Positions 1 through 64,000 of a stretch of 64,000 nucleotides of DNA are shown piece after piece. Under the pieces are notes generated by a model. The model searched no databases and was not told the origin of the DNA. It saw only the letters and a list, made by a program, of their open reading frames with translations. A program made the translations under genes and the position numbers. How positions within the stretch are numbered: the first letter of the stretch is position 1; every line of letters starts with the position of its first letter. This stretch comes from Sphyrna mokarran (taxonomy: Eukaryota), in NCBI GenBank assembly GCA_024679065.1, contig JAGIQG010000016.1:9672001-9736000 (forward strand), given 5' to 3'.

Positions 1-305
1 AAAAACTAGAACTTGAGGGAACAGTCTCAGGCTAAAGGGACAATCTTTATGACTGATTTGTGGATTAATTTCTTCAGCTGGAGATTGATGAATCCATGGA
101 TCTCTTTGTGGCAGAAGTTTTTAGAGGCCAGGTTTTTGAGCGTTTTAAGATAAAGATAGATTGAATCTTAATTAATAAACGAATCATGAGTTTGGGGGGA
201 ACGGCAGAAGAATAGGAATGAGAAAATATGTCAGTCATGACTGAATGGCGGAAAAGACGCGATGGGTCGAGTAACCTAATTTGCTATGTGTTATGGTCTT
301 ATGGT
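1..305 (+). mobile_element. CR1 LINE 3' end fragment
   Basis: Degenerate CR1 ORF2 C-terminus (agaacttgagggaacagtctcaggctaaaggg...ttcttcagctggagattgatgaatc), followed by a 3' UTR ending in a ttatggtcttatgg tail. Confidence 0.75.
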
Positions 306-2859
306 TTTAAAATGCTTCTGGGTAAATCAGATCAGTGGATTGGAGGGCTAGCGTCTCCATCCATTCCAGGTCACCAGTGTCGTTTTTTTTACCATTTGAA
401 GGACGGACTTCCCTAGATACTTTCTTACATGTAATAGCCTGAGTAAAAAAAAAAGGAACTGGCACTGCTCAAAACCTAACACTGAGTCGGCTCAGCAACG
501 AATGACAGCGATCTGCTGTCAATGACTGTATTAACTATTTTACGTCAAAGAAAATGGGGGACAGTGGAATTATGTGGTTGTATTTTAATGACAATAACCA
601 GCAAGATTTCTTGGAAAGCCAAAGCAATACCTGGGTCTCATTGACCATGGTTGATTCCATTGAGAGAGAGAGAGAGAGAAACCAAATCAATCGGAGACAT
701 TGAGTTTTGATGCGATTGCATTTTTGGTTTCCTACCGATCAGTGTTGTACGGGTGTATGGAAAATATGTATAGTGTGCATGAAGTGGTTTTGCCTTCCAA
801 CACACCAATTTTTCATTCATAATTAACTATCCCCGGGAAGAGTATGAAGTGTATTAGAAGGTCAGCTAGTAAATCATCTATCTAAAAACTCAGGTAAATT
901 TATGTTACACTTCCAAATCACCCCACATAAGATCATCCTCTATTTCCCCAACGAGTCATAGTTCTTTCTCCAGAGGCACCTGTTTTTTTTTCTCGTTTCA
1001 CAACTCATGGGGTTGATGGATCACCCGTGCACAAAACTTGCCAGATGATTAGTGCTGCTTATTGGCTTTCCATGTATTCCATGCTCTGTTCATTATCCCG
1101 CTTCGAGTGCCCAATCTCGGCCACCATCAGCTCCTAACTCACCCTGCCCCCAACCGGAACCCTCCCAACTTTTACTCCATGTCTGCCTACGTTATGGCAA
1201 ACACTTTGACTTTATCCATGATTCTGTACCAACTCTTGCCGGAAGATAGGCTTGCTTTTTCTGGAGGCAGTTTTTCTTATGAACAGGAATAAGCTGTGGG
1301 GAAACATTTAATGATGCTGAGCAGCAAAGAACAAGATTAAGCCCGAAGTCAGACTAAGTGATTCAATCCGTCACGAAGCCATTGTTAATCGCAAGATTAT
1401 GTTTCTTTCTTTTCTACCTTAACGTCCATGGACAGAACATTGGGATGATTTTTACCGTCACGTTGCGCCTATTCGAGTATAAAATATGGTAATAACGGCT
1501 TAAGGTGATAGCGCGTTTATGCCTATTGTGAGATCCCTTCCTACTTTACGAAGGGAAATATATCATCGCGATCGGGGCACGCTGAGCAAGAGCATAGCAT
1601 TAATTTAAATATGTTTTCCATGCAACTTTATTCAATGAGCGAGCTGCACATCACAATTTAGCAGCACGCTTGCCTTTACTAATGTGTTCGTCCAATCCGG
1701 ATAGGCGTGGTTCGATATCGCTTTTTAAAGGGTCATTTTTACCGTCACGTTGCATCCGAGTTCGGAAAAATCAAAGCTTGATACGATTCATGTAATGCGC
1801 GCCCGTTTTCACTCCTGCTCGACTTTACCAAGAGAGAAAATAATGTACGATCGGAAGCCTGCCCAAAACGGGTGCGGCGGTAACTTAAAAAAACAAAAAA
1901 AAACGTTTGTGTTCATGCAATTAGTAAGCTGCACGTGCCAATTTATTCGTGTCAGTGTATTTCCCACCATGTTTGCCCAACCGATATCTGATTGCAAAAG
2001 ACTTCCTCTTTTGGCGGATTCTGGCGCTCCATCATTTATTGTTAGTGAGGTGGCAAGTGCCCAGTGTATGTCGGTCATCTCCTGCTTATAGGATGTCATT
2101 ACATAGCGGCCATGTTGCTGACTGGGCAGATCTGTGAGTGTGTTGATGGTGAGAGTAGTTGCTGTTCACAGTGTTCGTTTTCTGGATTTCAGCATAGACC
2201 CGGGCCTCACTGCCATCCTTGGGATTGGGATGCTGCTGGGTTTCAAGGGCGTGCAGCACCCTCTTTGGGTAAAGCATTTGCTGAAAAAAAAATCTTTCGT
2301 ATGGCAGTGTTATCGCCAGAGGAAATTTCAAGAAACAACGTCTTTGATCATTACTGCCTGAGTTCTGGGTGTACGTTAGTGTTCAAAGGACGGAGGTGGA
2401 AGGGGGTCATGTGTTGCTGGAGGGGCTATTCAATTAATCAGACACAGCTAACGGTATGGCTGCGGGAATATGTGGTTTCTGTTGATGTGAGCTGCATTGG
2501 AACCTGAGGTGGTAGTGTTGCTGGGAGTCTGTTTCGAGGTTGGAGGTGGAGGGGGCGTGGGCAGTGGATTAAAGGGCTGCGGGTGTAATGACCTTTTTGT
2601 TGATGAGAAGCTCTGTGTTTCACATAGGGGCTGTTTGATGGTAGTGTCTTGTTATGCTGGAATACTGTGGGGAATTAGAGTTTCTGATACTGGCAGGATG
2701 TAGGGAAGAAGGAATATATTATAGAGGAGGCTTAGACATTAATACACGAAGGTGTAGAGAGAAACAGCCACCAGAGGCAGGAAGTGGTTATCTCCGAGTT
2801 GTGGGGTACAGGGAAAAATGGAATGGAGACCCCGCCTGTTTGGCTCAGGATTGTCAGGA

Positions 2860-3690
2860 TTGTGTTTGAACAGATGCCGGAAACCAGGCGATACCGACGA
2901 CTCCGAATCTGAGAGGTGACACCTCAACACCTACGCTACTTGTTATTATTCCTGCACCTGGGTGTGGAGTGTGAGAGAGAAACTCACTCTCGGTGGTTGT
3001 GAAATTGACAGCTGTCTTCATTAGTATGTATTCGGGTCGTTTCAGATTCCAAGTTAAGGTGTGTCTGGTAATTCACACCAACCATTCACAATTTTGTTCA
3101 TCGATCCTGTATGCCTGGGTAGGCCAGTAACTTAGTTTCGAACTGGACCATGCGCAGCAAGAAGCCTGGGGCTGCAGGATACACGGCCATTGCAGGGATG
3201 TCTCATTTGCAGAGGCTCGGAAGACTTCACTCACGACCCTGTTTCAGAATTCATAACAATCCATTCATGGATTGTGTTCTATTCCATAACAATTGGTGTG
3301 TGATCATAAGTTAAGCATCACTCACGTCTGTGCAACACATCCCACCGCTGAGAATGAGAGATTAATATTGAGCAACTAGATATATTGGATGTCTTAAAAA
3401 AAAGAATCCAGTTTACAGTGATGGATAGTGGGTGATATCGGGATCTGCTTTGAAATTCGCTCATAAAGCCTGTCCAGAGGCCTGAAACTAAAATGGAGAC
3501 CAGTGTAACGAGGCCCACGTTGCCGCCCGTACAGTCGTGGAGAGATGCAGACGGCTCCTCAAAACGTGGCTCTGGTGCTTGGTGTACCGCCATGACCCTA
3601 CAATATGCTACTTGATTTTGTTTCACATTGTCCTTGTGGACTATGTCTTTCACAATCTGATTCAACAGCGAAGAGATATTTAGGGAACTG
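2860..3690 (+). pseudogene. Harbinger (HARBI1-like) DDE transposase pseudogene
   Basis: Manual translation across frameshifts gives FEQMPETRRYRRLR, LSVVVKLTAV..SGRF, AAGYTAIAGMSHLQ, QLVCDHKLSITHVCATHP, WIVGDIG, NEAHVAARTVVERCRRLLKT and VFHNLIQQRRD. These match the canonical Harbinger motifs (LPVAVKVTAALNFYATGSFQ, QLVCDH..HVCARYPGS, WLLGDKGY, NEAH..TR..ERCIGLLK, LHN) in the expected order. Confidence 0.85.
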
Positions 3691-5156
3691 TATGTCTAAC
3701 AATTGCTCTGATGAAACCATGTGAACAGAAAAAAATAAAATGATTAAACATGTACCTAACCATTGTTTCCCTTCGCCCGTCCATCTTAGTGCAACGACAA
3801 CTTCTTAACATGACGTTGCCTACGAATATGTCTTGGTGTCTCCCAAGAAAGTACATCAGAGGAAAAGGGGGCTAGTTGCCTAACTAGGACCCGGCTATGA
3901 TTTCCTTGGAGGGCGTTTTCTGGAGGGCCTGGGCCATTTGGGCGCTGTCCTGCTTCCAGGTATATGTGAAATATCCATGGCATGTTCTTCATCCACCACC
4001 CACGAGGTGCCCCGATGTTAATAAAGAGGGAATCAGAATATATTGCCTCGGGCACAGTCTCTTAATTCGAATTTTCTGGCATTGTGTTGAATTCTTCCTC
4101 CTCTCTCGGATGTCCTGTGTATCCCGGGGTCATTTGATGAGGCGTTGACACTTCAACAATGTCAACGTCATCTGGACATGGCAGTCCTGGAAGATTACCT
4201 ATGTTCCACCCACAATGGCTCAACACTTTGTGATGGCCATCTATGTCTGTCACCTCTTGTTAGTGGTTGCAGGAAGAACCTCTGAGACTTGGTCATGCTC
4301 TGCTGTCATTTTCTTCAGTGACTGGGTCATATTCTCAAGGGCTGATGCCGTTTTTTTTTCTCACAACTATCCCGATATTTTTTTTTTTCAAACTTTCGAG
4401 CATGTGAATCGTATGCTGCAGAACTTGGTAATTTGAAGTATTTGGTAATCAGGGACTAGAAGCGTGTCGAGTGCTGCGTGGAAAATCTGGGCTGCTTTGG
4501 GGGAAGAGGCCACATAGAGTTCAACACTCAATCATGTTGCCTTGATGATGATTCTGACCTGCGTGTCGCTCTGCTTCCCTGTTCTGTGGGCCAAAGCCGT
4601 GACATTAGCATAGGTAGCCATGCTCTCCCGAGCAGCTTTGTCATCAGTTCGCCTGAGATTTGTTGTGCTTATTCCGCTTCCGCAAATCTGGGGTCCTGTC
4701 TTCAGCGGATTTTTCTTTTTTTGCTGTCGTGCCTGCCCGTCCATTAATCATTTCTTTTATATGTGTAGAGCTGCCGCTTGTTAGGGCTGGTCAGTAGAAG
4801 GCAAGTTTGAAAGAACCACAAGAAAGTCCATCGCAATTTGCTTGTTCCCATTGAGCAGAAATAAGAACGTGCAGTTGTGCTACTGGTGGCATGGGGGATG
4901 TGCACCTCTCGGATAATTGTCGATAGAGGGAAGAAAGGGAAATTTCAGATAGCCATCGTACCAAGGGGAAAGACAGCTATGTGCTTCTGTGTCCGTGGTG
5001 TGTTGGGAGAGATTGTAGGTTCTCTGCCTGCGATCAGCGTGGGGAGACGAAACGCTACCACTCTGAAATCTATGTTGGGCTCTCTCACACTGCGGTCATC
5101 GGTGAAGCAACATGATCAGCCTGGGTAACAGGACAGTGATCGGGGCTGTACTTGGT

Positions 5157-5179
5157 GGGGGGGGGGGGGGGGGGGGGGG
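5157..5179 (+). repeat. poly-G tract
   Basis: Run of about 23 G seen directly. Confidence 0.95.
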
Positions 5180-6500
5180 AAGGATAGGGCGATAAGGCAG
5201 AGGAGGATGTTGTGTGGAGTCCAAATTGGGTGTGGAGAGGCCTTATCTTTCAAAGGAGTGAGCTGGCACGGGAACCAACTTATCTGTTTTTTTTTAGACT
5301 CTGCGCTCACGCAGCTGAAGGCTCCAATCGGAGCTGCAGGCATTCGGGCGAGCTGAGTTCCACTCACATGCATCTCACTGGTGAAACGGACTCGCACAAA
5401 TTGTTGCAGAAAGATTTTCTATGACGGGATTGTGAATGGTGGGGAAGGCGGGTCGGCGCGGGTGGTTGGAGGTGGGAGTGGGTGTGGAATGGTTCGGCGT
5501 GGGGAGAAGGTGATAAAAATGTGCAAAACAAAAGATTTGAAACTCTCCCAGATTGAAGACTGCCCGAACGTCGACAAACAATCGTTAAAATACCATCCAT
5601 TATGTTTCCTGAAAGACTTGCAATTTTGCAAAATATTCCAAAATTCCACTATGTTCCCCTTTCCCCTGCACTATGCAGCGTCAGTTTGATTCCAGAGAGC
5701 TTAAGGGTTGGTTAGCTTTCATGTTTATGTTGAAAGCTGTCCATTTTATTCAGAAAATGCTATTCTCGTGTGTGGGAAGATCTCTGAAATTTCTGATAGT
5801 TATAACGAAAAGGTGGCATCACCCTCAACCTTTTTGGACGATTGTGGGTTCTTATTAGCCATTTATTCCTGTCATACACCATTAGATATACAATCGACAT
5901 ACTTGCTGCTTTTCCTGAGAAGGCATGAGCATGAGACTCAAAGTGGTGTTGCAGTGACGGCTCCATTCCGTTGTGATTGTTCTCTTTGAGAGGCATTTGA
6001 CCTGACAACTGTTCATCGGTCTAGGAAGGTCTATGCTACCTTAAATAAAGTGAAAACTATGGCAGTCAAGATAGATGGCTTTCCAATATGTTTGGAATCA
6101 CTTTACAAATGCTTCTCATCCTGCATCACCAATTTCTTCCAGAATCTGAAACTGTACTTGTCCCACAAATTCGAAAATCTTTTTCCAACTATTTTGGACA
6201 GAAAATAATTCATTGGAGCGATCGTTGAGTTAGTTGCCCCCAGAGGGATGCAATATATTTGAGCAATCATGTTTTGTTGCTCATTTGGATTTGTTTTTTT
6301 TTGTCATTTAGATAACCCCTGTATTTCTTCGCATTACGAATTGTTGATCGATAAATCGTTTCAAAGGAACAAGTGTATTCATAGCATCAATCATTTAGAA
6401 AAAAAAATCGGCCAGCGATAGAGCAGAAAATGCTGAAGCTCGAATTGAGCATGTCGTAAAATTCCGAACGATTGTCAGCAAACATTGTATAGTCTTTCAG

Positions 6501-6515
6501 GGACAACGCGTTTAG
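6501..6515 (+). CDS. Candidate 15-nt micro-exon (phase 1-1; xTTRL)
   Basis: gtctttcag|GGACAACGCGTTTAG|gtaagt. Perfect donor, length divisible by 3. Confidence 0.45.
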   Translation, partial: GQRV

Positions 6516-6909
6516 GTAAGTCTCATCTTCATGACTGCGTATTTGCTCTTCACGTGAGTATTTTAATGAATACCCGCATCATGTCATTGACAGAACAGTA
6601 CTCTTGCGAATTTCGTGTTCTGTTGCATCACACGGAGAGTGCGTTAGACAACTTAATCCTAAGTTTCTGACAGGACAATATCTCTTCCTTTAAGGTGAAG
6701 ACATGTATTTTCTTTTTTCTTGCACCTGTTAATAATTTGCCAGAATTTTGTCAGTGTCTCGTCGCAAATGATCTTTGAGACTGCTTAATAATTGATTCTG
6801 AGTATGGGACAACCTTTTATATGTTATCAGAGATATGGAAGTTAACACATATTTTCCTATTCCAAGAACACCAGTGCATAAACCGTATCTGCTTACTTGG
6901 CTTCCTTTA

Positions 6910-7193
6910 ACGTTTATGTATTAGTAAGAGAGAAGGCTTATAGTCACACTGCAATGAACAATCCCTAGTTGTCACAGAGTGGCGTCGGTTTACTGAGGGA
7001 GAATCTGGCATGGCCAATGCAACTAACCTGCATATAGTTGGGGCGTCACAGTGCCAGAACACTCGGAGAAAACGCAAGCAGACATGGCGAGAAGATGCAA
7101 TTCCTTTAGAGAGCATAACCCAAGCCTGGGATCGAACCCGGGTCCATGGCGCTGTGAGGCAGCAGTGCTAAAAAATGTGCCACCGTGTCACCC
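6910..7193 (-). mobile_element. HE1/V-SINE-type tRNA-derived SINE
   Basis: The minus strand begins gggtgacacggtggcaca...agcactgctgcctcacagcgccatggacccgggttcgatccc (A-box-like, B box GTTCGATCC), followed by the V-domain core. Confidence 0.85.
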
Positions 7194-7439
7194 CCCAGTG
7201 ATGCTAACATGAGCAATCTCTGGAACGTCGTTCGTTTCAGCCATTGAAGACAAACATTTTTTTTTTCCTTTAACTCGTCACGAATTGTCGATTCTGTGAC
7301 AAACATACCATAATTGCTAGCCTAAGTCACGTAATCTTTAGGACTGCACTGTGTCATTGAGGGTTACAGCAAATAAACTCGCCCTCTGGCACAAGTTATC
7401 CACGCCCCTCTTTTTAACGACCAGGCTAGTTACAAATGC

Positions 7440-8690
7440 CAAAGCTTGGGAAAATTCATCTATAACCATGATATCTTCTATTTTAAGATCTCCCTACCTT
7501 TTTTGAAAAAAAAAGTAGACTATCTAGTTTATCCATGCTCCACATTATTTTGTAGACCTCTACAAGATCATCCCTCAGTTTCAACGCTCCAGAGGGAAAA
7601 ACATGTCTCAGTCTGTGCATCCTCTCTTTATTGTTCAAACCATCAAATCTTAGAAGTGTCCAAATAAATATTTTATCCAGCCTTTTCAGCTTAATAATAT
7701 TCTTGCTAGAACAGGGTGAACAGACCTGTAAACAGTATTCCAAGTGTAACCATACTCATGTCTTGTAGAATTTCATTAAGATGTCCCAACTCCTGCATTT
7801 AATGTTCTGGCTAATGAAAGCATGCCAAATACTGTTTTTTTCCCTCTCTGTCCAACTATGACTCCACTTTCAAGTTATTATTAACATGTGCCTCTAAATC
7901 TCTTTGTTCTGTCCTTCTCCCCAACGCCCTATCATTAACTGAATAAGTCCTGGCCTTGGTTCGATATCCCAAAACGCATCACAGCACATTTTTATAAATT
8001 AAACGCCTTTGCCATTCGTCAGCCCACTGGCCCAAATGATGAACACACAGTTGCTGCCCGCGATATCCTTCTTCATTTTCTACTATCCAGTGTCATCTGC
8101 AAACCTTCGAGTTATTCCTCCTAAATTATCATCAACATCATTAATACAGATCGGGGTGGCGGCGCGGGCTCGTTGGGCCGAAGGGCCTGTTTCCCGTGCT
8201 GTTTCGTTCTTTGTTCTTTGTTCAGATGACAAATAACAGTCAATCCAACGCCAATCCCCGAGGCACACCGCTGTTCAAACTTTTCCACAACCACACTCTA
8301 GCTTCTGTCATCAAGCCGGTGATGTATTCATTCAGCTACCATACGCTTTACCCAAGAGATTCAAAGCTAAGCAGCCTCCTGCCATGCGATATCTAGTTAA
8401 AGGCCTTGCCAAAGTCCATGTAGATAAAATCAGCTGCACTGCCGTCTTTGACCTTCCTGGTTCCCGCAGCAAAACATCAAACAAGTTTTTGAGACATGAT
8501 TTTCCACTCACAAAGCATGACTGACTTCCCTAATTCCTCCATGCTTCTCTAAACGACTGAAGATTCTGTATCTCAAAATATCTTCTAACAACTTAGCCAC
8601 TGCAGATGTGAGGCTCAGCAGCAAATAGTTCCCGGGCTTTTCCCTGCAATCCTTCCTAAAGAAAGGCATACCATGTTTTACCATGCAAAA
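7440..8690 (-). mobile_element. CR1 LINE ORF2 3' part (degenerate), interrupted at 8150-8222
   Basis: Minus-strand peptides INDVDDNLGGITRRFADDT, EYCLQVCSP and LKLRDDLVEVYKIM. Confidence 0.85.
8150..8222 (+). mobile_element. 3' tail fragment of SINE/CR1 (same family as 37967 and 53424)
   Basis: cggggtggcggcgcgggctcgttgggccgaagggcctgtttcccgtgctg...gttctttgttctttgtt is the near-exact reverse complement of the start of 37967-38030. Confidence 0.8.
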
Positions 8691-9720
8691 TTATCCCTTA
8701 CGTCTCATTTGTAACTATTCCCCAGCGCCTTAAGATATTTCCTTCCTCTCGTAGCGAACAGTTCAGCACTGGGAAATAGCCTCTGGGAACCCACCCGATC
8801 TATACCACTCAACATCTTATAAACCTCTATCCGGTTACCTCTCATTCTTCGTCTCTCTAAGACCAAGTTCCCTCAACCTACCCCATAAGGCATGCCATCC
8901 AATCCAGACAACATCCTTGTAAATCTCCTCTACACCCTTCCAATAACTTCAATATTTGTCTTGTAATGAGTCGACCAGAAATGCGCATAATGCTTCCAGT
9001 GGGGTCTGAGAAGGGGTCTATACTGCTAAGATTCTTACACTTGATATTATACTCCTTCAACCCATTTGACCTACCAAAATGGCCCACTACACATTTATCC
9101 GGTTCGAAACCCACCTGCCACTTCTCTGCCCAGTCTTTTGTCGGATATAAGCCACACTGCAACTTTTGACATCTCTCCAGACTATCCACAACACCACCAA
9201 CGTCTGTGTCGTCGACAAACTTATAACCCATCCCTCCACTTCCTCACCCAGTTCATTTGTGAAAATTAAAAACAAAAAGGGTTCCAGAACAGATCCTTGG
9301 GGCACTTCATTGGTAACCGACCTCCATGCAGAAAAAAGATCAATCAACAACCACTCTCTGCCTTCTATGGACAAGACAGTTCTGTATTCCATAGGCGACA
9401 GCCCCATGGATCCCGTGCCCTCAGGAAGTCCTCTGTAACTATTCCCCAGCACCTTAAAATATTTTGTTCTTCTCCTATGGACGTATTGTTAAAGTCCATA
9501 TACAACACATCTACCGCTCTTCATCCTTCCATGTGTTTAGCCACATTTTCAAGGAACTCAATCAGCCTGGTAAGACACGAGCTGCCCTTGACAAAGCCGT
9601 GCTATTTTTGAGCATACTAAACTTCTCTAAATATTCAGAAATCCTATCCTTTAGGATCCTCTTCATCAACATACCAACAACTGAGGTTAGACTTACCGGT
9701 TGGTAATTACTGGTGATTTT
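8690..9720 (-). mobile_element. CR1 LINE ORF2 RT fragment with internal deletion
   Basis: Peptides WRSVTNEVPQGSVLEPFLFLIFTNELGEEVEGW and KFVDDTDVGGVVDS..WAEKWQVGFEPDKCVV. Confidence 0.9.
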
Positions 9721-9869
9721 GTCTGCCAAAACCAGCTGTCAGCTCACTTTATTGAATGAGTTTAATCTTTTTCATTCTTTCCATTACACGTATGCGTTTT
9801 CGTTTCATTCTGATTATTTCCAGCTTCCAATGTTGTTTGTAATTCATTGGCATGCATAGAGGATCGGTT

Positions 9870-10912
9870 AACTGACCAAAATAAAGGAGCGTGATTTTTT
9901 TCTGTTTTGTGATTGGCGATCAGAGGCTAAAGATATGCCTCAGGGATCATTGTTGAGACCACAATTGTTTACGATTTACATAGACGATTTTGAGTTGGAA
10001 ATCAAATGTAGTGTCAAAAATCGCGGCTGTCACTAAGGTGAGTGACAGAGCAACATGAGCTGAGGACGCAGAAAATCTGCAATGGGATATAGGCAGTCTT
10101 ATTGAATGGCGAGGGTCTGGCAGATGAATGCAAGATCATTCATTTTGCTAATAATAACAGCAAAATTGACTACTATTTCAATCGTAAAACACTGCAGCAT
10201 GCTATTGTGAAGAGGAGTTGATTGTTCTTGTGCAAGACCCTCAAACAGTCGGTTTGCAGGTGCAGCAGGTAATGAAGGAGACAAATGGAATTCTCAATTT
10301 TTAGAGGAATGACGTCATTTTGCAGCTGTGTAAGGTGCTAGTGAGACCACACTTGCAGTACTGTGTACAGATTTGGTTTTCTTAATTGAGAAATGATATA
10401 CCGCCGCTGGTTGGTTTGCAGAGGAGATTCATTAGATTGGTTCTGACATTGAGAGAGTTGGTTCATGAGGACAAACTGAGTCCACTGGGGTTATACTCAT
10501 TAGAATTCAAAAGAATGAGGGGAGATGTTATAGAAACGTATAACATTATGAAGGGAATAGATGCAATAGCGACAGAGAAATTGTTTCTACTGGTGGGTGA
10601 AACTCGAACATGAGGAGATAACTTCAACATAAGTGAAATCCTATTTAAGACTGAGCTGAGAAGGAACTTCTTCATGCAAACGATTGTGAATCTCTGCAAC
10701 TCACCGACCAGTAGAGGAGTTCAGGTTACGACATTGAATGTTTTTAAGACGAGGATTGATTTTTCTTTGAACAATAAAGAAATTAAAGGTTATGACGATC
10801 GGGTGCGTAAGTCGAGCTGAGTCCACAAAATAGATCAGCCATGATTTTACTGAAAAGTGGAACAGGTTCGAGGAGTCACGTGCCCTATACCTTATCATAG
10901 CTTATGTTCTTA
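9870..10912 (+). mobile_element. CR1 LINE RT to 3' end
   Basis: PQGSLLRPQLFTIYID motif and LQRRFIRL..LGLYSLEFKRMRGDVIETYNIMKG, ending in a cttatgttctta tail. Confidence 0.9.
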
Positions 10913-12068
10913 AACTTACCCTTTCAAAAAATGTCAACTCCCTTTCTAACTTTATGTTGTGTAATCGCCAGTTTCTTTCTGAACCAATGTTATGTCATTC
11001 TTAAGTTTGACAACAGTGCATCCCATTATACAAACAATCTACAACTCTATTGTCAATTGTCATCATGAATTCGGCTGTCTGAGCTCAATTCGCTGCCTGG
11101 TACAATTCAAGTAAAACACTCAACATGCTAATAAGCACCCACAATTCCTAGGGGTTGCGTGTAATTATGTTTCATTAAATGCTTATCTCAGCAAACAATC
11201 TATTTTTCAAATGAACGTGCATTAAATCTGTGCGTTCCTTTTTGTCTATCCTGCTCTTTATCACATGAAATCCGACAAAAATTGCCATGCATTATCTATT
11301 GTTCCCGAGACCTGGTGGATTTTCTTGATTGTGTTGCATTTTTTTTTAATGTTCTGATATCTTTTTATAGATCTAGCATTTGTCTAATGTCAGGTGTTGA
11401 AGTTATTGGTGTGGATCAAGTTGCTTTATTTTCCCACCCTTTTCAGATTGTGGATTTAACGTTTGCAGTTTGAAAATATAAGGGATTATTCAATAATTTA
11501 AGCATTCGCATATATTTCAAATCTGCATCGTCCATTTCCGCATTAACTTCATTTACAACACTGACATGCACTGCATAATCCCCGAGGATCCTACTGGCCC
11601 ATAGCCGAATTCGATTTTCATTTTTTTCTTCTAAAGAAATAAATCTTGCATATGTGTGACAAGGTAGCATATACGCTGTTGAATAATCTATTCTTCTATT
11701 CAAAATACTCATTTTGAGAGACGAGAAACTGGAATAAGAGGGAATCTGTTCCACAGATCTTCGAATTGGTTCGATAATGGTGCAGGTGACAAAAATGCAT
11801 TAATTTCCCGAATTTTGCATACATGCTCTTAGATTTGTTGACACATACACTTTTTTGGTGAATTAATTTTAAATGCTATGCAATTCTTAACTGTTGGACA
11901 GATTATAATTGTGTGACACTGAAGCTACATCACAACTAAGGTCCATCTTCCTCCAGTGTTCTGATTTGAATTTCAATTTGATTCTTTGAATCAGTTGAAA
12001 TTTGCCTGTTGATCATAATCGAATGGAGAAGTTTTGCAAATTTCATTGCACTGCTTTTCCTTCCCCAG

Positions 12069-12089
12069 AATTGAACAGATATAAGACTG
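12069..12089 (+). CDS. 21-nt micro-exon (phase 1-1; ELNRYKT)
   Basis: cttttccttccccag|AATTGAACAGATATAAGACTG|gtaagg. Strong acceptor and donor; the phase-0 frame has a stop. Confidence 0.75.
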
Positions 12090-13262
12090 GTAAGGAAATG
12101 ATTAAGAATTTGTGATATTAATGTTTGATCCCGGAAGAAGCTGAGCCATGGTGGCATATGCTACTCTGTCATTTGCAGTAAGTAAATAGTAATGGAGAGT
12201 TCTATTTCAAAACGATGGAGTCCACGATTGCTGAACTACTAGAAAGGGAGGTGTCTTGCAGATGTAGGATTCATGTAAATGAGCAGCGTTTTATTTTACA
12301 TGTTCAATATACTATCCTGATTCACGATAAATGAAAGGCAAATAAATGAAAAAAAATGAGAGCGAATGACCTAAGACAGGAGAAAGTTGAATGCCCACAT
12401 CAGAGAAAAGGGCAGAAACAATAGACAGGTTTATGTTGATTTACAGATATCTGTCAGATTAAAGCGCTGTTGGCCAATTTATTTCTCCATTTCTGGTGTC
12501 ATCAAAGATGTATATATGCCTTGGTACATTCTTTGACATTTTGGCATTCAGTGTATTCTGCCCTCTGGTTGTTATTATGTTTTGTGTTTTCGTTTCCTTC
12601 TCTTTTGATGTTGGGGCACATCAATTCACAGATCTCTTGGGAATGTTTGATTTTTTGAGCGGCCACTCTATGTCACTGTGAAACATTCGGCCAGAGAAAT
12701 CAATGCCTTCGCAGCTGTTGGTTGTAACATTGCAGGCGGAGTGTTTTTTTTTTGGACCTTGTACCTAGAAGCAGATATGCAGATCCAACTATATAGTGTA
12801 TTGCTGTTCGACGTCGGGATGCATATCTTTTAATATCTGTTAATAATTTTGGCATCTCCATTGATCGCAGTCTGATAGTCCAAGTGATATTTATGTCACC
12901 ATGCTTGAGTTAATACATTTTTTTTATCCGCCTGGAGTTTAAAACTTCTGCCAGAAAACTCCACGACGAAAGTAACTTGCATGCATATTGATTTGTGTTG
13001 TTGTTAGTCTTATTTCTGTTTAATTCCGTTGTAAACTACGTACCGTTTATTTATTTCAATGCGCTTTCCTGTGTTATCGGGTATCAAATTTTACGAAATT
13101 GTGCGCACAATATGGAAGCAGACTAATACCACACTCAGAACCGTTCCACTAAAAATCACAAAATCACAGATGCAGGCTAGCAGACAGGAATACGATTTTA
13201 GAATGCAAATGAGAGCTAGTACACAGGAGGAGCTGGTCAGGAAGGCATCCCCAGTTGCTAAG

Positions 13263-14062
13263 TTAGAACATAGAACATTACAGCATAGAACAGGCCCTTC
13301 GGTCTTCGATGTTGCGCCGACCAATATAAAAAGCAATGCCCCTCCAAACTAAACCATTCCCTTCTCTTCCCTATACTTATCAACTAACCTCTTAAACGCC
13401 ACCAAACTTGGCGCATCTACAACTGCTGCAGGCAGGGCATTCCACTCCCGAACCACCCTTTGGGTAAAGAACCTACCTCTGATATCCGTCCTATAACTAT
13501 CACCCCTTAATTTAAAGCTGTGTCCCCTCGTGCTAGCTTTTTCCATCCTAGGAAAAAGGCTATCACTGTCCACCCTATCTAAACCTCTAATCATCTTATA
13601 TGTTTCGATCTGGTCCCCTCTTAGCCTCCTCCTTTCTAACGAAAACAACCTCAAATCCCTCAGCCTCTCCTCATAAGACCTGCCCTCCATACCAGGCAAC
13701 ATCCTGGTAAACCTCCTCTGTACCCTCTCCAATGCCTCCACATCTTTCTTATAATGTGGGGACCAGAACTGCACACAATACTCCAAGTGCGGCCGCACTA
13801 GAGTTTTGTACAGTTGCAACATGACGTTGCGGCTCCGAAATTCAATCCCCCTACCAATAAAAGCTAAGACTCCATATGCCTTCTTAACAACCTTCTCGAC
13901 TTGACTGCCTACTTTCAGGGATCTATGCACATACACACCAAGATCCCTCTGTTCATCTAGACTACTAAGAATCCTACCATTTGCCCTATACCCTACACAT
14001 TTATTATTTCTGCCATAGTGCATTACCTCACACTTTTCCACATTACACTCCATTTGCCACCT
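13263..14062 (-). mobile_element. Young 5'-truncated CR1 LINE with an intact ORF2 C-terminus
   Basis: The 244-aa ORF 13349-14083 reads WQMECNVEKCEVMHYG..LYKTLVRPHLEYCVQFWSP..RRLRGDQIETYK..FFTQRVVREWNALP without disruption, followed by a 3' UTR hairpin and gttctat-type tail. Confidence 0.95.
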
Positions 14063-15728
14063 AAAGAAGTTAAAGAAGTACACCTTCCCACCCCACTAAA
14101 TCAGCACTTCTAAACCAGTCAAACACCTTACGGAGACTTCTTAAGATTAGCGTAGCTAGGGAAGCGTCCCTGCCCTTCAAACTTCCTGAGAACAATTGCA
14201 CATCTATTGTTCAAGCTCGGGAGATTGAACTACACCCTAAGTTCGCAGTGGTCGTTTCACCCACGCGCGCTAACACCAGGAAATTCTTTGTTTTTTTTGG
14301 CCTGGTGTGACTTTTTAAATTGGACCACTCTTTTTCAATGCTAATGACCAGTATGTCACGATTTTGGACTCTGATCGTCCGTTAGTTTACAGTTATATGA
14401 GAGTCAGAAACTTGCAAGGAAAAGTTTCTGATCTCCTATGGCTGGAGTGGGAAAAAAAAACATAGTGAAATTTCATGAAAGTGATTACAGTCCATGTTGA
14501 CATTGTGTGTCAACTTCAATCTCAGGAACATTGTTTTTTTTTTCCTTGAGAAAAGACTTGGAAAAGTTTTCATTTCAGCCTGGATTCTACAAAAAAACTT
14601 GCTAATACTGTTATTGACTGAAAAGCCACATCAAACATTCTAATTTGGCAAGCACAGGCAGAACGTTCATGCCTTTTCGTCTTGAGGTAGATCAACATTT
14701 ATTATTGGGCAGGCTAAACGTCTCCTGGTGGTTAAAATGTTACTGCAGGATGCTTTTAATCTTGACGAAAAGAGCCCACAGCAATGTAGATTTGAAGAAT
14801 CAGAACTTCCATTCAGTATCTTCCCCCTGTATTGAGCTTTTCTTTGTTTTAATCTTACTTATTTTCCTCCGAACGCATTTGAAAATTTTGGTAAAAAGGT
14901 TTGCTGAGTTTTCAAGCCTTTGGTGAGTTCTTCGCTGCCTGTTGTATTTTTGATGTTATTCCCTCTTAAAATACCTTGTCACTGAGGCTGCCTCATTAGA
15001 TTCAATATAGACTTTAAAAAAACTGTTTCAACTCAGGGACCTCTCATAGCTGAAACCAATCATTAAGTATCTTCAGAAGTTCATATGTAAACTTCTTATT
15101 GCTGATTCAGATTTCGAGCAGTTCTTATCAACTCGCAGTCTGAATTAAACATGTTTTATGAAGTCGCCCAACGGTTACTGGTTGGAGTAAGCGGTTGGAA
15201 TCAGTTGTGACATTTCGCTTTTGAAGCATGGATGACGCAACAGCATCAACTCCGTTATAGCCCAAAACACATGTGTAGATACATGTTTCTCACGTTTTCC
15301 TCTTGCATGCATGATTTGTACGATGATGTGGTGCCATATTATATAGATTGGAATAAACTGATTGCAGACCAAAAATCAAATTGAATCCAATACCCGAAAT
15401 GTATGTTTCTTCTAGCCAAGCTTTCTTCTCCTGACTTGATCAAGAAAAATTTTCAAGCATATTTTAAAGCTTGATCTCCATTTTGCAAACACATTGTCTC
15501 ACTCGTTAAAAATTCGGAGTATTTCCAATGGTCATTTGGAAATACATCAGATGCCAAACGCGTTACATTTGTAAAGTTATTTTTTCTAGACGTAGAATTA
15601 CTCGTTCAGCTGCATTGACAAAACATCAGTGACTTGTTCCAAACATTCCAGAATCGACACTTCAGTTGCATTTTGCTAAATGATTGAAAAGAAACTGTGT
15701 TTTTCACATATCTGGTCATCACGCTTAG

Positions 15729-15755
15729 CATTGTTATCGGTGATTGATTTCAAAT
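15729..15755 (+). CDS. Candidate 27-nt micro-exon (phase 1-1; ALLSVIDFK)
   Basis: tcacgcttag|CATTGTTATCGGTGATTGATTTCAAAT|gtaagt. Confidence 0.45.
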
Positions 15756-16213
15756 GTAAGTAATTATATTTTGATCTAAAAAATTGCGTTTGATAATTAC
15801 AATGATGCGTCTCTGGACACTTTATTGACACTGTTGTTCTGAATTAAACGTTCTATGAATTTAATTGCCATACATGTTGCAAAACGTTCACATATATAAG
15901 TGCAATGTACTCATGGTGATGTTGAAATTGAAATTACGAATGTGTTTAAATTGTTAATATTCTATTAGCATTAATTTAACCGATTGTCTTCTAACCATTT
16001 TATGCATTTTTGTGTCAGTATTAAAAAAAATGCGTGACGTTCGCAATATAATAGTCGATGTTTTACAGCATGTTCTCCGAATTCTGATTGTACACATGCC
16101 AGATTTCGTTTGGAATTTCATTTTGAAATATCTGTGAATTGTCGTTGCCCAAGGTTTGTTGTTGTTAAATGAATTCAACTGTAGAAAATAAATGTTTACT
16201 TATGTAATCTTAG

Positions 16214-16243
16214 GTCCTGCTACTTTAGCGAAGTGTCAAGCTG
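16214..16243 (+). CDS. Candidate 30-nt micro-exon (phase 1-1; xPATLAKCQA)
   Basis: ttatgtaatcttag|GTCCTGCTACTTTAGCGAAGTGTCAAGCTG|gtaagg. It has the same length and A-x-C placement as exon 52607-52636. Confidence 0.55.
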
Positions 16244-16269
16244 GTAAGGAATTTAGGACAAGCACGCGC

Positions 16270-16308
16270 GTGTGTGTGTGTGTGTGCGTATGTGTGTGTG
16301 TATGTGTG
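16270..16308 (+). repeat. (GT)n microsatellite, imperfect
   Basis: Seen directly. Confidence 0.95.
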
Positions 16309-17126
16309 AATAAGTAAATATTAAAGAACTTATTTTGCTCCATTCTTAATTAGAGATCGGCAAACATTTCCTGTAAGTTCGAAACAAAGCATGTGATTTC
16401 AGGGGAAAATGGAATTTCACTCATGAGGATACAATATTTGGGCGAAAAAACATCTTGCTGCAATGGATCCATATCGTGACCATATCAAGTAAACAATGGA
16501 ACATGACTGTATTTGACTTCATTGTCAAATGCATTGGGATACAGTGCACAGTCAATTCTACTGTTTGCTACACAAACACAACGTAACTTTCGTAAAATGC
16601 ATCGAAGAGAAGAAAGAACAGTGTTCAGAAGCTGGACTTACACTCATGAAAGCGAGAATTTAGCTTTGTAAATGGGAGGCTCATTTAAAAGACCAACGAG
16701 AGCGATGTAGAGTATTTTTTGTTGCATCAGTCCGCATGTGACATCAAACATGTTCATCTTTTCCTGATGGATAAAAAATGCAAGGGGATATGCCCTGGGC
16801 AACGGGGCCTTGTTTATGCGGTGGGTTTTCCAAAGCAGAGGTGACTCCAGGTGATCAAAACGAATGGTAAATTTGTTTACGCGATGGACTAGGCTGCATT
16901 CACAAGCGCTTGTATTTCGTTACATCCTTGGAGAGATCAGGGGCCGTACCAACCACCGAAAATTCGGAAACACTGTTTTTCTATGGTGCGTATTTCAAAA
17001 TGATGTGTCGTAGTGGGCATGACTAATTTCCTATGTACCCAGAGAAAGGAGAGGTGTTCATCCAGTTTCTTAATTATAGCGTAGGCATGGAGAGAACAAA
17101 TGGTATTGCGCTCAATCACTGCATTA

Positions 17127-17409
17127 AGTTAAAGTTTATTTATGTGTCACAAGTAACACTTAGATTAACACTGTAATGAAGTTAATTGAAATCCCTCGTG
17201 GTCGCCACACTTTGGTGTCTGTTCGGGTCTATGCATCTAACCAGCACGGCTTTTAGACTATGAGATGAATCACAGGAGGAGGCCCATGCAGACACGTTTT
17301 GAACAAAAGTGAAAATTCCACACAGAAAGTGAGCCAAGCTGGGCATCGAACCCAGGTCCCTGGTGTTGTGAGGCAGCAGTGCTATCCACTGTGGCGCCTA
17401 TTGTCACCG
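17127..17409 (-). mobile_element. HE1/V-SINE-type SINE
   Basis: Head (reverse complement) reads agcactgctgcctcacaacaccagggacctgggttcgatgcc. The tail is the same type as the 6910 copy. Confidence 0.85.
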
Positions 17410-17837
17410 TGTCATCCATATCAAGCATATCTACAGACAGCAGAATTAATGGAGGTCTATTTCACAAACGCATATACTGAATTCGTACAGTGAAGAGACG
17501 AAGAAACTGACAGCCAGCATTTTAGCCCCTGAGGAAATGTTCCTCGAGATTTTTTTTTTCTCATCATTCCCGTTTAGAAACAGTCCAGAGATGGATGTTA
17601 CAAAAATACACAATGCAGATATCATAAATAAAATACCTTTACTGTTCTGTTCCTGCAACATAACTGAAAATATTTTTGTGGTTTCATATACACGCTATCA
17701 TCATAACAAAAAGAAAGAATGCCATCTTTTATCTAGCCTGAAACTATAAAATGAACCGTTTGTTGACAAATAGTTTTGTACGCTTTACGTAAGTAAAGTA
17801 AATAAATACAAGTCAACAGAAGAATAATTATTCTACA

Positions 17838-18117
17838 ATCATAGAATCATAGAACACTACAGTGCAGGAAGAGGCCCTTCGGCCAATCGAGTCTGTACTG
17901 AACACAATCCCATCCAGACCCTACCCGCTAATCCCTCTAACGTCCGCTACCTGGACACTAAGGGGCAATTTCCTGGCATGGCCAATCAACTTAACCTGCG
18001 CATCTTTGGACTGTGGGAGGGAATCGAAGCACGCGGAGGAAACCCACGTCGACATGAGGAGAATGTGCAAACTCCACACAGACAATGACCTGAGCCGAGA
18101 ATCGAACGCAGGACCTA
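17838..18117 (-). mobile_element. HE1/V-SINE-type SINE with CR1-like (atagaatc)n tail, 5' truncated
   Basis: V-core tttggactgtgggagggaatcgaagcacgcggaggaaacccacg...tgcaaactccacacagac, with a B box at about 18100-18108. Confidence 0.85.
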
Positions 18118-18199
18118 TGGATACTATGGAACCCAGAACTCAGGATACTATGCTATTGGTTCCTCAGAATATTGTGTTGTGATGTTCCGAATCAACGTC

Positions 18200-19200
18200 T
18201 GCAGGAAATAAGTATGGCCATCTTGTTTGCTGTAAAATGCTGTAAACTAAAGACACTTCCGCTGAGTCTGGCGATTGTATGCACAGGAAGTATGTCAAAC
18301 GGCAGCTCCTAAATTACTGTTTTGCGCATCTGGTACTGCTGACAGAAACACTATGAAGCATCTATAAGTAGCAGTTGTCACATCGAAAGATATGATCGCA
18401 CAGATGCAAGGTATCGGATGGCAGACGCAATAATATTAGGTATAAGCGTTTAATGCAGGGGTCGGCAGTGCTCGTCGATCTCTCAAGTAGATGTGCCATG
18501 TTGCAAAATGCTGGGCCTTTAGTGGAAAAAGAAGAAACTGACGAATCTCTGGCAATGCGGTCACAATTGGCGAGGATAAATATCGATGGGTAATTAGTGG
18601 TAAATGACATAATTGGTTGGGGAGCTTACCGACGTTTCTAAGGCAGAAAACAGCGCTATCGAATAATTCATTGCCACCCTGGTGCTGGGTCTAGAGAAGG
18701 CTCGAAGAATCTGCAAAACATTCTGAATTGTATTCGGTGCTGCCGGGGGCAAGGTATATTGAACACCCAACGGCCTTGATGCAAGTTGGTAGAAACATCG
18801 TTGGTAAAAATACTTGTCGGCTTACAACATGAGTTTTGGGAGTTGCATACAAGTTCAAGTCGAGGTGCATTCAATGTCATAATATTTGAGTTACATTTCA
18901 TGGCTCGAAACACTGAGGACTCGAATAGAGATACAGATCAGCATGAATAACTTGAGAAAACATTGGTGTGGGAAGGATGACATTAGGTATTTGAATCACT
19001 GAAACAGTTTGTGGGATAGCTAGTACATGTTTAAGGCGTACAGTTGCATTTTAATGGAAAATATTTGAAAACCCAAGCTTGAATGATTGGTCGTTTTTGA
19101 GGGGTGGACGTAAGTAATTTGGCGCAGGAATGGGACAATACAGATAATCAGTGGCATACAGCTTCAGTCAGATATCGAATGAAAATTCGTTCTGCTCAAC
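18200..19200 (+). mobile_element. CR1 LINE ORF1 remnant (SGNH esterase-like domain)
   Basis: Degenerate translation DIIGWGAYRRF*GRKQRYRIIHCHPGAGSREGSKNLQNIL and MNNLRKHWCGKDDIRYLNH*NSLWD matches CR1 ORF1 (GDSIVRGTDRRFCG..CCLPGARV..; MNAWLRSWCRREGFRFLDHW). Confidence 0.75.
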
Positions 19201-19207
19201 ATGCAGG

Positions 19208-20069
19208 TGTTGCCTGCCGCACAGTCTGTTTTAACCCTTTCACAGTGGTCAGATAACAAGGAGTAAGCTTCTTGTTAGTATAGCGAATATTTACTTAAAC
19301 TACACACTCGATAATCACCCACCGACCAACAGTAAGTTATGTTACAGGAAAATACTAGAATTCACGTACAATGCAAATCTTGACTTAACTTTGCGTGAAT
19401 GGCAAGCGCCTAAGGAGTTGTTGGTCTTTATCTGTGCGTCGGCCTCGGTAGACGTCTGCATAGCCTGGTCATTTAGTCTGCTATGGCACTCTGGCTCTAG
19501 TCATTCTTCATTCCTTCTCAGGTGTGATGGCTCTCCTCTTGTTGGCGATGTTCTCCATTGTTGTTGCTCGTTCTTGGGGTCAGAGAGAGAGAAAGAGAGA
19601 GAGAGCGATTCCTGGTTATGCAGCACCCTTTATACCCCATTTGGTTTCACGCCCATTTTTGGCCATTGCCAATTAATTCATCAGGACTTGATCACCCCGA
19701 TCGACAAGAGTCCAATTAGGTACTACCAAACCGATCTTTGTGTGTGTCCCCAGAAGCCATATCTGTCGATGTTGAAACCACATAGGTCAAATACCTCCCT
19801 CCTAAATAAGGATTCATGGTGACTTTATGTCTGGCACACAGTCCAGCGTGACCAGAAAGTCTCTTTCATCCTGGAGATGAAAAAAGCCTGTGTGACTGTA
19901 AAGCCCGTTTCGTCCTGGAGATGAGCCATATTGTGTTTATTCACTCGTCAGGTTTGCAGCCCACTTGTCTCTGCCTTTAGATGCAGCCTGTCGGTTTAGT
20001 TTCTTGTCCAATTGTCCCAGAGTATTTTTTTTTTACAAAAAGCAATGTTAATTGGTCCGTTTGGCTACA
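19208..20069 (-). mobile_element. Probable solo LTR inserted in CR1
   Basis: TG...CA ends with an imperfect terminal inversion (tgttgcc / ggctaca). A minus-strand TATA-like gggtataaaggg lies at about 19626-19637. It interrupts the CR1 between ORF1 and ORF2. No clear TSD. Confidence 0.6.
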
Positions 20070-20099
20070 AAGAGAAGCCATGGAAACGATAATTTGAAA

Positions 20100-21600
20100 A
20101 TTTGGAAATGCATGCTGAATTTATTGGAATGTCAACTTAAAGCTTGTAAATGAGATTAATCTGGAGTTTTGACAAGGTCATGGGATTTTCTTTCAATCAC
20201 TGAAGCATAGGTCAAGAAAAGTGGGAAACAGTGAACAAATTTTCCAGGGTGTAGAAATGTCTGATGGGATAAAGAGGGAAATCAGAGAGGAGGGACATTG
20301 TAACACATACAAATGAATGCACGAGTTATATAATGCAAAATGATGCCTTTGTTGCATCTTCAAGTGAGACTACATGGGTGTAGCTTAACTTGTTGGGATT
20401 AAACGGCCGACTTCACAGCAATGAGAGTGCGATGCAGGGTCAGCTATTTGGGCAATCCTTGATAACTTGAGTGGAACAGCGCTATAGGATTGTAACAAAT
20501 ATCAACCTCCGGAATTATAATTGGAGTGTGAAAGAATTTGACGGGGTAAGAAAATTCATGCACATGAATGAAAACTGTTGTGCGAGTACATCAATAGCCC
20601 TCTGTAAGTGTGCAGTGATACACTTAGGGAGCCGGGCAATTACTTGAAATGTTGTTGGGTAGCATTTTAGGCATAGTGAACATTAATCTGTAATTTGCTC
20701 AGTCCTTATGAAAAGAGTTACTGCTAGTAGAGAATTCACATTTCTGAATTTGTGTATATAATGTGCATATGCCACTAGAAAGGTCAGACAAACGTCGATA
20801 GAGTAAACACTTGCAGGCTTACACGTATTTGACAAGTAGGAATCTTTGAAAAAGAAAATAATATTGAGAGATCAGTGTCAATGTCCGCCCCTTAGGTTGA
20901 AGAGCAAGGGCTCCTAAGTATAAGTAACGTTGGATATAAGATAATTCGAAGTGTTCATAAAGATAAATGAAGAATCATGTATTAGCTTCTCAGCACTGTG
21001 AATGGTGTGCATGTTCACGAGGATAGAGAACGTTATGTTTGCACGTCAAGAATAATAAGGACGAGCCTGCAGGTATTTGAACGGGAATGCCAGCGAAGTT
21101 GCGAACTTGTGTCAAAATCTGGCCTGTCAATACAAAGTAAAGAGTGAGTCTGAAGCTTTAGTTTTATGATTGGAATTTTGTTGTCTGTGGTGCATCCAAA
21201 GATGTGTGTTGGGGTCATTGATGTCCGTTATGTTCATTAACAACTGGGATCTCCTTGGAGAAGTTATACCAAGTAAGTTCGTCGATGACAAGATAATCCT
21301 TGGTGTTTTTTTTAGAGTGAGAAGGGATAACTTAGTTATTGGACTGATGTTGCTCAACTAGGAAGAGCAATGGAGAATTTAATTTAACATTGTGCAAGTG
21401 TGAGTTGATTCATACAGCACAGTAACAATAACGGCAGAATAAATACATTTAATGGTACTTGCCAGTGAGTTGGAAAAAAAGGTCCATACATTCCGAAATT
21501 TGAGTATCAAATACAGGCAGACCAGTAAGGATCCGTGTGTGCATTACTCAGGAAAAAGGATACAGGAGATGTTATAATGCAGGTCAGAAACTCAAAGATA
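20100..21600 (+). mobile_element. CR1 LINE ORF2 remnant (highly degenerate)
   Basis: The RT motif QRCVLGSLMSVMFINNWDL..SKFVDDKI at 21190-21300 is collinear with the upstream ORF1 remnant. Confidence 0.75.
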
Positions 21601-21615
21601 TGTTATGATGCCAGA

Positions 21616-22124
21616 CATGATGTGGAGATGCCAGCGTTGGACTGGGGTAAACACAGTAAGAAGTCTCACAACACCAGGTTAAAGCTCAACAGGTTTAAGG
21701 TTCAGGGGGAATAGGTACAGAGGAGATCTCAGAGGGTGGTTGGTGAGTGGAATCGGCTGCCGTCAGTGGTGGTGAAGGCGAAGTCATTGTTTTTTTAGGA
21801 GACTTCCGGATGAGTAAATGGGATTTAATGGGATTCAGGTTTATAAATAGGCCTAGTAGGTAGGGATATGATCAGCAAAACTTGTGTGCTGCAGCATTCT
21901 ATGATTTCTATGTTTATTTGGTAGCAAACACCACTAGCTTTCAGGAATTTTTCCAATTGTCAGGTGAGTGGGGAGTCTCACTCACCCGACAAAGGGGAAA
22001 AGCCCTGAAAGCTGGTAGCCTTCATCCCCACTGACCTGACAAAGGGGAAAAGCCCTGAAATCTAATGGCGTTTGCTTCCAAGTAAACTTGTTGAACTTTA
22101 ACCTGCCGTTGTGAGGCTTCTCAC
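21616..22124. mobile_element. Palindromic Penelope-like element with 12-bp flanking duplication
   Basis: Inverted arms aagaagtctcacaacaccaggttaaag... / ...ctttaacctgccgttgtgaggcttct. Degenerate hammerhead-like cores at about 21985-22062. tatgatgccaga is duplicated at 21604-21615 and 22125-22136. Confidence 0.7.
21698..21913 (+). mobile_element. CR1 3' end inserted into the Penelope-like arm
   Basis: ggtggttggtgagtggaatcggctgcc (VVGEWNRLP) with a ttctatgatttctatg tail; gttta is duplicated on both sides. Confidence 0.8.
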
Positions 22125-22939
22125 TATGATGCCAGAAGAGACATAGCGTTTTTTTTCCAGATTTAAAAAAAAAAGAATGTTTCATTACAGATATTATTCG
22201 AATGAAACATTCGGGAAATTTATAGTTAACATCTATTAAGTATGGTTAACTTATACATAGTCAACTGATCGAATTGTTATCAAATGCAAACAACAAATGA
22301 GGCAATATATTGTTTAAACCTCGCAGTTAAGTGTATTTTTCCAGTCAAATGAAGCTTTGTGCAAGATCACATCTGCATCAGGTTGAACACAGTAAACAAG
22401 CATTTTCCTGTGATTTACAGCTCAGCAATGTATTCTGTCAGTTCGTCCGCTGATTGATAATACAGAATCTGGTGTCTCCAATCTGGAATGCCCCAGAAGC
22501 TTGAGTTAGAGACAATGACACTGCTAGCTTTTAAATTGTGACAACAAGCCTCCCCAAGGCTGCGAGGCAATCCCTGTCACTAGTGCGGAGACATCCAGTC
22601 AGCACTAGAAAATTTGCAATGCTAGACTGAAAGGCAGACAATTACTTTTTTTTTTTGCTGTCTCTAATACAACAACTTCAAACAAAAACCGAAAGTGAAG
22701 TCTTTGATTCGTCTGTGAAGGAACCATGTGATATTGGCCTGTTGATCAATATGCCCAAAGCAATTCAAAATGATTACAAACTCAGAATATTACAGAACAT
22801 CCCATTCTTCCCAAATTGAACTAAAATAAAACAAAGCCTTCTCAAACCACTAAGCAGCAGCACAAGGACATCTCATCAAGCAGACGGTGATACAATATAA
22901 ATGCTGCTTATTGCTACTGAATGCATGATCAAAGTACAT

Positions 22940-23450
22940 TGCCTAAAGGGAAAGTCGCGCTACACAACACCGAAACGTGTTAAAACTTCTTAAGCCATTT
23001 CTTAAGGCACAGGTGGCATATTGTATGCAGTTCTGGCAATCACACTTTCGGGGGCCATGACTGGATTGCAAAGTGTGCAGACCACATTCACCAGACGTTG
23101 CCCGGATCGGAAAGATTCTGATACAAGAAGAGACTGAGTAGACTAGACTTGCTTTTCCCAGAAGCAAAGATACATAGGGAAATACAGGATGGGAATACAA
23201 CATTTTAAATGGCATAAATATAGAAAATTGTAAGAATAAGTTTCAAACTTGATAGATGCATATGACATGAGGGCTCTGGGATAAGGTGAGGAGTAAATGA
23301 TCTTAGTGAAGATACACAATGGGTGCTGAAATTATGGAACACACTACCTAAAAGGATGAAAGAAACAGGTACACTCTCAATATTTAAGGAGGTTTTCGAT
23401 GGGTACTCTTTTCAGAATTGTATTCGGCAATGGATCAAGTGCACGTTAAA
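22940..23450 (+). mobile_element. CR1 3' region, degenerate
   Basis: Peptide remnants AYCMQFWQSH and LKLWNTLP..TLSIFKE. Confidence 0.7.
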
Positions 23451-23499
23451 ATTGATTGTGATTTTTTTCTATACTCATCCAAACTGGATCAGTATAGAA

Positions 23500-23565
23500 A
23501 ATATACTCTATATTCTATACTCTATATACTATACTCTATATTCTATATACTCTATATTCTATACT
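23500..23565 (+). repeat. (CTATA/TTCTATA)n low-complexity repeat
   Basis: atatactctatattctatactctatatactatactctatattctata... Confidence 0.85.
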
Positions 23566-24401
23566 GGACCAAAGGGGGTGATGCTATGATGCTATGATGA
23601 CACAAGGGCACGAATATTCTACAAAGTCGCGCCTTCAATTTAAACATCGCAATGCAATGATATTCATAAGTAATAGGTCTACACAATGCATTACAATACC
23701 TCATAATATGAATAGGAGCATTGAAATATAACATTGATAGAACATCAACAAAATAACAAAATGAAATTCAATGGGTTATAATTTGCACATATTCTTTAGA
23801 ATACAACAAAGGCAGCTATAGCTAAATTACACAATGCTATGATTACTGCATGCTAAGTTTATTTTCACAGCCAATGAAATGATAGTGAATATTGTTATGA
23901 TATTGTTTATGATTGGAATATTCTGATTTTTTGTAACATTTTCCGCTCCAGCAATACCTCTTTGTTAATGTGTTGGTAGACTAATATCAACTATTTCATT
24001 ATTAATGATTGGTATTTTCCGCTTTGGCCATATCTATTTATGAATTTATTTGTAAGCTAATGTCGATTATTTGATTATTAGTGAGTGAAATAACAAAAAC
24101 ATCTTATTTATAAGGTTCATTACTGAATTTATTGTAATTTATTCTGAGACAATGGTGTTGAATGTTAATAAATAAAATATGATATCAAGAGTCGGGAGTT
24201 AACTACAATTCATTGGGAAAGTTAATTAAAGGTGTAGGTTGTTAGGGGATGGCACATAATCGAAGGGTTCAATTGTGAAATGTCAGATGTGTTTAATGTC
24301 ATGTGGTTGAAAAGTAAAACAATGAAGGAACCCAAACCGTATTTGACAAACAAAATTAAGTCTTCGAATTTGCAATGAAGAGGCATACAAATTCGTCTGA
24401 A

Positions 24402-24460
24402 TACTACTACTACTACTAACAAGAATAATAATAATTATTATTATAACAACAACAATAACA
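24402..24460 (+). repeat. Compound trinucleotide microsatellite (TAC/TAA/CAA)
   Basis: Seen directly. Confidence 0.9.
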
Positions 24461-25049
24461 CATTCTTGAGAATTTGGAGCAGTTGAGAATCCAGCAAAGG
24501 AGGATGAAGTGATTGATTGAGTTGGGGTAAATTGTGTACACACGTTTTCTTGCTGTGATCATAAAGACTTGTACGGGAGTTTACTACAATTTGCTAGATT
24601 AAAAAAAATGGCAAAGACAAATGTGAGTCCACTGACAAATAGGGACATATTTAACAGAGAGTGAACAGAATGCAGAATCCTTAGACCATAAGATATGACA
24701 TTCTGACGTGGCATGATACATAATTGAGAGGAACGGTCAATTAGAGGTGGTTATGTGATGGCATATATTCAAAGAGTTCAGTTGTGAAATATCAGTTTTT
24801 TTTATCAGTACAATGCAGGATATGAATGGCCGATTGGAAATGTTGGCAAATGCAATATTCAGTATGAGAGAGGAACTGAGATGAACCAGTTCCTGTAGAG
24901 AGATAATGCTCGGAAATTCGATGGGATTGAGGACCGATACATGCCATTGGCCTGACAATCTATATCAAATGTTATTTAAAGAAAATACCATGAAAATGAC
25001 GTAATTTATAGTCAACTGCCCAGATTCAATCGACCAATCTTACTTTTCC

Positions 25050-26050
25050 CCAAATCTTTTGATTGGCAGTCCCCAAAAGAGTGTTGGGTGTTTAACACGT
25101 TAAGAGTGTTTAACACCTTAAAAAAATACAATTATTTTGGTCAACTACTTCCTGTCGTTCTAAAGGCCGCAGGTGTAGGTACCTCTGGTGCAGTATTTTA
25201 TCTCCCTCTTCGTCGAAAAATGTTCAGTCCTTTTCCCTCAGATTATGGTCCTTGGTTCTGGATACGGTCACCAATTTCTGCATCTACCATGTCCAATTCA
25301 CCGAGTATTGTATACCCTTTTGTGAAAAAAACACCTCATTTCTCTGAATAGCGGCAATTATAATCATAAGCAACTAAACCTCTCTTAGTTCTTGAGGACC
25401 GAAATCAAAATGATGGGTCTTTTAAACGTGACTTATACTCAGTCGACAGCAAGAACATCTTTCTCCAGATAAACAGAAATAGATCGAAATGCCACACGAT
25501 ATTTCAGGTGTGGCCTTACCAAGGTCTTCTGTGTTGGAGCTTGTGATGCCTGCTCCACTGCACAACAACTCATGCAAATAAGGTCAAGGTACAATTTGTC
25601 TTATTTAAGGCCTTCATGCAAGTCACCCGTGATTAATTTATGAAACCTAACTGCTGCAGTATATATCCGTTCAGGTACTATTGTGTCCTCGACTTCTTCC
25701 TACAAAAGTGACAGTTATTGCAGATTATATTGCATTGGTCATGCATTTACACATTAAGACTTTCTTTTTATCCAAATTATGCTGAAACATCTCTCTCTTG
25801 TTCTCACAGATCAAAGTCGTGTCATGTAAACATTTCTTGAAAATACTGCAGTCCAAACTGCAGTCCCTGCGCTATCAAATGAGGAATAGGCCATTCTCCA
25901 ATCATTTTAGATTGGAGATGATTTACAATATTGCAGTGAGAAGCCACAGATTTCCCTCAAGGCTCTAGCAATTTCCCCTCCCTTATCATTCTCATTATTC
26001 TGGGGTGTACCACATAATGCCATGGGCCTTGTCTACCATAAGGCTTTTAT
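25050..26050 (-). mobile_element. CR1 fragments, highly degenerate
   Basis: caggtgtggccttaccaagg is the reverse complement of LVRPHL; surrounding sequence resembles the CR1 3' region. Confidence 0.6.
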
Positions 26051-26070
26051 TTCAAGGACACGAATGTCGC

Positions 26071-26353
26071 TGTAATAACTTCATAGAGGTGAAGTCCTGT
26101 TACCAAGCATTTGTTTATTTGCAAGACAGACTATTTGCAAGACAAGTTATACAACAGTGACACATGCTTTAGTGGCAGAGAGATTGATGTACCTAGTTTA
26201 AATAGGGAACATGAGATTTGGGGTTGTGCAAACAATTAGGACAGAATCAGGAACGTTTGTTTATTAAAATTATTTTGTGTTCAACCAAAGCTCTCAATCA
26301 GAGATTTCATACTTCAGCAGACCAACATCAATCGCCCAGTTAAAGTCATCACA
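26071..26353 (-). repeat. Probable 3' LTR of the Gypsy element
   Basis: Ends tgtaataactt ... aagtcatcaca are inverted at 9/11 positions and have TG...CA termini. A minus-strand AATAAA occurs (tttatt at about 26115). Confidence 0.65.
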
Positions 26354-29300
26354 CGTCCCATCAAAGTCCAAGCAATCCTATCGGTTTGATTATCTCAGGT
26401 TCTTTTTTTCACTATTTGACTGCTGGGCCTGGATCCTCCAAAACGGCATTTGACATTCATGTGGAGTATCATGCGGGCGTCCCTTCTGCAGCAAGGGTCG
26501 GAGCGTTGATTCCTCTTCATTATTGTTGGAAATGGAACCACTACAACTTCATTCCCGTGTTCATCTCGGACACTGAGGTTCCTGGCAGGGGTACTGGAGA
26601 GACGCTGCTAGATGTCAAGGAGAATTCTGACTGTTCCTCGGACTGCAATCTCAACTTACCTCAGGAAGCGTTGGGGAATTTGAGGCGTGCGCGTGGTCCA
26701 AGTGTTTCTTTTCGACTGCCTCGTCCATTCAGTAAGATATTGCTCCCTTCCGGGTCTCCAAAGTTCCCGCTATCCACGTGGATCCATTTGCATAAATCAT
26801 TACCCAAACGTTCTCGCCGCCATCTACACGCCTTTGCTGGCATGTGTGCTCATGGCCCCTGCATTGCACTTCATTATGTCTTTCCAAATTTCCTCCAAAT
26901 TTGGAAGTAGCAGACTCAGTCTGTTTAGGGTTTATATATTCATCAGCAGATCTGCTGGAGCTATTCCCATGGTGGTGTGTGGATTTATGCTTTAGTCGAA
27001 AAGTCAGCGTGAGATTCTGGTCTTACTCACGCCACAAAATGTTTTTTTTTTCTCCTTCTCTTACTCTGCTTTTACATCTGACTGCTCCCTCCGCTATCCT
27101 GTTTGACTTTGGGTGCTATGATGCTGTCCTGATGTGCTGAACATCATTCGATTTCAAGAATTTTCTGAACGCTACCTTGGTTAAAACTGGCCCATTTTTG
27201 GAAACTAACACTACTGGTTTCACTTGCGTTGTCAACGAGGTGTGCAGTTTTTTCAACTGTTGTTGTTGTGTTTGATAAGTTCAGTTCGTAGACATCCAAC
27301 CATTTGAATGGTCATCTACTGTAATCAAAAAGAAAAACCCCATGAACTTCCTGCAAAATTGATACGGTCATGGTCTACCTGGTCACTCTCATACATACAG
27401 AGGGGCTATAAGAAACACCCACTTCCCCTGTTAGAACATCGGGCACAGCTCCACTATGTCTTCATCTGGATCAAGCAACCAGGCATAGCTACTGGCCGGT
27501 ATCTTAATTTAGGACATTCCAGAGTACCTCTGCTGTAGTTCAGCTATCATGGTCCGGTGACTCCCAATTGGGACTGTGACCCACGCTCCCCGTAGCAGTA
27601 TCTCGCATTCTACAGTTATCCGCTCTCTTCTGTTCCAGTAGGGTTGAAGCTTATATGGACCAGTATTTCCTGCTCTCTGTTAAATCCACGTACTATACCC
27701 TTGTTAATACAGAATTTCTTTCTGTCCACTGCCATATCTTTTATGCAGCCACTTGGAGAGTGTTCAAGAAGTTCAGCGTTAGCACTCTTACCTCTACTCT
27801 AGATACCAATGTTGGAGTATTTGATAATCGTGGCCCGCTTAAGAAATCGGTGTTTTCCACTGGGGCCCCTGGCTATTGTTCCAGTCGATATTACTGTGCT
27901 GCCAATAATAATGCCCAAAAGTGGATCCATGCTGAAACAACTGGGAACACTTCATTGTCCTCTTTGAGCAAGCTCAGCAAGGTTTTGTGATTAGTGATGA
28001 TTGTGAGTTTCTGCCTATACATTTGTTAGTGGAATTATTTTTTTTCTCGAAAATTGCAACCAGGACGTTATTTTTTTTCGATATGAGCATATGCTCGCTG
28101 TGCTTATGCTAATATTTTGGAGGCATACGTTGTTGGTTTTCCCTAATCATTTTGCCATTTGTGTGCCAGAACTGCGTCAACTTCTTATAGGGCACAGTTT
28201 GTCAAAAGTTATTTAAACATTTTCGCGTGAGATTTGCTGTTTAATTTTGTTGAAGTCAGGGTTTTGACGGTCCCACCGTTTGCACGTTTGATCCTTTTTT
28301 AGTAACTGGTGGAGAAGATCCATAATGGAGGCCCTGTTCTTTGTGAATTTCTTGTAATATGTCATCAGCCTTAAAAACCACCGTGATTGCTGGATTGTAT
28401 TAGGGCATCTGTTACTGCTCGCACCCAGCCTGCAGAGGATGTAGGCCTTACTCGTCCACTTTCTAACCCATGTGGGTTACTTCTCTTGCTAAAAAAAACG
28501 TATTTTTTTTTTCAAAGCGTACAACCACTGCTGCAAATCTCCTAAGGCCGTTTTTTCCGAGTTCTGTGGACGTCCTGCCTTTGTTTTTTTTTTCCGTAAT
28601 GACGGCGTCGTTTAGGCAAATGACTACCTGTGGCAATCTTTGTAGCATACTCTCCATCGTTCTCTCGAATACAACAAAAGCTGACAAAACCCCAAAGGAT
28701 AACCTTTAATACCGAAAAAAACGTCTTTCAGCATGTTTATTGAAACTTTTTTAGTGAATCCTCGACAACTGTAGTTGCAGGTATGGGTGACTCATGTCCT
28801 TATTTGTGAATATAAACCCTCCTCCTGCCAGCTTTGCATAACGTTCGTCACTCCGGGCAATCGTGCATTTGTCCTATAGTGCACAACGCTTGAATGTCTA
28901 TTTGAAATTGCCATAAAGACGCAACGAGCCGTCTGACTTCGAGGTAGGTACCGCGGGTGTCACACGTTCTGACAACTGGGTTGGTTTCAGCATTCCATTA
29001 TGCTCCAATATTTTAATTTCCTTGTCGACCTTTTCACCTAATGCACATCGGACAGGTCGGGTTTTGCACAATTTCGGGACGACATCCGGGCCGACGTGCA
29101 ATTTCGCTTTAACTTCTTTAATTGTTACTAGTTCTTCACTCCACACGCCGCCCCCTTCCCCCATAAAAAAAAAATCTTGGTATTTGCTCAAAACTCAGGA
29201 GACCACTTACGACCTGAACATAATAATAAATAAATTTAAAAAGTCCCCAAACTAAGTTGGATCTTATTCAGACAACTTCGTCGCAATGAACTGGATCCCG

Positions 29301-29395
29301 AATCTTTCAAAGTCATTAACGTGAGACTAACTTCGGGTTTTCCTGATACATGGATTGTGCAGCAAGAAGTTTCGCAAGATCATGTTGAAGTTCAT
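26071..29395 (-). mobile_element. Gypsy LTR retrotransposon remnant (PR end-RT-RH-IN plus 3' LTR)
   Basis: RT entry peptide TIKEVKAKLHVGPDVVPKLCKTRPVRCALGEKVDKEI..PAVPTSKSDGSLRLYGNFK and the decayed YLDD region FERTMESMLQRLPQVVICLND. Confidence 0.9.
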
Positions 29396-29660
29396 GACGT
29401 ATATTTGGTAGCACTGGATTTTGGAGTCTCAAGTTCCTTCATCAGGTGAGTGAGAGCGTATATTCAGAAAGAGGGAACATAAAAACACAAACTGAATTTA
29501 CAAGGTAATGATTGGAATGCGAATCTCTATAGGTAATCAAGTCTTAAATGTCCAGACAATCTGAATGGGTAGAGCGTCAAGCACAGGTTAAAGAGATGCG
29601 TATTGTTTCCAGCCAGGGCAGTCGGTGAGATTTTGCAAACACAGTCAAATAACCCCTTGC
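29395..29660 (-). mobile_element. Penelope-like 3' fragment with hammerhead-like core
   Basis: The reverse complement reads ctcacCTGATGAaggaacttgagactccAAAAtccagtgctaccaaata. Similar to 48040-48300. Confidence 0.65.
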
Positions 29661-29899
29661 AAAATTACGTCACTGCTTCTGCAATCCACGCTGCTGTCTT
29701 ATCTCCACAGATGCGAAAGTCCCATCATCACAAGTTATTATAATTAGAAAGCATAGTATAGAACAGAGTGCTTCCGATCAGTTTCCTTTGTTAACGGCAG
29801 GAAGACTGGCAAACCTGCGTTAAGCAGGTAATATGAGGCTTCCTGTTTGGGCCATCAATTAGGACTCAATTAGGGAGTTCATATTCTAGCAGTCCAATC

Positions 29900-30450
29900 T
29901 CATTTGCTTGTCTGAAGTAATCATAGACTCCTCCTTTTTAATGTCAACATGACACAAATTCTCTGCACACTGTTTTCCAGACTCAACATCCACCAAGTTC
30001 CCCTTTTCGGTGAATACTGATGCAAAATACACATTTAGTACCTTGCCCATTTCCTCTGGTTCAACACATAGATTTTTTCCCCCCGTTCTTCAATGGCAAC
30101 CCCTCTCCCTGGCTCTCCTTTTGCTCTGCACACATTCATAACAAAAGGTTTGTTTCTTTTTTCCTTGATACTGCTGCCCTATGACGTTTCGTGATCCCTT
30201 TCAACCCTTCTCACTTTTTGCTTAATTTTATTTTTTGCTTCCTTGTATTTCATTGCTTCAGTCTTGTGTTCCTAACCAACCTAGCTTTGACAAATGTTTC
30301 TTTTTCCTTTTTGCTAGGCTCACAATATTTCTCGTTATCCAAGGTTCCTGACACTTAGCATGTTTAGACTTCATCGTTATAGTAATGCGCTGATCCTGAA
30401 TTCTGTCAATACATATTTGAACGCCTCCCACGTGCCAGAATTTGATTCGC
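29900..30450 (-). mobile_element. CR1 ORF2 middle fragment
   Basis: The reverse complement encodes VEPEEMGKVLNVYFASVFTE, a CR1 ORF2 motif. Confidence 0.75.
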
Positions 30451-30459
30451 TATCATAGT

Positions 30460-33400
30460 ACAACAACTTTGACACGAGTGAGAGCATATAAGATGGAAAA
30501 TGCTTGAGAAACCGTTTTAGGTATTATTCCGCTGGAGGAGTTTAAAAACTCACTCCCATAAGTGTTACGAACCAGTGTTGAGGAACGTAAGTTTATATCG
30601 GCAAGAAGAGCTGCAGAAATTGTGGGTGAATACATCTTATGCCAAAATTGAAATTTAGCTTCTGACAGCAACTACAGGCCCAATGGAAGACAAACTGGGG
30701 AAGACTTAGATCTTTCAGTGAAAAAAGACCGGTCGATCATACTGGAAACAATTTAGCACTCGTAGACGAGAAAACATTTCGGTGCGTGGAAAATACATGG
30801 ATGATCTCAGGTGTTTCCTGTGTAACAAGACAGAACAAACAAAGACCGAGTATTGGTGGCTTAAAAAAAAATCACTGGAATTAAACGTGGTTAAAATGAA
30901 TCAAATAGTGTAATGTGTTCGTGCAGGTAATGGAAACCCTGAGAGACGTTGAGAAAATGAAGGGGAGTCCGCAGTATACGCACTGAATGGGTGATATGAT
31001 TGCACGCAGTCTTTTGAAATTCTTCACGTTTATGGGTAACATTCATTCAGGTAGAACAGGGTGGACAGGTAAAGGAGTTAAAATATTGAAAGATACAGGA
31101 GCTTGTCTGTCCCCAGTAGCTAGATATGAGAGTAATTGGACTTTTTCTGAAATATTGTACAAGAGAACCGTGAATTGTGGAGAAATAAGTAATGTTTTCC
31201 TGTGTAAAAAGTGCAATCCATTCCGGGAATATGATACGTTGTCGCATAACGAGTTGGTCGAAATTTTCGGAAAGCCACAGACGGTAATGAGACCAACGCC
31301 TTTTTATTAAAATACCTATTTGATGATTTTTTTTTTTACACACGGGTTATAATTCATTGTGCGGGACTTCTTCCGATAAAAGTGCGAAGTAGTACTGTCT
31401 AACTGTAATGGATGTATCGAACAGGTTTTCAGAGGCAAATTCTTTACAATGTATCAAGACAAAACAAATATTTGTGTGAGGTGTTGCTTGTGTACTTTAC
31501 AGAGTGAAGTTAACTGGATAGAATTTCATTCATGCAAAACCGAGGGAGATTGAAGCAGACGGAAGGCTAATATTTACTGCTAAATTATTTTAGGAAGTCA
31601 TGGATAGTTTAGGTATCACACATTGAAATCGAATGCGTACAACCCAGAATGCAAGGGAACATTGCAAATATGGCATCAAACTCTAAAGTCCACGTTGTGA
31701 GCTTATTGTCAAGATGACGGGATGGATTGGGATAAATGCATCCCACTTCGTTTATTTGCTGTTAGGGATGTTCGAAATGAATTGACTCAGATCACACAAA
31801 TTGAGCTGATGTTTGGACACAAACGAGTTGTCACTTAAAATTATAAAAGTGAAAGTTGATAGATTCCAAGTCAGAGATTTCAGCTTTGGATTGTGTATCT
31901 GAGTTGGTTAAACAGAATGGATGAATTATCTAACCATCATTGGGAAGTGGAATGTCACTTAATGAAGGAAGAAAAATATCTCAGCAATATAATTCATTAC
32001 TCTGTTATTACCAAAGTCAGGAGACTCATTTAAAGCAATCTTTAGGTAAGTTTTCCACAAAAGATATCAGCTGTATAACAAACAGATGTTAAAGAAACAC
32101 AGTGAGAAACTAAATCACAATGGTGTCGATTTTGATGTAACGAGACAGTGACTATATAACGAAGAAGTTCTTAAAACTGGAATGTGCTCTCTGTTCCAGG
32201 AACAGAGCAAATAACTGAAAAATACCTTACTGTGCTATGGAGACGTGCCCAAATAGAGTGAAGAGGGCTAATGCCATATCACACGAGATTGACATGGGGT
32301 ACGCTGTTCTTTACAGCAACCCAACTATTTGTTGTAATCCTGTTAAAGTGGTGCAAGTTCAGAAAAAAAAAAACAGCGATGCAACAAGACAATATTATAG
32401 AGGCGAGTAAACATGAGTGGATTTCGTCGATCGTGTTTCTTCTCAAAAGTAATGAGGCTACTAATTCAATGCAGATTATCGAAAGGTCAATATCGTGATT
32501 AAATCTGGCACCCAATCCCAGTGCTGGAGGATTACGTGGAAAATCTAGGACAAGCCCCTTACGTCACAAAGTTGGAATTAGTTCGTGGCTGCTAACAAGT
32601 GAATTTGTCAGCAAAAGCACAAAAATGTCTTTATTTTAATAACTCCAAATGATACATATCATGATTTTAATGTCCTTCCTTTGACAAAAAACTCGAGAAG
32701 CTTTTCAAGGCTCATGAATGGATTTGTTGGAGGACTGACTACTTCTATTGCCTGCGTACAGGCTCTAATGATAATTAGGCATTCCTACAAAATATTTAGC
32801 ACAGCTCTTTGAGAAATTATACATTGCACAGTCGGCCATAATCTTGGCAAATACAACATTTAGGAAGGCAGAAGTGATATTTTAAGGACTCAACATTGGA
32901 TGCGAGAAGGATGACACCCAGAAACGCGATGGTTAAAGATATAGAGACATTTCCATGACCATTACCGGACTACGGAGTGCAATGAATTTTGGGAGTCAGC
33001 GGATTGAAGGGAAATTTGAAGGGAAATTTCTACTTAACTAAGTAGCTTCCTGGCACCAGTGCCACTCAATTTTGGTGGAAAGGACAACTCCAGAAGCCTT
33101 TCGAGAATTTGAAGCAGCGTTATCGATCAGGCATGTTTTCGTCACGCCAGACTTCCCAAAACTCTTCAAATTCGCCATAGGCGTCTTAGATCTTACTGTT
33201 GAGGCAGTGTTGCTACAGAAGGATATTTATAGAACTAAAAGCTAATCGTTTAATTTTAATAAAGTCTCAATATCCAACAGATATATACTCAACTGAGTTA
33301 TGATGTTTAACAATGAACTTGCAATGTTGCTGTATTATTTATATTACGAACAATGTATGAAAAATCATTCCGCACACTGATTATAATTCTTTAACATTTC

Positions 33401-33520
33401 TGGTTAAAGTTAAAAATACCCGATTATTTCGTGGATTCCCATGTTACAAATATTTGCTTAACAAACTATGAGTGTTGTGGGTCGTCAAAATACCAGTGCG
33501 GATGCTCTATGCTGAGATTA
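30460..33520 (+). mobile_element. Gmr1-like Gypsy remnant (gag-PR-IN-RT-RH)
   Basis: Gag LEEFKNSLP..ARRAAEI at about 30530-30630; protease VKILKDTGA at about 31080; integrase GKPQTVMRP..HQTLKSTL*AYCQ..DWDKCIPLRLFAVRD..LMFGH at 31270-31820; RT DNIIEASKHEWISSIVFLLK at about 32390; RNase H PDFPKLFKFA..AVLLQ at about 33150; N..ADAL at about 33490. Confidence 0.85.
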
Positions 33521-36459
33521 ATAAAAGAAGAAACCATATTTTCATTATAGTGGTTGTATGGTTTTTCTTAAGGGCGTGGTGAACAGTTGAATTTGTGAAA
33601 TGGAACGTGTTGATATCGATGTAAATGATTTTAAAAATGCCAAAATGGGGAAAAAATCATTTCGTGGCACACAAAAACCTGACGCTTGTTTTAGTACTTG
33701 GAATTTGCTAGTACAATTTGTTTCAGTACTTGGAGTTTCCTGTAGAAGCAAAGTTCAAGCTGAAAAAAAGATACATCAAAACCTCAAGCTGTCGACTTGA
33801 TCAAAACAATCCATTTTATATGCCCAAACAATTTAAAAGAGTCACCGTGCGACTAGAAACCGATAACCTATGACTTTAATGATATTGACAAAGTCAGTTC
33901 AATCCCTTTGAAGGAAATTGATACATCATAACAAATATAAACCCAACTGCAAGGACAAAACCAGGAGTGAAATGCTGTCATTTTTTAAGTCTCAAGCGGG
34001 ACAGAACAATTGCCAGTTGCCACGAGTTAAGCGTTCTAAGCCGTCAACTGTGCCATTTTTAACTTTGCCGCATGGGAATGCATCGTATAACCACCGGAAG
34101 ATATCGAATCAGAATAGAACTTAACCACAGATAAATGCACTGAACAAAAAACCTCCAGACAGTTCAGAAAGGTGCAATATCTGTTTCTGATTTTTGTTTT
34201 GAGGGTAACAAGATTCTATTATTGCTATTATTAATAATAATAAGAATTAATAATAACAATAATTTGGTTAATTAATGGAATGAGTATTGCAATTATTTGA
34301 ATGCCATTAGATTAGAATCTTATTTTCCACGTTATGTTACCACTTATTTAATGTTCCAGTTAGTTACATAAGTAAATTGTTAATAACCTGTTCTAAAGTG
34401 AGTGCCAGAATTTATCTTAATTACCGTTAAATTAGTACTGAAAGGACCACTGACCTTCCGAAGCACTTTGATAGGGCAAGCGATTTTTTTGTGCGATTTG
34501 GCATAACTTTGGAAAAAAAACCTCAACCTCGTAACAATTCTCAGATCTGTAAATTCGTGATGCAGTCGTGAATAAATCAAGAAAACAAAACAATATACTT
34601 GCAAGAAGCATAACATGCGTAGTGCATTGGAGAGAAGAGGGACGTATGGAAAGTACAAGGGAAGAGTATACATTTAAAATTTGAAAGAAAAATAAGATGG
34701 AGAAGAATGCACTACTTGGAAGCAAAATCAAAGAGACTTCTACAACGCCACAACTGTCCATTAAGAGCAAAATGATTTCCAAGGAAAATTTGCTTTTTCT
34801 TAAAGACATAAGAAATAATCTGTGCTTCATGCAGAAAATCTGGTAATAGTTACTGTGTTTTCATCGTCAACAACAAAACAAGTAAACAATACACACATTC
34901 TAATCGGAGAATAAGACAGCTGGAGGCTGCCGTTAATTGTTACAGTGTAAGATGAAGTACAGGATACAAATGCATACTTTAAAAAAAAATCTGATTGTTG
35001 AAAGAACACAATGTACGAAATCTTGTGTTCAGTAGATTTGTTTTTTTTTCAATCTGAATGGATGTCTGCAAATGTTTTGCATTATTTACAAATGATACAA
35101 GGATATGTAGTAAAGGGAAATTTCGGAGAATTACGCAAAAAAAGACTCAAACATTTGAGACAGAGTCGACTGCCACTAGGAATGTTTTCGAACGATCAGA
35201 ACATGTGCTCTTAGATTTTTTGTTATGATGGCAGTCCTTTACTTCTAACTAATGAATTTTGTATCAAAGATAGCAGTTCTAATTGATCAGTGTATTGAAA
35301 AATATATTGTCTGTAGAGACTTTGGCACGTTATTTAACTATGTGCTGAATGGAGGTCTGATTAGAGGGAAAAATAATCTCATAGTTAGAGTTGAAGACGA
35401 GGAGTTAAAAACAAAATTATCTCAGTGACTGGAAAAAAATGTGCAATTGTCAATCGTTTTGTCTTATGAATCCGTTTTCATCGTTTTGGAACAGGCCAGT
35501 TGTTGGATGTCCTACATATTGTTAATTTAGACATTAAAAAATTGTAGTCTGGAAATCTGCAGGTAATGAAACAAATAACCCTTACCTGCGAATGAAGGTG
35601 AGGGTTGACTGTTCATAAATGGCATCAACTCATTTGCCGAGTGGTCGGAGAAGTAGTCAACACAATTGTCTCTGGAAGAATGTAATGTATGCATTACTGG
35701 TGCGCAAACAAAACAGCAAAACCAGGTTGAGAGGGTTCATGGAAGTTGGAAATTTCCAAAAGCATGTACGGATGGAGATCGAATATAATAAAGCATACAC
35801 AAGTATTGCTTTTGTTAGATTATCCCATCATTATCGTTTGTTTGCAATGATGGACATGCATATATTCATCGGACATAGGCAAGTATGTTTTTATAGTTTC
35901 AGTCACTGTTTTACAGTCAGGTCATAATTGTTTATCAAGATCTTGCCAACAGTATTGAAGGATGTTAGAACTCAGGCATTCAGAGACTTTCTATTGGTAA
36001 GGATAATGGTCAGAGAGCAGAAGAGGTTTATTGATGATCTGACTTAATATAACAGTTAGAAATATGCTATATAGTCTAGATAGAAAATAATTCAGTGACA
36101 GGTGGTGAGGGAGTATTAGCGCGGGTTGGGTTCTAAACTCAATGTTTTCATAGAGGCGTGAAAGTTCGTTTCATAATGCATTAAGCGGATTTATAGGCAA
36201 AATTCAGGTCAGTGTTTGGCATACGCTTGTAAAATAGACGTTTTCCCAACAGAAATTTAAGCACGCAAATTAGAAATTATAATCGCGGAAGTAAAGGATA
36301 TTTTAATGATGTTCAGAGCGTGGTGAAGCAAATTGAATTCCCGCTCACATTGTCTGTACCTGTATGGAAGCATTTAATTGTGAAGCCTCGCAATCAAAAT
36401 ATTTTTTCACATTCCAAACTGAACTTATTTCCCAATTCTGTCTTAGCTGAAATACATCC

Positions 36460-36530
36460 GTTCACACGATGAGTCAACTCATGCTTCCAAATATACTGAT
36501 TGGACTTTAATCTGGTGTTGTGAGCCTTCT
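36460..36530 (+). mobile_element. Short Penelope-like terminal fragment
   Basis: cttccaaatatactgattggactttaatctggtgttgtgagccttct matches the arms at 22075-22120 and 48295-48340. Confidence 0.6.
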
Positions 36531-36888
36531 AAGAAATTGAAAAATAAAAACACGTGTTGATTGATTTTAGCATTGCGGTTGCATAATTGTGCGAACAATT
36601 TGTCACAAGAAGATTAAGAATGATAATATATGCTAAGCGAAATTTGCAAAAGTGGATATTCATACTAACTTCGTTTCGTATTAATATAACTTTACTTATG
36701 ACTATTGAATAAACATTATAAAGCTACTAAGAGGCCCTTTTAAAGCAACACAAGATACTTTCTATGTCTCTGCCACTTATGATCACTATCTATGCCGCTG
36801 TGAAACCAAATTTTCTTTTTTTGACGAAATGGCAAATGTGTCAACGAGTTAGTTCCAGTTACGTGCTGTTTTCCTGTCGTCTTATTAA

Positions 36889-36892
<4 letters not shown>

Positions 36893-36936
<44 letters not shown>
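36893..36936 (+). repeat. (CA)n microsatellite
   Basis: Seen directly. Confidence 0.97.
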
Positions 36937-36940
<4 letters not shown>

Positions 36941-37243
36941 TCAAATGCTTCTGACTGTGTACTTTTTGGCTTTTTGGTGAAATATTTCTGCAATGAGAAA
37001 CAACGTGAGAGGTGTTTGCGTTACTTCCAAACATCCGTTATTACTGTTGTTGGACTGTCGCTTTGTTTTCTAGCTGACATAACCTTTTAGAATATATCAT
37101 TACAATCAACATAGGGAATTAATTTAAGGTGTGATTATGAATGAACTGTTTAACATGAGATTGAATGTTACCTTGAAGATGTCACTTTGGACCATGTTTT
37201 GTTTTTACTCTGAATGTTCAATCATTTGTATTATTTCCTAAAG

Positions 37244-37264
37244 AGCTCGTGAGTTTTAAAGCAG
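37244..37264 (+). CDS. 21-nt micro-exon (phase 1-1; ELVSFKA)
   Basis: tattatttcctaaag|AGCTCGTGAGTTTTAAAGCAG|gtaaga. Both other frames contain stops. Confidence 0.7.
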
Positions 37265-37966
37265 GTAAGACAGCTTTTTTTTTTGGTTTTCGTGAACTAA
37301 TGTTTGCTTCCTTGATGATTCTATTTGGGAGATCGTCAGATAATGGTCAGGTTTTCATAGATGTAAAAAGGTTTCGGATGTAGAAGAAGTCATGTTGCAA
37401 TTTTTTCGTAAGCGTATGCCAAAACTCGATGTGCAATGTTGATTGTTAATTTCAGCTTTAGACCAATAAAGAAAGTCATTCGGTCATTTGACAAAACAAT
37501 AGTTCGCTTGTATCTTTCCGAATGATCTCCCTCAACGAATTTTGTGTCATTGCAATATATTTGATACAAACGCTAAACCACATGTTAGTTAGGGTAGCAT
37601 GCGATTCTGCAAATAAAATATATATCACCTGACACGCAAAATAAAACAGTTCTAGTATTAGTCGCCAGTGCTTTCAGAAATGTGAAAAAAGTATACAACG
37701 CATCGTTCCTTGCAGAGAGAATTAAAACAAGAGCGTCTAGATTATGTTATCTGCACTTAATCTGAAGTGAAATCGAAACTCTGCTGTCTACATTCTATAT
37801 ATGCTCTTCTGATGAATACAAATGTATAATTGATTTCAATTCTGAATTCTTAAATCACATGTTAATCAGGAAGAGAAGCCAACTTATTCATGCAACCCAG
37901 CATGATGTTGCATTCAACATACCCCCGTAGTTGCGCTGATGTTATTTTTACCGTACGGAATAATTA

Positions 37967-38287
37967 AAGAACAAAAAACAACACAGCACGGGAAACAGGC
38001 CCTTCGGCCCAACGACCCCGCGCCGCCACCCGGATGTTCCCACCTCTACCCGTGATCCCTGTCTATGTTTATAGATCTATGTGTTAAAAATCAAATTTGA
38101 GACAATTTAGGGAGAATTTATTTCGCCAATTAGCCTAAGAACACATCTTTGGGATATGGGAAGAGAGTGGAGCACCCGCAGAAAACCCACGCAAGCACAG
38201 GGAGAATGCGCAAACTCCCACAGACACAGGCCCAAATCCATGTCTCTGCACAGCATAGAAATAGTCACTGAGCTGACGCGTTGCCCA
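37967..38287 (-). mobile_element. V-SINE variant with atypical head and CR1-type tail
   Basis: V-core gagcacccgcagaaaacccacgcaagcacagggagaatgcgcaaactcccacagac. Collinear with 53424-53751. Confidence 0.8.
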
Positions 38288-38499
38288 TCAAATGGTCGAG
38301 GTCACGCGTACACTAACGACGTGAAGCGCTAGGATACTCTCGAAAAAAAATCCAAGAGCAGCTCTCTCATGACCCATCGTGTGTATGCCCCTTGTTAGAT
38401 AACAAAGTGGACCAAGCACCTGTAGGATAAAAACAAGTACATCGATATCATCATCTATTTACACACTTCCCAGGAACTCCCAAGACTCATGATCCCTAT

Positions 38500-39905
38500 T
38501 TTAAATCAGTTTTCTATACCCCTCCATTCCCATTCTGTTCATGTGCCCATCTAAGTATTTCTTAAATAACTCCAGAGTGCCTGCCTCCACCACTTTACAT
38601 GGCAGCGCATTGCATACCCCACAACCCTCTGTGTTAAAAAACTCCCTCTAGCATCCAAATTATACCTTATCCCCCTCACCCTAAGCCCGTAACCCCTCGT
38701 GCTAATCGAGTCTATCTTAGGAAAAAAGGCTTACCCTGTTTACTCTATCTATACCCCTCATAAACTTGTACACCTCTACCAGATCTCCTCTAAGTCTATG
38801 TCTTTGTAAGGAAAAAAGTCCCAATTTGCCTAACCTCTCCTCGTAACTCAGATCTTCCATACCAGGCAGCATCCTGGTAAACCTCCTCTGCACTCTTTCC
38901 AGAGACTCCACGTCCTTCCGGTAGTAAGGCGACCAGAACTGGACGCAGTGTTCCAAATGAGGTCTAACCAAAGTTATGTACAACTGCAACATTAATGGCC
39001 CGCTCTTGTACTGTATACCCTTTCTATAAAGGCTAGCATACCATATGCTTTCTTCACAAACGTCTCAACCTGCTCTACCACTTTCAGAGACTTGTGCACT
39101 TGCACTCCCAGGTCCCTTTGCGTTTCTGTATTCTTAATAGGTCCACCCTTTATTATATACCTTCCCCTACATTCTTTCTCCAAAATGCATCACCTCGCAT
39201 TTATCAGGATTGAACTCCATCTGCCATCTGTCTGTCCAAGCTACCAGCCTATCTCTGTCCTGCTGCATCGCCTGATAATGTTCCTCATTATCTGCAAGTC
39301 CAGCCACCTTTGTGTCATCTGCAAACTTACTGATCACTCCACTTACTCCCTCTTCCAAATCATTGATATATATTACAAATAGACGAGGTCCCTGTACTGA
39401 GCCCTGCAGCACACCACTTGTGACCGACCTCCAGCTAGAAAAACACCCTTCCACTGTTACTCTCTGTCATCTATTACTAAGCCAGTTACTTATCCATCAA
39501 TCTACCTGTCCTTGTATCCCATGAGCCTTGACCTTCTCAACTAACCTTCCATGAGGGACTTTGTCAAACGCCTTACTGAAATCCATGTAGACGACATCAA
39601 CGGCTCGCCCTTCCTCGACCGTTTTCCTCACCTCCTCAAAAATTTCTACCAGATTTGTAAGGCACGACCTCCGCTGAACAAAGCTATGCTGCGTATGTCT
39701 AATCAGATCACAACGCTCTAAGTGCCTATACATCATTTCTCTAAGAATCCCCTCCAACAGCTTCCCTACCACTGACGTCAATTCACTGGCCTATAATTTC
39801 CAGGATTATCCCTACTACCTTTTTTTAAACAACATTAGCTATTCTCCAGTCCTCTGGGATCTCACCGGTGCCCAAAGAAGAGACAAAGATTTGTGCCAGA
39901 GAGAT
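38500..39905 (-). mobile_element. CR1 LINE ORF2 RT (well preserved, frameshifted)
   Basis: Peptides TGEIPEDWRIANVV, TSVVGKLLEGILR..YMDFSKAFDKVPHGRL, SGVLQGSVQGPRLFVIYINDL..KFADDTK and LVRPHLEHCVQFWSP. Confidence 0.95.
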
Positions 39906-41285
39906 TGAGCAAGAAATATAGAAGCTTATCACAGGAGCATACAAAACAGAGAACCATGCCAGTGCTACACCTGCAGTTTGATTATGTAGGGAAATAAATA
40001 ATATGGTACAGTTTTCTTCAGATGGTGCATACATCTGAAAGTGATTCCCATGAACCACTCTCTTTCTGAACCAATGTGTCAACATTTTTTTTTTACATAG
40101 CAGTGCACGCAGTAGTTTCTATGAACCATTCTCAGAGCAATTATTAAGAGAATAAATTAAAACAAACTGAATTAGTTTTCCACAAACCTTGACAGTAAAT
40201 CCATTGTTGTGTCAATGTAACCGACTTGTGGAAACAATAAACAAATTTTATAGGTATTTAATATTTTTCCCACGAATTGCTAAATAGAGTTTGGTTTTCA
40301 ACTTGCTAAGTCATACAACTTAAATGGGCATCATATACCGAAAAAAAAGGTTGCAAGCCGATTGGCTGAGTGAAATTTTTCACTGGAAATTTGGTTGAAA
40401 TAAGGAATTTAACACCGTTGCACCCAAACGATATGGAAAATTTCATCCATTGTTCCGACACTAGTTGAAGTGCCCTAATTATCCGCAATAATTTCCTCAA
40501 ATCTGCCGTCAGTTATATGATATGTACATGTGAATTCTTTGTTTGTTCAGACTCTGCAGAATAACTGTTTCTGTAACTATCATCATTCGAAATAATTCAC
40601 TTTAAATTTAGCAGGCTTGTTTGAAAATTATGTTCTTATGGTTAACTATATGTTATCTCTCCCAATGCTATGACCACGATATACGTCAAATCTCAGACTT
40701 TTCTGTTCATACGAATTTAACCTTATCATCTATAAATTCGGAATAAATTACCGTGAATACAGCATTGAGGATAAACTTTTGGATGCTAGAATTTTGTTAA
40801 TATCTCCGGAAATATTTATCAAATACTAATCCTTATTTCCTTATTTATGGAACGACAAAATCTGTCTGTGAAAAAAAAAGTACAATGATTGCCCAATGTA
40901 GGCTCTGATGTCATTTGTTGTCAAATAACGTTTGCAAACAACCCAGAAAAGCAATTACTGACATCGTATTTTGTAAAAAAAAATGTTTTTGACATTATGT
41001 TTTTTAAAGGTTCTGCAATGCGCGTACAACTAAAGTGATTTTTTAGGGTTTCAATCCATCGCCCCTTTGATCTCTCATCCTTCTCCTTCCGACGTCGTCT
41101 TCTAACTGAAATCGTAGTTTTCCATTCAGAGAGATCATTAGCATCTGTACATATCATGACTGGAAGCTCTGTTTATAAGCCGAGGAGTTTGAAATGAAAC
41201 CACAATAATATAGTAGCATTTAAATGTGTTATGGTTGTTCTTGCTCGTACGTTGAATATTAATTTGTTTATCTTCTTTCCAAAAG

Positions 41286-41306
41286 ACATGGAAAAGGATA
41301 AATCAA
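41286..41306 (+). CDS. 21-nt micro-exon (phase 1-1; DMEKDKS)
   Basis: tttatcttctttccaaaag|ACATGGAAAAGGATAAATCAA|gtaagg. Confidence 0.7.
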
Positions 41307-42899
41307 GTAAGGCACTAATACTATTTTGCTGATGTTCCTGAAAATGCTTAAGCTTTAATGATGGTATAATTATTCGGGGGTTAAAGTTGATTCATTTAAA
41401 TAATGGAACTGAAGGATCTTTGAAACTGGCGGATTCATGGTGCAAGAAGTTGAAGAAAAGTCACATAGTTTTACACGTCTGCTAAAACTGTATGTGTGAC
41501 ATGACGACCGTATCCTTGTTTCAAAGTGCAATTTGATTACGTTGACCAACCAAAAGTCATGTGAATAAAAGCAATTGTAGTTTGTTCTTTCCAAGGAACC
41601 AAAGTTAGTAGTTTGATTGAGGTTTTGGAAATATTAATAAGTTTTGTAGTGGGATTGACATGCCTTTAAAAGTCTCTGCAATTGTAAGGCTCGTTGGAAT
41701 TGAACGCGCTTTGATAACTAAGTAACAGAAACTGTAAAAAAAAACAGACGAAGGAAAATATGTAAATGTGGGATGGCATGTTCAGGAATGAGTTTCGTTT
41801 TATCCAGCTGGGTTCGAATGGATGATTTCAGATGGCTCCTCAGTATTTTGGACACAGAAGATCCACATACATTGGGACAGTATGGTCGCAATGTAGTGAC
41901 ATAAAACTGTTCCAGAAATAATTGAAGAAAGTAGTAAAATGTCGCATCATTGTTTGTATTGGAAGACAGCGCTTATGTAATTTTGCCTTGAATTCGACGT
42001 TTATTAAAATAAGCTTATGCGATTTTGAAATCGTTTTCAAAACACAACTTATTTCAACTTATTCCCTCGCGGCAACTTATATCAAAGTCATCCATTGTGC
42101 AAATCAACAACAACTCCATTCCCATCATTTCTGGCTGCTGATTTGTAAATGCTTATTCAGTTGTCCTGAATCTAAATGCCAATATTACGCCTCAAGTTTC
42201 CATTGTTTGGAGAATTTGCACCCAAATCATTTTATTTGGCATTTCCTGATTGTTTCCTTCGATTTAGATTCAACAGACTATGGATGCAACCTATGCATAG
42301 CTCTGGACTTTGGAAGTTTTCTGTCAAATGTTGAGTGGTAACACCACGAGCAAGCATTTTCTTATAGTTCGGGTCGCGATTGAATAGCGCCCCATATGGA
42401 AGTATTAACGGGTGAATGCGTACTGAGTTACTTCCACTATGTGATTTCAGATTATTTTTCGCTGTCAGCTGAGATATCTCATTGACACGCTAGCACTTCG
42501 CCAAACGGTGCAATTGACACGTGTGCACGTCATCCTTTGAAAGTCAATTTTTCTTTTAAATGCGTTTACTTCTAAGTTGTCTTTGGAAACCCATTTCGTT
42601 TTTGTTTCCCATAGAAATTAACCAACTTCAAAAACGTGAGTGACTCAGAATCCTGCGCAGTTGCACCGATGATTTGTGTCGTCATCGATATGTATGACAG
42701 GGTCTGGCACGGGGTTGTGAAAGTTACCGCATAGTGAGAGAAAGAGAGAGAGAGCTTAGGCACATTCACTGAGGGAGCAGCAAAACTAGATGAGACGTAT
42801 GCTTTTCACGAACCATGTGCTTAGCAGGCAAATTAATGGGATCGCTGAGATATAATACAGCTTCTCGTATCATTAAAACAGATTGAATTTTTTAATATT

Positions 42900-44815
42900 G
42901 CTTCTGTTTTATATTTACTTCCGTCAAAAGTAAATTCACACAGTGAAAGATTTTATTTTTTTTTCGGAATCAATCATGCACACTTCAACCGATGCGTTAA
43001 GGGAATTGATAAATGAATTTTCCATACAGAAACATTAGCTGCACGTTTGAAGATGATGGCCTCTTAAAACTATAAGTCTGCATTTTTGGTTAGAGTCCCT
43101 CCAACACAGTGGTCATGCAAATGACAAAATCAAATAATGTAAACACAATGATTTTGCAGTAAGCATATGTAATGTTGCACTAATTTGAACTTAAAACTTA
43201 AAACTTCACAGTGTTGAGTCTCATAGTGACCGGGTCATTGAAAAAAAATGACTCAGAACGATGAACGGTCTGGTGAGGAGGATCACTTTACTCAGCTGAA
43301 AACAGAAATATCCCCTAACATTGGCAAATGGCTCAGGTTATCAGTTTTTTTTTTTGCCTTTTGTTCCTACTTGTTTTTTTTTCCCCAAACTTTGGCTGTG
43401 ACATAGATTACACGTCCTCATGGCAAGCATTTACTTATATTCCTGATCTAGATAAAAAAAAACAATTCCAGCCAATTTCTGATGTGGAATGTTTTGTATG
43501 CAATTGATACGTTAGTTGCCATTTGCAATTGATTAAACAAGTTGCAACCTCTTCTTCGGTGATGTTTGCAGACGTATAGGTCAAAATTTAGAACATCGTT
43601 GGAAACTTGTTTACGATTGAACAAGTGTCGGAGTACAAAATAAACTTTAGTAACTTGATAACTTTAGTAACAGGTATAGTAAGGAGTTTTAATCGTATGT
43701 GCTGAACTGAGAAGTCTCAGTGATTTTTTTTTTTAGTTTAAATGATGAAAAATGAAGTGATTAACAACATTAAAGTTATTAATACTACATGGAAATAATA
43801 AAAAAAAAGCCTATATTATGTGTTGTCCACAGCAAAGTATGCCATGGAAGAGAAGGAGAACATCGCACAACTTAACAATACATGCCAATTGCATGTAGCA
43901 AGTGGAGACCACTACAGAAATTAAATAGAAAGTGAAGAACACTATTCAAACAATAAGTACATTTCCTCAGGTTGCCCAATTATTTGACACTATAATTAAG
44001 CCAAATGATTAAAACCACGCTGAGCTGGATGTTGTCGCGACATTTTTGCTTGCCTTTTTTTTCTCTGAATTGTTGTCACACCCATTATATTTCCTGGGAA
44101 ATTTAATGGGCGTGATAAATTCTGCAGGAATCTTATGTGCATTGGATACAATTCTTAAAAAAAAAGTATTTGCCAATTGGAAAAGTTTTAACTATCACCA
44201 AATGTGGAATCAGATAAAAACAGACACAATTCGAAAAAAACTATTAATTAATAGTTAATAATAATATCTGAGTATTAAAATATCTAATAAAATTACGCTT
44301 GTAATGCCAAAGTTTGGGATAGAAAGAAACAAAAAATACGAATAATCTAAGCCATTTGCCAATGTTATGGGTTGTTTCTGCTTTCAGCTGAGTAGCTTAA
44401 TCCTTCTCGCCAGTTCGTTCATCGTTCTGGACTCACTTTTTATTAATGATCTGGTCATTATGCGATTCAACCACTGTGAAGGTCTTTTACGTTTTATTTT
44501 CACGTTAGTGCAACATTACGTATGTTAACTGCAAAATCCTTGAGCTGCATCATTTTGTTTTATCCTTGCATGACCACTGTTTTCGAGGGACTCTAATCAA
44601 CGATGCGGACCTTCAGTTTTATGAGTCTAAAAACTTCAACCTTTTAGCTGATGTTTTTACATGGAAAATTCATGTATCCATTCCCTTAATGCATCGGTTG
44701 AAGTTTGCAGGATTGACTGAAGGTCAATTATGTTTGAAGGTCAATTATGAAGGTTTTACTACGTGAATTTAGTTTTGATGCAAAGCCATATGTTCAATAT
44801 AATAAAATAACAGAC
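42900..44815. repeat. Long inverted repeat (arms about 42900-43400 and 44300-44815, spacer about 900 bp)
   Basis: Exact reverse-complement blocks in collinear order: 43317-43333/44350-44366 (17 nt), 43254-43267/44416-44429 (14 nt) and 42983-42995/44691-44703 (13 nt). Confidence 0.9.
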
Positions 44816-44829
44816 TGAAAAAAAAATAG

Positions 44830-45250
44830 TTTGCTAAAGAAATTCTCTGAGAAAATTAGCAATGCAAACATCTTAAAGGTGATGGGGTTTTAGCCATGTT
44901 TTTTCCCATCTGTCTTCGCGATTGAATGCACAGATAGCATATTGGAAAATCTTTAAAATCAAGCGAACTGAGCCAGGGTGGGACTTGAAGCAATTAAAAT
45001 CCATGGGAAAGATTGTTCAGAAAACATTTGAAACTCAAAGCTCAGATGTTAAGGAGAGTTGATGTCCTGCAACGCACTCCCCAAAAAAAGGATGAATGTG
45101 ATATAGCAGATGCAAATTTTGTAAATTTACTACATGCTGAGACGTCGCTTTCTGACTGCAAGATATTTAATCTTGTTCCTGTACTTGAGAAGAGATAGAT
45201 GAAAATTCGCAAAACAAATCCGCTCTGTTCTAACAGTTGCAGAGCATATT
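44830..45250 (+). mobile_element. CR1 ORF2 remnant, highly degenerate
   Basis: DIADANFVNLLHAETSLSDCKIFNLVPVLEKR resembles EIAEAL..GEVPEDWRIANVVPLFKKG. Confidence 0.55.
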
Positions 45251-46473
45251 AGCTTGTATTTTCATAAACAATGATGCGTTTTTTTTTGTACTGTGCCTGC
45301 ATTAAATGAAGGGGGATATAGTTTAATAATTTACGTCTTGAGATGTGTAATAACTGAGAAAGAAGAAAAAATATGACATGACATTTAGCTTTATTTGGAT
45401 TCTGAAAAGGTATGGGCAATAGTACGCTATTTAAGTTTCTACGAGAAAAAATGTTCATGTTTTCGGGGTAACAGAAGAAAACTGATAAAGAACTGTTCGC
45501 GAAGCGGAAACGAATAATATGACTATGAGTGTAAGTAACTTCAATTTGTAAGCTATCACAGGTCGTGCGCAACAGGACTCAAGAAATTTATGTTAAATAT
45601 GATTTTCCTGTAAGTGGAGTGCCACGGCGGGACTAATTAAATTACTACCGCAGACAAAGTTAGGTCAGAAAGCAAATTGTGAAGAACTCAGATGGATTAG
45701 AACAATTCAGTCGTAAGGTCTAAGGGAATATAAACAAATATTTTTCAATTCATAGAAGAAGGCAGAGAAACAGAAAAAGCTGTGTTGTATGTAATTGTTT
45801 TTACAAAAGGGTGCCATCATGTAAAATATACAAATATGTTTGCACAGGTATTCACATATTGGTTTATGTGGTCGAGAGCATAAATTTTGCTGTTTTGTTC
45901 CAAAAAAAAAAATCCATACATGCACATGTTCCGTATGTCTACTTAGAGGATGAAAACTCCTGCTTTATTAAAAAAGATCATATTTGCATTATTGCCTTTG
46001 ATGGGTTAATTTCAAACGATGTTTTTTTTTGAGAACAAAGTCGTTCATGTTATTTTACATTACTTTACAAATCCACAATCCTGCAAACCGATTTTGTACC
46101 GACTTATTCAAATTGATGATTTTCGTGAAAACTTCAATAAATTACCAAACTTATTTCATGGATGAACACTGATACATTTTTCCACGAAATCAAACACGGG
46201 TACTCCAAAAATACTGCAATACAACCAAATATTCAGACATAGTTTCCTTCTATCCTTCCTCTTGTGCTGATTTGTACTTATTGATGAACCTATTTTTGAA
46301 GGTACCTTTATAGTGTGACATGGGTTATTTGTGTATACCTTGTGTTAGATTGCAGAAACTCCTTTCGAGGTGTCAGTGCTGGTATGATATTTGATTCCAC
46401 GAACCAGTTTCGTCTTCATGGGAAAGAAGGAAAATGTTGTAATTAGTAATTTGTCTTCTCTTATACCGAACAG

Positions 46474-46494
46474 TTGTAGATCTTTACACTGCCA
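46474..46494 (+). CDS. 21-nt micro-exon (phase 1-1; xVDLYTA)
   Basis: ttgtcttctcttataccgaacag|TTGTAGATCTTTACACTGCCA|gtaagt. The phase-0 frame has a stop. Confidence 0.65.
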
Positions 46495-47769
46495 GTAAGT
46501 GTCTTTTTCGTTTAAGTTTGTGATAGAAATTTTTACTCTCGATAGCGATCATCGTGAATACTATTTCACACTGTGGAGAACGAACGACCAGGGTGTTTAC
46601 CAGTACCCCTATTCCGATTCCGCGGGTGGGTGAAGCTCGGAGAGCACTACTCTGTGTTGGCCTCGGGCACGATCGTATAGAATTCAGGCGGATGTCTTGG
46701 TAAATATCCCACCCATTTGTTTTTGGTATCTACATCTATGCTCACAGGAAGATAACTGTTGTTCAGTAAGAGACGGTTCAGAACTAAGTAAACTTTTAAG
46801 CAATTATGCACTGTCAAAAGGCACCATGGAAGTACAATGCAAACATAAAATTTAGGCAAAAAGTTCAGCAGTAGGTCATTCAGCTGATATGAGATATATG
46901 TCATTTGTCAAAACAGTATACAACCTGATACTAATAATTCATCATCATACGTAGTGTTGCCTGACAAGCCTTGCTGACGAAAATAAATACCCAACCACCT
47001 GACATATTAAAAAAAAACTCAAAAAAAGATCTCAGGAAGCCAAGACCAAAACCGTCACAATTATTTTCTTTTTTTTGGGGGGGGGGATACTTTTGTTCAC
47101 CTCCGTTTCAAATGGAAGGCGTTGATTGTTTTTCTTTTCATTTTCCTCACGACTGAATTTCGGTGGGGTTGTCTTCTTCTCGAAGAGGAACATTTCTGTC
47201 CATGTCCACCCTGTGTAGAAACCTGAGAATTTTGAACATTTCTCTCAGTTATCTTATTTTAAAACTAAAAAAAAAACAATGTAAGACTTGTCTGCAAACA
47301 TTTACTGATAAGTCAACGCAGGCCATCAATCAGTTAGGCTTTGAAGTTTTTTTTTGTTTCTTTCTGAGCTACTTCTAACCTATTTACATAATTTCTCCTT
47401 TAATATTCTCTAAAATGTTCTGATCGCACCTAGGCTCACCCCCACACACCCTTGACTGTTTACATTGTTTACAATCACTCTCATAATGAAAAGTTTTTTT
47501 TTTACTTAATTAATGCTGAAATTGTAAATCAACATTTTGGGTTATGTGTGTTCTCGGAGGTCCACATGTTACTGTCTGTTATTGTTCTGCAAAATCTTAG
47601 TATTTGCATGTGTATTGTCTTACTCTTACGTCAATGGAAAATCTGCATTTGTGAAAACAAACCGTTGTTGTCCCTCTGGGATGCCCTGTATTTAGTTGAC
47701 AGTTGAGTATCAATTACTAAAACGCAGTTCAGATATTTTAGATTTAGATGAAATTGAGCTGACGCATTT

Positions 47770-49010
47770 TGCTAGATTGAAACAGGCCAGCTAATGTTAG
47801 GACGTTGGGTAGAGCTGCAGAATGAAGATATTTAGGGATACAGGTCCATAGTTCCTTGAAATTGGAAACAGAGATAAAGAGAGTGGTAAAGACAACATTC
47901 GGCATGCCTTGTTGCATTGGCCAGTAAGAAAGTTCACAACACCAGGTTAGCGTCCAACAGGTATATTTGATAGCAAATGCCACGAGCTTGCGGAGTTTGC
48001 CCCTTCGTCAGGACAATAAGTGAGACAATACGTCCAGGTAAGTCATGTGGGTTACAGATCCAGTGCCCACCCTGGGCTTACTGTCCTGTCTGGAGACAAT
48101 ATATAGCTCTTTAACCGATGCTTAATGCTACCTCCACCCACAGAGTCTGCATATTTAACAATTGATTATCTTTAAAGTTTCGTATTCTAACCAGTACTCT
48201 GTAAACGTTGTGTGCCTTCATATATGTTCTGTTTGTGAACAGAACTGTTCCTCATCAGACGAAGGAGCAAATGCCGAACAGTAGTGACATTTACTACCAA
48301 ATAAATATGTTGGACTTTAATCTGGCGTTGTGAGACTTCTTACTGTGTTTACAGTTCAACGCCGACATCTCTACATCTTGACTACATTTGTTCAGAACAT
48401 TGCAACAGGAGTTAGGACGCCTTGTTGAAGTTGTACAAGATATTGGTAAGCCACACTTGAAATACTGATTAATGTCCTGGTCACTTTTTAATAGAAAATA
48501 AATGACTAAACTAGAAAGAGTGCAGAGAACATTTTCTAGCATTGTCTTGGAGCTTTGTGTTATAATACTGAATAGATTGTGACCTCCCCAACCACCCCCC
48601 CCCCCCCCCCCCCCCTCCTCTGGAGCATAAAAAGGCTAATGGGTGACCGTAAAGGGGTTTTTAAAATAATCAGGGTATTGATCAGTCAATATCTTCTCCC
48701 AAAGATAGGAGAATCTGAAAATAGAGGATAGAGGTTTTACGTGGGGGGGGGGGGGATACAAAAGAGTTCAAACGAGCAATTCTTTCCACACAAAGGATGA
48801 TTTGTGCCTGGAACGCATCAGGTGAAATAGTCGAGGCAGGTACAATTCTGTTTTTTAAAAAAAAAACATACATTAATTTAGATGGGTAAGATGATTATCG
48901 AGAGATATGGGTCAAATCGGACAATTGGAACTTAATTAAGTGTTAACAAAGGCCGCATATACACATTAGTGCCAAGGTTCTGTTTCCCTTCAATAAACGT
49001 CTGTGACTCT
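47770..49010 (+). mobile_element. CR1 3' part interrupted by a Penelope-like element
   Basis: YLGIQVHSSLK-like sequence precedes the insert and LYKILVxPHLKY-like sequence follows it; 3' region ttctttccacacaaaggatgatttgtgcctggaacgc. Confidence 0.8.
47920..48380. mobile_element. Penelope-like element with inverted terminal arms
   Basis: Left arm cagtaagaaagttcacaacaccaggttag.. and right arm ..ctttaatctggcgttgtgagacttcttactg. Hammerhead-like cores at 47985-48012 (minus) and about 48256-48280 (plus). Confidence 0.7.
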
Positions 49011-52000
49011 GTGACACTATGAAACATTCAAACAGAAGACTGACTGCAAAAACCAGTATATTTAAAGAACAAAAATTATTTGTGTGCCGATGTTTGCATC
49101 AGGAGGGAGACACATTCAATGAGAGTTGACTGTCCTCTCCGATTTAATCTCAAAATCTTAAAAAATATATATATTATTCTGAGCATTTTAATATCCTGTC
49201 CAGCCTTGTCAATCAAAGTGGAGAGTTCAATCACAATATTTATTATTGTTAACTTGAAAACTAACGCCACACTTGCCAACAAAATACGAGGTCGTGAGTT
49301 CACTGACCCTGTGATTTCCTTTCCAATTCCCACAAAACATAAGCCTTGTAAATTCTGAAAATAAAGGCCATTCGTTGTAACTGGGAAACTTACTCGGCTG
49401 AATTTGGTCTCCCGCAATCAGCATGAGAGTAATTTCCAACTTCGCTACCCAAGAAAATTCCACTGTGAAAAATCCACTCTCCTTCATACAAAACCCTATT
49501 AATCTTGATTTAGCATTGGCAAATTCAGGAAACAGAATCTGTCTTTCTCTGCTCATTGCATTCGAAGAATTTGGGCCGTCTATCATTGTTCCCCATGATG
49601 CTGCACTTCGAACGAAGTTGCCCAAGACGCATTATTCTTAGAAATGGAAAATGAGATTTAAACTGCTAATATGTGGTTAATTTCTGTTATGCGCTGGAAA
49701 AACAGTTTTGCAGTATACAATTTGTTACTGGCACGTTGTGAATTCTCAATATATAATGAGGCACGTTATAATTGCATTAACCTTGTGTATATATTTTTGT
49801 AAACAAATGAAGGGTCTCATACTAAGTATTCTACATAAACTCATATTCTGTCACGAAATTGCGTACGTTCGAATGTTATCTAGATAAGTTTCCAAACAAT
49901 ATTTGTATAGCCTCCATATAACCTCAAATGAAGATACTTACCTTCCTCCTTTTTCTGGCATCATCAAACTGGGACACCATCTCTTCAATCCTTTGACCTC
50001 TATCACTTAAATAAACTGAAAATGATTCATATAGTATGACACCCATCTCATCGCATTTTAACAAACAGAATGTGTTTTTTTTTGTCAATTGTTTTTGCTT
50101 TGGAATGGCAACCTATTTTCCGTGAATGCATGCAGGTCAACCCATCTTATTTGAGATTCTACTTTCTGCAGTAACATTTACGTAGACATTCAGCATAAAT
50201 CATGTGGAGATAAGTGTAATATTCATCCGGTTGTGACGTACCATTCACAGCACAAGCTTCTTACTGGAAAAAAAGCCTGTTGACGAAACATGACTTTTGT
50301 GTCCAAAGAATCATATAAACTCTGCCTGAAAATTCTGTAACAACCCACATGTCCCGTTTGAACAAGTTAAGTAGCAACATCCAATTATTTCTAGTTGGCA
50401 GATACTGTACTTAATAAGCAACAGTTCTGCGTTTTCTGCTGCATTGCCAATTTCAAGCAACCTCTATATAACTGGAAATCTGACATCCGCCATCTGTGCT
50501 TGCACTCAGTGCTGCCAATAATTGTGCCAATTATTTTATTGATTTTGCTCCCTTCTACAGAATTTCTGCCTCCGCAGCACCCACAAACATATCCCCTCCT
50601 CCCCAATGCCATCCCGCTTAACAGTTTGTGTATAATTATGAAGAAGCTCAATTCGCTGATTAACACTACAGCCCATTTTTTCTGAAAAAAAAAATAGTTG
50701 AGAAGAAATCCGAAGCCATGTCCTATTATGTGTCGTAACGTATTTCCCTCGAAGCAAACAATCCACCTAAATTCACAAATACCTGAATGATGCATTGCAA
50801 TATCTGCACGTCAGGATCCAGATCGGAAAAATTCAGTCAAAGTCACACCATAGTTAAACATCAATTATTGACTGCCGGCACTGGACTAAGTGAAAAACGG
50901 TAATCAATTTCGAGTTCTGATCTTCAGATATATATCTTTTATTCTGAATTACCATAAGCAATTAAACTCAGTACAACTGCTTGATTGCTTACCCTTTCTT
51001 AAAAATAATCAGCCTTTCTTCAATACGAGGAAACCAACCAATAAACAACATTCAATCTTGCAGCAGACAAATCCCATCTTTGAAACGTGCATAACTTGAA
51101 AAAAACAAAATATTACCCCTTTGCATTTTTCCATTTCTCTCGAACTTCGCTAAATTTCAGAACGTGAATGCTTTTTTTTTCGGAATTATTGCAGTGAACC
51201 TTACTTAAAGCATATTCCATTTGGAGCCCTGAATTCGCATTTTGAACCAAGGAAAAAAAAATAGTAACGCCAAGCTACGTAGTTTTTTTTTCAGTCTGGC
51301 ACGTGTCTTATATTACTGACTATTTAACCTCACTGATCGTGCAGTTGAAGATTTACCATTCTTGTTTGGAATGCATTGAATGCAAACACCTGAGCATGCT
51401 TTGTTAGTTCATTTAACAGGAAATCAGCATTTGAAATTATAAAAGGGCATTATGTATTCCATCCGCAGCCGCCTGTGAAGTAAATACCTTTCGTTAACTG
51501 CCAATTGTTTTATAGTTTTCTCTGAAAAGTGACAGATATGATGCCACATATTTGCCTGTGAGAATAATATTGCATAGTTGAGTGCCTCAAAGATCAGCAT
51601 TATAGAGACGCAAGGGAAGTGAAGATGAGATTGAATGACTCTTCCATGTTACGTATAGTGTGAACCAATCTCATCATTTGATAGAGACAGTGAGTGATAT
51701 CTTCAGAGATGTCTCGGGCATTAAGTAAAATAAACATGAAGAGAAAAAAATTGCTATGAGCTAAAAAAATGTCTTCACATTGTGATTTGAATAATTTACG
51801 CTGTTATATGTATTAGAATAAATTATCAGCAAGTGTAATTGAGGATGTTTTCTTTAAGCCACTAATTAAGTGAAATGAACTGAAATTAATTCCATAATCG
51901 ATGTGCATAAGGGAATCTTCTGTGGATTTGAAGAAAGTACAGCGTTGAACTACGGATATTAATTGATTTGTGATGTGTTGCTATCAATTACTGCATATTG

Positions 52001-52606
52001 CGCATATGTATGAATCTGGTTTTGCAAATCCTTCCCATATTTAATCTGATAAAAAAAAGACAACATTTTCGGCCGTAAGTCCAGTTGATGAAAGCAAACA
52101 AACGTCAAAACGCTCCTTTTGTTTCCCCAATCCAAAGGGTAATAGCCCTCGGCTCGATTAACTATCTGGTCATTGTTTCAGTCATTTTAATTCGAACACT
52201 GGTTGATACCGGCCATCAAGTTCTTTCCTTGTTTTGCAATTTACCTACCTGCTTCGTGATAATGTGTGGCGTTTGGGGGAGAGATAGCATATTAATTTTG
52301 ATTATCTGTTTATATTATCGAGCCTTCTAATATAACACCATACAGAAGAACAAATACATATTGGAATATCACAAATTAATGAGTTGAGAATGTGAAATGA
52401 ACTACAGCATTTTATTTCTTTTCATAAATACTTTTCCATTTTGTTTCAATTAATGATGAAATATTTCTTGGTAACGGCAAGAATATGATCTGAACATGCC
52501 TCGTGCCTGCCGTATCTCTTGTTTTTTTTTTCAAATCTGAACCTTAGAAGTGATGTCATCACAAGAATATGTTATGCAAAAATGTTTTTTTTTCTTCTTC
52601 TCCAAG

Positions 52607-52636
52607 AGGATAAAAATTTCGCCTGGTGCAAATATG
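52607..52636 (+). CDS. 30-nt micro-exon (phase 1-1; xDKNFAWCKY)
   Basis: tttttttttcttcttctccaag|AGGATAAAAATTTCGCCTGGTGCAAATATG|gtaagg. Confidence 0.65.
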
Positions 52637-53423
52637 GTAAGGATGCAATGGACTTGTTGTACTTAATCCTGAAATTAGGAAAAGCTGAATGATGAGAGGC
52701 AGCCATCACTGAAAAATTGACAAAATTGAAATAAAATCTGTTTATGCCAGCATTCAAACACCCCAAATTCAGAATTTCTCCGTACCTATTTGATATTGTG
52801 AGGAAGTGCAAATATATATAATGATCCAAAGAATGGGTTTCACCTCATGTAGACAGAACAAAAGCATGGAAGACATGGTTGGGCACGGAATCTATATGGA
52901 GATCGAGATACATACGGTTTTAGAAACGTGACAACAGAATTTGTATGAAAATGTATTAAAATGCCAATAGTATCAAAAGGAAAAATCATAATGTTCAAGC
53001 CGATTATGGAATTGAGACACAGAAAAGTAGAACACGATTACTCTACAGAAAGCAATGGATACGGCACTTAGGCATGCACATATAATGGAAAGCAATGAAG
53101 CAACAGATCATACTCTTGAAGAAAAGAAGGAGAAGGCAATGTTTTAAAATAAATGTGATTAATATATGTGATATCATGTTTTGCCTGGCAAATATGTAAC
53201 GCGATGGAAGAACATAATTTGTAGCGGCGATTCAAATATGAATTCTTAGACAGTTTACTTAAAATCAGGTAGAACGAGAAGAGGCATAGGCATGTGTATA
53301 GTTCTTAGATGTAGTGATGCGTGATTGCCACATAATTACAAGTATATCAGTATATATTAGTTTTTAATGATGGTGGACAGGTGCGTTAATGAATGAAATG
53401 GACTCATGGAAATTGGTGTTATA

Positions 53424-53751
53424 TAGAACAAAGAACAAAGAACAAAACAGCACGGGAAACAGGCCCTTCGGCCCAAGGAGCCCACGCCACCACTCCGATG
53501 ATCCCACGTCTACCCGCGATCCATGTCCATGTTTATAGACTTATGGATTAAAAACCAAATTTGAGACAATTTAAGGAGAATTTGTTTTGCCAATTAGCCG
53601 AAGAGCACATCTTTGGGATGCGGGAGGAAACCGGAGCATCTGGAGAAAACCCACGCAAGCACGGGGAGAATGCACAAACTCCCACAGACACAGGCCCAAA
53701 TCCATGTATCTGCACAGCATAGCGACAGTCAACGTTTAAGACATGTTGACC
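53424..53751 (-). mobile_element. V-SINE variant (second full copy)
   Basis: (agaacaa)n tail; collinear with 37967-38287. Confidence 0.8.
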
Positions 53752-54729
53752 ACTCGTTTAATGCATATTCAAATTTCAGAAAAGCTGTGGGAACAAAATG
53801 AGCTTCTGTTTTAAATTTGAACCAATATTACAACTGTAGGATTTATTTATCGCAGGAAATAAATAATTGGCAATTTACTACAGTTCCTTTTTTGTATGCT
53901 CTCATGGTAAGCCGCTAGACGAGAGTAATTCCGTATTTGCATATAGGTATTCTGAAATAGTTGTGAACGTTAAGTTTGCATTAGCTGTAAATTCTGAAAA
54001 CCGCATTGAAAATGCAGCTGCATTTTACATGTAGTTCTGAGTTGAAAAGGCAATAGTTTAATGCGGTATATGACATAGATTCAAATCTTCATTGAGTTGT
54101 TTTATTAAATTTAATATCGTAACGTAATCACTAGCGAAACAAATTGAAGAAAAATGATCTGTAATTTGGTTCTGTATGTGCGCCCGAATTGAACAGAGTT
54201 GGACGCTTCAAACACAATTCTATGCAAACTGAGACCTGTGATAAATGTTGCATGCATTATAATTTCAACGGCTGCTCATAAAATAAATGATTGTCTGATT
54301 ACTGCAATATTCTCTTCTTTACATTTGCGAAATAATTCGTCTGAAGTAATATTAACGAAATGTATTATACTTACTATGTTTATGTTGTTATGGAATCGGA
54401 AGAGCTGCAGGATTTACCATGAAATTGTGAAGCCAATACTCGACAATTGACTTGTTTTGATATTGGTTGAACTGTCGACGGAGCTGGTGTTAAATTAAAT
54501 GGTTTTTTTTTCTTACCATTTGGCAAGATAATTTTGGATCCGGGATAAGATTTGGACACTGATCTCATGATATGTTCACTGAAGTAAACACAACGTCAAA
54601 GATAAGTTTGATGAATGGAAGTGCAAACAACAGCATTTCTGCAATTCTGTTTGTATTTGCGCATCGGACGCAGTGTTACAAATTGCAAAATTTGCTCGAG
54701 AACTCAACAGTCAGCCACATAGAGCCACA

Positions 54730-55650
54730 GATTCATAAAGGCTTACAGCATAGAAACAGGCCCTTCGACCCAGTTGTCCATGTCATGTCGTGTTTTGCTT
54801 TTTAAACACTTAGAATAATTTCAATTGCCCGCACGTGGCCCATATCCCTCTGTATCCATCGTGGCCATGTAACTATTTCAATGCTCTTTCTTAAAAGAGA
54901 AAAAAAAATGTACCCGCCCCTGCTAGTACCTCTGGCAGATTGTTCCAGACACTCGTCAGTCTCTCCGTAAACAACATGATGACTGAACACTTGTGTATCT
55001 TTCCTTTCTCATGTTAAACCTATGACATTTATTTTAGTCTCCGCTACCTTTGTGAAGTGATTGATATTGACTATCAATGTATCAATGCCCCTCATTATTT
55101 TATTGGCCTCTATAAGGTTACCCCACATCCTCTGAGAGAAATGTTCCAGTCTATTCAGCCTATCCTTATAACTCAATCCAAGTCCCGGTAGCAGCTTAGT
55201 AAATCTTTTCTTTACTCTTCCTAGTATAGTAGTGTCTTTTCTATAATAGGGTTAGGAAATTGCACACAGTATTCCATGTGTCCAAACCAATGTTTTGTAC
55301 AACGTTAAACAAAATGTCCCAAGTCTTGGACTCAATGTTCTGATCGATGAAACCAAGTATGCTGAAAGCCTTCTTCACCACTCTGTGCACGTGACTCGTT
55401 TTCAAGAGACTATGAACACGTACCTCGAGGTCTTTTTATTCTGTAACTCTACCCAGTGCCCGAAAATTAACTGAATAAGTCCTCCCCTGGTTCAATTTAC
55501 AAAAATGCATTATATCGCATTTGTCTAAATTAAACTTATCTGTCATTCGTTAGCCCACTTGTCCAATTAGTCACGTTCCCATTGCAATTGGAAATGCCAC
55601 CAGTCTTGGTGCCATCTGCAAACTTACTATTGACGCCCCTTATTATTTTC
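54730..55650 (-). mobile_element. CR1 3' part
   Basis: Runs from the 3' hairpin acagcatagaaacaggcccttcg to the reverse complement of SKFADGTKTGG at about 55600-55630. Confidence 0.85.
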
Positions 55651-55897
55651 TAAGGAAAACACATTTCATAATGTCTTAATAATGAACTGCAAATTCCAGT
55701 CATCAATTATATTAGTCGATAAATTGACCATTATTTTTGTGTTGCATTTTGTCATTTGTTTTCTTTGTTTTTTTTTTATCCCGCATCCCTCCATCCTTCT
55801 ACCTTATTCGTGCCTTCCCTCTTCATCTACCTCGTTCACACAATTCTGTAATATCACTTGCTCTATTGCTCTCCCTAACTGACTGTGCACTGAACAG

Positions 55898-55918
55898 AAC
55901 GAGCCCGCTGTCGGGAAG
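55898..55918 (+). CDS. 21-nt micro-exon (phase 1-1; ERARCRE)
   Basis: Long pyrimidine-rich tract, branch-point-like ctaac at 55875-55879, then tgaacag|AACGAGCCCGCTGTCGGGAAG|gtgagt. Confidence 0.7.
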
Positions 55919-56524
55919 GTGAGTATTCAGTGAATTCTATATTTTATATTATCATTGATGATCTTTTGAAGTCAATGTTGCTCGTTCTAGCAAAGTACAT
56001 TTGATATTGCTTTCACTATTCAAGTTTATTTTAGTCATGCGAGCAGTGTTTCAAAAGCCAATTTGTTCTTCGCTGAAGAGAATGTCAGGAAAAAAAAAAC
56101 AATGCAAACAAATGTCACAATGTCCGGTGTAATTGTAAAGATAGGGGTTAAATAAGCTTTCTAACATTACAATTACAGAGAGTTTTGGGCTGTCATGCAT
56201 ATGCGGATGGATGGGCAAACAATCTTTGCTATCCTTTTTTTTTGTTTTAGTTTCACAGCTTTTCATTTTTCCAACAGTTCAGGAGATGAAACGTAACGCA
56301 AGGTCACTGAGATTGCGAAACATCATACAACATAATACGAGGAACGTATCCTGCTTTCTGATGAGCAACTATTGCTCGGAAAGGGAGCTACGTTTTGCAC
56401 ATGCATTTAAAAACTCAAGCTGAATAGAAACAAAAACTGATAATTAAATAATTAACAGAAACATGAGCGAACTTCAGTCAAATATATAATGGACGACAAC
56501 ATATTATATGGGTGAATAAACAAC

Positions 56525-56567
<43 letters not shown>
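56525..56567 (+). repeat. (TA)n microsatellite
   Basis: Seen directly. Confidence 0.95.
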
Positions 56568-56570
<3 letters not shown>

Positions 56571-56589
56571 TGTGTGGTTGTGTATACGG

Positions 56590-59300
56590 AAATGACCACA
56601 TGCTGGCCCAGTTCTATTCCATCGTACATCTTGTCGTATAAGGGACAGGCATGAATAATAGTGATGTCTTGGTGAAACAAATGAATCTTACATGTCATCA
56701 GAAGCAAAACATTGATCCCCATCTTCAGCTAGGTGACTGTGGCAAACACAAGAGACTATTACATTTTTAGTTTCAAAGCTGATAGCATTTATGATATCAA
56801 ATAACAAGTACCACGCGGCCGAAGGCGAACTATTGTCGTTTTCACATTCAGGAAAATTTGGGTAGATCTTGCATAATTCCTGTGAGGTCAGGTATTGCAC
56901 ATGTTGCCAACATTCAAAGTCGAAGGTGAAAGACAAGGTTGTAAAACCGACATTTCGGAAATAGTGTACAGGAAAATCTAAATCGTCGAAGCCCCACCTA
57001 ACTCCGACAAGAAAAAAAAAACTGCATATAACAATGCCAAAATTGGAACGTATTAAATTATCCATACGGCATAATGGACGTCCAATATTAATGAAGATCG
57101 ACACAAGCACAGTCATATCCGTGGTGAGTGAAACAGTGTTCAACAAAACTCCCATTCAGCTCGAACCTTATCTTAGCAAGATATCGGCAAGAGTGTGGAT
57201 TTATGCAGGGGATCATTGGGAGTGTTCGGCACAACAAGTATTATTACTTGCCCGAATTTGAAATCATAAAAAAAATAGAAATTCTACAGAAGGAGGTCAT
57301 TTGGTCCATCGACTACGCACCCATAACAACCCCATCCAGCCCGTATCCCGTAACCACACGTATTTATCCTGCTAATCCTGATTATTGTACATATCGGTTG
57401 ACACTAAGAGGCTATTTAGCAGAGCCGATCAATCCTGCCCGCAAATCTTTGGGTTAGGTAACTTTGATTGCACTGGCATGTTCAGGCCGACTGGTGCGAA
57501 ATTAGCTGAAAGAGATGTAGATTCGTTATGATCACTGGGAACAATTTGTTTTCGCTTACATTGCATCTTCATAAGTACAGGGCGCAATTCTTGCACACAG
57601 ATGCTCAAATGCATAGGAAAGCCAATAAGATGTGTCGACAGGACCTGAGCAATGGTGGGACGGAAGGACATCCAGATCATAAGAAGGATTCACTTTAGTT
57701 TTAGCAGTAAAGTAATTCCACCAGTGCGTATATAGGCACAAACCACTGCTTGGTCTTACCAAGGGCAAATTAGCACTATTACCAATAGCGTCAGTTCGAA
57801 TACAATGCTAGCATTATTACACGTAAAATGTCGATATCAACTGGAGCACCAGGTGAGAACTCTCTTGGCAAGTGCCGCCGTCCTAAGCAAGCTATCTTTA
57901 CCAGACATTCCACCGCTGGCACCCAAGTAGATGAAACGGAGATGAAGCTGAATATATTGAATACTTTCCGGTGTCCACACAACACAGACGTCTATGGGGA
58001 AAAAAAGGAACAGGCAGTGGCAAAAATAAAACATCTGGCGATAAAAGTGAAATGGAAAGTTCAGTATAGCTGCAATACTACCCACATTGGAAAAGAAGAG
58101 CACTGAACATGATAGAAGACGGTATACTGATATGTGATTAGTAGTGGGGGCGGGGGGCGGCACGGGTTCATACGTCGAGTGGTCGGGCCTGAGCGCAGGT
58201 ATAGCGATATCTGTAGGTCTGTGCGAAGAATGCCAGCAAGCAAATAAGTTGCAACCGGCAGCCCCACTGCACCCATGGAAATAGCCACGTGGACCGTGAA
58301 CGCGACTTCACGTCGACCTTTCAGCTCACTTTATGGAGTCCATTTTATTCTTTTGGTAAACTTGAAAGCACTCTCAAAATGAGTGAGCGTCCACAAGTTC
58401 AACTCGGCAAACAAACCAAGCATCGAGAATATGTGCACCTTGTTGCAAACAATAGAATTTCGAAGATGTGAGTTATAGGCAATGGATTGGTCTCCAACAG
58501 CCAAGTGTTTACAAGATTTATGCAGATAATCAGGATTCAGCACTTAAAGACAACTTGCAAATAGTATCAATTGGGCTGGCAAAGAAATCTTTCCACGCTT
58601 AAAATTTGCTGGGAAACACAAGCAAGCAATGGCCTCACTGCACAGCAATGACTCCTGCTGGTGATTTGATTGTTGGATAACACCTCTCATCATCACCACG
58701 GCACAACCCGACATGGGTACATGACTCTGAACGGGTTGAGCTGCTGCTGACAAACCTGGAGGAGCAGGTGGAAAAACAAACACGAAAAGTTCAAATAGCG
58801 GGGGTCATAACAACACTCCACAAGAGAAACACCTCGCTGTGAGAAAATTTGTGTAAGAAATTCATCCAATGGTTCCACATGTATACCAAGAACGGTCGAT
58901 CCAAGATGGGACCAGTTCCGAAACAGGTACACATGGGGCAAAGGTTCTTAGGAAAACACCTGGATCAGGTAATGGCCTCAAATTCACCACTCCAAACACC
59001 CAAATCAGTTCGCCTGTGAGAATATGAACGACTCGATTAAGGACTGAATAATTAGTTCAATCAAAGAGCATGTTAGTTTTTGTGAGATTCCAATCACAAA
59101 CCCCTAAGAAAGCCACACTATTTGTTGTTGTGAGGATTTAAATAAATGTGGTTTGAAGTCGGCACTTCTGCCTCTCATGAGGTATTACAACTTTTACCCG
59201 GTGTTGTGAGAAACACCACTGTGGAAGGGTATAGATCAAGACTAAGACTTGCAAAGAGAAAGATTGTATTGCAAAAGCAAAGCACTGGACAAAAATGTTT
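56590..59300 (+). mobile_element. Gypsy LTR retrotransposon remnant (heavily deleted)
   Basis: Protease IKLSIRHNGRPILMKIDTSTVISVVSETVFNK resembles NGHPILMEVDTGAAVSVVS. Downstream sequence appears to be decayed RT and integrase. Boundaries are uncertain. Confidence 0.7.
57320..57460 (-). mobile_element. HE1-type SINE 3' fragment inside the Gypsy remnant
   Basis: acaaccccatccagcccgtatcccgtaaccacacgtatttatcctgctaatcc..gacactaagaggctatttagc resembles 17900-18010. Confidence 0.7.
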
Positions 59301-60508
59301 CGCACTTTAATGCTAGAGATAATAACTAAGACGAGTTAGACTCAAGTTTGATGTTTAGTTTCGAAATACTTTATTGAAAGTAATTGAACATTCTCACATT
59401 CAATGAACAAATTCAAAGAACAAACAATGCAATCATCTTCTGTGTAATGTGGACTCCGTAGTGAAAGGAGGCAACTTGCAAACTTTTTGAAGATGAATCA
59501 CTCACAGGATAGCATAATGATTCGATATTCATCGTGCAGAAGCGGTGAAGGAGTTGGTGATGGCGGGAGGGGCGGCGGGGGGGAGGTTGAAGAATTTCCA
59601 GTGAATTTTCTTATATCACTCACATTGCAGAATAGATGTCATGAATCTTGAACATGCCACTGCATCGAACGCACAGCGGAACATTTGCGCCGCTGATTAA
59701 TAGCTCAGAGATGTTCTTCTTGAGTGCAATTCATTTCTATCCGGTCAATATTCACATCCTTAAACATGCAACTTGCTATGCATGACTTGATGTTGCTAGA
59801 AATAACCATTATTCGGTGCACGGATTTTCTCACACTCATTTCCCACTATATTCACTTTAAGCAAACCCAATTTCACTCATTATCTCTTCGATCTTATGGC
59901 GAATTATCATCACAATGATTGACAGTTTTTTTTTTTTAATATTGTGTGTTCCTTCTCAAGAGGCGATGTTTTGATGTTGCCAAATTGTTCATTCTGTTAG
60001 ATCACTTTGGAAAATGATGACCAGTTTATGGTCAATTGATTTGGGCATGTGTCTCATTCTTGCGTTCGGCGTTTTTTTTATATCTCTTGGTGATTCATTT
60101 TACTTCCCAAGTAGCTTTGCGAATCTTCAACTCATAGAGAAGTGTCTGAAAAAAAAACACGTTTCAACTTTTTTTCAATACACTTGTTATTTAAATGATT
60201 TCGACCATAGCCAAAATATAATAGCATTGTTTTTTTTTTCCAGATTAAAATGTGCTGCTCTTCTTGTTGTCCTTTTTACTGTTTCTAAAACTTCATTAAA
60301 GAAAAATCAATCTTTGTGCAGCCAGGTTTTCCTTTCGTTCTTCTTGACACTTATAACTGCGTCACTCAGTTCATTGCTTGATTGGAGCTTGTTTGCGCGA
60401 CTGTCATTGCTGTCTTAATAGTTAATTCACTGTCATTAACGCTCACATCATTTTCTTCAAAATATAGTCACTGAAAAATAATCACAAGTGTCCCTTTATC
60501 TTCCTAAG

Positions 60509-60529
60509 TCCTAGAAGACAAGAGACGAG
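60509..60529 (+). CDS. 21-nt micro-exon (phase 1-1; VLEDKRR)
   Basis: tccctttatcttcctaag|TCCTAGAAGACAAGAGACGAG|gtaagc. The phase-0 frame has a stop. Confidence 0.65.
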
Positions 60530-60916
60530 GTAAGCCGTTAAGAAGATTGTTTTCTTTAATAAGAATTCATATATGGCAGAATACATATATGGATTACTGT
60601 GTCTGGGGTCCTTGGGATTGGTGCAGTGGGTGGGGTGGGTTTTAATCTGAGCATTGTCTTTCTTAAACGACATGGTGTTGAAATTGGACTCTTCCCTTTC
60701 TTTGAAAATTTGAATATGAAGAAAGTGATTCTTTGAATTCACACTAGGCGAGCTTCTGTATCGTCCTTTGAACGAATCTCAACCTTTCCTTGATATGTGG
60801 TTGATAAAACTTTCCTACAACGTGGTGATTTTTGTTTAAATTTCTCTCATTGAAGCCTATTTCAAATTAGCGTTAAAGTAGAAGATTGGTCACCTGCTTG
60901 AACTTACTCCCCACAG

Positions 60917-60937
60917 ATTATAGAATACTAGAGTCCA
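60917..60937 (+). CDS. 21-nt micro-exon (phase 1-1; DYRILES)
   Basis: cttactccccacag|ATTATAGAATACTAGAGTCCA|gtaagt. Both other frames contain stops. Confidence 0.7.
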
Positions 60938-61151
60938 GTAAGTCAGAACATAATTCTTTGCATATATCTTTGAAGTAGGTGAGAATTTTCAATCAGATGG
61001 AGGATTAGTGAGATACTTAGGAAAAGTTTCATGTTCCCTCATTTGGATCTATTAAAATTAAATCTACAATCAAATTTTTGAATGTGCCAATCATATTTTT
61101 GTCTCGTCAGTTGCCCACCTTTTAATTACCAAACACTGTTTTGCTTTCAGT

Positions 61152-61153
<2 letters not shown>

Positions 61154-61186
<33 letters not shown>

Positions 61187-61232
61187 ATGTGTATGTGTGT
61201 GTGTGTGAGACAGAGAGAGGGAGAGAGAGAGA
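61154..61232 (+). repeat. (GT)n-(GA)n compound microsatellite
   Basis: Seen directly. Confidence 0.95.
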
Positions 61233-61839
61233 CAAGTTCATTTATTGAGAAAAAGAAATATCAAGATTTGTTCAAGTGTCATTAGAAAATACAGCCATGC
61301 GGACAATGCCAGATTTTTAAAAAAAGGCCCAGTTACATTTCAAAATGATTTTGGGGGACCATATGTTAATGGAAACTTTCTCAAGTGAGAAAATAAAGCG
61401 ATTGTTTTCAGTCGAAATGTGAGGGCAAGTATACTATGGAATGTTCTGGTTAAGACCCAAAACTCTTAACCAGTGAGCACCATGTTGCTTGCCAGAAAAA
61501 AAAAAAATAAATGAGCACTCGAATATTATCGGTGAATAAACGGTTGCCTCTGAGAGCTCATAATTTAAAGCATCCAATAGTAAGGAGTTAGCTAGTGGCA
61601 GTTATAATATTGGCACTGTTTTAATCGAATTTGTTTAAGGGTCATGCTATTAAAGCATTTATTGTTGTGTAGTTGTCGGAAAATCTCTCATAATTGCTGC
61701 ATCCAACAGAAGATGGTTGTTTCATGTAGCATATGTCACAATGATAAGTATTAGATGGATTCATGGAACCATAATACGATAATGCCATAAGCTCATAAAA
61801 GTAGGCCAGATGGCCGATCGAGTTGTTCTGATATTCAAT

Positions 61840-62500
61840 TAGAAATGGAATAGTTGCCATGCTCATTCTACTGCTTTCTCTCCACAAGCACTGATCCCAT
61901 TTGACATCAAGAGAATGTCTTTCTATGTCTCGAGTACAGGAAATGGCTGGCCTCCGCAGCCGTCCGTGGAAATCAGTTTGAAATATTCACATCCCTTTGG
62001 CCAGAAAAAAAACACCTTAGTTTTAAAGAGCACATTTTCATTCTGAGTGTCTGCTCTTCAGTTCTCGTGCTTCCAACTTGTGAAAGTGTCCTCTCCACAT
62101 CCCGTCTGTCTAGGCCTCTCAGTATTCCACAAGCTTCAATTAGATTTTTCTTATCCTTCTGAACTCAATAGATCATAGGGCCCAATATCCACAAACGCTC
62201 CTTATATGACAAATGCTTTATTTCTGGCATCATTCTTACGGATTCGTTCCACAGCTCGCACATTTTCCCTGTAAGGGGCTGAAAATTGTTTCCAGAATTC
62301 AAAATTGCCACATGATGAGATCCTTTTATTGCCTTTGCAGTGCATGCTAATACCTTGCATTCTAGCCCGGAAATGAATGCTAACATTGAGCTTGCCTTCC
62401 TAACTATCAATTGAGCACACATGTTCTCTAAAGAGAGACCTGAATCAGCATTGCCAAGTTACTTTGCTCTTCAGATTTCCGAATAAGTTCCAAATTTAGA
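61840..62500 (-). mobile_element. CR1 3' part, degenerate
   Basis: VRKASSMLAFISGLECK..MMPEIKHLSYKERLWILG. Confidence 0.8.
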
Positions 62501-62534
62501 AAAGTCATTCTTTTGAATGGCCTGCAATCCAAAG

Positions 62535-62561
62535 GTATATTTCAAAACTGTACTTTGTGCT
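62535..62561 (+). CDS. Candidate 27-nt micro-exon (phase 1-1; xIFQNCTLC)
   Basis: cctgcaatccaaag|GTATATTTCAAAACTGTACTTTGTGCT|gtaagt. The acceptor is weak. Confidence 0.35.
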
Positions 62562-63057
62562 GTAAGTGGCACCACACGCAGAAAAAGAAACCTGACATAT
62601 TTCTATTTTTAATCCCGTTTTCAATGCAAAATGCAAACACATAGATTTTTCACAGATGTTTGCTACTTATGACGTTGAGATCTGTTTAGGGGCATCCGAA
62701 AAAAACAGCTCTCTGTCAGAGTTCTGAAACCTATATTAAACTAAATGGCACAGTATTATTTTCTTTCCTGCCTAATCTGGAACATTTATTTTAATTATCT
62801 GTCATTTGTCTCTTTTACTTTTCATTTGTTTCAGCTTGCGTCCATTATTAGACCCCTTATGCCACAGCTTGGTGTTCCATCTGCTCTATGTTTTCACCAG
62901 CTGATGTACCAACGGTACATTGTATCCCACCGTCTGGCGAAGGTGTATTCAGCAGCAGCAAGTTCAGGTGCCAGAAGTTCCATTCACTCGTCACATTGTT
63001 TTTTTTTTGGAATTCGAGACTTTTTTTTTTGTTTGTTTGTTTTTGATGAACTCAGTC

Positions 63058-63630
63058 TAGAATCATAGAGATTTACAGCATGAAAACAACACGTCGGCCC
63101 AACTTGTCCATTCCACCCTTTTTAAATCCGTCACGTAGTCTCAATTATTTGCCTTTGACCCATATCCCTCTAAACCTATTTGTCCCTTGTAAATTCCTAA
63201 ACATTTTGTAAACGACACAATTTTACCCGCCTCTACTATTACACAATTGTACACGCCTCTACTATTACATATTCCAGGTCCTCACCATACTCTGTGTGAA
63301 AAAAAACTTGCCTCCCTGCGCTTCGCCCGTCTCTCCTTAAATCTATGCATTCTAACTTAAACTCCACTACTTTTGCCAAAGAATATTGACTATCTAGATG
63401 ATCTACGCCCGTCAGTATATTATAGAATTCGAAAGAATACCCTTAGGTATCCTGCACTCCAGAGGAAAATCAAAGTCAAAATCTACCCAGGCTGTCCTTG
63501 TAACTTAAAACATCAAATCCCAGTAGCATCCTAGAAATGTGTCCTGCGTGCTTTAATAATATCATTTTATAATGGGATGAAGAGAAGTGTACACATTCCA
63601 GCTGTGGCCTTTTCAATGTCTTGGTAGCCC
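63058..63630 (-). mobile_element. CR1 3' end
   Basis: tagaatcatagagatttacagcatgaaaacaacacgtcggcccaac tail; collinear with 54730-55300. Confidence 0.8.
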
Positions 63631-64000
63631 CCTGTTAGATAGTCATTCTTCTATTCACAAGAAAATGTTCGAAATTGCGCAGCGTGTGCTAATCCTAGAT
63701 CTGTGATCTTGCTAATTCCATTCAAGAAACATAATTGCAGCACATTCTAGTATCTGTTTAATGAAAACAATTCATAATTTCAGAAAAAAATACAAACGGT
63801 TATGCATTTTGTTTTATCGTATGCAGAAAACAAGGCTGACTGTCTAATGCCACTTAAATGTTTTAGTACAATGTTTTTAGTATTTTGAATACAGTTTCAA
63901 GCAATTTCAAAGGGCAGCTGCAAAGCTGGGTAGCGTGACGTTTCCTTCCCCCGACATTCCTTTACTGAAATGCAAAACAAGTAATTATCTGAGAGTCAAA

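Follow-up and report, generated by a model that had tools for sequence, protein, structure and literature searches.

The window, which is the whole 64-kb stretch of DNA analysed (positions 1..64000), is likely to consist along its plus strand of introns and micro-exons from the interior of a single gene. Its candidate exons are listed below, each with the count of segments expected by chance, in 64 kb, to score the same or higher; the splice-site weights were trained on 64 exons, all outside the window, that were hand-picked from the plus-strand chain and from the chain of a neighbouring sister gene, the window itself being held out.

6501..6515, plus strand, 15-nt candidate exon, moderate (1.4)
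12069..12089, plus strand, 21-nt heptad exon, strong (0.07)
15729..15755, plus strand, 27-nt candidate, chance level (6.0)
16214..16243, plus strand, 30-nt exon with the family Leu-x-x-Cys motif, strong (0.45)
37244..37264, plus strand, 21-nt heptad exon, strong (0.45)
41286..41306, plus strand, 21-nt heptad exon, moderate (1.6)
42615..42635, plus strand, 21-nt heptad exon, strong, absent from the earlier picks (0.22)
46474..46494, plus strand, 21-nt heptad exon, moderate (0.82)
52607..52636, plus strand, 30-nt exon, top score in the window (0.0)
55898..55918, plus strand, 21-nt heptad exon, moderate, codon 5 encodes Cys (1.7)
60509..60529, plus strand, 21-nt heptad exon, moderate (0.97)
60917..60937, plus strand, 21-nt heptad exon, moderate (0.97)
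62535..62561, plus strand, 27-nt candidate, chance level (20)

Twelve of these segments had been picked in a sequence-only reading, whose positions, splice borders, openness and stop-free join all held: each of the 12 is in its place, flanked by an upstream AG and a downstream GT(A/G)AG, each is stop-free in phase 1 (reading from the third base), and joined in order they contain no stop. As exons, 10 of the 12 are strong or plausible, while 15729 and 62535 do not rise above chance. The comparison proposed in that reading, of 21-nt segments between strands and with simulated sequence, came out in its favour; strong AG..GTRAG segments of this length (pyrimidine tract of at least 70%) number eight on the plus strand against one on the minus strand, all eight are open in phase 1, and simulations with a local fourth-order Markov model (n = 300) yielded 0.31 such segments on average, never more than 3. 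For all lengths from 9 to 60 nt, with the same tract threshold, the window holds 18 plus-strand and six minus-strand segments. The eight strong segments include six of the earlier picks, the new 42615 and 38903, which lies within a high-copy repeat and is probably a chance match; 46474 and 60509 have alternative in-frame acceptors 6 nt downstream, at 46480 and 60515. As a set the window segments are beyond chance; 52607, 12069, 16214, 37244 and 42615 are individually strong, and 6501, 41286, 46474, 55898, 60509 and 60917 are plausible exons.

Outside the window the following features were located on the same contig.

9,499,559-9,499,663, plus strand, most 5' coding exon found, tentatively exon 2 (105 nt)
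9.522-9.63 Mb, plus strand, block of 36-, 27- and 30-nt exons
9.788-10.164 Mb, plus strand, tandem array of about 20 units
up to 10.489 Mb, plus strand, continuing 21-nt exons
from 10.537 Mb, plus strand, 27- and 36-nt exons
11,338,453-11,338,970, plus strand, terminal B30.2 exon, phase-1 and intact
9,466,804 down to a B30.2 exon at 8,557,714, minus strand, head-to-head sister gene

The candidate exon chain spans from about -172 kb to more than +1,064 kb relative to the window and is interrupted by gaps of 48 and 54 kb. Between -172 and +1,064 kb there are 145 candidates on the plus strand and 10 on the opposite one, counts that are partly circular because the splice weights were trained on exons picked from these two chains; the 145, of which 106 are 21 nt long, join into 1,086 codons without a stop, in agreement with the earlier proposal that a very large gene, prone to mis-annotation, is built from phase-1 micro-exons that preserve the frame. 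The sister gene, which starts 33 kb from the start of the plus-strand gene, has a similar strand bias (44 candidates against six), and a DNA comparison of the two chains gave scattered matches only, taken as repeats. Of the 15 matches that a 29-base exon pattern has in the genome, 14 fall inside the plus-strand gene, the reversed-pattern control giving two, while a 36-nt exon pattern (eight matches against six in the control) is uninformative alone.

The tandem array extends over more than 300 kb; its splice dinucleotides differ at none of 256 positions, against 4-8% in the flanks, and its 64 exon copies, which are not independent of one another, carry no stops and no indels. Some ten candidates of 18 nt within the array, in which 4 of 60 splice-site positions are lost, are unlikely to be exons. 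These invariant splice sites in duplicates, together with the enrichment, the frame bias, the heptad register, the intact B30.2 exons and the family orthologues in other species, make it extremely improbable that the chain reflects splice-like matches arising by chance or is the relic of a gene now dead and untranscribed, a reading to which the two chance-level picks do lend something.

The encoded chain has a hydrophobic period of 3.5 and 17 [ED][LH]xxC motifs; among 70 distinct 21-nt exons, 54 have Leu as codon 2 and 24 have Cys as codon 5, so that the suggested Cys-bearing heptad coiled coil with hydrophobic codons 2 and 5 is well sustained. Each 21-nt exon would encode one heptad, in which codon 2 is Leu and codon 5 is Cys or another small hydrophobic residue, and a pair of 36- and 27-nt exons would encode three heptads. 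Since nearly all exons begin with A and end with G or A, the skipping of any of them keeps the frame and rarely creates a stop, and the rod length could therefore be changed by exon skipping; the duplication of 10-40-kb units would be a second route to the same end.

Downstream, the gene is likely to reach the B30.2 exon at 11.34 Mb, with a total length of about 1.84 Mb; the stretch between the contiguous chain and this exon is known by sparse sampling, about 70 of the last 600 kb having been read, and 27- and 36-nt plus-strand exons were present in six of eight nine-kb samples from 10.79-11.33 Mb. The search for a downstream B30.2 exon, advised in the sequence-only reading, was thus rewarded 1.6 Mb from the window. 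The contiguous 1.86 Mb that were read contain no B30.2. Two queries of the genome retrieved an identical set of seven B30.2 exons of the family, with no member located from 9.5 to 11.338 Mb, among the best 150 of 196 and the best 150 of 172 candidates; all seven are intact, have a phase-1 acceptor and score above the SPRY cut-off. The contig carries those of the plus-strand and sister genes and four further ones, which is likely to represent a cluster of six related genes over 5.8 Mb.

In a midpoint-rooted tree, in which the BTNs themselves are not resolved, the seven genome sequences and two from catshark are split from 30 BTN, TRIM and other rows by a branch with 100/100 support, and the head-to-head gene supplies the sister of the B30.2 at 11.34 Mb (62% identity, support 99/97). 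The domain is divergent and has no PRY match; a PRY family search found nothing on the contig among the best 150 of 208 candidates. Its best solved-structure match is the BTN3A1 B30.2 (E 2.6e-16), and an AlphaFold2 model from seven sequences, with a mean pLDDT of 41, was set aside. A B30.2-only search among longer proteins gave no match at E 1e-20 (330 candidates).

The strand bias, reading frame and heptad register of the exon chain are direct observations, as is the terminal B30.2 exon; on this basis the window is probably the interior of one plus-strand gene of about 1.84 Mb, whose micro-exons would encode a long coiled-coil rod ending in a B30.2 (PRY-SPRY-type) domain. Models from other cartilaginous fishes bear on this join.

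XP_042192744.1, Callorhinchus milii (elephant shark), 1,697 aa, automatic name 'nuclear-pore anchor-like'
XP_038668997.1 and XP_038672306.1/308.1/309.1, Scyliorhinus canicula, automatic models
XP_055510696.1, Leucoraja erinacea, automatic model
XP_069775384.1 and isoforms, Narcine bancroftii, automatic models
XP_078422387.1, Cetorhinus maximus, automatic model

It is unlikely that a separate gene, encoding the rod only, contains the window exons and that the plus chain comprises at least two genes in tandem, of which only the last has the B30.2 at 11.338 Mb. Close to the 48-kb gap (+817 to +865 kb), 21-nt exons do give way to exons of 27/36 nt, the 21-nt block has an additional 27/36-nt block ahead of it, about 530 kb of the 600 kb leading up to the B30.2 exon lie outside the samples read, the two gaps could hide a gene boundary, and the heptad tails of chicken BG lack B30.2. 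However, 36-nt exons are interleaved with 21-nt exons already before the 48-kb gap, the sister gene, which has the closest B30.2, shows the identical order of 21-nt exons, 27/36-nt exons and B30.2, and neither a convincing terminal exon nor a second 5' exon was found; moreover, XP_042192744.1 combines a Cys-heptad rod and a family B30.2 in a single chain. In particular, the rod of this model has 14 [ED][LH]xxC motifs against a shuffled mean of 0.6, and 11 of its 12 core cysteines have a hydrophobic residue three positions ahead. In a catshark model the block upstream of the B30.2 shares six of eight residues with an exon lying 11 kb before the 11.338-Mb B30.2. A gene end at +817 kb was considered and dropped, 27/36-nt exons resuming at +865 kb; a Pfam search of 55 open stretches from +800 to +864 kb gave one weak match, below the cut-off.

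The design recalls that of chicken BG, for which PMC5938342 and PMC4046983 describe a long coiled coil with one heptad per 21-nt exon and a split first codon; there, too, many such exons occur in a gene cluster whose paralogues vary in exon number. BG genes differ in possessing signal, IgV and transmembrane exons, MHC linkage and 13-36 tail exons per gene, without a B30.2, and in having their hydrophobic residues at codons 4 and 7 (PMC5938342), whereas here the candidate exons number 145 or more, spread across over 1.2 Mb, and 27/36-nt exons, a terminal B30.2, hydrophobic codons 2 and 5 and core cysteines are found. Butyrophilins (BTN1A1, BTN2A, BTN3A) similarly have heptads followed by B30.2, the corresponding join here being inferred, but have IgV/IgC domains, a transmembrane helix and only few heptads, and the B30.2 studied here groups apart from the sampled BTNs. 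TRIM39, TRIM21 and TRIM58 have a coiled coil and a C-terminal B30.2, as predicted here; their RING and B-box were found neither at the locus nor in five relatives, and the present rod, built of micro-exons, would be several times as long as a TRIM coiled coil. Judged by its sequence, the plus-strand gene is neither a butyrophilin, a BG nor a TRIM, because searches for IgV, RING and B-box came up empty and its contig is not the one that carries MHC class I.

At the 5' end, none of 145 open stretches matched Pfam (four stretches across the locus borders left out), the 1.86 Mb contain no IgV, RING or B-box patterns, and V-set gave no match at 8.5-11.4 Mb among the best 150 of 1,261 candidates. 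No transmembrane or hydrophobic exon with splice sites lies between the 5' exon and the rod, scans for C-type lectin, Ig and transmembrane motifs gave chance matches only, and a protein search with the 5' exon found no match (two candidates). The IgV and transmembrane front end and the MHC linkage expected from butyrophilins and BG thus failed to appear, MHC class I sitting on a different contig. A membrane receptor of this type, with upstream IgV and transmembrane exons and a hugely expanded cytoplasmic tail, would account for heptads followed by a B30.2 whose best solved match is BTN3A1, which resembles a butyrophilin tail; it is largely refuted and very unlikely, given these searches, the start of the sister gene 33 kb away on the other strand, the separate B30.2 group and the presence of SPRY as the only Pfam domain in five of five relatives scanned.

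No signal-peptide exon was found for the plus-strand gene, and the sister-gene candidate has a score that falls inside the range of the controls. A Met-Trp motif in both 5' exons was rejected as a cytosolic start codon, being common (877 genome matches), and the similarity between the two 5'-exon peptides is not significant; an in-frame 9-nt acceptor shift suggests that the 5' exons are internal. Among seven relatives' models, two have a signal-peptide-like N-terminus, at odds with the cytoplasmic location earlier assumed by analogy, and in five a hydrophobic N-terminus is missing. Overall, export through the secretory pathway is favoured at roughly even chances, a soluble cytosolic product being rather less likely and a membrane-anchored, cytosol-facing one less likely still.

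A cytosolic scaffold formed by the same gene and rod, RING-less TRIM-like or BG-zipper-like, soluble or N-terminally anchored, whose B30.2 would bind intracellular partners and whose cysteines would be reduced or metal- or lipid-binding, is a somewhat unlikely alternative. It accords with the intracellular position of the best solved matches, which are butyrophilin and TRIM B30.2 domains, with the actin-myosin regulation by a soluble BG tail reported in PMC4046983, with the missing signal exon and the five models lacking a hydrophobic start, and with N-glycosylation sequons below the numbers in shuffled sequence (1 against 4.1; 2 against 9.9). Nevertheless, the two signal-peptide-like starts come from relatives of different lineages, those five models are short and may be 5'-incomplete, and the regularly spaced core cysteines of the elephant-shark rod suit inter-chain disulfides.

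The favoured reading can be extended tentatively. The product would have about 1,500-2,300 residues and a rod of about 200-300 nm; chains would oligomerise and be cross-linked by their core cysteines, and several B30.2 heads held at one rod end would form a long-reach, multivalent ligand binder, most likely used, by analogy with other B30.2 proteins, in immune recognition. It is possible, although rather less than evenly so, that the family consists of secreted, disulfide-stapled rods of up to 200-300 nm with B30.2 heads, that its six genes over 5.8 Mb are older than the split between chimaeras and sharks/rays, that length is set heptad by heptad through skipping and through the copy number of the 10-40-kb units, and that this member, with probably about 200 exons in about 1.84 Mb, is among the most exon-rich vertebrate genes. 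If exported, such proteins would give the oldest jawed vertebrates a new class of B30.2 binder that acts outside the cell.

The plan of BG and butyrophilin tails, one heptad for each exon, would here be carried to a different scale and topology, in a gene family hidden in megabases of seemingly empty, repeat-rich cartilaginous-fish DNA, and the locus would provide a natural experiment on the recognition of 21-nt exons within 10-50-kb introns. Exon copy number and skipping would directly alter protein length; in line with the earlier suggestion of length tuning by skipping, isoform models of catshark and electric ray are set apart by single blocks of 9 or 6 residues, of micro-exon size, these being automatic models whose read support is not visible.

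Standard annotation fragments such genes or mislabels them as TRIM, and in other species mostly mislabelled fragments are seen. In fact, the cartilaginous-fish models share the divergent B30.2 family and a coiled-coil-like stalk with this gene, and that of Callorhinchus also the Leu-x-x-Cys heptads, but they have misleading names, several of them TRIM-like, and are mostly short (175-460 aa); they are family relatives and not established orthologues of this particular gene, and tblastn of their rods against the locus region gave no significant match. One of the models opens with LINE-like sequence, as judged by eye. Protein Atlas entries with the relatives are B30.2 clusters, and two long SPRY entries with coiled-coil-type names (scores 0.89 and 0.81) are leads only.

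The micro-exon feature of the window is real. A sequence-only reading had picked twelve plus-strand segments between 6501 and 62561, and their AG and GT(A/G)AG borders, their coordinates, and their open reading in phase 1 are all borne out. Strong 21-nt segments number eight on the plus strand against one on the minus strand, while simulated sequence gives a mean of 0.31 and a maximum of 3 in 300 simulations; all eight are open in phase 1. The window candidates were scored with splice weights from 64 training exons, all located outside the window, which was thereby held out, and the picks proved to be of unequal quality: those at 52607, 12069, 16214, and 37244 are individually strong, as is a newly found segment at 42615; those at 46474, 60509, 60917, 6501, 41286, and 55898 are plausible only, and those at 15729 and 62535 are at chance level. 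A segment at 38903 has a good score, yet it lies inside a high-copy repeat. Some of the window's long open frames are presumably LINE-like pieces, the others being unrecognised.

Further features of the window
4769-4789, plus strand: candidate exon of 21 nt with a GTCAG donor, open in phase 1, moderate score
21925-21963, plus strand: candidate exon of 39 nt, open in phase 1, moderate score
13349-14095 (minus strand), 8878-9488 (minus strand), and about 38-39.5 kb: LINE-like reverse-transcriptase frame pieces and repeats between exons

The sequence read comprises 1.864 contiguous Mb (-800 kb to +1,064 kb, in window numbering carried past the window ends) together with 17 more distant samples of 8-9 kb each, in a genome of 2.77 Gb. 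Plus-strand phase-1 exons begin at about -150 kb with lengths of 36, 27, and 30 nt, are of 21 nt from about -34 kb, through the window, to +817 kb, and are again of 27 or 36 nt after +865 kb; no gap within the chain as read exceeds 54 kb, the next largest being 48 kb. Under a strict scan the plus strand has 145 candidates, 106 of them 21 nt long, and the opposite strand 10; joined, the plus-strand candidates show no stop across 1,086 codons. From -172 to +820 kb, with no open-frame filter, strong candidates of a length divisible by three are 117 of 130 on the plus strand and 14 of 27 on the opposite one; these whole-chain counts contain training exons and tandem copies and so overstate independence, a limit of which the held-out window test is free. 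Of the 15 genome matches to a 29-base pattern describing the 21-nt exon with Cys, 14 lie in this chain. The only N run in the 1.864 Mb (100 bases) lies in the 5' part of the gene, at about 9,556,557 of C668, the contig on which the window occupies 9,672,001-9,736,000.

The encoded peptide has a marked heptad register. Of the 70 distinct exons of 21 nt, 54 have Leu as codon 2 and 24 have Cys as codon 5; hydrophobic residues and Cys together make up 57% at codon 5, and charged or polar residues predominate at the remaining codons. The 21-nt block has a hydrophobic period of 3.5, a value partly forced by the equal exon length. Hydrophobic codons are 2, 5, 9, and 12 in the 36-nt exons and 4 in the plus-strand 27-nt exons, and these two types carry on the same a/d pattern across 21 residues. 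Most exons end in G (118/145) and begin with A (130/145), so that junctions created by skipping are mostly Asp or Glu.

From about +116 to +492 kb (9.79-10.16 Mb of C668) the chain contains about 20 duplicated units, 10.5-42 kb apart. For three exon types, with 20, 21, and 23 aligned copies (one of the 21 being a different exon), the splice dinucleotides differ at 0 of 256 positions against 4-8% in the flanks, and no aligned exon copy has a stop or indel; the copies share a history, so this invariance is supportive of exons and is not a formal test. The same units contain an 18-nt segment that is unlikely to be an exon, since 4 of its 60 splice positions have lost the required base. A second duplication involves a block of about 51 kb at 10.27-10.36 Mb, and both duplications are recent and could be either copy-number variable or partly assembly-dependent.

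A B30.2 exon had been suggested downstream, and an intact one is present at 11.338 Mb, to which the chain would be joined by splicing. A SPRY family search of the genome gave three matches on C668, one of which, used as query, retrieved a group of seven divergent B30.2 exons with E values no higher than 2e-31, the next match being at 2e-22, among the best 150 of 196 candidates; a second query recovered the same seven among the best 150 of 172.

Family B30.2 exons
C668 8.558 Mb, minus strand
C668 11.338 Mb, plus strand
C668 11.879 Mb, plus strand
C668 11.926 Mb, minus strand
C668 13.716 Mb, plus strand
C668 14.320 Mb, plus strand
C1548 (another contig) 101.418 Mb, minus strand

All seven are intact, with a phase-1 acceptor at the start and TAG at the end, and all are above the SPRY cut-off, none with a PRY match; the best solved match is the B30.2 of BTN3A1. 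The contiguous 1.86 Mb around the window contains no family B30.2 exon. Exons of 27 or 36 nt on the plus strand were seen in 6 of 8 samples from 10.79 to 11.33 Mb (one sited on a known match) and in 4 of 6 beyond 11.34 Mb, and the 11.338-Mb exon is preceded by an 18-nt exon at 0.8 kb and a 27-nt exon at 11 kb. With about 70 of the last 600 kb read, it is simplest to place the end of the window gene at 11.338 Mb, which gives 1.84 Mb from the first exon detected on the 5' side, and to assign what lies beyond to other genes of the family. Four additional giant genes are suggested between 11.34 and 14.32 Mb by the other four B30.2 exons and the plus-strand 27/36-nt exons there, with pattern matches also at 12.90 and 13.18 Mb. 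On C1548, 27-nt exon pattern matches lie on the minus strand at 99.31, 99.67, and 100.71 Mb and a weaker B30.2 containing a stop at 99.10 Mb; the 99.1-101.4 Mb interval possibly holds one intact and one broken family member. The 53 MHC class I matches fall without exception on C1548, so that the C668 cluster is not MHC-linked, yet one family member shares that contig.

About 33 kb upstream, a minus-strand chain begins head-to-head with the window gene (44 candidates against 6) and is present in 3 of 3 samples at 8.8, 8.7, and 8.6 Mb; it points to the B30.2 at 8.558 Mb, which would make a sister gene of about 0.91 Mb (9.467 to 8.558 Mb). The two B30.2 exons are 62% identical and sisters in the tree. 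The most 5' exon of each chain is longer (105 and 120 nt) and in phase 1; the two share 47 of 75 ungapped bases at their 5' ends (p about 0.02, corrected for the region searched), with the acceptor displaced 9 nt in frame, and their peptides show no significant likeness. A 15-base motif at their start-like Met-Trp codons has 877 genome matches against 18 for the reversed control and probably belongs to a repeat that is common elsewhere. IgV and transmembrane exons, for which the sequence-only reading had suggested inspecting the upstream flank, were not found: a pattern search of the 1.86 Mb gave no IgV, RING, or B-box, Pfam matches none of the 145 open stretches of 82 codons or more from -260 to -140 kb, and the exon search gave no transmembrane exon between the most 5' exon and the rod. 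A 121-nt plus-strand segment at 9,506,394 has very strong splice sites and is open only in phase 1; it is not frame-preserving, and no frame-restoring partner exon was found. Two similar broken insertions, which we take to be retrovirus-like or LTR elements with gag/pol-like frames, sit in introns of the sister and window genes (about 9.193-9.199 Mb, minus; 10.422-10.429 Mb, plus).

With a profile of the seven domains, the best named single-domain matches are all cartilaginous-fish models (catshark, little skate, electric ray, basking shark, elephant shark); one further top match is unnamed, and multi-domain fish proteins outrank them only through summed weaker SPRY matches. Two genome members share 71% and 68% identity with two catshark domains; in a midpoint-rooted tree that leaves later matches aside, these catshark domains and the genome seven are split by a 100/100 branch from 30 rows (TRIM, BTN, and others) selected among 73 matches. 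[quoted passage not shown] SPRY is the sole domain in 5 of 5 relatives scanned. In automatic models, a single 9-residue block separates catshark isoforms X1 and X2, and blocks of 6 and 9 residues separate the electric-ray isoforms, sizes of exons present at the locus.

The locus carries a strand-specific, frame-preserving exon chain in heptad register with an intact B30.2 exon downstream. All exons, joined in one mRNA, would encode about 1,500-2,300 residues: the 1,086 counted, 30-100 unread exons (1 per 20 kb by the strict scan to 1 per 6 kb by the samples), and the B30.2. As a coiled coil rises about 0.15 nm per residue, the rod may measure 200-300 nm; oligomers could present several B30.2 heads at one end, and exon skipping and unit duplication may alter rod length. 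Export of the protein has about an even chance, considering that the elephant-shark and skate models start with a signal-peptide-like stretch, that cysteines occupy the core position in 11 of 12 cases in part of the elephant-shark rod, and that the signal peptide of the sister gene could be completed by a hydrophobic phase-1 candidate of 9 codons at -175,346; however, the score of this candidate, 39, falls within the 29-49 of 12 control blocks, the window gene yielded no signal-peptide candidate exon, 5 of 7 relatives' models are without such a start, and sequons are rarer than in shuffles. A soluble cytosolic protein is less probable, and an anchored one is rather unlikely.

Chicken BG tails are written in 13-36 exons per gene, each of 21 or 24 nt (PMC4046983), with hydrophobic codons 4 and 7 (PMC5938342), a register different from codons 2 and 5 here, and butyrophilins have a few heptads followed by B30.2 (PMC4046983, PMC12841164). 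The window gene resembles the BG/butyrophilin tail in how the protein is written into exons and, in domain order, a RING-less TRIM; it nevertheless falls outside BG, butyrophilins, and TRIM alike by their defining features. What this locus contributes is a block of 21-nt exons with Cys heptads, a tandem array, a likely span of 1.84 Mb, a putative cluster of six genes, and a lead on a signal peptide. No description of a B30.2 and coiled-coil micro-exon gene in sharks was found in the literature, mainly open and excluding supplements, and the searched text of the whale-shark genome paper (PMC8455134) does not contain the terms B30.2, SPRY, or microexon. Relatives are already in databases as models with misleading names; in the catshark model XP_038668997.1, the N-terminal part resembles LINE frames of the region, which suggests that it is mis-built and lacks most of the gene.
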